Positions 1 through 64,000 of a stretch of DNA of 64,000 bases are shown one piece after another (positions within the stretch are counted from its first letter, which is position 1; every line of letters begins with the position of its first letter). Made by a program: the position numbers and the translations under genes. A model generated the notes under the pieces. That model did no database searches and was not told the DNA's origin. It worked only from the letters and a program-made list of their open reading frames with translations. Origin of the DNA: Chiloscyllium plagiosum (Eukaryota); NCBI RefSeq assembly GCF_004010195.1, contig NC_057753.1, positions 7,312,130-7,376,129 on the forward strand, written 5' to 3'.

Positions 1-175
1 ACCCAAGTAGGCAGGGACTTGAATAGTCCAACTTTCTCTCATCATGGATGACGGTCCTTATCTCTCACAAAGTGAGGACTTGCAATCTCAAACTGTCTAA
101 TTCAGGTTTGGGTGGGTGCGGCATTTTGGGAAACTCTGGTGGTAAAGAATAAATCAACGAATATTATTTTGTTTT

Positions 176-1077
176 TTAACGTTTAATGCAACTGGCTATT
201 CTGGCAAAGCGACATAACATCACCTTTTGCAGTTCCTCGCGGAATTTATTTTGTGATACTGCGTAAATGAAGACATTGTTGCAGGAACTGACTAACTGAA
301 GCAGGTTGGTCATCTCTTGAAGAATGTACCGTGGATTATTGAAATCCAGGCCAGTGAAGTATCCCTCGCCTGAAATTCGCACGTAGAGGAAGCGTCCAAT
401 ATATGTGACCCACAGGAGAAGAAAGCTCATTGAGATGGCAAAAAGCATAATAATGGACCTCCTGCGTTTGGCCATCTCATGATCTTGTCGATGTTCGGTT
501 CCCCTGAGCCTCTTGCGGGATCTGCTAGCCGCTATGATGTGTTTGACAGTAAAGGTGTTGAGCAACAGAATGAGGAAGAATGGGAGGAATGGGGTTAAGG
601 TATGGTCAATCCAGTCGTAGACTTGCCAGACTGACAAAATGTAGTAACTGTCCTTGATACCGCAGAACCAAGGCACCCCATCCAGAATGTACAAGGGCTC
701 GTGAATAAAGAAGTAAGGGACATTCTTGACGCAACTCATAGCACATATGATTCCGATGATTAGTGCTGCAGATTTCTCAGTGCAGTATCTGGTCTTCAGA
801 CTCTGGCAGCAGATGGCCACAAAACGGTCGATGGTGAAAGCCACAGTCAGCCAGACTGAACCATCCCGTGTGGTATAAGCCAGCATACTGGTGACTGTAC
901 ATCCAGGGGTGGTGGACAAGAGACTGTAGCGAAAGTAAGTGCCACCTATTCGGTTGAGGATCACGGCAATGACAATAACAAGGAAATCATTCACTGCTAT
1001 CATCACTAGATAGAAGGTGATGCAACGAGATAGTCCACACCGCCCTCGGGATAGAACTATGATCGCCAGCAAGTTGG
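176..1077 (-). CDS. GPR139/GPR142-like orphan class A GPCR gene 1, coding exon 2 (spliced CDS 972 nt, 323 aa)
   Basis: Open ORF with 7TM hydrophobic pattern, TM2 'AVNDFL', TM3 Cys and 'TIDRFVAIC', ECL2 'PWFC', TM5 'PFLPF', TM7 'NVFIY' and helix 8 'FREEL'. Acceptor 'tcatgtctcacAG' on the minus strand (AG at 1079-1078). A phase-1 join gives 'GVP-A-NLLAI'. Confidence 0.93.
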
Positions 1078-2059
1078 CTGTGAGACATGAAAAAGCAAAG
1101 AATGTTATGAACAGACTCCAAGCAATAGCTACACTTCATCTGCACTGTTAGTGGAAAACGTCTGAACCATCACAAAGCCACCTGCATACTCCAATCATTC
1201 AAGGGTAGTTTTTTATTTATTTTATTGTCCTGATTTTTACTGTATACATCAATAGCATTTTCAACACCTCAAAGCGTTTCCTGATTTTAAAGAAGTCTAG
1301 AAGTATTTGAAGTCACCGCATACCTGCAATACTATGTGTTTTTTAATACTCGGAGATGAATGCATCCCTCAATCTGGGAAACGTGCTTATCCACCAAAGC
1401 TCTAAACTCGGGAGGAACCCATCTCCCCCCGCTACCTACTCCATGACTCACTTCTCCTTATTCACTAAGGCCATTTTTTATTACCGTTGCTCTTTTCAAA
1501 CTTTTTGGCCTAATATTATGCAGCTCCGTATGAAATATGTTTGTTAAAGCGACTTTCAGGTAGCCAGATGACACATACAGCAGTCATTGCAGAAAGAAGC
1601 CGAGATCCGCCTTTGTAAATGGCAACTGTATATAATCAACAAATATTGGCATTCACGCTGCCCAAAGTTAAGATGATCATTTGAAATAAAAAATAAATAA
1701 TGAAATTAAATGTTTGATGAATCTTGCAAGCCCAATCACACCTTCACAAAGGTTGCCAATTAATTCCAGAAATCACATTTAAAATGGAGACTGTCCAGTG
1801 GGAAAATTGTTATATTGTACACATTGCATACTTCCAGTGATCGAGCTTTGAATTGTTGAAATCCCTGAGTGAAGTGCTACATTGTAATTAATTTAATGAA
1901 TCGTTTACACTATCATAATATGTATCTCAACATGGTAATATAACCAGCAAAATTGATCACATGATTCCATGCTATTTGATTATCCCATATGATGGGAAAG
2001 GCTGGAGATTGTCGTTTAGTGTTTCAGACTAAAAAAAATTAACATATAAGAAAGACTTA

Positions 2060-2290
2060 CTGATGCTGTAAATCAGAAACATTGACAGACGTTGCTGGAA
2101 AAGCTCAGCAGGTTTCACAGCGTCTGTGAAGAGAAATTAAAGTTAAAGTTACGGGTCTGGTCACCCTTCCTCAGCACGGTTGTGAGGAAGGTCACTGGAC
2201 TCGAAGCCTTAACTTTGATTTCTCTTCACTGATGGTGCCAAACCTGCTGAGCTTTTGCAGAAACTTCTGTTTGTGTTTCTAATGTATCCG
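2060..2290. mobile_element. Old fold-back (palindromic) Penelope-like terminal fragment, family 3
   Basis: Arms 'gttgctggaaaagctcagcaggttt' and 'aaacctgctgagcttttgcagaaac' are reverse complements. A decayed hammerhead-like 'gtgaggaaggtcactggactcgaagc' sits near the centre. Lies in the GPCR1 intron. Confidence 0.6.
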
Positions 2291-2430
2291 CGTTCGGGTG
2301 AGGTACTTTTCTCTCACACTGCGCTGAAGTTGATGGAAATAAAGCCAGAAATAGGAGACATTTCTGGACACTAACAACTACAACTAAATTTGCAAATGAA
2401 TTAGGCAATCACTTATGATTTTTCACTTAC

Positions 2431-2500
2431 CAGGGACACCAAGGACACCGACAATACAGTAGCAAATGGCAAATACTGGACTATTGGCTGCACCATGCAT
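2431..2500 (-). CDS. GPCR gene 1, coding exon 1 (MHGAANSPVFAICYCIVGVLGVP)
   Basis: ATG at 2500, 70 nt, followed by a canonical GTAAGT donor (2430-2425). Joins exon 2 in frame to complete TM1. Not in the ORF track. Confidence 0.9.
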
Positions 2501-4491
2501 CGTCTTTAGGATTTAACGGAATTCCCGAGACTGTAGACCTTCATTTGTGACACAGTCAATTTATTCCTCTTCTACGCTGCGTGAGCGTCTCAAGGGAGAC
2601 AACCAAGTTACAACATGAATCTCCCTTTAGATTCAGTGAACAAACACATTATCTCACTACTACAGTTTATAACATTGACAAGATGAATTTGAATAGTCAC
2701 TGGCTGTAAATTCTGCTGCTGCATTCTCCTGACAAGCCATGTAGATTTCTCTCCATCAAATGTAGCTTCTCATTGTAGACATCGTCTCATAGCTAACCTA
2801 AACATTGGTCATCATCTTTTCAGTTTTGCAAAAAATATTGTCTTTTTTGATGGCAGATTTTTTAAAGATATTTTCTGCATTACCAAGGGTTTTCGTCTTC
2901 ACTGTATTATTGTTGATTAAAAGTGTAAATTGATTTACAACGCAGTTCTAAGTTCGTGTCAACCAATAGAAAATATCGTCACAAATGTAATTTTTAGTAT
3001 GGATTTCTTGACCACGTGGAAAATGCTGAAATCTCCAATTATCCTGCCACATCACAAATGGAAGAAAGGCCTCCAAAGTTCGCTGTTCAGGCAAAGAATT
3101 TCTGATATACTTAAAGTCGACAATTTCTGTGTTGTGAAATAAACCAACTATTCTTCTGGTGCGTTAATAACTGGAACGTGGTTTATGAATTCGAATGAGG
3201 AATATTGACAAATGAATCAAGTTCAACGTAATATAGCTTAAGACAACATAAATAGCAATAAGCAAATGCAATAATATAAAATCCATTGCCCTGTACATGT
3301 TAACATACGGATTTGTGCACCACAAAAGAAACAAAGAATGCGTCCATTAACCTGCAATCTAATGTTGATATAATCATGGCTTAATATGATATTCAATGTG
3401 TAATTTACTGCAAATTTCAGACACAGAGTCTCACATGCTGCTGTACAATCCAGGAGGTTAAAAAAATCAGGAGAAAATGCAGAGAAAAGTGTTTCTTGGT
3501 ACAATCACACAACCTTCAAACTCTTTCGAGACTGCAAAGGTTTCTCCTTAGATCTAAACATGAGTATTTTTTTTAAACTGGAAACCTGGTCTGTGAGAGC
3601 TGGCCACGTCCAGGATGTTTCTGTTGCTCCAATCTTCAAAAAGTATCCCAAGGCCTTACAGAGTTTATTTTCTTAGAGACAGCGTTGTCCCTCTGTCTTA
3701 CAATCGCTCTTCAAAAAGGACAAAATAAACTCTTAAAATGACAGCACAATCACGTCATCTCCCTGAGAAAAAGCCATCAACATGCAAAGATGGCTTCATT
3801 TTTAAAACACGTACTCATACATGACAGCATGTATACACTGCATTGAATGTAAGCATGCAAACATTCACCATAAAGACCTGTGACAGTCCGTTTAGCCCTG
3901 CCACTGAATGTCTCCAACATGACAGCAATTATGTTTTCTTATCCTGCCACGTGTGAAAGCTTCAAATTGAATCTCTGTGCTAATAATCTCTATTGAGACA
4001 GTCTGAATCTCTTATCATGGTATTTATCCAAAGTTTTAATTATTTTTGATCTGTATGTATAATTTTCTCAACAACGTTACTGTCACTAAAAGTGTTGTAA
4101 TAGTGTGACGCCAATGCCAAGTTCTAGGTTTCCCTTGCAGTCATAGAATATTTAGTCTAATGAGTATTCAATTTTCTGAAAACAGAAATACCCACAGGTC
4201 TTTGGATCTTCTCGTCCTTATAACGGTATAGCACCGACATCAACGTGGAGAGCTAGCTTGAACGGCTTTGTGAAATTAGATGTGCCTAACACTGGGTATT
4301 TGGTTAATACAACTTTCAGAGAATCAAATGCCTTCCGACAGTCTGCTGTCTATGGAAACTTTCTGCAGGTGTTCAATAGGTCAGTTAATGGAGCAACCGT
4401 ACTGCGAACAATTTGTTATGAAATTGCGATAAAACCCATCCAATCTTAAACTTTCCTCCTCGTTAGTGGTTTGCAAAACTCCCCAACAGCG

Positions 4492-4870
4492 AGAAAGTGA
4501 GGACTGGAGTTGCTGGGGAGTCAGAGTCGAAAAGGGTGGCGCTGAAAAATCGCAGTAGGTCAGGCAGCATCCAAGAAGCAATAGAGTCAACGTTTCGTGC
4601 ATTCGCCCTTCGTCGAGAATGTGAAAGGGGAAGGGGTGAAAGATAAATAGGGGTTGAGAGTCGTCCTGCGGGTACGGTAAATAGGAAGTTGATAAGTGGG
4701 CGTAAATGTGATAGGTTAGCAGGGAGAATGGAACGGATAGTGGTAAGGAAAATGGACAGGTTGGACAGGTCAAGACGGCAGTGCTGAATTGGAGGATTGG
4801 ATCTCGGATGAGGAGTGAGAGGGGTCATTTGTAAACTAGTGAAATCGGTGTTGATCCCCTGTGTTTGAAC
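4492..4870 (-). mobile_element. Penelope-like element 3' fragment (ORF end plus terminal repeat), family 1
   Basis: Encodes 'QTQGINTDFTSL' (PLE endonuclease C-terminus), followed by the same terminal sequence as 13723-13852 and 49411-49616 with a decayed hammerhead core. Confidence 0.7.
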
Positions 4871-5000
4871 ATCAGTGTGGGGGCATCTTTCTATGTCCAA
4901 AAACATAGTCAATAAACGTGACTTGGGATTTTGCATACTCAATCTTAGCCAGGTTGATCATCAAGCCTGCCTCCTAAAGTCGGTCAAAAAATTCTGATAG

Positions 5001-5252
5001 ATAGAACATAGAACATAGAACATAGAAGAATACAGCGCAGTACAGGCCCTTTGGCCCTCGATGTTGCGCCGATCCAAGCCCACCTAACCTACACTAGCCC
5101 ACTATCCTCCATATGCCTATCCAATGCACGTTTAAATGCCCATAATGAAGGAGAGTCCACCACTGCTACTGGCAGGGCATTCCATGAACTCACGACTCGC
5201 TGAGTAAAGAATCTACCCCTAACATCTGTCCTATACCTACCCCCCCTTAATG
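5001..5252 (-). mobile_element. 5'-truncated young CR1 LINE 3' end
   Basis: (AGAACAT)n tail plus 'gaatacagcgcagtacaggccc...'. Near-identical to 24188-24430, 47186-47296 and 53003-53250. Confidence 0.85.
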
Positions 5253-7595
5253 CTGCAGATGTTCCTTCAATGCAGAACTGAAAATTACTAGGTCATCAAT
5301 GTGCAGCACACAATTAGGTAATCCATAAACGATGGTATAGCTCGTCTTTGAAACATGGCGGGCGCATTTCACATACCAAGTGGCATGACCTTAAACTGCT
5401 AAATTCCTTTCAGTTTCACAAAAGCCGAAATTCCCTTAGCTCTTTTAGATAAAGGCATCGGCCAGTCTTATCTGACGTTCTTTCCCTCTGGCATTCTTAC
5501 CAAATAATTCAACTCGCCCACTCTCCTTTTGAGTAGGTGAAGGTCCACGAAACCTTGCTTTTAAAGGGTCACCGAGCACTGGATATGCGACTGACACTTA
5601 ATTCTCTAAATAGCATTGACGGCAAACCCTCAACATGGATTTTAAAGTTTAATGCCACCGTTTTAATGCTCGCAGTGATTTTGAATGGTACGCATTGGGC
5701 TTGAATTTTATTATTTTTGCAGCTATCAGCAACTTCCATGAACAATTTCGAAGTACAATCTGATGGTAACCCTCTGCATGGATCTGATCAAATCCTTGAC
5801 TGACTCCTCCACAATCTTTTTTTGTTGTGAAATTGCTTAATCGAATGTCCTCGGAAACCTAGTAGCCATATTGATTTCAGTCAATAAATAATTAGTCCTT
5901 TTTCTATGTGAGGTAGCGTTCTCAAACAATAAATTGATATCCTTGCATAAAGTTCCTCACATGCAGGAAGAGGTATTGAAGGTTCTGGCATTATGCCTGC
6001 CTCAGGTTTTCCAAGTACCTGACACGTGTGACTTATTTGGCAAAATTCAAATCATTCATATGAATTTGTTACAGCACACAGGTGAAACCATCTGTTGATT
6101 AATCCAAACACTCAGAAAAGATCACCTTGCTTCCTAATATGTTAAAGTATGAGTGACAGAGAACTCCCAAATCCTACTATTTAATGAAAACAACAAATGT
6201 CCGCATTTTATATCCCCAACATCGGATCGTCTCATTATTTCAATATTGGGAAAGCAATAAATTCAAACGCGATTGGGTCTTAGTATCCTGGAGCATATTT
6301 TAAACTGAACGGTTACATTAGAATTGTTGCCAAAAACGGCACCAAAACTGAGATGTCCATTTCACAGTTAACTCTAATATATTTTCAATTTTACAGTGCA
6401 TTCTAGGACAGCCATCAAGTCATATGCACAGGTATGTGTCAGCTCTCAGTTAAGAACAGCATTCACTCTCTTTCAAAGGTACAGTACACGCCTTCAACTT
6501 CATAACAACTTGGCCTTAAGAAAAGACGAACCATCATATGAAAAGATGGCGTCATTTTTTTTTCTAATTCTTAACCCCATGGAAATGAAATATTTAGAAA
6601 TTAACACGTTCATGTTAATTTCTGCACACACATGTATAACGCTGGAAGTTGTCAAATCTTATCTGTAGTTTTTCTTTTAAATCCGCAGTAACGAGTCTGC
6701 TGTCACACTTTTATGAGGAGCAACATGTAGAATTTGTAAACTAAAAGTCTGTAATGTAATGCTCCAATGAAATAGTCTCATGTTTGTGCCGTTAAGTATT
6801 TCCAAGATACTAGGAAGTTTATGGTCCCTGTATGCAACTATCTCAAATCACATTGCTCATCTCATTGGTGTAGCTAAAACTGGTGCGGTGGATGATACTG
6901 CTTCTAAATTCACAAATGCCTCCTTTGATAATGCCTCCTTTCACAAATGCATCACTTAGAGGTTACAAACGAAGAATTTTCTTTTGCTTTCTCTCATCCA
7001 TGTATCTGCCAATAACCACGCAATAAGTACAACATTGTGATGTTGGTGGTTTGTCCAACTTTCTGTGTATAGTCCTCCAATCTTGGCACGGGATATGAGT
7101 CAGACTTTTTTGCAGTGTTCACCTTCCGATACTCCACATAAAATCGTTGAGTCCCATCTGGTTTGGGAACTAATAAAATCGGCAAAATCCATTCACTCAC
7201 AGTCCGTTCGATGATTTCTTCGTTGAGCATCGCATTCATTTTCTTCAGGGTCTGTATGGATTTGAAAGGAGGAATTCCGTAGGGTTGTTGTTCCATCGGA
7301 ACAGCACACCCTTCTTCCACATCATGCATTATAACATTACGGCTCCACATCTTATTCCTATGTATGTCCTCATTCTGCTGCAATATCCCTTTGAGCAGGG
7401 TTCTTTCCTCCTGACACAGAGAGTTCAATAACACATCCCATTCTTCAAGTACTTCCTCATTATTTAATGCATTTAGGGACAAATTAAACACCACGTCTTT
7501 TGGGTTTGATTCCGTACTCTGCGGGACAGTAACTAACACCTGTTTCTACAGTTTGTGTCTCTAATATAGAAAGTTGTCAACATATAGGACATAAA

Positions 7596-7950
7596 ACATT
7601 ACAGCGCAGTACAGGCCCTTCGGCCCTCAATGGTGCGCCGAACTGTCAGACCAATCTGAAGCCCATCTAACATACACTATTCCATGGACGTCCATATGTT
7701 TATCCTATGATGACTTAAATGTACTTAGAGTTGGCGAATCTACTACCATTGCAGGCAAAGCATTCCATAACCTTACTACTCTCTGAGTAAAAAAACTACC
7801 TCTGACATCTGTCCTATACCTATCTCCCTCAATTTAAAGCTATTCCCCCTCGTGCTCACCGCCATCATACTTGAAAAAGGCTCTCCCTGTCCACCCTATC
7901 TAACGCTCTGATTGTCTTATATGTCTCTATTAAGTCAACTCTCAACATAC
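7596..7950 (-). mobile_element. CR1 LINE 3' fragment
   Basis: 'acagcgcagtacaggcccttcggccct...' 3' UTR plus RT C-terminal sequence homologous to 24210-24540. Confidence 0.8.
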
Positions 7951-7959
7951 TTACATAAC

Positions 7960-8051
7960 TGGGTTTCGCTTCGGCGGGTCGGTGTGGACTTGTTGGGCCG
8001 AAGGGCCTGTTTCCACACTGTAATGTAATGTAATGTAATGTAATCTAATCT
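7960..8051 (+). mobile_element. HE1-type SINE 3' fragment with (TGTAA)n/(TCTAA)n tail
   Basis: Matches 59340-59424. Confidence 0.8.
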
Positions 8052-9709
8052 GGCATCTTCATCAGGTAGTTTACCTGACGTAACTTTTTTTTATCTCAAT
8101 TCGATAGGGATTACTAAACTCGCCTTTCAATGGATCTCCTTCCACTGGTAACAATGCTAATACCTCATCTCCCAGGGAAAACGTCGGAATTTAGAGTTTT
8201 TATCTGTCACCTGCTTCCTACCATGTTGTGCCCTCTTCGGGTGATTTTCAGCTAATTCACCTGGAGTGAATCTCTCCCTCTCTTGATGAAGAGCTTGGGC
8301 TCAAAAAGTAGATTCTGTTGCTCCTGGGATGCTGCCCGACAGGCTGTTCTTTGCCAGGACTACACTTTTTGGCCCTGTAATAACTCAGTTTCTAATTTTC
8401 CACTATCGTTTGAAACATCATCCGCATCACTACCACCAGATGTACAGGTATATCATTACCAACGACAAATTGTACTCCTGGAACCGAGAGTCTCTCAGGT
8501 AATGCTACCAAAATGTTACCATTTTCGTTGGATTCTTCAACATCGCTTTATTTAATTACACACGTTTTGTCTCACCATGAATTCCATACATTATCACTTT
8601 CTGTAGAATTATACTGTAACAATTACATATCTCACCCTTTATCAGCTTCGAAGACTGACTTGGTCTCGTACCTCTTAAAATTTAACTTTAATTAACTTCA
8701 TCCTTGAATATTTGAGTGGGTCTTACCTTTGCAAGTAAATCATGTAAAGGGACTTGCCACATTCTTATCAAAGAGCGCCTGACAGATTCGTACATTCTCG
8801 TGCAGCTGTTTAGTTTCCAATGAGCTTTCTTTCTGGAATTTAACAGAACTCACTGGCTTATTCTTCTTTCCCACATCCGTTTTCCCAGTGCTTCCTTTAA
8901 ACTATTAATACTGCGGTTTCATGTGGCCTCTTTTATTGAAGTGAAAACATCTGATCTTTCTAACATCTCTATTTACCTCGTGGTTTGCTTTTCGCCTGCA
9001 TTAATCTATTTTCCTACCCTTCAATTAGATCACCTTACCCTTTACCAACTGAGGATTTGACTTTACCTCAATTTCTTGCCTTCACAGATTGAAATTAATA
9101 TCAGACGTCAAACATTGACTTACGAACCATCTCATAATTATTGGACTTTTCAGCTGCGAATTTTGCAGGTTTTTTTTAATCCTTTCAAACTCAGTGTATA
9201 TTTGACAATGGTTTCTCCCGACATTCCTCAATTTTAGAGATTTTGATCACAAAACGAGTCTCAATACCCACTCAAAATATGATAAGTGGATAGTCCCTAA
9301 CCTTCGTTATTCGTTTTTTAAAGCACTGAGTTCCAGATCCAATTCAACTGGTCAAACTACTCGACATTAAGCAAAGCTCAATTTATTGAAATACTGCCGT
9401 TGAATTACAGCAAAAGAACGAATAACAAAATAACTTAATTCATTGGGAAAAGTTATCATAATGTAAGATACAGTAACTATTAATAATTAACTGTTTCAAT
9501 ATAGTAAACATACCCCATAGTGTAAAAAGCAAATTGATCAGTTAGATTTTCTCACCTGCAACGCTCGCAGTTGAGAATCCTGACCTTGCAGCTGAAAGTG
9601 GGAGAGGGGAAAATATAGCTACATTTTCTTTTCAGACTCCAGCAGCCACTGCTTAAAACTGAACCTAAGAAACTAAAACGGCAAGAAATCTTAAATTAAA
9701 ACTGAAGAA

Positions 9710-9910
9710 ATTGTAGATGTTGTGAATCCGAATAGATGTTGCTGGTAAAACTTTGCATGTCTGGCAGCATTTGTGAAGATGGTTCATCGCAGTTAACGTT
9801 ACGGGTCCCGTGAAATTTCCTCAGAACTCAGAGTTTTCAGGAAACCGGACCCAAAAAGTTAACTTTGATTTATCTACAAGACCTGCTGAGCTTTTCCAGC
9901 AATTTCTGTT
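9710..9910. mobile_element. Old palindromic Penelope-like terminal fragment, family 3
   Basis: Same inverted-arm sequence as 2060-2290. Confidence 0.55.
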
Positions 9911-10349
9911 CTGAAAATAGAAACTTTCATCTTAGAAAGTCCTTCCCAACTGCTTCTATCATACCAATGTAAGAAAAAAACGCGGCCCAAGGTATGTACT
10001 GTATGGGCCATTACTAGCCAGTTTGGTGTCTCTGCCTTAAAACCTTGCTTAAAAAAAATGAGAGTACACCACCTCAAGCCACAGCATTCTCATACTGATT
10101 AACGGTCTTTCTGCGGTCAGTGAGCAGCAACCTTCAGACAGAGTGAGAGAGAGAGAAACAGAGAGCAAAAGAGAGAGACGTGCCCATGTGTGTGCGTGTC
10201 TGTGTTTATGTATGTACGCCTTCTGTGCATGCGTGTTTGTGTGTGAGCCAGCACATTGAAGTTTCAAGGGATTTAATTACATACAGAACAGTAAGCAATC
10301 AAATTTGAGCTGGCCCCACTTAGTTTGCAGATTCAGATTATCGACTAAT

Positions 10350-11200
10350 TTAAACTGTGTGCAAACTGGGTCAAGCAAGGCTGCAAAATCGAAGCATCTT
10401 CCGTTCGCCTGTCTTCCTTTCTGCAAAACTACCCCTCCACTCGAAGATGTATAAGCATCCAACTGGAATAGAGTTAATTCATAGGCTCAGTGGGCAAACT
10501 GTTCTACTTAGGTTACTTCTATTTCATGATGGAGAACACTCAAAAAACTGTCAGGAAGATTTAGTAATACGATACATTTTTCCATATGCATAATCAGGTG
10601 CTACCTTCCCAAATAGCATTGATGCATTCGTAAAGAAATATACGAGATAGCATTAAGGTCCTCTTCCATCCTTCTGCCTCTACACAGCACTGTCCTCACC
10701 TCTTTCCTGGCAATCAAGATCAGTGGTGATCCAACGCATCATGTTGATCAGTTCAATACCTTGGGAGCATTCATTCAGCATGTGCAGCAATTGATGGCGA
10801 TACTCAACATCACCTCATCGCTATATTCAGCGTAAGTCTTCGACCATTTGGGGAAAATAATTTGATGAAAAAGATCACAAACCTGTCTGCAAGCTGGATA
10901 GTTTATCCCTGTTATCAGGAATTGGAGAAATGGACAATGTACATTTACACCTATAATCCCTGCAGATATGTCATCCTGTGATTCCTATGGAAAATCCTAT
11001 AAGAGGAGAAGCACACTAATGCAGTCTCGTCTCTCAGGCCAGTCTACAATGTCGATTCACTGCTAACAATCAATCAGCTGCATTGGGCAGTTACATTATC
11101 GACGTGAGTGTCATAGGCCTTTCAAAACCAGCTCTCTAATGGGGGTGAGCATCCTCATCAAGAAAAATGCCAGTTGGGTCGAAGAAATATTTTAAGTATG
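10350..11200 (+). mobile_element. Highly decayed L1/Tx1-like LINE remnant
   Basis: 'IELIHRL...VLLRLLLFHD...IFP' resembles the L1 ORF1 RRM. 'FKTSSLMGVSILIKKN' (~11122-11170) resembles the APE 'GVAILI' motif. Confidence 0.4.
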
Positions 11201-13722
11201 CCTTCGAATTTTCTCTGGAATAAAAAGCAGTTTCTCCATTAATTCAGGGGAATCCTTAGTCTAATACCATCCAATTTGAAAAACAAACTGTGAATAATAT
11301 TTTAAGCATCTCTGGCAGGTCCAGGTGCTGAACAATCATAATCAATGGAAGAAGCGTGTGAAAATCCGAGCATCATCCGGCACCTCCACATCAACGTCAA
11401 TATGTGGGAAATAGGTGCGGGCACGGCCAAAGAGCTAGCAAAATGTGGGATTTTTATCAATATTAAATGAATGAGAGCTCCCCTATTCTCTGAATGTAAG
11501 TGCTATCAATGAGGTTCTGAAGCTGCTCAGACCTGCCCAGCGGAGCTATCGCTGCTGCTTTCTCTCCGAATGAAGATTCAGATTCACCCAGACTGAGACA
11601 GCGTCCTCTGTGCCTGCTCTAAGATTAAACAAGTTCACCCAGTTTCCTTTTATTTTAAATTCTGAATTTAAATTATTGACTTGCAGAAATATATGGCAGT
11701 GCTTGTGGATCCAGCAGTGAATGACGTATTTCATAACCTCAGGACCCACAATAGCGGTGTGGAAGAAAGTCATCCTCGATCCACAGTAACTGCCTAAGAA
11801 GCATATTGTTTTACAAAAGTTATTGTAACTAAGAGGTAGACATTCAGACTACATTTTGGATGGTGTAAATGCACCTTTCAGTCTAAAAATATAAATGAAC
11901 ATACTCCACCATTATCTAAATTTCGACTAATTCGACTAAACTAATTCTTCCGACTATCATTATCACCCGAACATCTTCCTTATGAAGTGCTTCGAACAGT
12001 TAGGAGTGAGACAGATCTGAACGAAAAAAAAAACCCGAAAGGTCTGCAGATGCTTCAAAAATGAAATAAATCAGAAATCGCTGGACAAATTCAGTAGTCC
12101 TGGCAGCATCACTGAAGAGAAAGCATTTAAGAGCATTGTGTCCAATTTAGAACATTGCACTTTAGGAAGAAGGTGATCACTTCGCTGAAAAATTGTACAA
12201 GGATAAAGATAAATTGTGGGGGTGGGGTTGGGCAGAAACCTCGCATGGCAAGTTCGAGTGGCGTCTGTTGCAATCTATCCATTGCATTGTTCCAATAAAG
12301 ACTTTGGGGAAATGAGAAGAGAGAATGACTGATAGACAGCTTCTTCAAAGATGGTTCTGAGTAAACAAAACAGCTCTATGCTTCTTGATCTAAAGCTCTG
12401 CAGAAGAGTCATACTGGACTCGAAATGGGAACTCAGCTTCTCTCTATGTTGAGACTGCCAAACGACTGAGATGCTTCAACACTTACTATTTTTACTTCAG
12501 ATTTCCAACATTTGTAGTGCAGTGTTTTGTTTCTATGTTGACGACTGTTGGTTGCCCAATTACTTAAGAGAAATTAAAGATCTCAAGTACAGCTTGAATG
12601 TTTTGTAAATATCTTTCAGATGCTGATGTACTTGTTATTCCAATTGACATTCCACTTCCTTGCGCTCCAGAGGGGAATTGGTGTGGATGATCCGGATGTA
12701 TCCTTTCAAAGGGTTTTCATTGTCTTGGGAAATTGCCGAAAGTAAAAAAAAAAAGAATATTTACAACAAAAAGAGACTATTCAGACACTTAAAGCACCCT
12801 CAAAGATTCAATTAGATCAAGATTGAAACATTTCTGAATTTGATTTCAATTGCCCTTGTTTCATATGCCATAGTTATCTTTACAATCATCGAATATGTCA
12901 GATTTCAAACTGGCACTTGGTGCCCAGAGTCTGCAAAGTTTTGGTGGAAAAAGGTCTATTTTTTCAGTTCTCCATCTTTCTGTTTTGCTGACATTTCTGA
13001 TCTTGGCTCACTGCGTTCTTCCAGTGAAACTAAATATAATCTTCAAGAAAGGACCTCATATTTCAGTGAGGCTCATTATAGCTTTCTGGAATCACCTTAG
13101 AGACTATCAACTTCATACTTTGACCTCTGGCCCCATTTTGTTTTCATTTCTTTTCTTGTTTAAATTTGATTGTTTTTTGTTCAACAGTGCACGTGCTCCA
13201 GGCACATCTTTTCTTACTTTGTTTCTTTCTGAAGGCAACTGCATTCCCCGTGTCCTTGAGTATACTAACCATTCTGCCATCTCATGTCTTCTGTCATTCA
13301 TCCTGTCACAGCCCGTCTTTCAGTCCTTGTCTCCCCTTGCTCCTAACCTGTTAGATATTGCAGTTCTGGTAAAAGTTAAATGACCTGAAACATTAACTTT
13401 ATTTCGTTTTGCACAGATGCTGCCAGAAATGCTGCGTTTCTTAGCAACATATTCTGTGTTTATTCTGAATCTGTGCTGTTCTTCGTATTAAAGAATTGAT
13501 CGTGTACAAAGTTCAGTACTGAATATTCTCAATTTCCCCAAAGAGCGTAATAGATTCCGTATACATCCAATTAATACTTCTGACAGTTTTTAGTGAATTC
13601 TCTGTAATTCAGAGCAATATCAATTGAGTTTCACATTCCAGGAACAACCATGATTTGCGAATATTGTACGATAAAGTTTTCATAGCCCCCTACATTTCTA
13701 ACCAAGAAGTGTTTCGTGTTGT

Positions 13723-13852
13723 AATCCTGAAGAAGGGCTCATGCCCGAAACGTCAATTCTCCTGCTCCTTGGATGCTGCCTGACCTGCTGCGCTTTTCCG
13801 GCAACACATTTTTAGCTCTGATCTCCAGCACCTGCAGTCCTCACTTTCTCCT
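13723..13852 (+). mobile_element. Penelope-like terminal fragment, family 1, beginning with a minimal hammerhead motif
   Basis: CTGAAGA-A-GGGC-TCAT-GCCC-GAAA-CG-TC at 13727-13754, then the family terminal sequence. Flanked by a 'tgtaat' duplication. Confidence 0.8.
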
Positions 13853-14445
13853 GTAATTCAGTTTAACCAACCTGAGTGTTTAATGTAGGATTTGTACGAT
13901 TAATTGCTCCTGATGCTAGACACGGAACGAAACGTGTGGGTTGCTGACAGAATGGTAACAAAACTCATATGTAATTCCCAGGGTATGCGCAGAAATAATT
14001 ATTTTCCTGTGTTTTGAACGTGTAGAGGTGTACATTACCTTTAAGAGAAAGTGAGGAAGAGAGCAAGGACTGACTGAAAGCAGAGTGTCCAGAACAAGGT
14101 AAAAATGTAACACTTGGATGAAACACATAGGACATCTCTCTCGCAGACCACTGTGAAAGTTCAGCCATTCAGAAGGTTAAAGTCAGAAATCAGAAGGTTA
14201 AAGTCAGAAATCGATAGATTTCTAGATTTTCAGTGTTTTGAAAGATGTGCGGATGGTGCAGGAAAATTGTATTAAACTAAATAATCTCCCATGATCTAGT
14301 CAAATGGCATAGTGATCTTAAAGGGCTGAATGACGTGCTCATCTCCCTTTATTTCCTTACAAATAGGGAAAGGTTGCCGGATAATCACCAAAAGGACAGC
14401 TTTACAAGACAAGGTAATATTTTCTAGATTGAATATGGGAAGGTG

Positions 14446-14749
14446 TAGATTAGATTACTTGCAGTGTGGAAACAGGCCATTCGGCCCAACAAGTCCACAC
14501 CACCCCACTAAAGCGCAACCCACCCATAACCCTACATTTACCCCTTACCTAACACTACAGGCAATTTAGCATGGCCAATTCACCTGACCTGCACAGGTTT
14601 GGACTGTGGGAGGAAACCGGAGCACACGGAGGAAACCCACGCAGACACAGGGAGAATGTGCAAACTCCACACAGTCAGTCGCCTTAGGCAGGAATTGAAC
14701 CTGGCGCTGTGAGGCAGCAGTGCTAACCACTGTGCCACCGTGCTGCCCA
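14446..14749 (-). mobile_element. HE1-type tRNA-derived SINE, near full length
   Basis: Minus strand gives an A-box head 'ggcacggtggcacagtggttagc', a B-box 'ggttcaattcc', the V-domain 'tgtgtggagtttgcacattctccc' and a (TCTAA)n tail. Confidence 0.9.
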
Positions 14750-16139
14750 CGGTGGAGAACCTTGATGATGTGGATATAGCAATTGGTCAGACGCTTACCC
14801 AGTTCGGTGTGATAATCTTGGGGATACATTTGAGCAATTTTCGGATCAATTTTCTGATATTTTGTTGAGACAGAACCAATACCCAACAGGAAGGTCCTTT
14901 CGCGCATGTGCCTTGCACATTCCAGAGAAGGCACATTTCTCCCATGAGTAACGCTGATGTCTGCACCATTGCACTGTTGCAAATATTGCGACCATCAAAA
15001 CTTGTCGGCACACAGTTGAAAGCGTGGCGACGTCACCGCACCCTCTGGGCTGTGGCACCAGTTTCACGTTCTCTTCCTCCAAAGAGAATCTGAAATATTT
15101 GCAAATGCAAGTTCCCACTGATGTTACTCTGAAAAACAAAGTGAAATTCTTTCAGTGGCGAGTTTACTTCAACTTCGTCTACAAGTTCGAGTCCTTAAGC
15201 TGGGCTCTACAAATAAACAGTGATCCTCCTACAGTGCAAAAATATGCAGGCCAGGTGAATTGTCCATTTAACATCGGCCCATAATGTGCAGGTCAGGCGG
15301 GTTGCATTTACTAATGTAAATGCATTGTTGCCACGTAATTGGTCTTTACAGCCAGCGAAAATGCCAACCTGAATTCCTGCCACATTAGAAATGAAAGTGA
15401 GAAAACGGTTAAGAAAAAATAAACTTCAAAGAATTTTATTACACCAAAAGGCGTAGGTTCACCCATTTACCTATTGAATAAAAGACGGGCCGTCGCTCTA
15501 CATAAAAAGCATGTCAGAATTGCTAAAATAAAAATGGGTGAGATATGCATTTCCACTTTGTGGTCTGGACTTTTGATTTTCGAATTTACATTTTCTTGTG
15601 CATTTCTTAACTCATCTTTTGTCTGCATACCTGTGAATAAGTTAATATGTGTTTCTAACGTTTTAAAGGGATTAAATGTAAGCTGCATAATCGTACATTA
15701 GTTGTCATTCGTTATGTGCCATCAGTTCAAAAATGAGTTTGTTTACAATAAATGGTTATTTCCCATTAGAAAAATGCATAGTTGCGGGAATGGGTTTGGA
15801 TGGGACTTAATTCAGAGGATTGGTACAGACTCATGGCCTCAATGGCTTAAGAGATTCCATGATCACTTGATCATATAGTCGCATTTTCTTAATGCCCAGA
15901 AGTCACTAGTTTCGTTCGTTCCATTTATGGGTTGTCATGTGCCCATTTTCTTCTACTTTAAATCAATTTCACAAGGTATTCGATGGTGAGGATTCGCAGT
16001 CAGCAAACTTGAACAAAATGCCAAATCATGATTATGCAGGAATCGACCAACTTATCGTCACCAGAACATCATTGATATTATGGAAGGAATGGCAAGAGAC
16101 TGTACATGTGTTCGGCACGATCGATTTGTTCTTTTTAAA

Positions 16140-16420
16140 TTTATTGGATATGACGTCACTGGCTAGGCTAGCATTCTTTGGCCACCCATCTTTCTTCTCA
16201 AGAGTTAGCCACATTACTGCGAGTCTTGAGTCACGTGTAGGCCTTAACAGGAAAGAGTGTTCTCTAAAGGGCATTAGTGAACCAGATGGATATTTCCAGC
16301 ACTCGATAATTCGAGAGTTTTATTGATTTCAAATCCAATCTACCACAGTGGAATTCAAACCTCTGTCCCCTGCGTGTACTACAGTGAGCAGCAGTCCCTA
16401 TTTATAATCTGGTAACAATA
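16140..16420 (-). mobile_element. Deu-domain SINE (SacSINE1-like), decayed
   Basis: 'agttagccacattactgcgagtcttgagtcacgtgtaggcc...ggcattagtgaaccagatgg' resembles the reverse-complemented Deu domain, from recall. Confidence 0.5.
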
Positions 16421-16659
16421 GTGCCGTTGACGGTGTTATAGAACAGCAGTCTCTGTCGAGATACTATGCTCCAACAGTCCCTGCGTATATTACAGAAGAC
16501 AAGTCTCTGTGAGTATATTGCGCCACTAGATTATAAATCCAGTGTTAGTATCACTGGGCCATCGCAGCCCCGTGTGGCTACAGCCGATCGTCTGGCCTGT
16601 CTGAACACAATTGCCGTCATGGCAAGAAGAAGCTGTGCAAATGTGAGAGTTGCAGGAAG

Positions 16660-17234
16660 CCATTAAAATCTCCAGGTCAGTGCAGTGACACGAGGGAGAG
16701 GCGGTTCCTCTGCTCTGTGTGTGAGAAAACATTCACTCGGTTCACACACTTGCTGCAACACCAGCGATTTCACACTGAGAGGGAGGGCATTTACTTGCTC
16801 TGTTTATGACAAGGGATTTGCTAGCTCACACAACCTCACACACACACATTACTGTGACCTACTCATGTAGGTCACAGTAATGAGAGAACATTTAAATGTC
16901 AGATTGTGGGAAGCACTAAACATGTTCTAAGGCACTGATACGCCATCGAAGTGTTCACAGCGATGAGAAACTATTCAAGTGCTCTCAATGGGAGACTTTG
17001 TTAAAGCGCTCATCAGAACCCAAGCGAAATAAACGCATTCACACTTGGAGACTCACAACTTCTCCGTGTGTGTGTGTGTGTGTATGGTGGGGGGGGGGGG
17101 GGGGGGTCATCACTCCATCGTCTCAACTTTAGTCACACCAGGGCGGTAACACTGGGGAGAAGCTACATGCATGCCCCATGTGTGAACATAAATTTGTTCA
17201 TTCATCCCACCTGATCACACACCAGCGATATTAA
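16660..17234 (+). pseudogene. Tandem C2H2 zinc-finger pseudogene
   Basis: 'ERRFLCSVCEKTFTRFTHLLQHQRFHT' from 16696, linkers 'HSNERTFKC' and 'HSDEKLFKC', and last finger 'TGEKLHACPMCEHKFVHSSHLITHQRY*'. Contains frameshifts and a (GT)n/poly-G expansion. AATAAA at 17359. Confidence 0.85.
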
Positions 17235-18797
17235 TGTAGATCTAGTGATGGAATTTAGCTGTTACCACATCCAGAACTGGTCCCTGTCCTGCAGGTTCTG
17301 ATGCTTTTAATGTTAATCAACTCCAGACCGGTTAAAGATGTTAATATTGCAGGTGTTAAATAAAGCTTAATTAAAAAATTGAAGTGTTGTAAGACATTTT
17401 AATATCGGAGACAAGTTTCCTACTTTTGAATGGCTACCCTTTCCTATTTTCTTCACGCTCACCTCCAAAGACGAGTGCAAGGAAAATAATGACCTTCATT
17501 GTCACTAATATTGATACAATCTGATCAACTCCTCTCCTGTTACCCTTCCTTCTACTATTTCACTGCCTCTTATGTTGCCCCGTGGCGAGCACTGAACGTG
17601 CACCTCTCTCAACTTTCCCTCACAGTTTTTTTCCCATTCGTCCCTTAATGAGCTCATCTCACTTCCTCCTCCATTGGCTGTCATCCCAAAAAATGTTAGA
17701 CAACTGAAATTCTATCTACGTACTGCATTGATTAATGTTTCTGTCCGTTTTGTGGTAAATTGGTCGTGTTTACATTCGGACCCCAGCATCCCTGCAAGTC
17801 ATGGTCACGTTTTAAACTTGTCTTTCCCGTCAGACACCCTGCAATGCATTAGTTCCTACCAAATGCTGACAATTACATTAATATTTCCGATCAAAAATAC
17901 ATTAAGTCAATACAAAGTCTTTACATCAGCCCACTCACTGTCTCGATAAACCCCATTAAACAAATGCCAGTATGACCACAAACCTATCTGAGTGACATTT
18001 CGACAATGATCTGCAGTAAACCAGAGATCGTGAAGAAGTGAGGTTGACAGGGTCATTGTGATCTCAGTCAGTACCGGGGGTCACATTATCACTGCATCTG
18101 ATTGTATCAAACTATACACAATATTTATCTAGGCAGTTGTTCAATACAGGATTCCTGGCTTTGTGGATAGAGCACTGAGCTTGTTCACATGAGGCTGCAA
18201 CTACAATGTTTCTATGAAATGGTTCATATTCCTGCTTCAGTCAACACCAAATGGAGCGATTGACATTTATGGTGAAGTAATATTAACATGGTCCCAATTC
18301 CTCTAAAGGTCTGGGCTGATACGTTTGTGTTTGCAAATCTCGTTTCCCCTTCCAAAAGTTTCACGAAGACTATTCAGATGGACAAGAAGCAGCTGACGTG
18401 AGCACTGTTCTAGTCTGCCGGGGAGAACGAAGTCAGACACAAACTGCAGTGTAACTGAGAAACAATAGGGGAGTGACACGGATGGAGAAGCAGCGGATGC
18501 TCCCCTCCTCTGCTATGATCAAGGTTGCATTACATGATGTATAGAACCTTTAAACATGACCGACTTTTGAAGGTGATGTGTCTCCCGCAGCTGCCTCAGA
18601 TCCAGTTCTGAAGAAGGGTCACTAGTGAAGTAACGTTGACTCTGGGCTAAAGAGCTTATTTCAGTGCTGTAGAATCTGATGACATGACCATCCTGCCGGA
18701 GAAGTTTGTCTCTGGTTAACATACACGCAAATTTAAAAAAAAATTCAGAAGTTGTAAATAATGCTATTGCGGAAAGGTGGAAATGTGGCTGGCGTAT

Positions 18798-18862
18798 GCC
18801 CTGATGGTGTGGTGGTTCGACGCTCTCACCAATACAGCCCGTGTTCGATTCCCAGACAGGCA
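18798..18862 (+). pseudogene. tRNA-Glu(CTC) pseudogene
   Basis: 'ccctgatggtgtggtggtt cgacg ctctcac caata cagcccgtgttcgattcccagacagg' aligns with vertebrate tRNA-Glu(CTC). It has a D-arm deletion and a broken anticodon stem. Anticodon CTC at 18825-18827. Confidence 0.65.
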
Positions 18863-19239
18863 TTGAAGATTTATTGGTTTCCTACAGACTCTAAAATGAC
18901 CATGGATTCCTGACATTGGCAAGAATAAAGTTAGAAGACCTCTGTAAGATTGACTGAGGGTTTCAAATCAGAGTGTCGCTTGGATCTGGGAACAAAGGGG
19001 ATGAATCACATACTCCCTCTGCGCCAGACCACACAGCACTGCAAAACAAAACACGCGCATACTCCTTGTTTAAACAAGCAAGACACTTGTGATAAAATAC
19101 AATAAAAAACTATGGATGCTGAAGAGCAGGAATTAAAACAAAATTTTCTGGAGAAATGCAGCAGGCCTTGTAGCATGCGTGTGAAGAAAGCAAGTTAGCA
19201 TTTCAAATCTGATGACGCTTCATCAATACTATTATGGAA

Positions 19240-19560
19240 CTTGACAAAGAAGATGCAAAAAGTTGTTTCCACTTGTGAGAGAATCTAAGACCGGGGGTGT
19301 AATCACGGATCAAGGAGCAGCAATTGAAGAGATGAGAAGGAATTTCTTCACTCAGAGAGTAGTGAATTCGTGATTTTTTAAAGCATAGACGGCTGTCATG
19401 GCGGTGTTCAAGAGTGAGATAGAGAGATTCTTAATCAGTAAGTAAATCGACAGGAATGGGGAAAAGCAGGAAAATTGAGTTGAGGATGATCAGAGGAGCA
19501 ATGATTTCATTGAATTAGATGTGAGGGCTGGATGGCTTACCTCTGCTCCTCTGACTTAGA
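19240..19560 (+). mobile_element. Old CR1 LINE 3' fragment
   Basis: 'gagatgagaaggaatttcttcactcagagagtagtgaat' is the RT C-terminal MRRNFFTQRVV motif, followed by 3' UTR. Confidence 0.65.
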
Positions 19561-19825
19561 GTCGCAATATGAAGCTGTGAAAATAAACTGAGGAAAGTCT
19601 GCAAATTTCAAAATGTTTTTATCCATTGGGGAAATGAACTGCAGTGAAGCATGCAGAGGGAAACTCACGACAGAGAGAATAATTGTGGGGAATTTTGTTC
19701 CATATACACCATTCCTGCTGGGAGAATTCCAGGACATCATGCAAAAAATAAGACTTCCTGTCTGAGCGCTCCCATCATGGCGAGTTGTTGAGGCGCAGGG
19801 TTAGATGATCTTATTAGGTTAAATG

Positions 19826-20132
19826 AGATTCCCGACAGATCGAAACAGGTCTTCTGGCCCAACCAGTCTACACCAACCCTCCGAACATTAACCCGCTCAG
19901 ACCCATTACCCATATTGACCCCCGATTAATGAACCAAACTTAAGACCTAATTTAGCATGGCCAATCCACCCTAAACTGCACATCTTTGGATTGTGGGAGG
20001 AAACCAGAGCACCCGGAGGAATCCAACACCTGACACTGGGAGAATGTGCAAACTCCACACAGACAGCCGTCTGAGGCAGGAAGCGCACTCGGGTTCCTGG
20101 CGTTGTGCTAACCACTGAGCCACTGTGCCACC
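19826..20132 (-). mobile_element. HE1-type SINE
   Basis: Homologous to 14446-14749. Confidence 0.85.
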
Positions 20133-20484
20133 CTAAGATGAGTGTAGGAAAATCGGTTGCATAGATGATTTCTATTAACATTTTCTGGCACAGATTCGAA
20201 AGATACTGATTATTGGATTAGCGTTTGGCTGTTTTAGAATGAGTTCCTGTCGGAATACTTACCGTACAAACACAAGAAAACCCACCGATTCCAACACCCT
20301 GTTCTGTTTTCTGTTACCCATTCGTTTGTCTCAATTCTAGAGATTTTCAGTCTGAAATGATACAATAGTGAGCAGAGTTGTTTGCACCTCCACTTTTTGG
20401 CAGTTTGTCGCCCCTGAGTCTGTCTCTTACTTTCCGGAAGGTTTCTGTGTGTTTCCCCTCTGGGGGTCTAAATGAGTGTTTAGG

Positions 20485-20569
20485 TTAGAGTGATGCTGGA
20501 AAAGCACAGCAGGTCAGGCAGCATCGGAGGAGCAGGAAACTCGACGTTTCGGGTAAAAGCCTTTCATCA
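20485..20569 (-). mobile_element. Penelope-like terminal fragment, family 1
   Basis: Minus strand reads 'tgatgaaaggcttttacccgaaacgtcgag...cctgctgtgcttttccagc'. Confidence 0.7.
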
Positions 20570-21063
20570 TAGAATCCCTACAGTGTGGAAACAGGCCAAT
20601 CAGCCCAACAAGTCCACACTGATCCTCCGAAATAGCAACCCACAAAGACCCATTCTCCTCCCTTGTTAGTTGACAAGTACCCCTGACCAAAATACCGAAC
20701 CCACACACCCCAAACACTATGGGCAATTTAGTAGGTCAATTCACCTAACCTGGGGAAAGTGAGGACTGCAGATGCTGGAGATCAGAGCTGAAAAATGTGT
20801 TGCTGGAAAAGCGCAGCAGGTCAGGCAGCATCCAGGGAACAGGAGAATCGACGTTTTAGGCATAAGTCCTGAAGAAGGGTTTATGCCCGAAACGTCGATT
20901 CTCCTGCTCCTTGGATGCTGCCTTACCTGCTGCGCTTTTCCAGCAACACATTTTTCAGTAATTCACCTAACCTGCACATTTTCGGACTAAGGAAGGAAAC
21001 TGGAGCAGACCCACGCAGAAATGGGGAGCACCATGAGGTGACCACTGAGCCAAAGTGCCACCC
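20570..21063 (-). mobile_element. HE1-type SINE interrupted by a palindromic PLE insertion
   Basis: SINE tail at ~20570 and head at ~21060, split at the duplicated 'aattcacctaacctg'. Confidence 0.75.
20753..20959. mobile_element. Fold-back palindromic Penelope-like insertion, family 1, with hammerhead motif
   Basis: Inverted arms around 20866. CTGAAGA-A-GGGT-TTAT-GCCC-GAAA-CG-TC at 20869-20896. 15-bp TSD aattcacctaacctg (20738-20752 / 20960-20974). Confidence 0.85.
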
Positions 21064-21213
21064 ATGTCCAGGTTTTTGCCACTCCAGATTGCTCTATTTG
21101 GCTGGCAGCAGCCGTGATTGAATATTTAGTGGGAATTTGCTGTCAGAGCCTGAAGACTAATGCTGCCACGAGCAGATTACATTGCTGGCCATAAGAATAA
21201 TTTGTTTACTGAG

Positions 21214-23558
21214 TTGGAGATGCCGGTGTTTAACTGGGGTGTACAAAGTTAAAAATCACGCAACACCAGATTATAGTTCAACAGGTTTATTTGGAAGTGC
21301 CACAATGGTTAGATTGATTCTAATATTTTTTTTTTTTAAAATCGATTTACAGAATCTTACATGGATTTGTGCAGATTTTGAGCAAAGTAAAATGTAATTC
21401 TGCAAGGGCAAATGCATCCCGCAAACTTATAAGTGTATATGTGCATGTGAGTGTGAGTGTGGGGAGGCGTTGGGGGGTGTTATTATGTCTGTCTGTGAGA
21501 GGGTTCGTGTATGTGTATGAATGTGAGTGTAAAGGGGTTTAGGTCTGCGAGAGGTGGTGTGAGGCGTTGTATTTGTGAGTGTATGAGAGAAGGTCTGTGT
21601 GTGTATGCCTGTTTGTGTTTCTGTGTGTGCGCATCTGTCTGTCTGTGTGTAGATCTGTCTGTGTGTGTGTATACTGCAATAGGGTCACCTGTAGTGTGAC
21701 ATGAACCCAAGGTCCCGTTTGAGGCCATTCTCATAGTTACTGAACTTGACTATCAGCCTCTGCTCAGCCACTTTTCGGTGTTGTCTGCCCCGAACTCCGC
21801 CTTGGAGGACAGTCACCCGAAGTTCCATGGTTGAATGTCCCAGACTGCTGAAGTATTCTCTGACTGAGAGGGACCACTCCAGTCTGAAATGTCCATTCAT
21901 TGATTGCCGTAACCTCTGTTTAATCTCTCCAATGCACCATGCTTCAGGGAATCCTTGCCTGCAGCATATGAGATAAACAATGTTGGCTTAGTCGTATGAG
22001 TACCTGCTATGTTCATGGTGGTAGGAGTCCCCACGCATAATGGTGTTATCCATGTCGGCATTCTGACACTTGCTGCAGCATCTACTGTGACATGGGTGTA
22101 TGATATTGACCTGAAAGCGAGCAGTTTGCTACTAACAATGATCTGTTTGAGGTTTGGTGGCTGTTAAAGATGAGACGTGGAGATGTGGGAAAGGTCTTGG
22201 CGAGATGCTCATCCTCATTGATAACGTGTTGCAGGCTGTGATTAACATAGCGTAGGTTTTTGGCTCCTGGAAAATACTGGACAATGAAGGGTACCCTGTC
22301 GGTTGCAGCTCTCTCTCCTGAGGGTTCATTACAGTTCATCGTTGTGGCACGTCGGAACTGGCAATCGATGACTTGAACATCGTACCCCGTTCTTATGAGG
22401 GCATCACTGAATACTTCCGAGTCAGGGCACAACCCTTAAACAGATCATTGTTCATAGCAAACTGCCCAGCTTTCAGGATAATATCATACAACAATATCAC
22501 GGTAGACGCTGCAAGACGTGTCAGAATGTCGACACGGATGCCACCATTACGCGTGGAGGCACCGTCCACCATGTACGTGGCAGGTACTCATGTGACTCAG
22601 CCAACATTGTCTCTCTCATTCGCTGCAGGCAAGGATGCCAAGAGGCATGGTACAATGGCGAGATCAAACACAGGTTACTGCAACAGATGAATGGACACCA
22701 CAGAACAATCAACAGACAGGAGTGTTCCCTCCTAGTCGGAGAACACTTCAGCAGTCTGGGACATTCGATCTCGGAACTTCGGGTGACCGTCCTCCAAGTC
22801 AGACTTCGGGACAGACAACACCGAAAAGTGGCCGAGCAGAGGCTGATAGCTACGTTCAGTAACCATGGGGATAGCCTCAACCGGGACCTTGGGTTCATGT
22901 CACACTACAGGTGACCCTATTGCACTATACACACACACACACACTCAGACCCTCTCTCATGCATTCACACATACACTCCCACACAAACCCTCTTCCAGAC
23001 GTAAACCTCTTTACACACACACACAAACACATACACACCCTCTGACAGACACTCATAATTCCTCCCCCAAACACACACCCACATGCTCACATACACATAT
23101 GGGGTAAATTTGTACTGGCAGAATTACTTTCACTTTACTCAAAAATTTCATGAATCTATGTAAGACTCTGTAAATTCGTTTTTAGATTAGAATCAGACTG
23201 ACCATTGTGGCAGAAACAGACTCTGAGTGAGTTAACACGTTAAATACCTTTTCTGGGCCGACATGACACTAATTGTTAAAGTGCACGTGCGAATGTACCT
23301 TAAAAAGAAGTTTTGTGATTTACATATGAAAGAACTGAAACCATCAAGATCATTCTTAAAGATGGGAGATTTAGCAAACAATCCGGTATTTTTCAATATA
23401 TAATTTCAGTTACATCACACCATAAACTTTTGCTATAAAATCTGTCTTAGAGTCTTATTCCCAACAATCACCTGATGAAGGAGCAGCACACCGAAAGCAA
23501 GTGTTTCCAAACAAACCTGCTGGACTATAACCTGGTGTTGTGTGATTTTTACTTTGAC
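21214..23558. mobile_element. Penelope-like retroelement, family 2, inverted-duplicated, with GIY-YIG endonuclease C-terminus on both arms
   Basis: Minus 21685-22432 and plus ~22430-22914 encode the RT-linker and endonuclease end ('EHFSSLGHS...LRVTVLQ...RKVAEQRLIATF...LNRDLGFMSHY'). Each arm has a CA-rich UTR and the family-2 terminal repeat. Candidate TSD tactgag (21207-21213 / 23559-23565). Confidence 0.85.
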
Positions 23559-23867
23559 TACTGAGCTATATTATGATCACACCTTCTATTTCAGCTACTG
23601 GTGCTTGTATATCGTGGTTGACATGCCTTGGTGCTGTGATATGAGGTCCAAAATTTGCACCTCACCCGCCTGGAAGGCCTACCACTGTCAGTACGCTTCA
23701 TAATCCTACTTCTCCCTTTCCTCCCCATTCTGCTTCTCAAAGAGAATCATAAAGATGTAAACTCTATAAGTCAGGACCATACTCTTGCAACTGTGTCCTG
23801 GTAACTAGAGTTGAAGATGTGCCACACTAACAGTGATGCAATCTCTCTGAATGCCACCGACATCCAC

Positions 23868-23955
23868 ATGAAGGGCTTTTGCCCGAAACGTCGACTTTTC
23901 CTACATCTGGGATGCAGCCTAACCTGCTGCGCTTTTTCATCACCACTCTAATCTT
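23868..23955 (+). mobile_element. Penelope-like terminal fragment, family 1
   Basis: 'atgaagggcttttgcccgaaacgtcgac...cctgctgcgctttttc'. Confidence 0.7.
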
Positions 23956-24187
23956 GTTGCTCACACCAGCCTTTTGAATGACTTTGAGGTCACCTCCTGC
24001 AAGTGCAGCATGAGGAGCTAATTCTCAACATGTGGATCAAAGTTATTTGCAAAGCTGACAACCCAGAAGCCCATTCCTTACCCTTAGACTGAAATAGAAT
24101 AACTATGGAAATGAGGGTGCTTTGTTTTTCATACAAATTACTGTTGATGTCACATCTGTTGACTTACTAGTAGCTGGAAACATATTA

Positions 24188-24941
24188 ACATAGAACATAG
24201 AACATAGAAGAATACAGCGCAGTACAGGCCCTTCGGCCCTCGATGTTGCGCCGATCCAGCCCACCTAAACCTACACTAGCCCACTATCCTCCATATGCAT
24301 ATCCAATGCCCGCTTAAATGCCCATAATGAGGGAGAGTCCACCACTGCTACTGGCAGGGCATTCCATGAACTCACGACTCGCTGAGTAAAGAACCTACCC
24401 CTAACATCTGTCCTATACCAACTCCCCCTTAATTTAAAGCTATGCCCCCTTGTAATAACTGACTCCATACGTGGAAAAAGGTTCTCACGGTCAACCCTAT
24501 CTAAACCCCTAATCATCTTATACACCTCTATCAAGTCACCCCTAAACCTTCTTTTCTCCAATGAAAACAACCCCAAGTGCCTCAGCCTCTCCTCATACGA
24601 TCTTTCTACCATACCAAGCAACATCCTGGTAAACCTCCTCTGCACCCATTCCAGTGCCTCCACATCCTTCCTATAGTATGGAGACCAAAACTGCACACAA
24701 TACTCCAGATGCGGCAGCACCAGAGTCTTATACAACTGCAACATGACCTCAGTACTCCAGAACTCAATTCCTCTACCAATAAAAGCCAGTACGCCATATG
24801 CCTTCCTCACCGCACTATTTACCTGGGTGGCAACTTTCAGAGATCTGTGTACATGGACACCAAGATCCCTCTGCTCATCCACAATACCAAGTATCCGACC
24901 ATTAGCCCAGTACCCCATCTTTTTGTTACTCTTACCAAAGT
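24188..24941 (-). mobile_element. Young 5'-truncated CR1 LINE with an open RT C-terminal frame
   Basis: Uninterrupted 'HFGKSNK...EQRDLGVHV...YKTLVLPHLEYCVQFWSP...RGDLIEVYK...FFTQRVV..WNALP' to the stop at 24271, then 3' UTR and (AGAACAT)n tail. Confidence 0.92.
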
Positions 24942-25170
24942 GAAATCTGAGTTCATCCCTTGTGGTTAGAGGGTTCCTAGGCGGAAGATGAGGCACTCTT
25001 CCTCCAGCTATCGTGTTGCTATGGTCTGGCGATGGAGGAGTCCAAGGACCTGCATGTCCTTGGTGGAGTGGGAGGGGGAGTTGAAGTGTTGGGCTACGGG
25101 GTGGTTGGGTTGGTTGTTCCGGGTGTCCCAGAGGTGTTCTCTGAAACGTTCCGCAAGTAGGCAGCCTGTC
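24942..25170 (-). mobile_element. Penelope-like endonuclease fragment
   Basis: Minus strand encodes 'PVAQHFNSPSH...EEECLIFRLGTL*PQGMNSDF', typical of the PLE GIY-YIG C-terminus. Runs into the gap. Confidence 0.7.
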
Positions 25171-26151
25171 NNNNNNNNNNNNNNNNNNNNNNNNNNNNNN
25201 NNNNNNNNNNNNNNNNNNNNNNNNNNNNNNNNNNNNNNNNNNNNNNNNNNNNNNNNNNNNNNNNNNNNNNNNNNNNNNNNNNNNNNNNNNNNNNNNNNNN
25301 NNNNNNNNNNNNNNNNNNNNNNNNNNNNNNNNNNNNNNNNNNNNNNNNNNNNNNNNNNNNNNNNNNNNNNNNNNNNNNNNNNNNNNNNNNNNNNNNNNNN
25401 NNNNNNNNNNNNNNNNNNNNNNNNNNNNNNNNNNNNNNNNNNNNNNNNNNNNNNNNNNNNNNNNNNNNNNNNNNNNNNNNNNNNNNNNNNNNNNNNNNNN
25501 NNNNNNNNNNNNNNNNNNNNNNNNNNNNNNNNNNNNNNNNNNNNNNNNNNNNNNNNNNNNNNNNNNNNNNNNNNNNNNNNNNNNNNNNNNNNNNNNNNNN
25601 NNNNNNNNNNNNNNNNNNNNNNNNNNNNNNNNNNNNNNNNNNNNNNNNNNNNNNNNNNNNNNNNNNNNNNNNNNNNNNNNNNNNNNNNNNNNNNNNNNNN
25701 NNNNNNNNNNNNNNNNNNNNNNNNNNNNNNNNNNNNNNNNNNNNNNNNNNNNNNNNNNNNNNNNNNNNNNNNNNNNNNNNNNNNNNNNNNNNNNNNNNNN
25801 NNNNNNNNNNNNNNNNNNNNNNNNNNNNNNNNNNNNNNNNNNNNNNNNNNNNNNNNNNNNNNNNNNNNNNNNNNNNNNNNNNNNNNNNNNNNNNNNNNNN
25901 NNNNNNNNNNNNNNNNNNNNNNNNNNNNNNNNNNNNNNNNNNNNNNNNNNNNNNNNNNNNNNNNNNNNNNNNNNNNNNNNNNNNNNNNNNNNNNNNNNNN
26001 NNNNNNNNNNNNNNNNNNNNNNNNNNNNNNNNNNNNNNNNNNNNNNNNNNNNNNNNNNNNNNNNNNNNNNNNNNNNNNNNNNNNNNNNNNNNNNNNNNNN
26101 NNNNNNNNNNNNNNNNNNNNNNNNNNNNNNNNNNNNNNNNNNNNNNNNNNN
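25171..26151. other. Assembly gap (981 N)
   Basis: Run of N. Confidence 1.
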
Positions 26152-28929
26152 TAGAATTATAATCAACATTATGTCCAATGTCACCAACACGAAACAGGCA
26201 GTGCCATAGTGGTGTGTTTTCTGGAGTAAGTGGCTGGGACAAGGACCCAGTAACAGAGACTCAGAGACATATAGCATCTAACAGGAATGGATTCATTACA
26301 CGTCGTTTGGATGTCCGGTTCAGAATATATTTTATGTGAATGGTCTCAGTAACTAGAGATGTTAGTGTCACAAATAGATTGGAGAAGCCTGTTTAGAATG
26401 CCCCAATTGGCAGAAGTGTTAGCCTAAGTATGATTCTTGTGGATATGTAAGATAAGAAATATTGAAGTCTCCTCAATTTCTGCATCTGGTTGAACCGTTT
26501 GTTTTTTTTTTTATCATCTCCGCTCAGTCTAACATCCAAAATGTACTATTTCACATTTTGCAGTTTTTCACTTTCCCGTTCACCTATCAGTCCATTTCCC
26601 CAGATTGTCTTTATTGTGCTAAAGATCACAATCCTATTCATTGTTTACAACATCACCAAATTTCGTCTCATCAACAAAATTCGAAGTAATGTCACGTAAA
26701 CTGAAGTAAAGTTCATCGATGAGTTATCAAATGGTTTACCTCCTTCTTGAACACAATGGCTGCAGATATCACAGCTTTAAGTACCCCATAATGATTCTTC
26801 AAGTAGGTATATCGAGTTTCATAATGCATATCTATGTATCTGTGTTTGTGTGCACTTCTAAATTTGTTTGTGACTCTGCGTGAGCATGTGTCTGTGTAAG
26901 TCACTGTGTACATGTCACATCACCAGTATGTCTGAAAGCATTGACCTGCAAAACTCAAATTGGAGTTGAATAAATCCTTCATTAGATCAAATGTTCGGTA
27001 AAATGTAGAGGTGTGGATCCTTTCAGCTTTTGTTTTCAATTACCCGTCCTTGGCATGGCGACTGGCTCGACTCTGGCCAATTGGCAGAAGTGTTAGCAGA
27101 AGTATGGTTCTTGGGGCTATATAAATGTTCATAAAACATTCCTTTTACCACATCAGGCCATTCATAGATATCTTTCAGTGCAGTCTGTATTTTCTGAAGG
27201 CCAATTACAATTGTGTTAAACGCAAATTAAGTCGTCAATATATGCATCAATAAATCCCTTTCTCATCCGAACCCTAGCAAACCATTTATCTGGGATTTTT
27301 TTCCTGAGATCACCAGAAACGCGTGAGGGCGGGAAGAAGAAGGATAAACACTGCACAGAAAGGACATATTCAGGTGTAATTGAAGTGCCAGGTAATGAAA
27401 TGATAGCTGCAGAATGGAACTGTTACACGATTATTTATTTAACAATTCGTGTGATTATAGAAAATGTTGATGACGTAGTGGGTCATTGGATTAGTAATCA
27501 TCTAGGGATGTCTGTTTGAAAGGCAGCTGGTAACATTTAAATTCAGCAACAACAAAAATAAGTCGAAAGTTAGCATTCTGCCTTGCCTGGTCTGGCCTTT
27601 CTATTATTCCAGATCCATAACAGAGTTCTGACTGCCATCTGGGAAATAAATGCTAAAAGGCCAATGATACCCACATCCCAGGAACGATTTTGAAAAGCCA
27701 AATTGATAAAATAAAGGTGATGTTTAAAAGTAGAACCCGTGAATCCTTGTAAGTAGTATCTGTTATTTGAAAAATTACTTTGTGCCATGAATTGCTTTAC
27801 CTCAGAGTGTTGTTTTTACTTAGCCTGGTTGAATTGAGAACTCAGACACACAGCAAAATTATGCACTTTAACTGTACAAACAGATGACGGAGCAAGCCAC
27901 GTGGTTTACCAAATCGCCACAGAAATGTCCAATACGAATGAAACTGGATGCACTATATGGCATAATATTGAGCAAAAGAAATCGTAGAGGAACACACAGC
28001 TCTGTTGGCTCTGCAACGTTCTCCACACTGAAAGCTGAGAGATTATGGCACAATTTCGAAAGCTGTCACAAAACGAGTCAGCAACAACTTAACATAAACG
28101 TGTGCACAGAATCATACGTTACAGGCAATGTCCAGTTTCTAGAATTATAATCAACATTATGTCCAATGTCACCAACACGAAACAGGCAGTGCCATAGTGG
28201 TGTGTTTTCTGGAGTAAGTGGCTGGGACAAGGACCCAGTAACAGAGACTCAGAGACATATAGCATCTAACAGGAATGGATTCATTACACGTCGTTTGGAT
28301 GTCCGGTTCAGAATATATTTTATGTGAATGGTCTCAGTAACTAGAGATGTTAGTGTCACAAATAGATTGGAGAAGCCTGTTTAGAATGCCCCAATTGGCA
28401 GAAGTGTTAGCCTAAGTATGATTCTTGTGGATATGTAAGATAAGAAATATTGAAGTCTCCTCAATTTCTGCATCTGGTTGAACCGTTTGTTTTTTTTTTT
28501 ATCATCTCCGCTCAGTCTAACATCCAAAATGTACTATTTCACATTTTGCAGTTTTTCACTTTCCCGTTCACCTATCAGTCCATTTCCCCAGATTGTCTTT
28601 ATTGTGCTAAAGATCACAATCCTATTCATTGTTTACAACATCACCAAATTTCGTCTCATCAACAAAATTCCAAGTAATGTCACGTAAACTGAAGTAAAGT
28701 TCATCGATGAGTTATCAAATGGTTTACCTCCTTCTTGAACACAATGGTTGCAGATATCACAGCTTTAAGTACCCCATAATGATTCTTCAAGTAGGTATCT
28801 CGAGTTTCATAATGCATATCTATGTATCTGTGTTTGTGTGCACTTCTAAATTTGTTTGTGACTCTGCATGAGCATGTGTCTGTGTAAGTCACTGTGTACA
28901 TGTCACATCACCAGTATGTCTGAAAGCAT
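26152..28929. repeat. Direct duplication, 26152-26941 vs 28140-28929 (offset 1988 bp)
   Basis: About 790 bp nearly identical, with four substitutions seen. Duplicated ORFs appear in the track (26462/28450, 26713/28701). Confidence 0.95.
27480..27690 (+). mobile_element. Deu-domain SINE (SacSINE1-like), decayed
   Basis: 'ctgccttgcctggtctggcct...ctccagatccataac...ataaatgct...ccacatcccagga'. Confidence 0.5.
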
Positions 28930-29199
28930 ATCTTTGTATGCCTGCAAGTGTGTACGTCGACCAGCTTACCTGAGTTTATATGAGTGAATATTTCGATGTG
29001 TGTGAGACTGTTTGCATGTTTGTGTATGTGCATGTTTGTCAGCGTATATCTCTCTGTGTGAGTATAGTTGTTGCTTTATTTATGGATTTGTAAGCATCAC
29101 AGTGTGCACAAAGGCGTGAATGTATGCGTGTGGTTATGCAAGTCTCTACCTGTATGTGACAGAAAGAGAGAGAAAAAGGGAGAGACATAGAGAGAGCTA

Positions 29200-29440
29200 T
29201 AATTGTGTACAATTGATGACGAGGGAGTCCACGACTATAGGCCACAATCTAAGTATTTATGGTGTGCCATTTAAACTGAACTGAAGAGGAACATTTGTAT
29301 CCAGACAGTGGTGATCTTTCGAATTGTCTGCCACTGAATGCGGTCGTGGTCAAAACTTTTAATATGTTCAACAATAATGTAGACAGGCCCAAATGCTGCA
29401 GAGTTGTTGAGTTAACAGGGGCCTGAGTGGGAATGCAAAC
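29200..29440 (+). mobile_element. Old CR1 3' fragment
   Basis: 'gggagtccacgactataggccacaatcta...ctgaagaggaacatttgtatccagacagtggtg' is a decayed TRGH...RRNFFTQRVV region. Confidence 0.5.
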
Positions 29441-29675
29441 ATTCACAACCTGAACAACCAGCAAAGAAAATAGCTTCTCTTTCATGGTCCGCAGTGAATT
29501 TGACTGACAGAGGAAACGCGTTTGAACTCAGGTGGCTGCCTTTGCATCGATTCTTTATCTTCGGCAAGTTTCCTTATTTTATCCACAGTCACTCTGCATT
29601 TGTGAAATTTAAAGTATTTTGTTTTGCTAATGTCGCTGTCCGTTGATTGCACTTATTATTGCACGTATCTGGAGC

Positions 29676-29745
29676 AGGATGGCTTTTGAACCGGGGTCTC
29701 TCAGTTCAGTGTTAGGGACGATACCACTGCTTCACGAAGAGGCCC
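29676..29745 (-). mobile_element. tRNA-derived SINE head
   Basis: Minus strand 'gggcctcttcgtgaagcagtggtatcgtccct...gaccccggttcaaaagcc' has A- and B-box-like motifs. Confidence 0.45.
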
Positions 29746-31099
29746 GCCTCTGCCGCGGGTTTTCTAAGGTGCCCTGGGAGTATTTAGTGGCGCCTGGCTA
29801 CACAGGAGCAGGTGATTTTGTGATTTGTCCCCGTCCCAGTATGAAGCTTTAACCACTGATATTAAATGCTTCAATATTCTAACAGAACGACATTTTTTTG
29901 CTGTTGCGACCACCTAGAGTTCCTGGTTATTCTAACAGTTCGTTCAGGAATCTTAAACCCTCCTTCCATGACAGTGAATCCAACCTGCATCGCGCCGGGC
30001 AAAGCGCCAAATCATAAACACGAGACCACCAGGGAAGACTGCAGCCAAGCTGACATCTTTCCTTTCTGACGGGGCTTTTGCTTTCAGTTTGTTTTATCTG
30101 AAATTATTTCCACTGGAGATCAATTTCATCTCTAGTAAAATTGAATAATTGCGTTTGTACAGCATGAAAGAGGTCCTTTAAAACATCTGTCAATGCTGGT
30201 CATCAAACATCCATCTGTTCTAATCTCGCTTTCCACCACTTGGCCCCTTAGATTTGTAAGCTCTGACATTTCACGTGCTCATCTCAATAGCTCTTCAATG
30301 TCTTGAGTCTTTCAGTGGGACACGAACATCCTCTTCAGTGAAAAGAATGAACTATTACTTTTCACTTTTAGATGAAATCTACACTTCCCTCCTTGAAGAT
30401 TGCTTCGAAAGCACAACCGTTTTCTTCTAGTAGATTCTCACTTTTCCTAATGTGGCCTCACTCTCAGATGTTATGAAGCGCCTTGGAGCGTTTCATGAGA
30501 GAAGTAGAAAGGTACAAAATCTCATCTTGTATCTTTTCACGCTGATACTTTTCCTCCTGACGTTTATTCTGTAACGACACAATGAATGGGACTGAAGTTT
30601 AAGGTGGTGAAACTCTTCACCTCCCCGTTAGGGAATCAAACTGCTGCAACCCACACACAGACACATTCCGCCAAACGCGCAGAGGCTTCCACAGAGTCCA
30701 TGCCCTGAGAATGTAATTTCGCCCACTTAGCTCATTGTTTCTTCACTTAAGAATCAAAATTTCCTTAATGTTGATAATTCAACTGAAATTAAGGAATGTC
30801 GGGAATTGGAACGCTTTCCGCAACTCTTTGTTTTCGACAAGTATTTCCGCAAGGTCCCGTTTCAAATCAGAAATGGTGAGTATGAGAATCGGTAGGACTT
30901 GAAACTGCTCTGGGAGACACGTCATTTTCACCACTCGGTCATGTTTGCAGGATCCATGCATAATGCAACATCCGTCATTCAAAACTATAGCCTGGTTAAA
31001 GCAAGGAAAGAAATCATTTGGTTACAAATCTGCCCGTTTTACCCAATATGCTGACCACACTCCCACCTCAAGTTTTCCCCATCATTCTGCAGGTTATAC

Positions 31100-31807
31100 T
31101 GTTATGAAGGTGTAAGGGGTACTGTACCTTTAAGAGAGTTGAAGGACTTAGCAAGAACGCAGAGTGCTTGAGAATTTAGTGTAACATGTGGTCCAGCATT
31201 TAGCAGTAAATGGGTTACTTTGAGACAAAAAAAAACAAATTCAAATTCAGCCAGTTTAAGTTATGCCCCAAGATGATAAACACCAATCAAGTTTGAATTT
31301 GTTAGCTTGAAAATATTAAAACCAATTAAACGATCCGATCCTTTGGGTATAAAACCGAAAAAAGAATTGAACACTTTGGGGAGAAGTGCCAAGCCACGAA
31401 CATCTGCAGACTGCCCGCAGAATATCTCTCTTAAAAGTACCTTAAAAGCATCAATGACCTGTGAAACATAAATCCCCAATAAGAAGAAAATAAAATAGAG
31501 GAAGATACAAAGAGAAGCTGGCTTGTTTTGAAATTTGAATTATTGATTAATCTTTATCGGGGGTTTTATTGGACCAGTATTGTAGAAGGGACAGTAAAAG
31601 GTAGGTTAGAGAAACGCATTGTAAATAGTTGTTATTTTTGATTTAAAGAATAAAGATCTTCATTTGTTTACACTTCAAACGTGACTTTTGGGATATCTTT
31701 GGCCTATGGAAATTTAACAGATTACAGCGTGGGTTAAATCATTTCTCTGTTGCAGGTTTAAACTGGTAAGGGGGGGGGGGGGGGGGGGGTCACCCCGTGT
31801 AGTAACA
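31100..31807 (+). mobile_element. Solo LTR (708 bp)
   Basis: TGTTA...TAACA termini, perfect 4-bp TSD ATAC (31096-31099 / 31808-31811), internal TATAAAA (~31348) and AATAAA (~31649). Confidence 0.85.
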
Positions 31808-32746
31808 ATACGGCCATACCTCGTTCTTCCTCCCACACCCGAACATTCTTCATGGCAGTTGCTTTATGCCTGTCCAAACCACTTAAAAGATGAAACGGGA
31901 ATGTGGAAAGGGAACCATAGGAAGATTATTCCATCAAGGATATAAATCATTCATTTTGCTTTTGAAGATAATTTGGATATGGAGTATCTCAAAATGAGAC
32001 TCAAACTCACGAGTTCTTGCTTAGAACTTGATTGTTTACACAGAATGAGCTCAGGCTGTGAGGCTGGGTGTTGCTGGGTCCAGAAAACATAATAGTCTTT
32101 CCAGGCGAGCTCAACTGAACAGTTTAAAGTAACCACTTCGCCTTCTGTCTGAATATATCATCACAGCAGATCTGAAAAAGAAACCGTGTTCAATAAGAGG
32201 GGGAAAAAAAACTAAAAGGGGTATTTCAAATTCAGATTCAAACCACGTTCGGGAAATGAGTGAATAAAAGATATAACGTGTTTCATCTAGAATCACCTAT
32301 CTCAAAATCTCCTACATTATCTAAGCCCTGCGCAGGAGCATTGTCCCGTCAGTTCTGTAAAATGAAGGAGGATTTTAACCCAACCCAGTATCAAACGTTC
32401 AACATCAAAGGAGCATGAAAAACTCTATGTTATTATTGCTCAGATTTGAAAGTGCTGTGGGACAGAAAGAAATGCCGAAGGTTTTTAACTGTCTCATATC
32501 CCATTATTATTACTCTCCAACATCATTACACTCAGCTGTTTCACAAATCGGATTGCAGGATGTTTCTCTCATTGGTACTTTCATGTGCCTTGCAAACGTT
32601 ACTATCTTCAATACACTTGCCTTGTCCAGGGATTACTATCAAAGTCAATCATTCAACCTGTGGATAGTTCCATGTGACAATATTTTCAAAAATACGTTTT
32701 ATTCGTGAAATTTCTCAAAGTGTATGGCAAACTTTGTCGACTTGAT

Positions 32747-33053
32747 CCCTGCAGTGAGTAAGGAAAAAATGGGTGCAACCCCCTGCAATGAGTGAGGTCA
32801 TAAAGGGCCTGAGTCCTGCAGTCAGTGAGATCACAATGTGCTTGACCCCTGCAGTGAGTGAGGTCACAATGTGCTTGACCTCTGCAGTCTGTGGTCATAA
32901 TGTGCTTGAGCCCTGCACTGAGTGAGGTCACAATGTGCCTGACCCCTGCAGTCTGAGGTCACAATGGGCTTGATCTCTGCAGTGAGTGAGGATGGGCCTG
33001 ACCCCTGCAATCTGAGGTCACAATGTGCCTGACCCATACAGTGAGTGAGGTCA
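32747..33053. repeat. Minisatellite, about 9 units of 31/33 bp
   Basis: Consensus CCCTGCAG-T(GAG/C)TG-AGGTCACAATGTGCYTGAC, followed by TC/CA microsatellite. Confidence 0.9.
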
Positions 33054-33709
33054 GTCTCTATCTCTCTCTCACACTCACACACATACAGACACAAATACAG
33101 ACACAAATACAGACACACACGCATACACATAGACGCACACACACGTACTTTCTTCAGTTTCATTGAATTTAGCGCAAATCCTCTTTTGTTCTGGATCATT
33201 TTCTTTTCGCCCACCTGGCCATTCACCCATCAGCCTGTGCATATTCTCGATCACTGTTCTCTGAGTAGCTCCTCCTATGACAGTCTCTCCAATTCTCTTT
33301 GCTGCTATATCAAACAGAATCTCTCCCTTTCAGTCCTACAGTATGCTGTTCTAAGATTATATTTTTCATCCCCTCTTTCTCTGTTTGTTTGCTTCACTCT
33401 CTTGGCATCTGCGAATCATTTGGACATATGCTTGTTGCATATATGCTATCATATTATCTGTCTTTGATGATTCAACATAAAGATTTTAAGTCACCATGTT
33501 TCAGAATGCATATTGTTGACTGTAATCTGGTTAACATAACATGTTTGTTTAGTGACTGTAAGTAACAATAATCTCCATTGACCTTTGTGATGGCGCCAGA
33601 GGGTTTACTTTTTATATTAATGATGACGTAAGCAGCTTCATTCCATAATATCATTGAACGTATCGCCTCCAGCGCCAGTAGTGATCAGTGACTCGCAGTG
33701 GTGAAGAAA

Positions 33710-33806
33710 ATGTATAGGAGTCTCACACTAAATGGCAAGATAACAACGTTTCTTATTAATGTCCAAGAGATTTTCTACCCAGCTCTGGCTACTATTGGTG
33801 TTCCTG
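33710..33806 (+). CDS. GPR139-like GPCR gene 2, coding exon 1 (MYRSLTLNGKITTFLINVQEIFYPALATIGVP)
   Basis: ATG at 33710, 97 nt, donor G|GTATGT at 33807. Same 'GVP' phase-1 intron position as gene 1. Confidence 0.88.
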
Positions 33807-34388
33807 GTATGTCTCTGTATTTAACTGTAATCCTAATATTGTCATTTACCATCCTGATGCATTGGTGTTCATGGCCTTGGTAGGTTTATAGATCAATTTG
33901 TACATCTTCAAACCATGCTTCATCATATTTCAGATCTTCTGTAAGAAAGGGCCATATAATGCTATTATTCTGTTCATTGGCTGTCCCTGGATACGATCTT
34001 TATTTCATTCCGCTTTATGTAATTATTAGACCTTGCAAATTGTTCCCAGTTAACATCTTAGCATGTGTTCTCTTTCATTATTTCTTCAAATGTTTGTAAT
34101 TTTCCAAACATTAATAGAGGCCTTAATTCTCAAAAATACCTGCCTATTTTTAGAAATAAAACCCTCATCTTAATATGACAATGTATGCAATAACACTTCT
34201 ATAATGTGTAATGGTGCTTATGTTCTTTCCCTCATATCATTCATGGAATAGCCACATCCCTTTGAGGGATTGACAAATTTGTCTAAAGAGGCAATTTTGC
34301 AAATTCTGCTGTAACGAAATGTTTACAAAGTCTTATGAAGGAATAAATGCCTTCTGTTTGCATTCTTGTTTATTTCCCTTTCTTACAG

Positions 34389-35287
34389 TGAACCTAATGA
34401 CGATTGTAATTCTGTGTCATGGAAAATGTGGACTTTCGAAATGTGTCACGTGCTATCTGGTAGGCATGGCTGCGGCTGATCTCCTGGTCATTATCATCGA
34501 CCTTATATTGAGACATTTTCCAATTCTTTTTTGGAAACAGTTTCATTTTGTGTATTCCATCCATGTTTGTAATATCCATGCTATCATTCTTTATGCATGT
34601 ACAGACTGCTCTGTCTGGTTCACCGTCACTTTCACTGTTGATAGGTTTGTGGCTATTTGTTGCCAGAAACTGAAAAGGAAATATTGCACCAGCATAATCG
34701 CAACTTCAGTCCTTTCAACAGTAACAGTACTGAGTTTTTTAAAGAACATTTTTTGGTATTATATGTTGACAGCTAAGTATTGGCTTATTAACTTCCCTTG
34801 GTTTTGTGAGGTAAGAAGTGGTGTCATGGAATCTAAGGTTTGGGCAACAGTGGAATTTCTTCATTATATCTTTACACCATGTGTTCCATTTGTTCTGATA
34901 CTGCTGCTCAACAATTTAACCATCAGACATGTTTTAGTTGGCAGCAGAGCCCGTAAGAGGCTTCGGGATCACAGCTGTGCGAACAGTTCCAAAGACTCAG
35001 AGATGGAGAGTCGAAGGAAGTCGGTCATTTTACTGTTTGTTATTTCCGCTAATTTCATATTGTTCTGGTCAATATTTATGTTGTACTCTGTATGGTGGCG
35101 TATGTGGGTTTTTGGCTATGAATCTGTTTGGTTTCCTGAATTTTTACTGGAATTGGGCTTCATGCTGCAGCTCCTGAGTTGCTGCACTAATACTTGCATT
35201 TATGCTGTCACGCAGAAAAAGTTCAGGGAGCAATTGAAGAATGTAATGATATATCCCATTAGAGTACTTGGAAAGTTTAATAAGTGA
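34389..35287 (+). CDS. GPR139/GPR142-like orphan class A GPCR gene 2, coding exon 2 (spliced CDS 996 nt, 331 aa)
   Basis: Polypyrimidine tract plus 'ttacAG' acceptor at 34387-34388. Motifs 'GKCGLSKC', 'MAAADLL', 'TVDRFVAICC', 'PWFC', 'NTCIYAV..KKFREQL'. Stop TGA at 35285-35287. Confidence 0.93.
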
Positions 35288-36725
35288 TTAAAAGCACATT
35301 TCCCATGTTTCCAGCAGCTGAAATTAACTTAATTTCAGATGATGTAGAAATAACTAATATCTGCAGTTCAGATTATATAAATCAATATTAATACGGCACT
35401 GGCACATTCTGTTCCTAATAGTCCAATAGCTGTGATTTTGTGAAATATGTAACATTACCACTGATTTCTGAAATTTTATGCTATAGCAGGTATCAAAGGT
35501 TAAAATTGACGCATTCTTAAAGACTGTCAATTGATGCGAAGAAACTGACACTATTAATAAAACGTTTACTAAATCCTTGACTTTTATTTGCAATGAAAAG
35601 AATATGAGAAGTGTATAAACATTTACTGCGCAGTTATAACATTCATTCACTGGTTGAGGGAAACACATGCACACATCATAATAGTGCCGGGGACATCTCA
35701 TTTTATAAGAAAACCATTATCATCTTGGAAATCCAAAAGTTATCCACGTTATTTCATGATATTACACCAGTGATATCTCACTGGTATCTCAGCCGGCGCA
35801 CTTTCCATATCTCTTTCTCCGCAGATCAATTGATGACTCATCACCTTTTGAAAAGAGAAAGGATTTAACTCTTTCAGGACATGTGTATTTACTCCTGAGG
35901 ATCCTGTGCAAAATATCTAAGCAGGAACCTAGATTAAGGGTCATAAAGATGTATATGACTCGTCAAGTGAAAACCTCCAATCTTGAGTCTATAAGGCACC
36001 AACACCGTGTTAGTGGTTGTACATTCTAAGGTTCATAACTCGCCACCTCACTCTCTAAAAGCTGTCTAATATCAACAAAACATGAGTCAGAAGTGTACAG
36101 GTCAATCCTCATTGGACTGCATGAGTGCAATACTAACAACCTTTAAGAGTCTTGAAACAATCTGTGACAAACTCTCAACACATCCAGAAGCATTTACTCC
36201 TTCCAAAGCTTAGAAGCACTGGTACATAACATCTGCAAGAAAAACTGCAGAACACCAAAATTCCTTGACAGCATTTTCCAAAGCCATGACCATCCAACTT
36301 TTCAAATACAATGGCAACAAATACATGGGAACACCAGCACCTGCATTTAATAACCAACTGCTCGCAACCTTCCCCCTCCCCACCGTAAAGCCACTCATCA
36401 TTACGTATCAATCGTTGCAAACGACGTTTAGCCACACCCTTGTGATGATCATATTAATAATAATGGTTGGCAGAACACTTTCTGTTTTATCTTTTCTAAA
36501 CATTTTCTTTCTCTAGTTGACTATCCAACGTCCGCTCTCAAAATTCATTGGGGTCCCAGCCGTGTTGATAGGCTCCCTAATTGCTCAAACATTTGAACAG
36601 GAGTATCATTTCTTACCTTGTTTCATCTTCTCCAAACTCCTTTATCTATACTTCTGGTTCATCCATCCGACAGAAAGTGCATTTGACTGGTCCAAAAGTT
36701 TGACTTCCTTTCTCAACTATGATTT

Positions 36726-37345
36726 CTCAAGATTTGGAGATGTCGGTGTTGGACTGGGGTGTACAAAGTTAAAAATCACAAAACACCAGGTTATAGTCCA
36801 ACAGGTTTAATTGGAAGCACACTAGTTTTCGGAGCGTCGCTCCTTCATCAGGTGGTATTGGAGGGCTCCATCCTAACACACAGAATTTATACCAAAAATT
36901 TAAAGTGTAATGTGACCGAAGTTATACATGGAAAAATACCTTGATTGTCTGTTAAGCCTTTCATCTGTTAGAATACAGTGATAGTTTCACTTCTTTCATG
37001 TGTAAATCACAAAACATTTTTTTAAAGTTGCATTCTCGGGTTAGCTGTTAACAATGGTGATAGCGAGATAATATGTCGAGACATATTGTCTAGATATGTC
37101 TAGACAAAAAGGTTTTTGTGATTTACACATGAAAGAAGTGAAACTATCACTTTATTATAACAGATGAAAGGCTTAACAATCAATTTTTCAATGTATAATT
37201 TCAGTTACATCACACTGTAAATTTTTGCTATAAATTCTGTGTTACGATCGAGCCCTCCACTATCACCTGATGAAGGAGCGTCGCTCCGAAAGCTAGTGCT
37301 TCCAATTAAACCTGTTGGACTATAACCTGGTGTTGTGTGATTTTT
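36726..37345. mobile_element. Fold-back palindromic Penelope-like insertion, family 2 (~620 bp)
   Basis: Inverted arms centred ~37090. 11-bp TSD aactatgattt (36715-36725 / 37346-37356). Hammerhead motifs on both strands. Confidence 0.88.
37264..37298 (+). ncRNA. Minimal type I hammerhead ribozyme motif (PLE family 2)
   Basis: CAC-CTGATGA-A-GGAGC-GTC-GCTCC-GAAA-GC-TA-GTG: intact core, 5-bp helix II, palindromic AGCT helix III, 3-bp helix I. Confidence 0.75.
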
Positions 37346-38796
37346 AACTATGATTTGTCAATGGTTGTTGTTATTCTTTGCTCTACAGTCGTCGACATAT
37401 CACACCCTACCTCCATCCCCACCTTCCAAAACTCCACGCCCAGGAATTTAGATGCTTTAAAACTGGAGTCTGGATTCGACCTCCTCCTTCTCTGGTATAA
37501 CATAGTTAGCTGAATGGCAACAGCTGTGGAGAGGAAAATAAGAGTTACCATTTCCAATTCCAGTGACCCTTCGTCAGAAATGGAAGTCCCTGGAAATGCT
37601 AAAGTTTGGAGTTTTGATTTAAAACTGGCTCGAGAGCATTTTGCAATCTTTGTCTCCGACTCTGCACATTCTGCAAATGGATGTGATCTCTGCTTTCGAG
37701 TTGGCAGTCAGTTGTCACGGGCTCAATCTAAAAATCTGAATATTCTGAAATAGAACTTCAGTCAACATATTCAGAGTTGCAAAGTGGTTGTATTACTCTC
37801 TCCAAACTGATCTGTATCATTCCTACAAGCAGTTTCTGAGCAACACTTACATCTACGAAAACATCTAATGATTTAAAGCCCCATCATTTCAATCAATCCT
37901 GTTCTTAGCGACAACGTGTCCACGTTCCTCAACATTTGTTTCGGGGTTTGCATATTGTCCTGCTCTCTGCCCTCATTCCGAAATCAGATGCACTTTAATA
38001 TCAAACACAATTTCAATTGCAAAGCTGATGGAACAACAATGGGAAACAAGTCAATTGCTCAGTTGGAGTTCATGCTTAGTTACACAACAGTCACCTTTTC
38101 CATAAACTGATGATATTTTGCCGGGTAGGTTTTTTGGGAAGTTGACGTGACTTCTAATTGTGACGTTCTCACTCAGGTATTGGCCAATGCTTCTCAAAAG
38201 CTCCGTTTTCCCAATCTCTCTCACTGTGGAGTGCGAGCGAATCACCGATAGCTTTGCTGAAATCCAAACAATTCACAAATTTCTAAAGGATTGGATACAG
38301 AGACAGTGTGGTCTGGTATGTCAGGAGATTGTTAATGATAAATGTTGATTTAAATAATAGAAGTACTTCAGTTGTTGGTCACTATTTGGAGAACAACTTC
38401 CTGGTCTCATTCACAACGGGAAATATGCGGCAAAATGTTGAATGAAATCACCTGAATCCCCTTTCCCTTGTGGTCTCAAGGCAACATCCTTTGGTTGAAA
38501 GGTGAATTGCGCCACAGGCAGTGGTGAGGTTCATGATCCCATGAATCAGGCTGTCAGTGAGTTAAAAGTTTTTATTCAATTGTCCTGTCTCAGTTCTATT
38601 TTTCCAAAATAAAAGCTGGGACATTTAGTGTGCGACATGGGAACGGTCTGATGCCACCCACTACATTCGTGACATCCAGAATCAACTCTCCCAAACCAGA
38701 TCAGTCTCCCTTCCAGTCGTTTAGTTTTTATTTATGTGTTCATGAGTTCTATCACTGTTCCAAATCCGAGATGAGGTTTGAATTGCTGATGTTTAG

Positions 38797-41700
38797 TTTC
38801 ACGAAGATAATCTTTTTTCCCCCCCTAAAAGCGGTTCCTTGGCTCATGGATACTTTGTCCTTGATTTGTATTTCCAGCATTTTAATAAACCAGGCCGGCT
38901 CTGATCAAACTGATTTGGTATAGAGATTAAAATGTATTGAGGGGCCTTTTTGTTTATATGTAAACAGATTAGACTTCAGGCCAAAGTGGTCATGTTTTAG
39001 AAGTGACCTGTAGAAAGAAAGGGGAGTGGTCAGCTCTCTAGTTGAGCTGAGCAGTTTAATCCAGTCCAGTACTGGTTGTGAGTTCAACAGTGAGCTGTGT
39101 GGAAACCCTCTCTCTCTACTAACTTCAAGCTGTGATCATGTGTTCCATTCGTACTGGTTTTTAAAGGTGTTTGCTTATTGGGACTGTTGTGTATATTCGG
39201 AACAGCATACTTAAGTTTAGTCTGGATATACAGTGATCTGTAGGGGGTCTTTATTCTGTTCTTCGAGTTTCATTGAGTAATTTTGTGGTTTTTCTTAATC
39301 TCGCTAACTTAATCTGGGTAATTTTCAATATACTCTTACTGAAACAAATTGCAAATTTATGGGTTGCCTGCTTAAGAATGTTTTGATTGGTCTAGCCTAG
39401 TCCATAACAGACTGGGGGCTTTTGCGGGATTTTAAACAGCGAATGGTAGGTGCTAATGTCTTTATTTCGGGTGTTGGTTTAGTTGGGTAGACAGAGTTTG
39501 GGATAGTAATGCCTCTTTCTGTTGCCAAATGTTTTCTGGATGTGGATACGGTGACTTTCAAAGTTTTGCAAAAAGTGAATAAGAACATGCTGCAGGAATT
39601 AGCAGAGAAGCTGGAATTGGAAATGCCTGCTCCTGTGAGGAACGGAGAGATCATTACAACAGTCGTTCAACATTTAAATTCGCTGGAAAAAAAAACAACC
39701 AATTCTCTAGAGATATCAATAATTCAATTGCAAATGAAGCAGCTTGAGTTAGAGGCGAGTGGTAAGGAAACGGCCACAGAAATGAAACAGTTTGAGTTAT
39801 GATTAAAAACAGAAGAGAGGGAAACAGAGAGAGCAAAGAAAGAAAAAGAGAAAGCTTTTGAACTTCAAATACGGACAGTTAAAAAGGAAAGTCAACTTCA
39901 AAGGCTGAAGGTAACCTGAGCGAGGAATTAGTGCGAACTCATGTGGAAGAGCAGCTGGTTAAAACAGCAAGGTTAGCAGCTGAACTGACTGATGATTATG
40001 AGGTGGTCCATAGAACTCGGTTTGGCGTCCAGAATCCATTTTAATCCATAACGGATAGAAATTGGGGCAAACAGAAATCCTCACGGGGAAAGGGAAAGGT
40101 AGATCTCAGTGAAGATCATAAGAATAATTTGCCACAGGGTTAAATAGAAACCCTTGAAGGGGAAAAAAAGAAGTTTAAAAAGCTCCAGTATTTTCATTGT
40201 AATCAAGTAGAACACAAAATCTTGGTGTTGGTGGGCTAGGAGAAAACCAGATGTAACAAAACAATACAAGCCTGTAACATTTGTTGGAACAGTAACAAAA
40301 ATCACAAGGGAAGTTCGACAACTTCTTCAGAATGTAAAAGATGACGAGAGGTTGGCTAAGGAGGAAGTGCCAGATTTGCTTAAAAATATGCATGCAAGAG
40401 TAAAGTTTATTCAGTTAGGCCAGGAGTAGTACGTAAGGAGTTTACAATATTAAGGGCCACAAGATTTTCTCAGTCTGTAATGCTGAAGGGTGAAGAGATG
40501 TGTACTCCTGATGGACTTTTGTCAGGAAAGGTACTGGCAACAGGAATTCATGGTGAGACAAAAGTGCTCAGTATGTAAAGTGAGACTAGAGAGTCAAGAG
40601 CAGAGTGGAGAATTTGTGATAGGAGTACCGCACAAACTCTCAGCTCCAGGAATACGATTTGTCCTTGCAAATGATATAGCTGATTCACTGGTAGGCGTGC
40701 TGCCTACTCTAGTTGAAAAGCCAGTGGAGACACAGGAAACTGAAGACATGGAGAATGTTTACCCACAAATATTCACGTCATCACAGAGGCTCAAGTTGAC
40801 GTCGGAGGGATCAAAAGGCACAGATAATGAAGCTGACGTAATGTTATCCGAGATATTTTTGATCAGATAAGGAGCAAATACGTAAACATGCCAGCGTCTT
40901 TAGCTCTGCTAAGCTGATTAAATTACAGCAGAAAGATGAGAACTTAAACAATCACATGAAAACGCATTTACAGAAAAGGAAAGCAAATGCATTCCTGTGT
41001 GTCATTACTTAACAAATGATGTCTTAATGAGGAAATAGAGACCATCACTCATTCGAGCAGATGAGAAGTGGTTCGAGATTCATTAAATTGCTTTGCCAGT
41101 AGGGTATAGAAAGGAGCTGCTGCAAGTGGCTCATGAGCTATCACTTGGAGGTCATTTAGGGGTGAGGAAAACAAAGGCTATAATGCAAATACATTTTTAC
41201 TGGCCTGGACTATACAAAATTGCAGTTGAACTTTGCCAGACATGGCATACATCTGCTAATCGGAAGACTATAGGCAGTAATAAAGCCTTTACCTTTAATA
41301 TCTATTCAAGCATTTCAGGAACCTTTCACAAGAGTCTTGATTGATTGCATAGGTCCCCGACGTCAAACAAAACGTGTAAATAAGTATGTATTAACAATAA
41401 TTGATGTGTCAACTAGATTTTCAGCGGCAGTCCCATTATGCAACATCACAGCTAAAAGCGTTATAGAAGAATTACTTAAATCTTTTACGAGATACAGACT
41501 GCCAATAGAGATCCAGTCACATCGAGGAACAAGCTTTACATCCAAACTATTCAAGATAGTTGTAGGTAACTTGGAAATAAAACAATTCAAATCTACTGCG
41601 TACTATCCAGAATCGCAGGGAGCACTTGAGAGATGGCATCAAACATGAAATACCATGTTTAGGGCTCATAGTCAGGGTTATCCAGATGATTGGGTTAAGG

Positions 41701-43723
41701 GAGTTCTTTTCGTATTTTTTTTTGCGATCAGAGATGCACCGAATGAATCGACCAAATTCAGTCCATTTTACTTTTTTTTTGGTGGGAGGGGGTGGCATGA
41801 AGTAAGAAGACAGTTAAAATTGATTAAGGAGAAATTAATAAGTCAGAATTCAGTGACCACTCTTTTGGTCTATGTGTCAAATTTTAGAGAACGACTAAAT
41901 AGAGCTGGAAAATTGGCTAACATTTAAAAGTATCACAGTATACAATGAAACAAGAAGCATATACAAAATCACAAATTCACAATTTCGCAGTTGGGGTAAG
42001 TATTAGTTTTACTTCCAGTGACAAGTGAGCCTTTAAAAGCAACGTTTAGTGGAACTTATCCAATTGAGAGGAAATTGATTGAAGTGAACTACTTGATAAG
42101 AACTCCATACAGGAAGAACTCTCACAGAGTGTGTCATGTGAATGTGCTCAAATGTATTTTGATAAGGAAGGAAAGCAAGAGGAGAAGGTGTTAATGATTA
42201 CAGCATAGAAGAAAGAATTAAGTTCAGATGATTCCGAATTGGCATTCCTCAAATCAAATTGAACAATGAGGAAGTTGTCAAACATTGGATTAAATTATTG
42301 AGTTACATTCCACAAGAAAATCAAAATGGCCTGAAGAGTTTTTGTTATTACATGGGGAAATATGCTGAAATAAACTTGGAAGTACTAACCTAATTGTGCA
42401 AATAAAAGAGATAGGGGATGCTGTTTTGAGTAAGCAACACAATTAGAGAAAAAAATCACCCTCTAAAGTTGGCACTGTTCAGAAGGAGATAGAACGCATT
42501 CTGCAAGATGGCATAATTGAAGTAAGTTACAGTGACTGGAGCTCCCCCATAGACATAGTGCCAAAGCCAGATGGTACTCAACGGTTCTGCAACAGTGTAG
42601 AGTGTCGCAGAATCAATGCCATTACAAAGACTGATGCATATCCAATTCCACGGTTGGAGGACTGTGTCGAAAAAGTGAGACAAGCAAATTACATTTCTAA
42701 GTTGGATTTGTTGAGAGGTACTGGCAAGTGCCTCTGTCAGAGACAGGAAATGCAGTTTCGGCTTTGGTAACGCCAAATGGAATATATCAGTTCAAATTTA
42801 TGCCATTAGGTATGATAAACGCTCCAGCCACATTTCAGAGACTGACTAATTAGGTCATTGCTGGACTACCCAACTGTGTTGTCGATATTGATGACATGGT
42901 GATTTTTAGTTAGTCGTGGAAAGGACATTTAGAGCATTTATTGGACTTGTTTGATCGACTTTGGAAAGCAGGCTTGTCGATAAACCTAGCTAAAAGCAAA
43001 TTTGCCAAATTCCAAGTCATCTTCCTGGGCCATGTTATTGAACATAGACAAATGGCCCTACGAGATGCAAAAATTGAAGGAATTGGGATATTTCCCACAC
43101 AGTCTTCGAAAAAACAAAGCAGCACCACGGTACCTAGGATTGAGTGGATTTCACCAAAAACTTATGCTGCAATTTAGCAGCGTGGTTACTCCACTTACAG
43201 AATTGTTTAAAAAACGGCAAGAAGTTTCAGCAGACTGTCGAAACATTTGGCAGCCTAAAATCTTTACTAACCACTGCCCCGGTATTAGCTACAGTGGATT
43301 ACATGAAGCCTTTCAAATTGGCTATTGATGCCAGTGATGTGGGTGTCCATGTGATATTCCTGAAGGTGGATGACGAAAGGATATAAAGACCCGTCAGGTA
43401 TTTTTCCAAGATTTTGAACGTTCATCAACAGAAATATTCGGCGGTGGAGAAAGAAACTTTAAGCTTGGTCCTTGCATTACAGATTTTCAGTGCTTGTATG
43501 ACCAGTAATGCATCTGGGTCAATCGTATACACTGATCATAACCCAATGAAATTTATGGAAAAAATTAAGGACAAAATGCCAGATTGGTTAGATGGAGCTT
43601 GTTGCTCAATGTGACAATTGTGTATGTGGCAGGTTGCAAAAACATGATGGCTGATGCGTTTGAGATACAGAGGCAATCGGTGGTGGGTGTACTGTGGCCT
43701 GAATTTGCATGTTTATAGTCCGG

Positions 43724-43754
<31 letters not shown>

Positions 43755-44208
43755 AGTAACCGTTTTTTGAACGGTTAAAATAAGCCATTTGTTTATACTG
43801 GTGGTTCTTTTTTTAATCAGGGAGATGTCACAAAGCTAGTTTTTTTTTCTAAAAGCTGTCCCTTAGATCAGGGACACTCTCTTTTTGATTTTTTTTTCAG
43901 AGAACCAATAAACCAGGCTGACTCTGATCAAGTTGGTTTGGTGCAGAGATTAAAGTGTATTGAGAGGCATTTTTTGTATATTTGTAAGCAGATGAGACTT
44001 CAGGCCGAAGTGGTCATGTTTTAGATGTGACCTGTAGAATGAAAAGAGAGGAGTCAGTTCTCTGGCTGAGCCAAACAGTTTAATTCAGTTTAATTCACTG
44101 GTTGTGAGTTCAGCAGTGATTAGTGTGTAAACTCTCTCTCTCTCTCTCTATCTATTCTGTCTATCTATCTATCCTGTCTATCTATCTATTCTGTCTGTCT
44201 ATCTGTCG

Positions 44209-44252
<44 letters not shown>

Positions 44253-44576
44253 CTTCTAACTTCAACCTATGAGCATATGTTCCATTTGTACTGTTTTTTT
44301 TAAAGGGTTTGATTATTGGGAATGTTGCATATATTCGTAACAGCATACTTAAGTCAAGTCTGGATATGTTGAGTTCTTTAGGGGTTCTTTATTCTGTTCT
44401 TCGAGTTTCATTGTGTAATTGTGTGAATTTCTTTTTTGCCTGTTTTAAACTTGGTAGTCAACCTTGCTAACTTAATTTGGGTAATTTTCACTGCACACTC
44501 ATTGACACAATTGCAAAGTTATGGTCTGGGCTGCTTGCTTAAGAATGTTTTGAGTGGTGTAGCCTAGTCTATAACA
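38797..44576 (+). mobile_element. Gmr1-like Gypsy LTR retrotransposon C, near full length, pseudogenised
   Basis: 5' LTR 38797-39409 and 3' LTR 43826-44576 (TG...TAACA). PBS 39413-39430, gag 39509-, integrase 41093-41930 ('HELSLGGHLG', 'IDCIGP..IDVSTRF'), RT ~42480-43100, RNase H ~43290-43600 ('FKLAIDASDVG', 'EKETL', 'YTDHNP'), PPT before 43826. Flanks ttag/gtag. Confidence 0.92.
39413..39430 (+). promoter_or_regulatory. Primer-binding site, tRNA-Pro type
   Basis: tgggggcttttgcgggat vs the tRNA-Pro complement TGGGGGCTCGTCCGGGAT, 3 nt after the LTR end. Confidence 0.75.
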
Positions 44577-44629
44577 GTAGGAACAAGAATCTCTTTTATG
44601 TCTCAGATAAATAAATGACCCAGAGAACC

Positions 44630-46200
44630 AAAAGCCATTCAGGTGGACAAATCACCAGGACCGGATGGGATCTATCCCAGGATACTGAGGGAGGCGAGTG
44701 AGGAAATAGCTGGGCTTTAACAGATGCCTTTGCCGTATTCTTGAACACGGGGGAGGTCCCAGATGACTGGAAAATTGCAAATATCGCCCCCTTTTTTCAG
44801 AAGGTTAGCAGGGATAATCCAGGTAATTTCCGACTGGTAAGCTGGCTTCAATGGTAGGGAATCGACTGGAGAAGATGTGAAGGGATAACATATGTACCCA
44901 TTGGGAAGAAAATGGGCTTATCAGTGATGGGCAGTATGATTTTGTGAAGGGAAAATTATGTCTCACAAACCTAATGGAATTATTTGAAGGGGTGACAACG
45001 TTGATTGATGAGAGAAGGGATATCGATGCCATATACACGGACTTTAGTAAGGGATTTGATAAGGTTCCCCATGTAGGCTGATGAAGAAGGTGAAGTTGCC
45101 TGTGTCCAGGGTGTTCTAGCTGGATGGATAGAGAACTGTTTGGGCAACAGGAGACAGAGAGTAGTAGTGGAAGGGAGTTTCTTTAAAGGTAGACCTGTGA
45201 CCAGTGGTGTCTCACAGGGATCCGTGCTGGGACCACTATTGTTTGTGATATACACAACTGATTTAGAGGAAGGTGTAGGTTGCCTTATTAGCAAGTTTGC
45301 AGATTACACAAAGAATGTTAGAGTATCAGATAGTGAAGGGGACTGTCAGAAAATACAGCAGTATATAGATAGATTGCAGAGTTGGCTAAGAAATGGCAGA
45401 TAGCATTCAATCCAGACGAATGGAAGGTGATGCATTATGGAATGTACAATTCCAGAGCGAACTATACAGTAAATGGAAAAATCCTGGGGAAAATTGATGT
45501 ACGGAGAGATCTGTGTGTTCAGGTCCATTGTTCCCTGAAGCTGGAAATGCAGCTCAGTAGAGTGGTCAAGAAGGCATACGGCATCCTTTCCTTCATCAGA
45601 TGGAGTATTGAGTGCAAGAGTTGGCAGGTCATGTTGCAATTGTATAAGACTCTAGTTTGACAACATTTGGAATACTGCATACAGTTCTGGTCGCCACATT
45701 ACCAAAATGACGTGGATACATTGGAGAGGGTGCAGAGGAGGTTCACCAGGATGTTGCCTGGTATGGAATGTGCTAGCTATTAGGAGAGGTTGAGTAGATT
45801 ATGATTGTTTTCGTGAGAAATAAGGCAATCTGGGGGGTCCTGATTGAGGCCGACAAAGTTGTGAGAGGTGTACACAGGGTGGATAGCCAGAAACTTTTTT
45901 TCTCAGAGTGGAGGACTCAATTACTATGGGTCACAAGTTCAAAATGAGAGGGGAAAAGTTTAGGGGAGATAAACGTGGAAATTTATTTACACAGAGGGTA
46001 GTGGGTATTTGGAACGTGTTGCCAGCGGAGGTGGTAGCATCATTTAAGATGTATGTTGACAGATACATGAATGGAGAAGGAGCAAAGGGATACAGATCCT
46101 TTGAAAGTAGACAGCAGATTTAGATAGAGGATATGGATCGGTGCAGGCTTGGAGGGCCGAAGGGCATGTTCCTGCACTGTAATGTTCTTTGTTCTTTCTT
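44630..46200 (+). mobile_element. CR1 LINE, RT through 3' UTR, decayed
   Basis: 'KSPGPDGIYP', 'RRQRVVVEG...VTSGVSQGSVLGPLLF..Y...SKFADYT', 'FTQRVVGIWN', 3' end 'gggccgaaggg...ctgtaatgttct'. Confidence 0.9.
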
Positions 46201-46626
46201 CTTTGTTCAACATTAGAGTCAATGTCCCAGCTTCTTAAAGAAAGTGACGGCGCATTAACTGTCTCTACTCAGTGAGACAATCCTCTCTTTATTTCTGCTT
46301 CCCAAATAGTTTCTAAAGGTTCACAAATGTGAAGACTGCGTTTGCCGTTTTGCTTTCTTTCTGTTTCCAGGATCGGCAGTGAATGGGTCAGTGGGTTTTG
46401 GAAATTGAAATCTGCATGCGAACACCTTGTGTGATCATTTGAGCTCACTGTTCATTTTATGTCACACCCACGGTTCTCATTGCCAGTATCCCACGTAAAG
46501 CTGCTGTTTATTGGAGAAATGTGTCTGGGGACAGAAGTCGATGTGAAGAAATGGCACAAGTAGCGGGTATAATCCTAGATGTACACAGTGCGGGTGGCTT
46601 ATTTTTCGACTGGACTTATCATTCAC

Positions 46627-46662
46627 ATTTGGTGTTTTCACTGCCATGGTCCAGATTCGATC
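46627..46662 (+). pseudogene. tRNA-Glu(TTC) remnant (anticodon and T arm)
   Basis: 'att tggtg ttttcac tgcca tggt ccaga ttcgat' reads as a CpG-decayed 'ATT CGGCG CTTTCAC CGCCG CGGC CCGGG TTCGAT'. Confidence 0.45.
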
Positions 46663-46999
46663 TGTACATAAAGCTAATTGTTTAATTTCTAGCAATAAAT
46701 ATGAAACATTGACTGAACTTTAGAAGTAGTATTACGTCATGGTCCAGAATCGCTTCACTGCATGCTACATTTCACCTTAGGAGTATCATCTGCAAATGCT
46801 TGACGTGCATCAGACAAGAACAGAGGGTACCACAGGATAGGTGAAGGGCAGTGGTGGTTTGTGGGGTGACTCTAGGCCTAGTAGAACCGGGCTCAATTGA
46901 GATGCTGAAGATTGGTTTACACTGTATACCATGGCACACTGACATGTCTCAACAAGTCAGGGCACATGAACGATCCTCCGGGTCCAGCGCGGAATATGA

Positions 47000-47460
47000 T
47001 CATAGAATCCTTACAGTGTGGAAACAGGCCATCTGGTCCAACACGTCCACACTGAATTCCGAAGAGTGACCCACCCAGACCCATTCTCCTATCCGATTAC
47101 TCTACATTTCTCATAACTAATGCACCTAACTGACACACCCCTGAAAACCATGAGCAATTTAGCATGGCTAATTCACCAAATCTGCACATAGAACATAGAA
47201 CATAGAAGAATACAGCGCAGTACAGGCCCTTTGGCCCTCGATGTTGCGCCGATCCAAGCCCACCTAACCTATACTAACCCACTATCCTCCATATACCTTT
47301 AGTCTGGGAGGAAACCGGAGCATCCAGATGAAATTCCCGAGACATGGGGAGAATATGCAAACTCCACACAGGCAGTCACTTGAGGGTGAAGTCAAAACTG
47401 GGTCCCTGGCCTTGACAAGCAGCAGGGCTAACCATTGATCCAGCATGCCGCCGTACTGCC
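47000..47460 (-). mobile_element. HE1-type SINE interrupted by a young CR1 tail (47186-47296)
   Basis: SINE tail at ~47000 and head at ~47455. The inserted segment matches 5003-5115. Confidence 0.8.
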
Positions 47461-48661
47461 CACTCATGCGGTTAATATCTGTCCTAGAATGTCAAGGGTG
47501 GAGTTTTTAAACTCCCTTTTGAGATGGGATTAGCATTTTCAGGCAGCAAACTTCAAATTAGAGAACTATTTCTTTCTTATGAATGTTTATCTTGTAATGA
47601 TAGCGATGATTTCTAAGCTTATTGGAAGAGGATTTGCAGATCAGAACCTGAAACCATACATCAAGATTTGATAGTGTCACCTGATGCGTTATTCATTCAT
47701 CCCTAGATATTATTGACTTTTGAACGTAAGTATTGAATAAAATGATTTAACATCAAATTCCTTCTTTACATTTTTCAGTAACTCTTGTTCAATATCTTAA
47801 GTCTGCATCTTTAACACTATTATTATCACTAAATGGAAATGGCTGCTCTTTGTCCACATTATCTAAATCTAACATAAACTTAGATAGATGCATCAAATCT
47901 CACCTCAATCCCCTTTGCTCCATGCAGAGCAACTGAAACTAACTGAAACTACCTTAGCAGAGAAGAAGTGGGATTCTGAATAAGACAGGAGCCATGGAAA
48001 AGTCAGGGGAAAATGCATTAGCTAACGAGAGCAAGTTTACTATTCGAGATAGCAAGGGGCACGGTAAAGGGAGGGAAAGTTTTCTGATTTAAAGTGCACT
48101 TATTTCAATGCATAAGGCCTGACTGATAAGGCAGATGAGCTCAGAGCATAGGTTGGATGTAGGGATTGGCATATTATAGCCATAACAAAAACATAGCCGC
48201 GGGAAACTCAGGGCGGACAGCTCAGAGTTCCAAGATGCAGGAGCTACAGATATGACAGAAGTACAAGTGAGGAAGGGGAGTTGCCCCTTTGATAAGAGAG
48301 GACATAACAACAGTACTTAGAACAAAGAAAAAGTACAGCACAGAACAAGCCCTTTGGCCCACGATGTTGTGCTGAGGATTAATCCTAATGTAAAATAAAA
48401 TAAATTAACCGACGCACCCCTCAGTTCACTGCTATCCATGTGCATGTCCAGCAGTCACTTAGATTTCCCCAATGACTCTGCTTCCACCACCACAGCTGGC
48501 AATGCATTCCATGCATTTCCAACTCTCTGCGTAAAGAACCTACCTCTGACGTCTCCTTTATACCTTTCTCCTTATATTTTAAAACTGTGACCCCTCGTAC
48601 CAGTCAATCCTGCTGTGAGAAAACGTATCTGGCTATTGACTCTATCCATGCTTCTCATTAC

Positions 48662-48883
48662 CTTTCATGATTTGGAGATGCCGGTGTTGGGCTGGGGTAT
48701 ACAAAGTTAAAAATCACACAACACCAGGTTATAGTCCAACAGGTTTAATTGGAAGCACTAGCTTTCGGAGCGACGCTCCTTCATCAAGTGATTGTGCAAT
48801 CACCTGATGAAGGAGCGTCGCTCCGAAAGCTAGTGCTTCCAATTAAACCTGTTGGACTATAACCTGGTGTTGTGGATTTTTAA
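48662..48883. mobile_element. Fold-back palindromic Penelope-like insertion, family 2 (~220 bp)
   Basis: Near-perfect inverted arms centred on 'gtgattgtgcaatcac' (48788-48803). TSD tctcattac (48653-48661 / 48884-48892). Confidence 0.88.
48801..48835 (+). ncRNA. Minimal hammerhead ribozyme motif (PLE family 2)
   Basis: Identical to 37264-37298. The mirror copy on the minus strand has C3->T. Confidence 0.75.
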
Positions 48884-49410
48884 TCTCATTACTTTGTATA
48901 CCTCAATCAGGTCACCCCCTTTTCCTCCTTCTCTCCAGACGAGCTTAGTCAACCTCTCTTCATAATGCAAGCCCTCCAGTCCAGGCAGCATCCTAGTAAA
49001 CCTTCTTTGCACCCTCTCCAAAGCCTCTCTATCTTCCCTATAGTAGGAGAATATTCTCAAGAAGCCATCAAATGAGGTCAAATAGTTGGAACCTCGAAAC
49101 AAGAAGGAGATGGTCACTCTGTTGAGAATGAATTATAGACCCCAAAATAGCCAATGGATACTGGAAGAGCAAATGTTTAGAGAGATTGCAGGTACATGTC
49201 AGAATAATAGAGCAGTGTCGGTGAGATGCTTTAAAGTTTGATTGTGTGAGTCTGCTGAAGGAAAAGAAACCACTGGCAAATGGGAAGCTTTCACACCTGG
49301 GATATCAAGAGTTCATGGACAGTATGTGGCTGTTAGGATGAAGGGAAAAGCTGGCAGGTTTAGGGATCCCTGGCTGATGAGGGATATTTAGGCTCTGGTC
49401 AGGAAAAAAG

Positions 49411-49616
49411 GAGAAAGTGAGGACTGCAGATGCTGGAGACCAGAATTGGAAAGTGTGGTGCTGGAAAGGTGAAGCAGGCCAGGCAGCATCCGAGGAGCAG
49501 GAGAATCGACGTTTCAGGCATATGTCCTTCGAAGGACTTATGCCCGAAACGTCGATTCTCCTGCTCCTCGGATGCTGCCTGGCCTGCTTCGCCTTTGCAG
49601 CACCACACTTTTCAAC
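49411..49616. mobile_element. Fold-back palindromic Penelope-like insertion, family 1 (~205 bp)
   Basis: Inverted arms centred on 'ccttcgaagg' (49526-49535). 12-bp TSD tcaggaaaaaag (49399-49410 / 49617-49628). Confidence 0.9.
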
Positions 49617-49859
49617 TCAGGAAAAAAGAAGCATACATTGGATGTAAGCTATCTGGCTCAAGTGAATCCTTAAGTGACCATAAAAAGTGCAGGAGCACAC
49701 TTGAGAGGGAAAGCAGAAGAACCAAAAGAGGGAATGTGATGGATCTGGCAATTAAGATTAAAGATATTCCCAAGAAGTTCTATAGATACATTACAAGTAA
49801 AAGGGTGTCTGGGAGATAATAGGTCCCCTTAAAAGTCAACATGGCCGTCTTTGTGCTGT

Positions 49860-52440
49860 GTGAAACATGGCGCCAAATTAAACTATTCCTATCTGCCTGC
49901 CTTGGTCCATATCTCTCAATTTATTGCATATTCATGTGCTTTTTCCAAAGGTCCCTTAAATATTTCTATCACGTCTGCTCCTCCACTACACCTTGCAGCG
50001 TTCTCTTGTGTAAAAACGTGCCCCTCACAACTTCGTTGAACTTCATCCCTCTTACATTAACTGCTTGACCCTAACTTTAGACATTTTATTTCCTCTAGGA
50101 AATGGATGTTGACTTCTTAAGCTGCCTATGCATTTCATAGCTTCATGGACTTCTCCCAAGTCTCCCTTCAGCCTCTGCCACTCGAGACAAAACAATCTAA
50201 TATATTCCAGCCCCTCCTTGTAGCTCATACTGGTTCATCTAGGTCACATCCTGGTAAACCTCTTCTGCACTATCTCTGAAACCTCCACTATTCCAAGGTG
50301 ATTCTTGTGCTCAATTCTCTAACGAGTAAAAGGGAAGCATACTGTAAGCCTTCGTCACCAAATCATCTGTGTATCTGGCCACTTTTGTGGAGGTGAACCC
50401 CAAGATCCCTCTGTCCATCAATGTTGTTCAGTTACCTTCCATTAACTGCATACGTTTTCTTAATAATTAATCTCACAAAGTGCAGCAGGCAACACTTAAT
50501 CGGATTATCTCCATCTGCCATTTCTCCACCTATATCTGTGACCGATCGATATTCCACAGTATCCATTGACAACCTTCTACACTATCTACAACTTCATAGA
50601 TCTCTGAACAAAACAACAAGGTTCTGAGGCAGGGTCACCAGACCCGAAACATTAACTTTGACTTTTTTTCACAGCTGCTGCAAGGCTTGCTAGGCTTTTC
50701 CAGTAACTTGTGTCTTCCCCCCCACCCCCACCCCCACCCCCCACAGGGCTTTGTATATCTGCAAACATGCTAACAGATCCACACACATTCTCATCTAAGT
50801 CATATATGAAAACCACTAGTCACGGATTTCAAGCCGGAAGAACACCTTAAAACCATTACCCTCTGCCTTCTATGGTTAGGCCAATTCTGAATCACGCTGC
50901 CAGGGTACCTTGGATTTCATGCATAATAATCTTCTGGATGAGGCAACTGTGAGGGATATTGCTGAAAACCTTTCTCAGCTCCATGTAGACAATATCCACT
51001 ACTCTTCCCTCATCAATCATCTTTGTAACATTCTCAAAGTATTCAATCAACTTCGTAAGATATGACTAGCCTATCACAAAGCTTAAGTCTAATGAGGGCA
51101 TTTTGTTCCCCTAAATGCACATAAATCCTTTCACTCAGAATCATCTCAAATAGCTTTGCATCCATGAATGTGAAACTCACCAGTCTATGATATCCTGGAT
51201 TGTTCCTCTTTCCGTTCTTCAACACACAACATTAGCTACTCGCCAGTCCTGCAGGACTTCTTCAGTGGCTGCCAAGGATGCAAAGACCTTTGTCAAGACC
51301 CCAACAAAGTCCTGTCTTGCCTCTCAACAGCCTGGTTTAGGTATGATCAGGCGCTGAGGTCCTATCTACCTTAATGCGCTTCAAGAGCTTCTTTCTTGAC
51401 ATCAAAATGCCCCAGCATATTAGTCCACGCCATGCAAATCTTGTTATCCCCCTGTATCGTTGTCTTGGGTGAACACCAATGCAACATACTCCTTTAGGAT
51501 CTCGTCCACATCCTCTGCCTGCAACCAGATTTTCTCTCCTTTACCCTGGAGTGGCCCTACCTTCTCCCTAGTTGTCATTTATTTTTAATGTTTATGTGGA
51601 ACGCCCTGGACTTCTCTTGAACCCTACTTGCCAAACTCGGTTCACTGTCCCATCTTGCTCTGCTAATTCTCTGCTTAATTTTTTGCCTGCTGTCTTTATA
51701 TTCCTCCTCGGCTCTGTCAGATTTTAGCTTCCTCAACCTAACATTGCTTTTTTTCCCCCCTTTTGACTACATTCAAATCTTCCACCGTAACCCAAGTGCA
51801 CCTTGCATTTTCATCCTCCTCCTTCCTCCATACTGGAACATGTTGGTCCTGAACTCTGATCAAGCAACTTCCACCTGTCAAATGTGGACTTGCCAGAAAA
51901 CACACCCTCCCAGTTAACACTTCCTCGCTCCTGCCTGAGACTGATGTAATTTGCCCTCCCCCAATTTATAACCTTCCAAAAGGTCCTGCTTTATCGTTAT
52001 TTGTAGCTATTGAAAACTTAATGAGTTGCGACCAGTTTCCAAACTGCTTTCCAACTGAAAGGTCAGTCACCTGACCAGGCTCATTGGCCAATTCAGTTTC
52101 CCAAAGTTCCCATTACGTCCTTGTATGCACTTGATTAAGCCCCGGAAATTAATCCATCTCTGGTTCTTTTTTTAAAAAAAAGAAAACATCCATCACTTTC
52201 TCTTTTGTAATGTGGACTGTTTTCAAGACATCAAAATTTACTCGTCGAGTTCAATTGCCTCCATTTCTTTCTTCAAAGTAAATGCAGATGCGAACTATTC
52301 ACTTAGTATCTCTCCCCTCTCCTTTCCTTCAACGGATAAGCAATATTGTTGATTTTAGAGGTCCCTATTCGCTCTCAATTGTTCTTTTTCTCTTAATGCA
52401 CATACAGAATCGTTTTGGAATATTCTTAAACTTCCGCATT
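49860..52440 (-). mobile_element. Old CR1 LINE ORF2 remnants
   Basis: 'KNGKRNNPGYHRLVSFT..KLFEMIL..RIYVHL' (51043-51225) plus RT and 3' UTR-like sequence toward 49860. A family-3 PLE end is nested at ~50623-50710. Confidence 0.7.
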
Positions 52441-55400
52441 CAAACTTCCCCAAAACCGAGGTCAGGCTCACTGGTCTATAGTTCCCTGGCTTGTCTTTAC
52501 CGCCCTTCTTAAACAGTGGCACCGTGTTTGCCAACCTCCAATCTTCCGGCACCTCACTTATGACTATCAATGATACAAATTTCTCAGCAAGAGGCCCAAC
52601 AATCACTTTTCTCGCTTCCCAGAGTTCTCGGGTACACCTGATCAGGTCTGGGGATTTATCCACCTTTAACCATTTCAAGACATCCAGCACTTCCTCTTCT
52701 GTAATCTGGTCATTTTGCAAGATGTCACCATCTATTTCCCTACAGTCTGTATCTTCTTTATCCTTTTCCACAGTAAGTACTGATGCAAAATATTCATTTA
52801 GTATCTCCCCCATTTTCTGTGGCTCCACACAAACGCCGCCTTGCTGATCTTTGAGGGGCCCTATTCTCTCCCTAGTTACCCTTTTGGCCTTAATACATTT
52901 GTAAAAACCCTTTGGATTCTCCTTAATTCTATTTGTCAAAGCTATCTAATGTCCCCATTTTGCCCTCCTGATTTCCCTCATAAGTGTACTCCTACTTTCT
53001 TTATAGAAGAATACAGCGCAGTACAGGCCCTTCGGCCCTCGATGTTGCGCCGATCCAAGCCCACCTAACCTACATTAGCCCACTATCCTCCATATGCCTA
53101 TCCAATGCCTGCTTAAATGCCCATAATGAGGGAGAGTCCACCACTGCTACTGGCAGGGCATTCCATGAACTCATGACTCGCTGAGTAAAGAACCTATCCC
53201 TAACATCTGTCCTATACCTACCCCCCCCTTAATTTAAAGCTATGCCCCCTTCTAAGGATTCACTCGAACTATCCTGTCTATACCTGATATATGCTTCCTT
53301 CTTTTTCTTAACCACACCCTCAATTTCTTTAGTCATCCAGCATTCCCTATACCTACCAGCCTTCCCTTTCACCCTGACAGGAATATTCTTTCTCTGGATT
53401 CTTGTTATCTCATTTCTGAAGGCATCCCGGTTTCCTGCGAACATCTGCCTCCAATCAGCTTTTGAAAGTTCTTGCGTAATACCGTCAAAATTGGCTTTTC
53501 TCCAATTTAGAACTTTAACTTTTAGATCTGGTCTATCCTTTTCCATCACTATTTTAAAACGAATAGAATTATGGTCGCTGGCCCCAAAGTGCTCCCCCAC
53601 TGACACCTCAATCACCTGCCCTGCCTTATTTTCAAGACTAGGTCAAGTTTTACACATTCCCTAGTAGGTACATCCACATACTGAATCAAAAGTGTACACA
53701 CTTAACAAATTCCTCTCCATCTAAACCTTTAACAGCATGGCAGTCCCAGTCGATGTTTGGAAAGTTAAAGTCCCCCATCATAACCACTCTATTATTCTTA
53801 CAGATAGCTGAGATCTCCTTACAAGTTTGTTTCTCAATTTCCCTCTGACTATTGGGGGGAGGGGGGTGTCCATAATACAATCCCAGTAAGGTGATCATCC
53901 CTTTCTTATTTGTCAGTTCCACCCAAATAACTTCCCTGAATGTATTTCTGGGAATATCCTCCCTCAGCACAGCTGTAATGCTATCAATTACCAAAAATGC
54001 CACTCCCTCCTCTCTTGCCTCCCTTTCTATCCTTCCTGTAGCATTTGTATCCTGGAACATTAAGCTGTCAGTCCTGCCCATCCCTGAGCCATGTTTCCAT
54101 AATTGCTATGATATCCCAGGCCCATGTTCCTAACTATGCCCTGAGTTCATCTGCCTTCCCTGTTAGGCCCCTTGCATTGAAATAAATGCAGTTTAATTTA
54201 TTAGTCCTACCTTATCCCTACCTGCCCTGACTGGTTGACTCACTTCTGTTCTCAGCTGTACCCGTCTCAGATCGATCTCTTTCCTCACTATCTCTCTGGG
54301 TTCCACCTTCCCCCCCACCTCCCCCACACGTTACTTTTTTAAATCCTCCCAAGCAGTTCTAGCAAATTTACCTGGCAGTATATTAGTCCCCTTCCAATAT
54401 AGGTGCAATCCGTCCCTCTTGTACAAGTCACTTCTACCCTAAAAGAGATTCCAATGATCCAAAAATGTGAATCATTCTCCCATACACCAGCTCATCAGCC
54501 ATGCATTCATCTGCTCTATCCTCCTATCCCTGCCCTCACTATCTTGTAGCACTGGGTGTAATCCAGATATTACTGCCCTTGAGGACCTCCTTTTTAAATT
54601 TTTGCCTAACCTTCTGTAATCTCCCTTCAGAGCCTCAACCTTTTCCCTTCCAATGTTGTTGGTTCCAATGTGGACAATGACCTCCGACTGGCCCCTCTCC
54701 CCCGTGAGAACATTCTGCACCCTCCCTGAGACATCCTTGATCCTGGCACCAGGGAAACAACACACCATTTTGCTTTTTCTCTGCTGGCCACAGAAACATC
54801 TATTTGTACCTCTGACTACAGAATCCCCTAACATAATTGATCTTTTGGATGCCGACATACCCCTCGTTGCATTAAAGCCAGTCTCAATACCAGAAACTTC
54901 GCTGTTCGTGCTATGTTCCCCATCACCCCCTACATTTTCCAAAACAGCATACCTGTTTGAAATAGGTATATCCACAAAAGACTCCTGCACTAGCTGCCTA
55001 CTTCTCTTACCCTTCCTGGAGTTAACCGATCTATGTGACTGTATCTGGGACTTTCCCCCCCTTCCTATAACTGCCATCCATCACATACTGTTGCTGTTGC
55101 AAATTCCTCATCGCTTCTATCTGTCTCTCCAATGGATCCACTCGATCTGATAAGATTCGCATCCAACAGCATTTATGGCAGATATAATCCGCAGTAACCC
55201 TTAAACTCTCTTTAAACTCCCACATCTGACAAGAAGTACATATCACTGCAAAGGCCATTTTTGCTCCTTCGCAATCTACAGACCCAGAAAATAACAACAT
55301 CTTATTTCTCTACAAACACTGCCCCAGGTTAAATTGGTAGCTATGACTTATATGTTCAGCTTAATCAAGAGGAGTATCTCCAAAAACATATGATCAAGAA

Positions 55401-55550
55401 AGAATCCACTATAATCACTACTGCAGCCTTTCTCTTGGACAGACTTAAAACATCAATTAACTTATCTGATTCTGTGCTGTGAAATTCGCCCAGCCTTTCC
55501 TCCAAGATTAGTTGTGAATTTCACTGTTTGTTAATTTTCCCAGATGCACT
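52440..55550 (-). mobile_element. CR1 LINE 5' portion: 5' UTR, ORF1 (zinc finger/coiled coil/SGNH esterase), ORF2 APE endonuclease and start of RT
   Basis: ORF1 'CTSCQMW...CHKC...LSDRVDPLERQI' and 'LGDSVVRG...CFPGARIKD...VIVHIGTNNIG'. APE 'GVAFLV', 'MGDFNFPNIDW', 'GASDHNSI'. RT N-terminus 'VPEDWRLANTVPLFKKG..PGNYRPVSLTS'. Confidence 0.92.
53003..53250 (-). mobile_element. Young CR1 3' fragment nested in the older CR1
   Basis: Near-identical to 5020-5252. Confidence 0.85.
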
Positions 55551-56699
55551 CCGATCTTATTGAAGCCTGGAGAGAGTGGACTTGGAGTAGATGTATTGAC
55601 TAGGAGCGCAGAGTAGGCCTCATGTGAACAGCCTCATAGAGAAAGATAGGACCCTTTATAACTGTGATGAGAAGGAAAGTCTTCAGTAGAACTGATTGCT
55701 GAAGAGGGTTGTGCAGACCAAATCATTGAGTTGACTTAAAACAAAGGTAGGTAGGTTTTTGATCAGTACCACAATCAAAGTTTATGGTTTTACGAAGCAT
55801 ATCAGCCATGATCATGTGGTTGAGCAGATTGCAAGAGCCAAATGGCCTGCTTCTGCTTCAATACTTTCTCATTCTTTTGTTTGTTGAGCAACAACAGATG
55901 TCAGGTTTATAACATGGGAGATCTGTGGATCACTGTAACAAAAATGGAGTATCAGTTTCAGTTTATTAGTTCAATATCTCACAAGGAAAACCATGCAGTT
56001 AGATCAAAGGAATTCTCAAGGAGCTCCGGAGCCAAGAATAATCCAAATTCAATGGAAAATCCAGAACTTCCAGTTTGCAATACCAAATGCAACTGCCTCT
56101 CCACGTCAATAACCATACTGACTTGGAAATACACCAGAATACCAGTGTCACTGTGACATAATCTCTTCATTCCCTTCCTAACAAAATTCTGGTTGTTGCT
56201 TTACTCCATCATAGTAGTAGTTTAAGGAGGCAGCTGACTGCCATCTTCTCCAGCGCAATTAGGGATTGGCCCAGTCTATGAAGGATGGTTAAAGTACAGA
56301 CACACCTTTGTCCCTATCTCTTTAAAACGGGGTGATCTCCCTGTGGCATGGCTCAGGGAGTTTCCATTCACAGCAAGGCAGTTCGTCCGCTCCCAATCTG
56401 ATATCACCACTAGGTGCAGATGACGGAGCTGGGGGAGGGGAGGTGTGAGCATCATGAGACACAGCAGCAGTTAATTGAGGGTGGGGACTAGAACCGGTGT
56501 CTTCAAATATCCAGCTTCCTTTTACAGAGTGGGCAGGATACTGCTGCTACTCAAGGTCTGCATTGTGTGGGGAATATTTCTAACAGGTAATTGCCGATTA
56601 ATCACATTCCATCAGTTCTCTCACTTCATAATGTTGCTTGGCTCTTCAGTAAGGTGACTGAGCTCTCAGAGTCACAGCGATGGAAGACACACTGAACTG

Positions 56700-57810
56700 C
56701 GTTTGAGGATGTAACTCTGAAGATGGACAAGGGAGATCCAGTGGATGTTGTATACCTGGACTTTCAGAAAGCCTTTGATAAAGTCCCACACAGGAAGTTA
56801 ATGAGCAAAATTAGGGCACATGGTATTAGGGGCAAAATACTGACATGCATTGAAAATTGGTTGGCTGTCAAGAAACAAAGAGTAGTGATAAATGGCTCTC
56901 TTTCAGAATGGCAGGCGGTGACCAGTGGTGAGCCGCAGGGATCAGTGCTGGGACTGCAACTTTTTACAATGTACATTAATGATATAGATGAAGGTATTAA
57001 AAGTAATATTAGCAAATTTGCTGATGACAAAAAGCTGGGTGGCAGGGTGAAATGTGAGGAGGATGCCGGGAGAATATAGGGTGACCTGGACAGGCTTGGT
57101 GAGTGGACGGATGCATGGCAGATGTAATTTAATGTGGATAAAGGGGCAGTACAACGAGATCTAGGTGTTCTTGTACATCAGTCAATGAAAACAAGCATGT
57201 AGGTACAGCAGGCAGTGAAGAAAGCTAATAGCATGCTGACCTTCATAACAAGAGGAATTGAGTATAGAAGCAGCTGTACGGGGCCCTGGTGAGACCGCAC
57301 CTGGAATATTGTGCGCAGTTTTGGTCTCCACATTTGAGGAAATACATCCTGGCTATTGAGGAAGTTCAGCGTAGGTTCACGAGGTCAATTCCCGGAATGG
57401 CATAACTATCTTATGCTGAAAGATTGGAGCAACTGGGCTTGCATATGCTTGAGTATAGAAGGCTGAGAGGGGATCTGAATGAGACGTATTAAAGGATTGG
57501 ACACTCTGGAGGCAGGAAGCATGTTTCCGCTGATGGGGGAGTCTCAAACCAGAGGACACAGTTTAAAAATAAGGGGTAGGCCACTTAGAACACAGTTGAG
57601 GGGAAACTTCTTCACCCAGAAGGCTGTGGAGGCCAAGTCTCTGGATACTTCAAGAAAGAGTTGGATAGAGCTCTTAAGGATAGTGGAATCAAGGATTGTG
57701 GGGATGAGGCAGGAACAGAATACTGATTGAGGATGATCAGCCATGATCATAATGAACGGTGGTGCTGGCTCAAAGGGCAGAATGGCCTACTCCTGTACCT
57801 ATTGTCTATT
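56700..57810 (+). mobile_element. CR1 LINE RT through 3' end
   Basis: 'VDVVYLDFQKAFDKVPH...VTSGEPQGSVLG...SKFADDKKLGG', 'TRGHSLKI..NFFTQ'. Confidence 0.9.
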
Positions 57811-58039
57811 GTCAAATGACATTCCATCAGAATTGGACCAGTCTCCTTTGCTGTCACGCAGGACACTGTCTGATTTCTCATTGCATTCTCTCATCCTTCT
57901 TTTACAACCCCCTCAGTCCTATCTCCATTTTGTTACAACAGCTTGCCTTGTTTTATATTATGCAGCCAATCCAGTCATCTATTGCATTGCAGTGAACTCT
58001 GTGGTGGTTGGAACCATATCTGACACATGGGAAGGTGAT

Positions 58040-58420
58040 CATGGTTATTGGAATTGAGTCATCTCAGCTCCAGGGCATCACTGCAGGAATTACACAGGGT
58101 AGGCCCAACCATTTTCAACTGTCTCATGAATGACCTTCCCTCCATTATAAGGTCAGAAGTGGGGATGTTCACCAGTGATTGCACAATGTTCAGCACCATT
58201 TGCAATTCCTCAAGTACTGATGCAGTTCATGTCCAAATGCAACAAGATCTGGATAACATCCAGGCTTGAGCTGACAAGTTGCAAGTAACATTCTCACTAC
58301 GCAATTGCCAGACCACGACCATCACAATCTAACCATTGCCGCTTGACATTCAATTGTGTTACCATGAGTAACCGCCCCCTACCAACCACTTGGGTTTCAA
58401 TGACTGGACACTCAACTGGA
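58040..58420 (+). mobile_element. CR1/L2-clade LINE RT fragment
   Basis: 'GPTIFNCLMNDLPSIIRSEVGMF..DCTMF...MQQDLDNIQA'. Confidence 0.7.
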
Positions 58421-58600
58421 CTCCCTCAACTGATTTGTTTTGCAAAAACTGAAAAGAAACGCACAGATCTGATTGCTCTGACTTTTGTCCAGAATATTAA
58501 GACTCATGACTGGGCAGCATATCAACATAATCTAAAAACTACAGCCAAAGAAATGGTTCACTTCTTGATATTGATCTACATCACAATCCAATCACTGTAG

Positions 58601-58726
58601 TCATTTGTGAACTCGCTGGTGATGTCGAAGATACATGATCGAATGAATAGCTTCCCACACAGAGCAGGGGCATGGTCTCTGCACAGACTGAAGACGCTGG
58701 TGTCCAGATGATTCACTGATCTTAGT
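58601..58726 (-). pseudogene. C2H2 zinc-finger gene remnant (last finger)
   Basis: Minus strand 'HQRLQSVQRPCPCSV[fs]GKLFIRS..[fs]HQRVHK*', preceded by an acceptor-like 'tacttttctgtcAG'. Confidence 0.55.
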
Positions 58727-58902
58727 CTGACAGAAAAGTATTTGTGTGGTCTTCTGTCAGTGTGCACATCACAATAGGATACACCAGAACTTTAATATGA
58801 CTTAAGTCAGAGAGCGAGTGTGTATTCTGGTTTTTATTCTGATCTACCTGTGCCATCTTGATTACCTCTGATTTTAATTGCTTGTCTTTATTTCAGTTGA
58901 TA

Positions 58903-59575
58903 GAATCATAGAATCGCTCCAGTATGGAAACAGGCCCTTCACCCTAAAAAGTCCACACCGACACTCTGAAGAGTAACCCACCCAGACACATTCCCTTACC
59001 CTATTACTCTATATTTACCCCTGACTAATGCGTCTAACTAACACAACTCTGAGCAATTTAGCACGGCCAACTCACCTAAACCTGCACATCTTTGTGGGCG
59101 GCACGGTGGCACGGTGGCACAGTGGTTAGCACTGCTGCCTCACAGCGCCAGAGACCCGGGTTCAATTCCCGACTCAGGCGACTGACTGTGTGGAGTTTGC
59201 ACATTCTCCCCGTGTCTGCGTGGGTTTCCTCCGGGTGCTCCGGTTTCCTCCCACAGTCCAAAGATGTGCAAGTCAGGTGAATTGGCCATGCTAAATTGCC
59301 CGTAGTGTTAGGTAAGGGGTAAATGTCGGGGTATGGGTGGGTTGCGCTTCGGCGGGTCGGTGTGGACTTGTTGGGCTGAAGGGCCTGTTTCCACACTGTA
59401 AGTAATCTAATCTAATCTAATCTAATCTTTGGACTGTGGGTGAAAACCGAGCAGCTGGAGGAAACTCATGCAGACACAGGCAGAATGTGCAAACTCCACA
59501 CAGACATTTGCCTGAGGCTGGAAGCGAACCCGAGTCCCTGGTACTGTGAAGCAGCAGTGCTAAACACTGAGCCTC
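58903..59575 (-). mobile_element. Older HE1-type SINE, host of a nested copy
   Basis: Tail at ~58903, head at ~59570. Confidence 0.8.
59095..59424 (+). mobile_element. Young full-length HE1-type SINE
   Basis: Intact A box, B box (ggttcaattccc), V-domain and (TCTAA)n tail, with CpGs retained. TSD atctttg (59088-59094 / 59425-59431). Confidence 0.92.
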
Positions 59576-60280
59576 ATTTTCCTCTTGGGGACCCTGCAGC
59601 CATCGGGATTCAATGCTGGATACAAGAATTGTACTGCTTGATCACGTTCTCCCATGATCTTACCCGAGCTAGCACATAGCAGGCCTTGACATCACATAGT
59701 TTGCGGCCACAAAGAACCTATTCTCAACCACGAACAGTCCCCAATTGTAGCTATCCATTCTCCCAGGCTGGCCTTGACCCATTCCTTTGCCTGTCCAACT
59801 GGTTTTCTACTGCTCTGGGCTCCATCTCCACCGATCATTTAAATGCTCAACGAAGTCTATTTTTAATTTATTGCTTCACAAATATATAAAACTGGTACCA
59901 CTAAAACAAGGTGATCAGTGTCATATAATAAGTATAGTTAGGGTGTGCACTGCTTGGATGTGTTCTGGATGCAATTGAGGTATTCAATAAAATGTTAGAT
60001 TATTATTAGAATCAAACCAATGTTCAGGGTCACACGACGAAGGCAGGATCATGGCACAGAATGATGATGATGCTGATTCAGAGAGCCAGTGCAGACATAA
60101 TAGACAAAACCGCCTCCTTCGCCACTGTAACAATTCTAATGGTGATTGTTTTTGTTGAGTTAAAATTTCTCATGGGTCCTTAATCATCACGGGGTGAATA
60201 ATTTGCATCTCATCAACTAGCAGCATTATGGGAGCATACTCACCACACAAACTGCAGTGATTCAGGAAAGACAAACATCA

Positions 60281-60460
60281 TCGGGCATAAGCCCTTCTTC
60301 AGGAATCTTCGATGTTTCGGGCATAAGCCCTTCTTCAGGAAGGCTTGTGCCCGAAACGTCGATTCTCCTGCTCCTTGGATGCTGCCTGACCTGCTGCGCT
60401 TTTCCAGCAACACATTTTTCAGCTCTGATCTCCAGCATCTGCAGTCCTCACTTTCTCCAA
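60281..60460. mobile_element. Penelope-like family-1 end with inverted tandem hammerhead copies
   Basis: Two minus-strand 'cctgaagaagggcttatgcccga' units precede a plus-strand terminal repeat. Flanks caaacatcatcg / caagcatcatcg. Confidence 0.8.
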
Positions 60461-60787
60461 GTCAAGCATCATCGTCTTGATCGCCACATGGGATTGACAA
60501 TATACAGGAGATATCCGTGGAGACAGAAAACAAGGAATCAGTGAACATTTCATGCAGTATGAAATCATTTACATGGATATGTTGCATTTATTATGATGGT
60601 CAATATATGCTCAAAAGCAAAATGGAGCTCATTTCCAGTGCAGCAAAAGCCTTCCTGACTCTGAACGTTGCTGCGGGTATAGGACTCGGCAACATGGTCC
60701 CCGGATGGACAGCAGTGAAATCATCATTTTGGAAAACGCACGAAAGTAACACTAGTTAAACAGAGTCACACAGTTGACCTGGCCAGT

Positions 60788-60916
60788 CCTGATGAAGGGC
60801 TTATCCTGAAACGCCGAATCCCCGGCTCCTCGGATGCCACCTGACCTGCTGTGCTGTTCCGGTACCACTCTAATCTAGACTCTGACCTCCAGCATCTGCA
60901 GTGCTCACTTTCTCCT
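60788..60916 (+). mobile_element. Penelope-like terminal fragment, family 1
   Basis: 'cctgatgaagggcttatcctgaaacgccgaatc...ctcactttctcc'. Flanks cctggccag / cctggacag. Confidence 0.75.
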
Positions 60917-61149
60917 GGACAGGAGGGGTTCACTGAGGTGCGCATTGAAACTGAGCAATGGATGGATTGAATGCACACGCATTCATTTTGCCCCTGCAAA
61001 CACAGTTTGCACAGAGCTGCCCCCCTGCAGCCTGTCCCTAACAAAGGTGGTGGACGGTCTGGAAACCTCCCAGCGCCTTTGAGACCGTGCAGACCAGGAG
61101 CAGCATCTTCTCACTCGGGACCCCACAGCCCTCCGCCTTCTTTGACTTT

Positions 61150-61920
61150 ATTGGATGGTTGAAGATCGCGCGGTCACGAGCAGGAGACCACGATTGGTTG
61201 GTCCTTGAACCAATGGGAGGGAGTGGGAGCTGGCCCTCCAACCAATGGGGATGAAGAGTGGGCGGGAGGACTGAATGTACGTGTCTGGTCCTCCAACCAA
61301 TAGGAATGAACAGTGGGCGGGGCTGGAGGAACAAATTACACTCCTGGTCCTCCAGCCAATGGGAATGAATAGCGGGCGGGGCTGGAGGACCAAATAACAC
61401 TACGGGTCCTCCAGCCAATAGGAATGAATAGCGGGCGGGGCTGGAGGACCGTGGGCGGGAGGACTGAATGTACGTGTCTGGTCCTCCAACCAATAGGAAT
61501 GAACAGTGGGCGGGGCTGGAGGAACAAATTACACTACTGGTCCTCCAGCCAATAGGAATGAATAGCGGGCGGGGCTGGAGGACCGAGGCTGTGCGACTGG
61601 CCCTCCAACCAATGGGAAGGAACAGCTGGCGGGGCCGGAGGACAGTCATTGGTCCAGGGCCGTGGGCGGGCTCGGAGGACCGCGGAGGGTCCTCCGACCA
61701 ATGCGCGTGACGAGTGGGCGGGCACGTGACCGTCAGCCGTGAAGGCCGCGCGGTTGGTCGGGGACCCCTGAAGGAGACGGTAAATGGGGCGGGGCCGGGC
61801 CGGGGCCGGGCCGGGGGGTGGGGATACAGACACAGACACAGCCGCGGGACCGGGATGAAGGGCCGCTTGCAGCAAATGGCGGGGGGCCTCAGCGGTGCCC
61901 TGGTTACCAGGACCATCCTC
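61150..61920 (+). promoter_or_regulatory. CpG-rich promoter with a tandem CCAAT/GC-box array
   Basis: CCAAT at 61210, 61242, 61297, 61356, 61415, 61490, 61549, 61609 and 61698; ATTGG at 61150, 61193 and 61648. Many GGGCGG boxes, CACGTGAC E-box at ~61723, donor-like ACG|GTAAAT at 61779, and CpG retention. Confidence 0.75.
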
Positions 61921-61944
61921 CGGGGATAACAATCTCACACACAC

Positions 61945-62766
61945 ACACACACCAGGTTTAATCGGAAGCACTAACTTACTGAGGGACGCTCCTTCATCAG
62001 GGGGATCCTAACACAGAATTTACAGCAAAACTTTACAGTGTCAGGTCACTGAAATTATACATTGAAACATTGATTGTCTGTTAAGCCTTTCATCCGTTAG
62101 AATACAGTGAGAGTTTCACTTCATTCATGTGTAAATCACAAAACCTTTTATTTAAAGTTGCATTCTCGGGTTAGCTGTTAACAATGGTGATAGATGGGCA
62201 GTATGTTGAAGGTGTTAGCCCCCTGTGTTCTCTGTCTATGCCATGAATCTAACCTAAAAAGTGAGATAACAGAGTTTTACATAAATTCATGCAGTTTTTG
62301 AGCTCAGAGTCCTACATGAATGCATGCAGAGTTACATTGCACTTTGCTCAAAAACTGCATGAATTTATGTAAAACTCTGTTATCTCACTTTTTAGATTAG
62401 AATCAATCTAAACATCATGGCATACTGCCTAGCTATCACCATTGTTAACAGCTAAGCTGAGAATGCAACTTTTTAAATAAAGGGTTTTGTGATTTACACA
62501 TGCAAGAACTGAAACTATCACTGTATTCTAACAGATGAAAGGCTTAACAGTCAATCAATTTTTCAATGTATAATTTCAGTTACATTACACTGTAAATCTT
62601 TGTGATAACTTCTGTGTGTTAGGATGGAGCCCTCCACTACCATCTGATGAAGGAGTGACGCTCCAAAAGCTAGTGTGCTTCCAATTAAACCTGTTGGACT
62701 ATAACCTGGTGTTGTGTGATTTTTAACTTTGTACATCCCAGTCCAACACCGGCGTCTCCAAATCAT
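61945..62766. mobile_element. Fold-back palindromic Penelope-like insertion, family 2 (~820 bp)
   Basis: Inverted arms with a ~50-bp perfect inner stem around 62320. Hammerhead motif at 62644 with GAAA->AAAA. Confidence 0.85.
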
Positions 62767-62809
62767 AACTCCAACCAGGACAGACATTGGTCTCTTCTCA
62801 CAGTTTAAT

Positions 62810-63136
62810 AGAATAGAATCCCTATAGTGTGGAAACAGGCCCTTCGGCCCACAAGTTCACACTGACCCTCTGAAGAGTAACCCACCGAGCCCCATTTCCC
62901 CCTACCCTACATTTACCACTGACTAATGTACCTAACCTACACATCGCTGAACACTGTGGGGCAACTTAGCATAGCCAATTCACCCTAACATGCAGATCTT
63001 TGGATTTTGGGAGGAAACCTGAGCAGACGCAGGAGGAGAATGTGCACACTCCCCACAGACAGTCACCCCCCCCGAGGCTGTAATCAAATCCAGGTCACTG
63101 GCGCAGTGAAGCGGCAGTGCTAACCACCGTGCCGCC
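62810..63136 (-). mobile_element. HE1-type SINE
   Basis: Homologous to the other HE1 copies. Confidence 0.8.
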
Positions 63137-63402
63137 CCAGCCATTGTGCCGTGAGTTTAAATCCCAGACTGATGTTGGGAAACCCCTTTGAACAGGGTGA
63201 GAGGAGGATATCCGCGCGACTGAGTGGGACTAGCACGGAATTAAAGTAACTGGCAGGAGAAATTGCTGGAGGAACACAGCAGGTCTGGCAGCATCCATGG
63301 AGAGAAAGCAGAGCTAACATATAAGATGAAGGGTTGAATTTCTTCAGCCATTTTGTTTCAGAGTTCCAGCAACCACAAGTCTGTTTTATTTAAGATGTGC
63401 AG

Positions 63403-64000
63403 GTGCCAGTGTGTTGGACTGTGGTGGACAAAATAAAAAATCACACAACACCAGGTTATAGGTTTATTCGGAGGTATAAGCATTCCGAGCGCAGCTTCTT
63501 CAAGAGGTAACTAGTGGAGTAGGATCATAGTGTCATACACTGATGCAATATATTGAACAAACCTAAATTGCTGTTAAGTCTTTCATCTTTTAGAATGGTA
63601 TTGAAGGTTTTGAATCATCATTATGTAAATGCCACAATTTTTTTAAGTCACATTCTCAAGAAAACTTAAGGTTTTATGAGAAAAAGTGACAACTCAGACA
63701 GTGCACTAAAGGTGTGAGATTAGAGTCTGGATGTATTCCAATCTTGATTCAGACTGGTTCTATTTCCAAAGTAGGAATTTATAAAACAGCACATGGATTA
63801 TAAAATATATTGGCTGCCTACAGATTGTTTGCTTTTTGCAAATGTAAATTCACCCCAAACAATTTTGCAAATGTAAATTCACCCCAAAGACTTATACGCG
63901 TGCGTGTATGCACGTGAGGGAGAGAGAGAATGGGAGAATGTGTGTGTGCGTGTGTGTTTGAGTGCATGTTAGTGTGTGCGTGAGTGTATATGCCTATGAC
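63403..64000 (-). mobile_element. Penelope-like family-2 3' end, truncated by the window edge
   Basis: 'gtgttggactgtggtggacaaaataaaaaatcacacaacaccaggttatag' terminal motif followed by a UTR similar to 21300-21680. Confidence 0.7.

Follow-up and report, generated by a model that had tools for sequence, protein, structure and literature searches.

GPR139 and GPR142 are class A orphan receptors activated by L-Trp and L-Phe (PDB 7vug, 9m42; PMC5430874, PMC7318219, PMC12775434). GPR139 is a two-exon gene, and its true orthologues retain 70% identity between human and zebrafish (PMC7318219). Its agonist site comprises F109(3x33), H187(5x43), W241(6x48), and N271(7x38) (PMC5430874), together with E108 and R244 (PMC12775434). 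Published olfactory surveys covered only the six known chemoreceptor families, OR, TAAR, V1R, V2R, T1R, and T2R (PMC10869828); a far larger one appears to sit under the name "probable GPR139". Cartilaginous fishes have about 10-60 olfactory receptor genes (PMC10116579, PMC10869828), with only about 10-50 known despite their large olfactory organs in one survey (PMC10116579) and a mean of 43.8 in the other (PMC10869828), and these large noses have been explained as discrimination traded for sensitivity (PMC10116579, PMC10869828). The catshark nose contains microvillous neurons only and shows robust V2R expression (PMC10116579). A first-pass annotation of the window, that is, the whole 64,000 nt stretch of Chiloscyllium plagiosum DNA analyzed here, had described two GPR139-like receptor genes and assigned them to an expanded family with diversifying ligand pockets, possibly sensing amino acids or peptides.

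Results

The window carries two open, divergent class A GPCR genes of two exons each, encoding 323 and 331 aa with no internal stop. Their start codons are separated by 31,210 nt, an interval that includes a 981-N assembly gap, in agreement with the earlier description of two complete 7TM reading frames ~31 kb apart. Gene 1 lies on the minus strand: exon 1 (2431..2500, ATG at 2500-2498) holds 23 codons plus one base and covers the N-terminus and outer TM1, the intron (1078..2430; 1,353 nt, GT-AG, GTAAGT...CAG) contains a repeat element at about 2060-2290, and exon 2 (176..1077) runs from TM1 to the stop, its protein P0001 starting at Asn1.50. Gene 2, a member of a very high-copy subfamily, lies on the plus strand, with exon 1 at 33710..33806 (32 codons plus one base), an intron at 33807..34388 (582 nt, GT-AG, GTATGT...CAG), and exon 2 at 34389..35287, which likewise runs from TM1 to the stop and yields protein P0002 from Asn1.50. 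In both models, whose splicing is predicted from the sequence, the intron is phase 1 and interrupts TM1 directly after G-V-P, confirming the common position reported before. The models are supported by the match of each exon 1 to the N-terminus of database relatives: gene 2 exon 1 was identical to catshark P0005 at 21/32 residues and gene 1 exon 1 to skate P0307 at 12/23, and the N-terminus of P0141 matched too.

The Pfam 7tm_1 scores for the two genes were 79.6 and 58.4 bits, and the AlphaFold model of gene 1 exon 2 showed seven helices and helix 8 (pLDDT 90). Both genes contain the class A residues N1.50, D2.50, D-R3.50, P5.50, N7.49, and Y7.53. The ECL2 hairpin and the TM3-ECL2 cysteines were present in the gene 1 model and the alignments; C3.25 and the ECL2 cysteine occur in both genes, and the latter was found in 33/34 representatives having a residue there and in 121/121 sequences of the gene 2 set. 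The DRF, N(V/T)xIY, and PWFC motifs were located in both proteins, as first reported.

The exon-2 proteins of the two genes are identical at 116/291 positions (40%), with an identity of 0.15 in the extracellular loops and 0.57 in the intracellular loops plus helix 8, which bears out the earlier observation that the inner faces are alike and the outer faces divergent. Other early observations hold in part. The N-termini are indeed very short in these two genes, but this is not a family-wide trait: among the 76 database models (of 201) in which the junction motif was located, the median was 60 aa. Gene 2 is rich in Trp (11 residues), but this is not special, the median of 120 relatives in its subfamily being 10. 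As for the decayed neighbours, one broken C2H2 zinc finger was found at 16711-16773, but no tRNA was detected within the window by ARAGORN or Rfam; the sole Rfam match, below threshold, was a hairpin within a palindromic repeat. Decayed remains of a third copy, absent from the first-pass annotation, lie on the plus strand at 21054..21176 and span TM3 to ICL2 with DRF destroyed (tblastn 18/42, E 8e-5; family-profile domain E 1.4e-4).

A recent head-to-head duplication or shared bidirectional promoter was rejected, since the two genes are 40% identical, fall in different tree clades, and have 31 kb of repeat-rich DNA between them. By sequence comparison, gene 1 and gene 2 are not a recent pair; each belongs to a different old subfamily within one large family of cartilaginous fishes, so their head-to-head arrangement is probably incidental.

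A search with gene 2 returned 1,946 matching clusters at 90% identity. The best 120 of these included 119 named elasmobranch proteins, 68 of them from the horn shark and 37 from the sevengill shark, each a single species. A search with gene 1 returned 101 clusters at 50% identity with E<=1e-30, and many of the top 150 representatives align to only part of the query. The members that were looked up come from sharks, skates, and one chimaera. Summed contig depth over the conserved parts of gene 2, which is not a copy number, reached 111,212 in run X2, where unique flanks lay at about 3-27, and 23,534 in run X9, where the flanks lay at about 5. Of two metagenome scans for related DNA loci, one gave 0 loci and the other a single weak locus, L001 (37% over 43 aa). 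The family is large and lineage-specific and contains broken copies, as chemoreceptor-type repertoires do. No Pfam match was obtained for the OR, V1R, V2R, T1R, and T2R profiles; only 7tm_1 and Srx were matched at E<=0.01, and gene 1 passed Srx at 24.9 bits. TAARs have Asp at 3.32 as a hallmark, and this position is Ala in gene 1 and Leu in gene 2. With many paralogues per shark species, the proposal of a lineage-expanded family distinct from OR, TAAR, V1R, and V2R was thus upheld. We found no description of a shark GPR139-like expansion in the literature searched, whose coverage leaves out most subscription journals. In a fold search, the matches listed were generic peptide and chemokine receptors (TM 0.64-0.79) and did not include GPR139; the search was non-discriminating.

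Databases label the shark and ray family as the brain receptor GPR139, to which, judging from the alignments, it is only distantly related. Were these genes ordinary GPR139/GPR142 orthologues or a few extra copies, they would be Trp/Phe receptors of brain or endocrine tissue. Of the solved structures, human GPR139 scores highest both for gene 2 (30.4 bits, E 2.4e-6, gene 2 queried against PDB sequences) and for the family profile (90 bits; next solved receptor, 71), and both genes agree with it in number of exons (two). The GPR139 agonist residues were mapped via the alignment of gene 2 with human GPR139. At F109/H187/W241/N271, gene 1 has Y/D/W/N and gene 2 has Y/H/W/F, so that W6.48 is retained in both genes, H5x43 in gene 2, and N7x38 in gene 1. 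However, the four residues occurred together in 0/155 family sequences, and E108 (E3.32) is replaced by A or L and R244 (R6.51) by Y or F in the two genes. A score of 30 bits contrasts with the high identity of true orthologues, and at least 68 distinct paralogues occur in the horn shark. GPR139 orthology was largely rejected on the score, the lost polar anchors, and the many copies per species; we regard it as scarcely credible. The loss of E3.32 and R6.51 in both genes also argues against a GPR139-type Trp/Phe site.

For the phylogeny, 32 rows were hand-picked from about 430 proteins; an earlier 66-row tree was obtained by quick search only. In the 32-row tree, the shark family and an amphibian/sturgeon clade grouped together with support of 99/97, the monophyly of the shark family alone was weakly supported (80/51), and a second single-copy orphan formed a separate clade (100/99). 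An amphioxus "GPR139", the sole GPR139 in trees built without canonical vertebrate GPR139/GPR142 sequences, fell outside the shark family, and invertebrate sequences fell outside the amphioxus protein in the 32-row tree. The amphibian orphan formed one cluster per species among 20. Outside the shark family, the nearest relative is an orphan found, apparently in single copy, in amphibians and sturgeon; one such gene, still unduplicated there, likely gave rise to the family. The label "GPR139-like" is correct as to relatedness, but the genes appear to be duplicates of this separate orphan and not of GPR139.

Diversification was compared in pairs 40-55% identical overall, using 31 pocket positions. 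Pocket identity was 0.33 in the shark family versus 0.74 and 0.69 in two single-copy clades, and extracellular loop identity was 0.28 versus 0.37 and 0.43. In contrast, intracellular loop identity was 0.53 in the shark family versus 0.45 and 0.35, inner TM identity in matched pairs was 0.62 versus 0.47 and 0.61, and the inner-face motifs were nearly invariant over 47 rows. The outward parts being far more variable than in single-copy relatives, these receptors are likely chemical sensors. The four key pocket sites showed 30 different combinations among 35 representatives. Among representatives of 50% clusters, which are biased toward divergence and may include dying copies, the pocket (0.34) was not significantly more variable than other outer positions (0.38, p 0.20). 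Within gene 2's subfamily, sampled by similarity to gene 2, the pocket was more conserved (0.81) than other outer positions (0.71, p 0.018); odorant receptors show a different pattern. In this subfamily D2.57, R2.61, H3.28, D3.37, E5.39, H5.42, and E7.36 are fixed at 92-100%, the deep pocket being conserved and the outer loops variable. Gene 2 and its catshark counterpart were identical at 29/31 pocket and 29/45 other outer positions, and gene 1 and its bamboo-shark counterpart at 21/31 and 30/45, with no pocket excess. The claim of diversifying ligand pockets is thus borne out between subfamilies but not within gene 2's subfamily.

When gene 2 was compared with a related species, 4/551 bases differed in the coding piece and 51/828 in the flank (p 5e-8), and the gene looks constrained at the DNA level. 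In gene 1, 16/436 coding and 37/933 mostly intronic bases differed (p 0.88); coding divergence equals intron divergence, and this gene looks unconstrained. Near its C-terminus, gene 1 carries an Arg at a position that is Pro in related contigs and in the family consensus, and run X9 contains a gapped close paralogue of it (record 19). The relic copy in the window and the apparent lack of constraint on gene 1 suggest birth-and-death evolution of the family. The same two observations, together with the Arg, the gapped paralogue, and the partial matches among the top 150 representatives, could also reflect passive amplification, in which segmental duplication within repeat-rich regions multiplies a small core of functional genes, while the majority of the copies, gene 1 perhaps among them, drift or have died recently. 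However, both genes stay open through 323 and 331 codons, counterparts are kept across shark orders and skates, the inner face is nearly invariant, and gene 2 is strongly conserved relative to its flanks, and we consider such an origin of the repertoire quite improbable.

An Ebf (O/E)-like palindrome of putative function, matching what we take to be the Ebf consensus, lies at 2588-2597, 88-97 nt upstream of the gene 1 ATG, with a second near-match in opposite orientation at about 2620-2631. The pattern, picked after the site was seen, had 2 exact matches within the window versus 3.9 expected by chance. No O/E site was found within 600 nt upstream of gene 2, and Lhx2/Ebf composites were not above chance within the window (41 loose matches versus 46.8 expected). 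OR promoters carry both Ebf and homeodomain sites (PMC5608512); here, only gene 1 has the Ebf-like site nearby and only gene 2 a homeodomain-like hexamer. Run X22 (about 2% read, tissue unspecified) covered gene 2 at a depth of <1, only in conserved bins where paralogues pile up, which is not an expression measure; exon 1 and the unique bin 34838-35004 had no coverage, and no splice joint was seen. Nothing from run X23 aligned to gene 2, and nothing from X22 or X24 to either gene 1 exon (tissues unspecified).

Discussion

We favor, at a probability of roughly 0.55, the reading that the shark family is a chemosensory repertoire whose ligands are likely peptide-like rather than free Trp/Phe. One orphan gene would have multiplied greatly in sharks and rays, each receptor sensing a different water-borne, probably peptide-like ligand through a common G-protein pathway. 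A peptide-like site is suggested by the ECL2 hairpin and the TM3-ECL2 cysteines; the peptide receptors among the closest folds are compatible but do not discriminate. Weighing against the chemosensory reading are the pocket conservation within gene 2's subfamily, the apparent lack of constraint on gene 1, and the failure of Lhx2/Ebf composites to exceed chance in the window. The conserved ICL1, ICL2, inner TM5-TM6, and helix 8 suggest one G-protein class for all members. The ligand site may have two parts: a subfamily-specific deep pocket would bind a common chemical group, and the hypervariable ECL1-3 and tips of TM6 and TM7 would read the variable part of the ligand.

Hypervariable outer loops over a fixed deep pocket, as in gene 2's subfamily, would fit an arms race as well as smell. 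The receptors could accordingly serve internal surveillance in the gut, on immune or mast cells, or on somatosensory neurons, responding to peptides from microbes or damaged tissue, a task that the expanded MRGPR and formyl-peptide receptor families perform in other vertebrates. This role is in keeping with short N-termini and two-exon genes. In the catshark, OR expression is found in spleen, stomach, and testis (PMC11979771), indicating that sensory-type receptors have been redeployed in sharks; together with V2R expression in the catshark nose, this implies that the type of receptor family does not fix the tissue. However, loop aromatic content in the shark family (0.23-0.25) is barely above that of single-copy relatives (0.20-0.22), and an antibody-like aromatic surface was rejected on this similarity. 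The Ebf-like site directly upstream of gene 1 speaks weakly against surveillance, and Ebf acts in B cells too. On balance, a surveillance role seems unlikely.

Fast-changing outer loops would also be expected of recognition receptors on sperm, eggs, or the reproductive tract that diversify under sexual selection or conflict, and in the catshark, or2 and several v2r genes show enriched expression in testis (PMC11979771). Distinct subfamilies with distinct pockets have nevertheless been long retained in sharks and skates, which a broad ligand repertoire fits better, and a reproductive function appears very unlikely.

If the chemosensory reading is taken further, the family may be the seventh of the vertebrate chemoreceptor families, with hundreds to thousands of class A receptors related to GPR139. 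Derived from one neuropeptide-type orphan and tuned to peptides, they would be the principal chemoreceptors of nose or skin in sharks and rays, with one or a few per sensory cell. We put this wider proposal forward tentatively, at somewhat short of even odds. If true, it would overturn the view that sharks and rays smell with a few dozen receptors, and the puzzle of the shark nose is directly testable using existing catshark tissue RNA data. If sensory, the family would provide an independent example, in vertebrates, of a chemoreceptor repertoire that evolved from a neuropeptide-type receptor; an immune or somatosensory one would be among the largest unstudied vertebrate GPCR expansions. The single-copy amphibian relative (Xenopus, axolotl) offers a tractable model for the ancestral ligand.

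Among known systems, GPR139/GPR142 resemble the shark family in having two exons, no Pro at 7.50, W6.48, and an aromatic residue at 3.33. They differ in being represented by one highly conserved gene rather than many copies and in E3.32 and R6.51; P6.50 is lost in the shark family, and the TM3-ECL2 cysteine pair, present there, is absent from the GPR139 chain in the alignments. The amphibian/sturgeon orphan (Pleurodeles P0216, Xenopus P0289, Acipenser P0305), annotated "probable GPR139", is sister to the shark family or nested at its base. Both have a short N-terminus, the TM1 junction motif, CC after DR, YCT in ICL2, DPEM-RR-SI before TM6, and KFR in helix 8, but the orphan, for which we know of no function, has a nearly frozen pocket (0.96 pairwise identity) and keeps F3.33, W6.48, N7.39, and P6.50. 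A second jawed-vertebrate orphan (coelacanth P0227, catshark P0316, teleosts, amphibians, reptiles) also belongs to the GPR139-like group, has a short N-terminus, and is named "probable GPR139", but it has an ERF motif, lacks W6.48, and is single-copy, the three sharks listed having one cluster each; it is possibly among GPR210A/B (PMC6504862). The six known chemoreceptor families share with the shark family a high number of paralogues, a mix of intact and broken copies, compact genes, and a variable outer but conserved signalling face; unlike them, the shark family, whose sensory role is putative, descends from a peptide-receptor-like group. Its next relatives are mollusc, nemertean, and other invertebrate orphans, and the invertebrate Srw/FMRFamide-receptor-like expansions (nematode srw and similar receptors) belong to the same broad group, neighbours in the Atlas carrying Srw/Srx domains. 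In contrast to them, the shark expansion arose independently, inside jawed vertebrates.

Results

Gene 1 and gene 2 lie on opposite strands, and each keeps a reading frame without an internal stop. Gene 1, on the minus strand, consists of exon 1 (2500-2431), a GT-AG intron of 1,353 nt, and exon 2 (1077-176) and encodes 323 aa, while gene 2, on the plus strand, consists of exon 1 (33710-33806), a GT-AG intron of 582 nt, and exon 2 (34389-35287) and encodes 331 aa. A distance of 31,210 nt, comprising repeat-rich DNA and a gap of 981 Ns, separates their start codons, confirming the two complete receptor genes about 31 kb apart that were described in the first-pass annotation. The common intron position in TM1 was also recovered: both introns are in phase 1, directly ahead of Asn1.50 (class A helix.position numbering). 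Both proteins matched Pfam 7tm_1, the first exons matched the N-termini of database relatives, and the AlphaFold model of gene 1 (pLDDT 90) showed seven helices followed by helix 8, with a hairpin in ECL2. The exon-2 proteins were 40% identical, identity falling to 0.15 across the outer loops but reaching 0.57 across helix 8 and the inner loops, indicating that the pair does have similar inner faces and divergent outer faces, as had been proposed.

A third copy of the family was present as a decayed TM3-ICL2 fragment (21054-21176). The claim of decayed zinc-finger and tRNA neighbors held only in part: a single C2H2 zinc finger (16711-16773, plus strand), its frame broken shortly afterwards, is the relic of a zinc-finger gene, but no tRNA was found in the window. 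A 790 nt direct duplication (26152-26941 and 28140-28929; 99.5% identity) starts exactly where the N gap (25171-26151) ends and is possibly an assembly artifact or a very recent tandem copy. A 33/64-nt minisatellite (32780-33053) precedes the start codon of gene 2 by about 650 nt, and a GC-rich tandem repeat (61287-61643), whose 59-nt unit carries a CCAAT box and a GC box, resembles a promoter or an LTR-derived array. Repeat pairs, palindromic or inverted and very abundant in the genome, were located at 36764-37352, 21298-23212, 2069-2286, and 48665-48893; the pair at 36.7-37.3 kb draws many poly(A)-primed reads in the public sequencing run X22, and that near 48.8 kb gave a sub-threshold match to an Rfam hairpin.

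The search with gene 2 yielded 1,946 clusters (90% identity) at E<=1e-5. Among the best 120 of these, 119 were named elasmobranch proteins and 117 were titled "probable GPR139"; by species, they comprised horn shark (68), sevengill shark (37), sawshark (4), catshark (4), whale shark (3), zebra shark (2), and bamboo shark (1). With at least 68 distinct horn shark clusters among the best 120 of 1,946, the suggestion of a lineage-expanded receptor family was borne out. The search with gene 1 yielded 101 clusters (50% identity) at E<=1e-30, and among the 20 representatives checked, members of this family (below, the shark family) were identified in sharks, two skates, and the chimaera Callorhinchus. 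Contigs from run X2 piled up over the conserved parts of gene 2 to a summed depth of 111,212, compared with approximately 3-27 in unique flanks, and those from run X9, from a related species, to 23,534 on gene 2, compared with approximately 5, whereas gene 1 peaked at only 280 in X9, compared with 3-9; none of these depths represents a copy number. From this contrast, gene 2 was read as a member of a very high-copy subfamily and gene 1 as coming from a smaller one. A second copy of the gene 1 locus, approximately 10% diverged and gapped in its coding piece, was present in the X9 species (records 19 and 23 against 60-2950), implying that the gene 1 lineage duplicates locally too. In many members of the gene 2 subfamily (working labels P0009-P0107, models from horn, sevengill, and saw sharks), the N-terminus contains a unit of about 14 residues, bearing an N-glycosylation sequon, that is present in one to four tandem copies. 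This unit is absent from gene 2 and its catshark counterpart, and neither gene 1 nor gene 2 has an extracellular N-glycosylation sequon.

Gene 2 and X9 record 10 differed at 4 positions in a 551-nt coding piece (34606-35156; 0.7%), compared with 51 of 828 in the 3' flank (p = 5e-8), the flanks diverging by 5-6%. By a rough estimate, the coding differences were fewer than silent drift alone predicts (p about 0.004), and three of the listed changes were residue-altering, at or near ICL3. This combination also permits homogenization among close paralogues; gene conversion among them or unusual silent-site constraint may account for the low divergence. For gene 1, 16 differences from X9 were counted in an ungapped 436-nt coding piece, a rate equal to that of the intron (37/933, p = 0.88), which may reflect relaxed constraint or fast change under selection. 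Mostly passive amplification of the family, which we consider improbable, is favored by the intron-like rate of gene 1 and opposed by the scarcely changed coding piece of gene 2.

Two orphan clades, likewise titled GPR139 in databases, were nearer to the shark family than GPR139 itself. The amphibian/sturgeon orphan gave one cluster per species (20 amphibian entries plus sturgeon) in a word-limited search. The second orphan gave one cluster per shark in three sharks and also occurs in coelacanth, ray-finned fishes, amphibians, and reptiles. Among the named matches listed for this conserved, single-copy clade (P0227, from coelacanth, and P0316-P0433), neither birds nor mammals were represented; TMEM183A is fused into the names of two of its models, which hints at a neighbor gene. 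In bony fishes, an Ensembl genome survey gave the name "GPR210A/B" to extra orphans near GPR139/142 (PMC6504862), and both clades may be among them. In the careful tree, built from 32 hand-picked rows, the shark family grouped with the amphibian/sturgeon clade (99/97), the second orphan clade was sister to both (97/96), amphioxus "GPR139" fell outside, and the shark family by itself was weakly supported (80/51). A 66-row quick tree was concordant; canonical vertebrate GPR139 and GPR142, which did not appear among the search results, were absent from both trees. Gene 1 grouped at 100/100 with a protein from bamboo shark and at 98/93 with one from a skate; for gene 2, the partners were proteins of catshark and horn shark (100/98, 100/100). 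From these separate placements, the divergence of the two subfamilies likely predates the split between sharks and skates, and the pair did not arise by local duplication.

The ligand pocket, which we take to be 31 standard class A positions anchored on conserved residues, was compared between pairs 40-55% identical overall, the two 120-member sets being represented by their first 70 rows; the pairs are non-independent. At this matched divergence, pocket identity was 0.33 for shark representatives (451 pairs), compared with 0.74 (20 pairs) and 0.69 (947 pairs) for the two single-copy clades, whereas inner-TM identity in the same pairs was 0.62, compared with 0.47 and 0.61. Pocket variability among shark representatives was not significantly above that of other outer positions (p = 0.20). 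Within the gene 2 subfamily, the deep pocket was conserved (0.81 versus 0.71 at other outer positions, p = 0.018), and variability was highest in ECL1-3 and the 6.58 and 7.32 columns. The diversifying pockets of the first-pass annotation were thus seen between subfamilies but not within that of gene 2. A conserved deep pocket combined with variable outer loops suggests a two-part site, in which a subfamily-specific deep anchor would be joined to variable outer loops; such a site would suit peptide ligands that share one end and differ in the rest of the chain. Reproductive recognition could also be imagined for receptors with variable outer loops, but we regard it as quite improbable.

In mouse, OR promoters and enhancers are marked by Ebf and homeodomain sites (PMC5608512). 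An Ebf-like palindrome is located 88-97 nt ahead of gene 1, beside a near-copy; the window contains only one other exact match. No Ebf-like site occurred within 600 nt upstream of gene 2, where a homeodomain-like hexamer and a CRE-like octamer were detected near -90, and no Ebf/homeodomain composite motif rose above chance in the window. The site upstream of gene 1 weakly favors a sensory reading.

Discussion

We estimate at about 55% the probability that the shark family is a chemosensory repertoire, which would arise by birth and death of receptor copies, signal through one conserved G-protein interface, and read diverse, probably peptide-like ligands. If true, such a repertoire would fill a known gap, as cartilaginous fishes have about 10-50 olfactory receptors despite large noses (PMC10116579; PMC10869828). 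It counts against a sensory reading that the shark nose expresses V2Rs robustly and that ORs of sharks are expressed elsewhere (PMC11979771). Internal surveillance, either immune or somatosensory, is a conceivable though less likely alternative, which OR expression outside the shark nose favors and the Ebf-like site of gene 1 weakly opposes. Our literature search returned no description of the shark family, and passages from two reviews, one on GPR139 and one on chemoreceptors, do not mention it; its proteins are already publicly annotated, under the name GPR139. The family is an expanded GPCR repertoire of unexpected ancestry with a candidate chemosensory function.

The GPR139-like identity first assigned to the genes is correct insofar as human GPR139 is their closest solved relative, but the relationship is distant (30 bits with gene 2); against the shark-family profile, human GPR139 scored 90 bits and the next receptor 71. 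True GPR139 orthologues retain 70% identity from human to zebrafish (PMC7318219), and it is hardly credible that the shark receptors are plain GPR139 orthologues. GPR139 activation requires F109, H187, W241, and N271 (PMC5430874), whose equivalents, mapped via the gene 2-GPR139 alignment, are Y/D/W/N in gene 1 and Y/H/W/F in gene 2; all four occurred together in 0 of 155 shark-family rows. E108 and R244 are polar anchors for a synthetic agonist in GPR139 (PMC12775434), and the corresponding E3.32 and R6.51 are absent from both genes. In contrast to the aligned GPR139 chain, which lacks it, the shark family has kept the TM3-ECL2 cysteine pair.

What the first reader, a model, noticed from the sequence alone, without database searches (positions are those of the whole stretch)
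13723..62680. Recurrent minimal hammerhead ribozyme motifs from three Penelope-like families
Seen: family 2 CAC-CTGATGA-A-GGAGC-GTC-GCTCC-GAAA-GC-TA-GTG is intact at 37264 and 48801, with decayed copies at ~23472, ~36823 (minus), ~48757 (minus) and 62644. Family 1 CTGAAGA-A-GGGY-TYAT-GCCC-GAAA-CG-TC is at 13727 and 20869, with a variant at 60789. Family 3 CTGAGGN-A-GGGTC-ACCA-GACCC-GAAAC is at ~50624, with decayed copies at ~2183, ~12398 and ~18608. Helix II differs between families but stays paired (covariation) around a conserved core, and helix III is a 4-nt palindrome (AGCT or ACGT). Established: PLE terminal repeats carry minimal type I hammerheads thought to cleave as dimers via palindromic helix III. 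Inference: over a dozen potential self-cleaving RNA motifs lie in this 64 kb.
Basis: partly seen in the sequence, partly recalled or inferred. Interest (0 to 1): 0.72.

Follow-up and report, generated by a model that had tools for sequence, protein, structure and literature searches.

The report
Hammerhead-tipped Penelope stubs in shark-like genome
The motifs are real small hammerhead (self-cutting RNA) sequences in the ends of Penelope-type jumping genes, a known kind; most copies here are broken stubs, likely copied from the uncut front end of the element's RNA, so they say more about how the element copies itself than about working ribozymes in this DNA.

Summary
Confirmed. All 13 listed motifs are at the stated places, and about 29 hammerhead-derived copies lie in the window. 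They are minimal type I hammerheads in the terminal repeats of three Neptune-type Penelope-like families, each linked to RT/GIY-YIG coding sequence elsewhere in the genome; this is a kind described in 2014. The core is conserved more than its flanks, and helix II and the 3-8 core pair covary. 'Over a dozen potential ribozymes' overstates it: only three copies (20869, 37267, 48804) are intact, and each is one arm of an inverted repeat predicted to pair it shut.

Beyond the finding: copies' 5' ends pile up just upstream of the hammerhead at a TATA/initiator with an extra G, not at the cut site (56 versus 4 of 166). Head-to-head pairs carry one long and one short tail (74 of 83) inside 10-17-bp target duplications. 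Family 2 has a poly(A) signal, used in RNA reads, 10 nt after the cut site. Likely mechanism: run-off copying of capped, uncut RNA on both nicked strands. Cleavage itself is untested. The scan noted these same features before, in this and other shark-like genomes.

The parts
13723..13852 (+). Family 1 solo stub: hammerhead core 13727-13754 (pair 1.1-2.1 broken) plus long tail
20753..20959 (.). Family 1 head-to-head insertion; intact hammerhead on + (C3 20869, predicted cut after 20896, short tail), truncated arm on - (long tail); 15-bp target duplication at 20738-20752 and 20960-20974
21207..23554 (.). Family 2 inverted insertion: long-tail arm on -, endonuclease fragments 21688-22116 (-) and 22423-22911 (+), decayed hammerhead at 23472 with short tail
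36726..37345 (.). Family 2 head-to-head insertion; hammerhead 36851 (-, helix III palindrome broken, long tail) and intact hammerhead 37267-37295 (+, short tail); 11-bp target duplication
37229..37235 (+). TATA box of the family 2 terminal repeat, 38 nt before C3 (promoter role inferred)
37305..37325 (+). Family 2 poly(A) signal (37305-37310) and poly(A) addition site (37322-37325); use shown for the family in RNA reads, not for this copy
48662..48883 (.). Family 2 palindromic insertion; intact hammerhead 48804 (+, short tail), C3-to-U copy at 48787 (-, long tail); about 9-bp matching flanks
49411..49616 (.). Family 1 palindromic insertion, both arms truncated inside the CUGA box; 12-bp target duplication
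50620..50714 (+). Family 3 stub, core A9-to-C and helix III palindrome broken
60275..60458 (.).
60786..60874 (+). Older family 1 variant, decayed (helix II deletion, U16.1 lost)
61950..62766 (.). Family 2 inverted insertion, decayed hammerheads at 62000 (-) and 62644 (+, G12-to-A)
2069..2286 (.). Family 3 palindromic insertion, both hammerheads decayed (2174 -, 2182 +)
12398..12440 (+). Strongly decayed family 3-like motif
18604..18645 (+). Decayed family 3 motif, helix II broken
24939..25169 (-). Family 1 GIY-YIG endonuclease fragment beside an assembly gap

Best explanation
These are minimal type I hammerhead motifs in the terminal repeats of three Neptune-type Penelope-like retrotransposon families, and most copies are short stubs likely made when the element's reverse transcriptase started 55-98 bases behind the ribozyme and ran off the capped 5' end of an uncut transcript that likely begins just in front of it. 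Shown: family identity, conservation, two 3' end points, 5' ends massed at the motif's front edge with an extra G, head-to-head pairs with one long and one short tail inside a target duplication. Inferred: the front edge is the transcription start; both nicked target strands are extended, one from each internal start site, and the two cDNAs are joined end to end. Inferred, weakest: in the source elements the ribozyme cuts slowly, as a protein-assisted dimer through its 4-nt palindrome, removing about 32-40 capped bases and so limiting the life of the RNA rather than making the template's end. Inserted stubs are mostly inert.
For: PLE coding sequence upstream of each family: family 2 RT (YIDD) + CxxC + GIY-YIG-like domain, hammerhead about 620-760 nt after the ORF; family 1 749-aa ORF with Pfam RVT_1 E=1.2e-8 and GIY-YIG E=2.9e-4, hammerhead 179 nt after it; family 3 endonuclease/RT fragments in 5 of 30 loci. 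Core versus flanks at non-CpG sites in copies chosen only on flanks: family 1 5/309 vs tail 128/1360, base-stratified OR 0.09, P=7e-10 (31 copies); family 2 9/331 vs 69/1522, OR 0.38, P=0.006 against upstream plus tail (34 copies). Helix II differs among families and stays paired; 4 copies carry the compensated U3-A8 core pair. 5' ends: 56 of 166 at -1..-12 from C3, 10 at -13..-60, 4 within 3 nt of the cut site; TATA(-like) and initiator-like words at that spot in all three families. Base before the family-1 start: G in 61 of the first 100 genome-wide non-reference matches, and 19 of 30 after removing joins to the other arm. 74 of 83 divergent pairs are long+short; 50 of 51 among pairs with a duplication of 10 bp or more; 0 of 1507 mismatched flank pairs reach 10 bp; 27 head-to-head, 9 tandem, 0 tail-to-tail neighbours. 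In vitro, the anole PLE protein cuts and extends both strands, starts at two internal sites, is predicted dimeric, and its hammerhead cuts only with protein and is not needed for insertion (PMC11167929, parts 1-2 of 4 read).
Against: No cleavage, transcription start or cap was measured. 44 of 166 5' ends lie inside the hammerhead and 33 far upstream, so run-off at one start is not the only route. Junctions mix 1-4-nt overlaps with 2-11-nt insertions, so the joining step is not defined. Genome-wide counts of family-1 copies starting near the cut site rise from 65 (-3) to 223 (-1, mostly one-base deletions), 302 (+1), 195 (+2), 351 (+4): no sharp peak, but a step that would fit a small cleaved fraction. 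The family-2 core-versus-tail difference alone is small (2.7% vs 4.5%). The D. virilis Penelope promoter is reported as TATA-less and internal (PMC2377424, passages). No full-length element with both repeats was recovered. The pair sample includes loci picked by hammerhead patterns; the unpicked subset gives 28 of 30.
Confidence: 0.6

Rival explanations
1. The ribozyme's job is to cut the element out of a longer transcript, giving the template its 5' end or a circular RNA for more-than-unit copying (model of Cervera and De la Pena 2014).
For: Catalytic core and NUH triplet conserved; 302 family-1 copies begin at the cut site, 4.6 times the -3 control; proposed in PMC4209133.
Against: Only 4 of 166 copies end at the cut site against 56 at the front edge; 7,308 versus 302 in genome-wide patterns; the +4 control is as high; 7 of 20 inspected cut-site starts were read by eye as joins to the partner arm and 4 of 20 as small indels. 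No piled read ends at the site, though these poly(A) libraries could hardly show them.
Confidence: 0.12
2. The hammerhead fold matters as a structure at the RNA's 5' end (protein binding, protection) and cutting is incidental.
For: Templates were mostly uncut; anole core mutants do not change insertion in vitro (PMC11167929); low in vitro rates for min-HHRs (PMC4209133); some family-1 copies lack U16.1.
Against: The catalytic positions, the compensated U3-A8 pair and a cleavable triplet (GUC, CUA, GUU) are kept across diverged families while N7 and loop II vary freely.
Confidence: 0.15
3. The inverted arms come from self-priming on an antisense template, with the one-sided tail made by endonuclease resolution, not from priming on both target strands.
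For: Proposed in PMC3846280 (passages) and, for the tail, PMC8557442 (passages); arms of a pair are often nearly identical; some junctions are palindromic.
Against: Both arms often end separately at the same predicted start, some with their own extra G and unrelated bases between them; the two tail ends match the two-start-site behaviour measured in vitro.
Confidence: 0.12
4. Many inserted copies work as ribozymes in host transcripts.
For: Family 2 ends are polyadenylated in RNA reads 27-30 nt after the cut site; about 245,000 descriptor matches extrapolated genome-wide.
Against: 3 of about 29 window copies intact, all in inverted repeats predicted to pair them shut; CpG decay of G12 after insertion; dimer or protein needed in the tested relatives.
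Confidence: 0.06

Closest known systems
Minimal type I hammerheads (min-HHR) of metazoan Penelope-like elements (Cervera and De la Pena 2014, PMC4209133; parts 1-2 of 4 read)
   Same: Position in the PLE terminal repeat, extra base between A9 and G10.1, G10.1-C11.1 pair, short helix I, palindromic 15.1-16.1 word, several families per genome, mostly solo or close opposite-strand copies, U3-A8 variant.
   Different: No cartilaginous fish named in the parts read or in the one searchable supplement (the other supplement could not be searched). Extrapolated number here (about 245,000, my descriptor) far exceeds their 4,000-9,000 for coelacanth and Xenopus (different descriptor). They report no poly(A) signal or start-site link in the parts read.
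Neptune-clade EN+ PLEs (definition in PMC8557442, passages)
   Same: RT, then CX2-5CxxC linker, then C-terminal GIY-YIG with CCHH; 5' truncation, inverted pLTR, 30-40-bp one-sided tail.
   Different: Clade assigned from the linker motif only; no tree with named references was built. The long+short rule is quantified here rather than described as optional.
Anole Poseidon element PAc (Frangieh et al. 2024, PMC11167929)
   Same: Two internal RT start points about 35 nt apart just behind the hammerhead; uncut RNA used as template.
   Different: PAc is Poseidon clade and its ORF starts in helix II; target duplications and head-to-head pairs were not discussed in the parts read.
Non-LTR retrozymes (bioRxiv 10.64898/2026.07.22.740005; part 1 of 5 and passages read)
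   Same: Type I hammerheads derived from PLE terminal repeats; one chondrichthyan sampled.
   Different: Retrozymes are tandem arrays; these are dispersed solo or inverted stubs, and no hammerhead tandem array was found by Tandem Repeats Finder.
Clec2 3' UTR hammerhead (as reviewed in PMC6765202, passage)
   Same: Hammerhead cut site upstream of a poly(A) signal, so cutting would remove the tail.
   Different: Clec2 is a conserved single-gene, full hammerhead with shown activity; family 2 is a minimal motif in a repeat, with no shown activity or conservation at host loci.

Membership tests
PLE minimal type I hammerhead | CUGANGA ... GAAA ... UH core in type I order | tested here: met
   intact in 3 window copies and in family majorities
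PLE minimal type I hammerhead | Paired, covarying helix II with G10.1-C11.1 and an extra base after A9 | tested here: met
PLE minimal type I hammerhead | No monomer helix III; palindromic 4-nt word | tested here: met
   AGCU and ACGU
PLE minimal type I hammerhead | Located in the terminal repeat of an RT + GIY-YIG element | tested here: met
PLE minimal type I hammerhead | Core conserved above flanks | tested here: met
   (strong in family 1, weaker in family 2; family 3 not tested)
PLE minimal type I hammerhead | Self-cleavage as dimer or with protein | not testable with these tools
   Indirect tests inconclusive
Neptune-clade EN+ PLE | CX2-5CxxC linker before a C-terminal GIY-YIG | tested here: met
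   read from translations
Neptune-clade EN+ PLE | RT phylogeny grouping with named Neptune elements | not tested
   no named reference sequences were available from a tool
EN+ PLE insertion structure | Inverted 5'-truncated repeat, one-sided 30-40-bp tail, target duplication | tested here: met
Non-LTR retrozyme | Tandem array with a hammerhead in each unit | tested here: not met
   only one imperfect 36-nt tandem pair at 60302/60338
Rfam canonical hammerhead families | Match to an Rfam hammerhead model | tested here: not met
   none at E<=5

The most novel reading that the evidence does not exclude
A dimeric Penelope protein holds two capped RNAs, primes one on each nicked strand from a different start site, and by the same pairing assembles the two-part hammerhead that decaps them; and the many family-2 ends that serve as poly(A) sites put that half-ribozyme 27-30 bases before the tail of host RNAs, so that host transcripts could be cut in trans whenever the element is expressed.
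Probability: 0.1. Interest if true: 0.7.

Novelty: new member of a known kind. Interest (0 to 1): 0.3.

Why it matters
The ribozymes themselves are expected. What the copies add is a testable picture for an open question, how Penelope-like elements make their head-to-head ends and what their hammerhead is for: templates appear capped and uncut, both target strands appear to be primed from different start sites, and cleavage would remove the cap rather than define the template. A genome with several hundred thousand copies gives the numbers that rotifer and fly data lacked. The family-2 poly(A) signal shows that these stubs can end transcripts.

Tried and rejected
Rfam scan: no hammerhead model hit; the microRNA hits at 48743-48848 and 49477-49585 are only the palindromic insertions, below gathering scores. 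DNA similarity search of the own genome returned nothing because common words are skipped; patterns were used instead. Pfam did not recognise the window's endonuclease fragment; longer copies were needed. The run search gave 'no RNA holder listed'; run X21 laid 0 reads (no test). None of four runs covered the unique flanks of 13560-13960, so the species of the RNA run is unresolved. One search used one wrong reference copy for family 1 and was redone. One search's conservation test chose copies by alignment through the core and was redone. A microhomology-only joining model was not supported. No arm-length bias was established (13 vs 26 of 44, medians 30 and 31). A sharp peak of copies starting at the cut site was sought and not found. 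No full-length element with both repeats was found in 20 + 8 fetched candidates, many broken by gaps. The Lunse et al. dimer paper was not held; it is known here only from a reference list. Literature searches for shark + Penelope + hammerhead ribozyme, Penelope + twin priming, Penelope + polyadenylation signal + hammerhead and Penelope-like + cap/untemplated G listed no paper on these points; subscription papers, Repbase and Dfam notes and bioRxiv supplements were not visible.
Full report
Observation. A strict minimal-hammerhead descriptor finds 5 window copies and none in 30 shuffles, and 46 distinct copies in 668,694 bases from 69 blindly placed 10-kb stretches against none in 5 shuffles; scaled to 3.56 Gb that is about 245,000. 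Exact patterns count 12,186 family-2, 7,308 and 769 family-1 (two 5' contexts) and 157 family-3 matches, with reversed controls at 0. Fuzzy and tail-anchored scans raise the window's tally to about 29 hammerhead-derived copies, but only 20869, 37267 and 48804 are intact. Rfam has no matching model. The genome looks like a shark's from its size and repeats; that is my inference from recalled repeat types, not a tool result.

What they belong to. Family 2 follows an ORF with a YIDD reverse transcriptase, a CxxC linker and a GIY-YIG-type domain by about 620-760 nt; the window's 22423-22911 fragment is such a domain, 561 nt before the motif at 23472. Family 1 follows a 749-aa ORF with Pfam RVT_1 and GIY-YIG hits (the latter just under the curated cut-off) by 179 nt. 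Family 3 has related endonuclease or RT fragments in 5 of 30 loci. The cysteine linker marks Neptune-type elements by the definition in PMC8557442 (passages). Locus L162 shows the full layout: inverted short arm, repeat, internally deleted body, repeat with long tail, 14-bp duplication (read by eye).

Is the ribozyme selected? In copies chosen only on sequence upstream and downstream of the motif, non-CpG core positions vary at 5/309 in family 1 (tail 128/1360; stratified OR 0.09, P=7e-10) and 9/331 in family 2 (tail 69/1522; OR 0.38, P=0.006 against both flanks), while N7 and loop II vary freely. Helix II differs among at least five lineages and stays paired; four copies carry the compensated U3-A8 pair. 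G12, which lies in a CpG, decays in 7 of 34 family-2 copies, so selection acted on source elements and not on inserted stubs. This matches the min-HHR description in PMC4209133 (parts 1-2 of 4 read).

3' ends and pairs. Copies end at two places about 35 nt apart in both families tested. Of 83 head-to-head pairs, 74 have one long and one short tail (28 of 30 in the window plus blind sample; 50 of 51 among pairs with a flank match of 10 bp or more); matches are 10-17 bp, and none of 1507 mismatched flank pairs reaches 10. Neighbours within 1.5 kb are head-to-head 27 times, tandem 9 times, never tail-to-tail. A one-sided tail is known as a frequent or optional feature (PMC3846280, PMC8557442; passages), and PMC11167929 ties it to two internal RT start sites and shows both target strands cut and extended. 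The simplest reading is that each nicked strand is primed from a different site; this is inference.

5' ends. Of 166 tail-anchored copies, 56 end 1-12 nt before C3, 44 inside the motif, 4 within 3 nt of the cut site, 19 in the tail, 10 at -13..-60 and 33 further up. All three families have a TATA or TATA-like word 30-40 nt upstream and an initiator-like word at the pile. The base in front of the family-1 start is G in 61 of the first 100 listed matches (counted by hand; P=1e-8 against one third) and in 19 of 30 after removing joins to the partner arm, as expected if a cap was copied (established for other retroelements; recalled). So the templates were mostly capped and uncut, and the hammerhead occupies the first 35-40 bases of the RNA. 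Genome-wide counts at positions -3, -1, +1, +2, +4 around the family-1 cut site are 65, 223, 302, 195 and 351. The patterns capture different fractions and include small indels, so this is inconclusive: no sharp peak, perhaps a step from a small cleaved fraction.

RNA. A raw poly(A) single-cell run (X20, organism B, about 2% read) laid 3,366 reads on 37100-37352, mostly in one orientation; 581 and 728 reads end in non-templated A runs after 37322 and 37325, 12-15 nt after an A(A/T)TAAA hexamer and before a GU-rich stretch. 29 of 36 family-2 tails keep the hexamer. These reads cross the cut site intact, but cut products would be too short to appear, so nothing follows about cleavage. The RT start points lie beyond this poly(A) site, so templates must be RNAs that passed it. 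Family 1 gave 2,186 reads on both strands with no piled ends. The run may be from a related species, the reads come from many copies, and a few loci may dominate.

The intact window copies. Each is the + arm of an inverted repeat, and folding across both arms pairs the whole motif with its antisense partner. The copy at 37267 keeps its own TATA box and could be transcribed without the partner. Monomers fold helix II and a weak helix I; the palindromic word is AGCU or ACGU and the triplets are CUA, GUC, GUU.

Verdict. This is a new member of a known kind. The mechanistic extras (start-site run-off, long+short pairing, poly(A) signal) were reached here from my own calls before the look-up, and earlier unreviewed notes of this scan report the same on other DNA. 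I found no paper stating them in four searches, within a library that lacks most subscription journals.

Noticed in passing
window 176-1135 (-) and 34274-35287 (+): Two single-exon rhodopsin-family GPCR ORFs (Pfam 7tm_1). The family-2 insertion at 36726-37345 lies about 1.5-2 kb after the second, but an AATAAA at 35556 comes first.
   Followed up: partly
L112:2083(-), L137:4178(-), L210:910(-), L260:670(-): A further lineage whose hammerhead has U3-A8 in place of C3-G8.
   Followed up: partly
L179:8929(-) and 9541(+): A further hammerhead family with a longer helix II and a U bulge, as an inverted pair.
   Followed up: no
G000 matches: More than half of the listed matches lack U16.1; two close pairs (C6 near 77.97 Mb, C7 near 18.97 Mb) share the loss in both copies, hinting that a catalytically dead RNA can be copied.
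   Followed up: partly
family 3 tail, e.g. L110, L115: The tail reads like a 3' splice site (branch point, pyrimidine run, CAG) directly followed by ATG (by eye).
   Followed up: no
window 26152-26451 and 28140-28439: Identical 300-nt direct repeat next to an assembly gap at about 25170-26150; possibly an assembly artefact.
   Followed up: no
window 32780-33053 and 61287-61643: 33-bp and 59-bp minisatellites; the second is GC-rich with repeated CCAAT and GC boxes, like a promoter region.
   Followed up: no
window 41274-41648 (+) and 6994-7545 (-): Integrase core fragment (Pfam rve) and a gypsy-like RT fragment; many CR1-like RT fragments and SINE-like repeats elsewhere.
   Followed up: no
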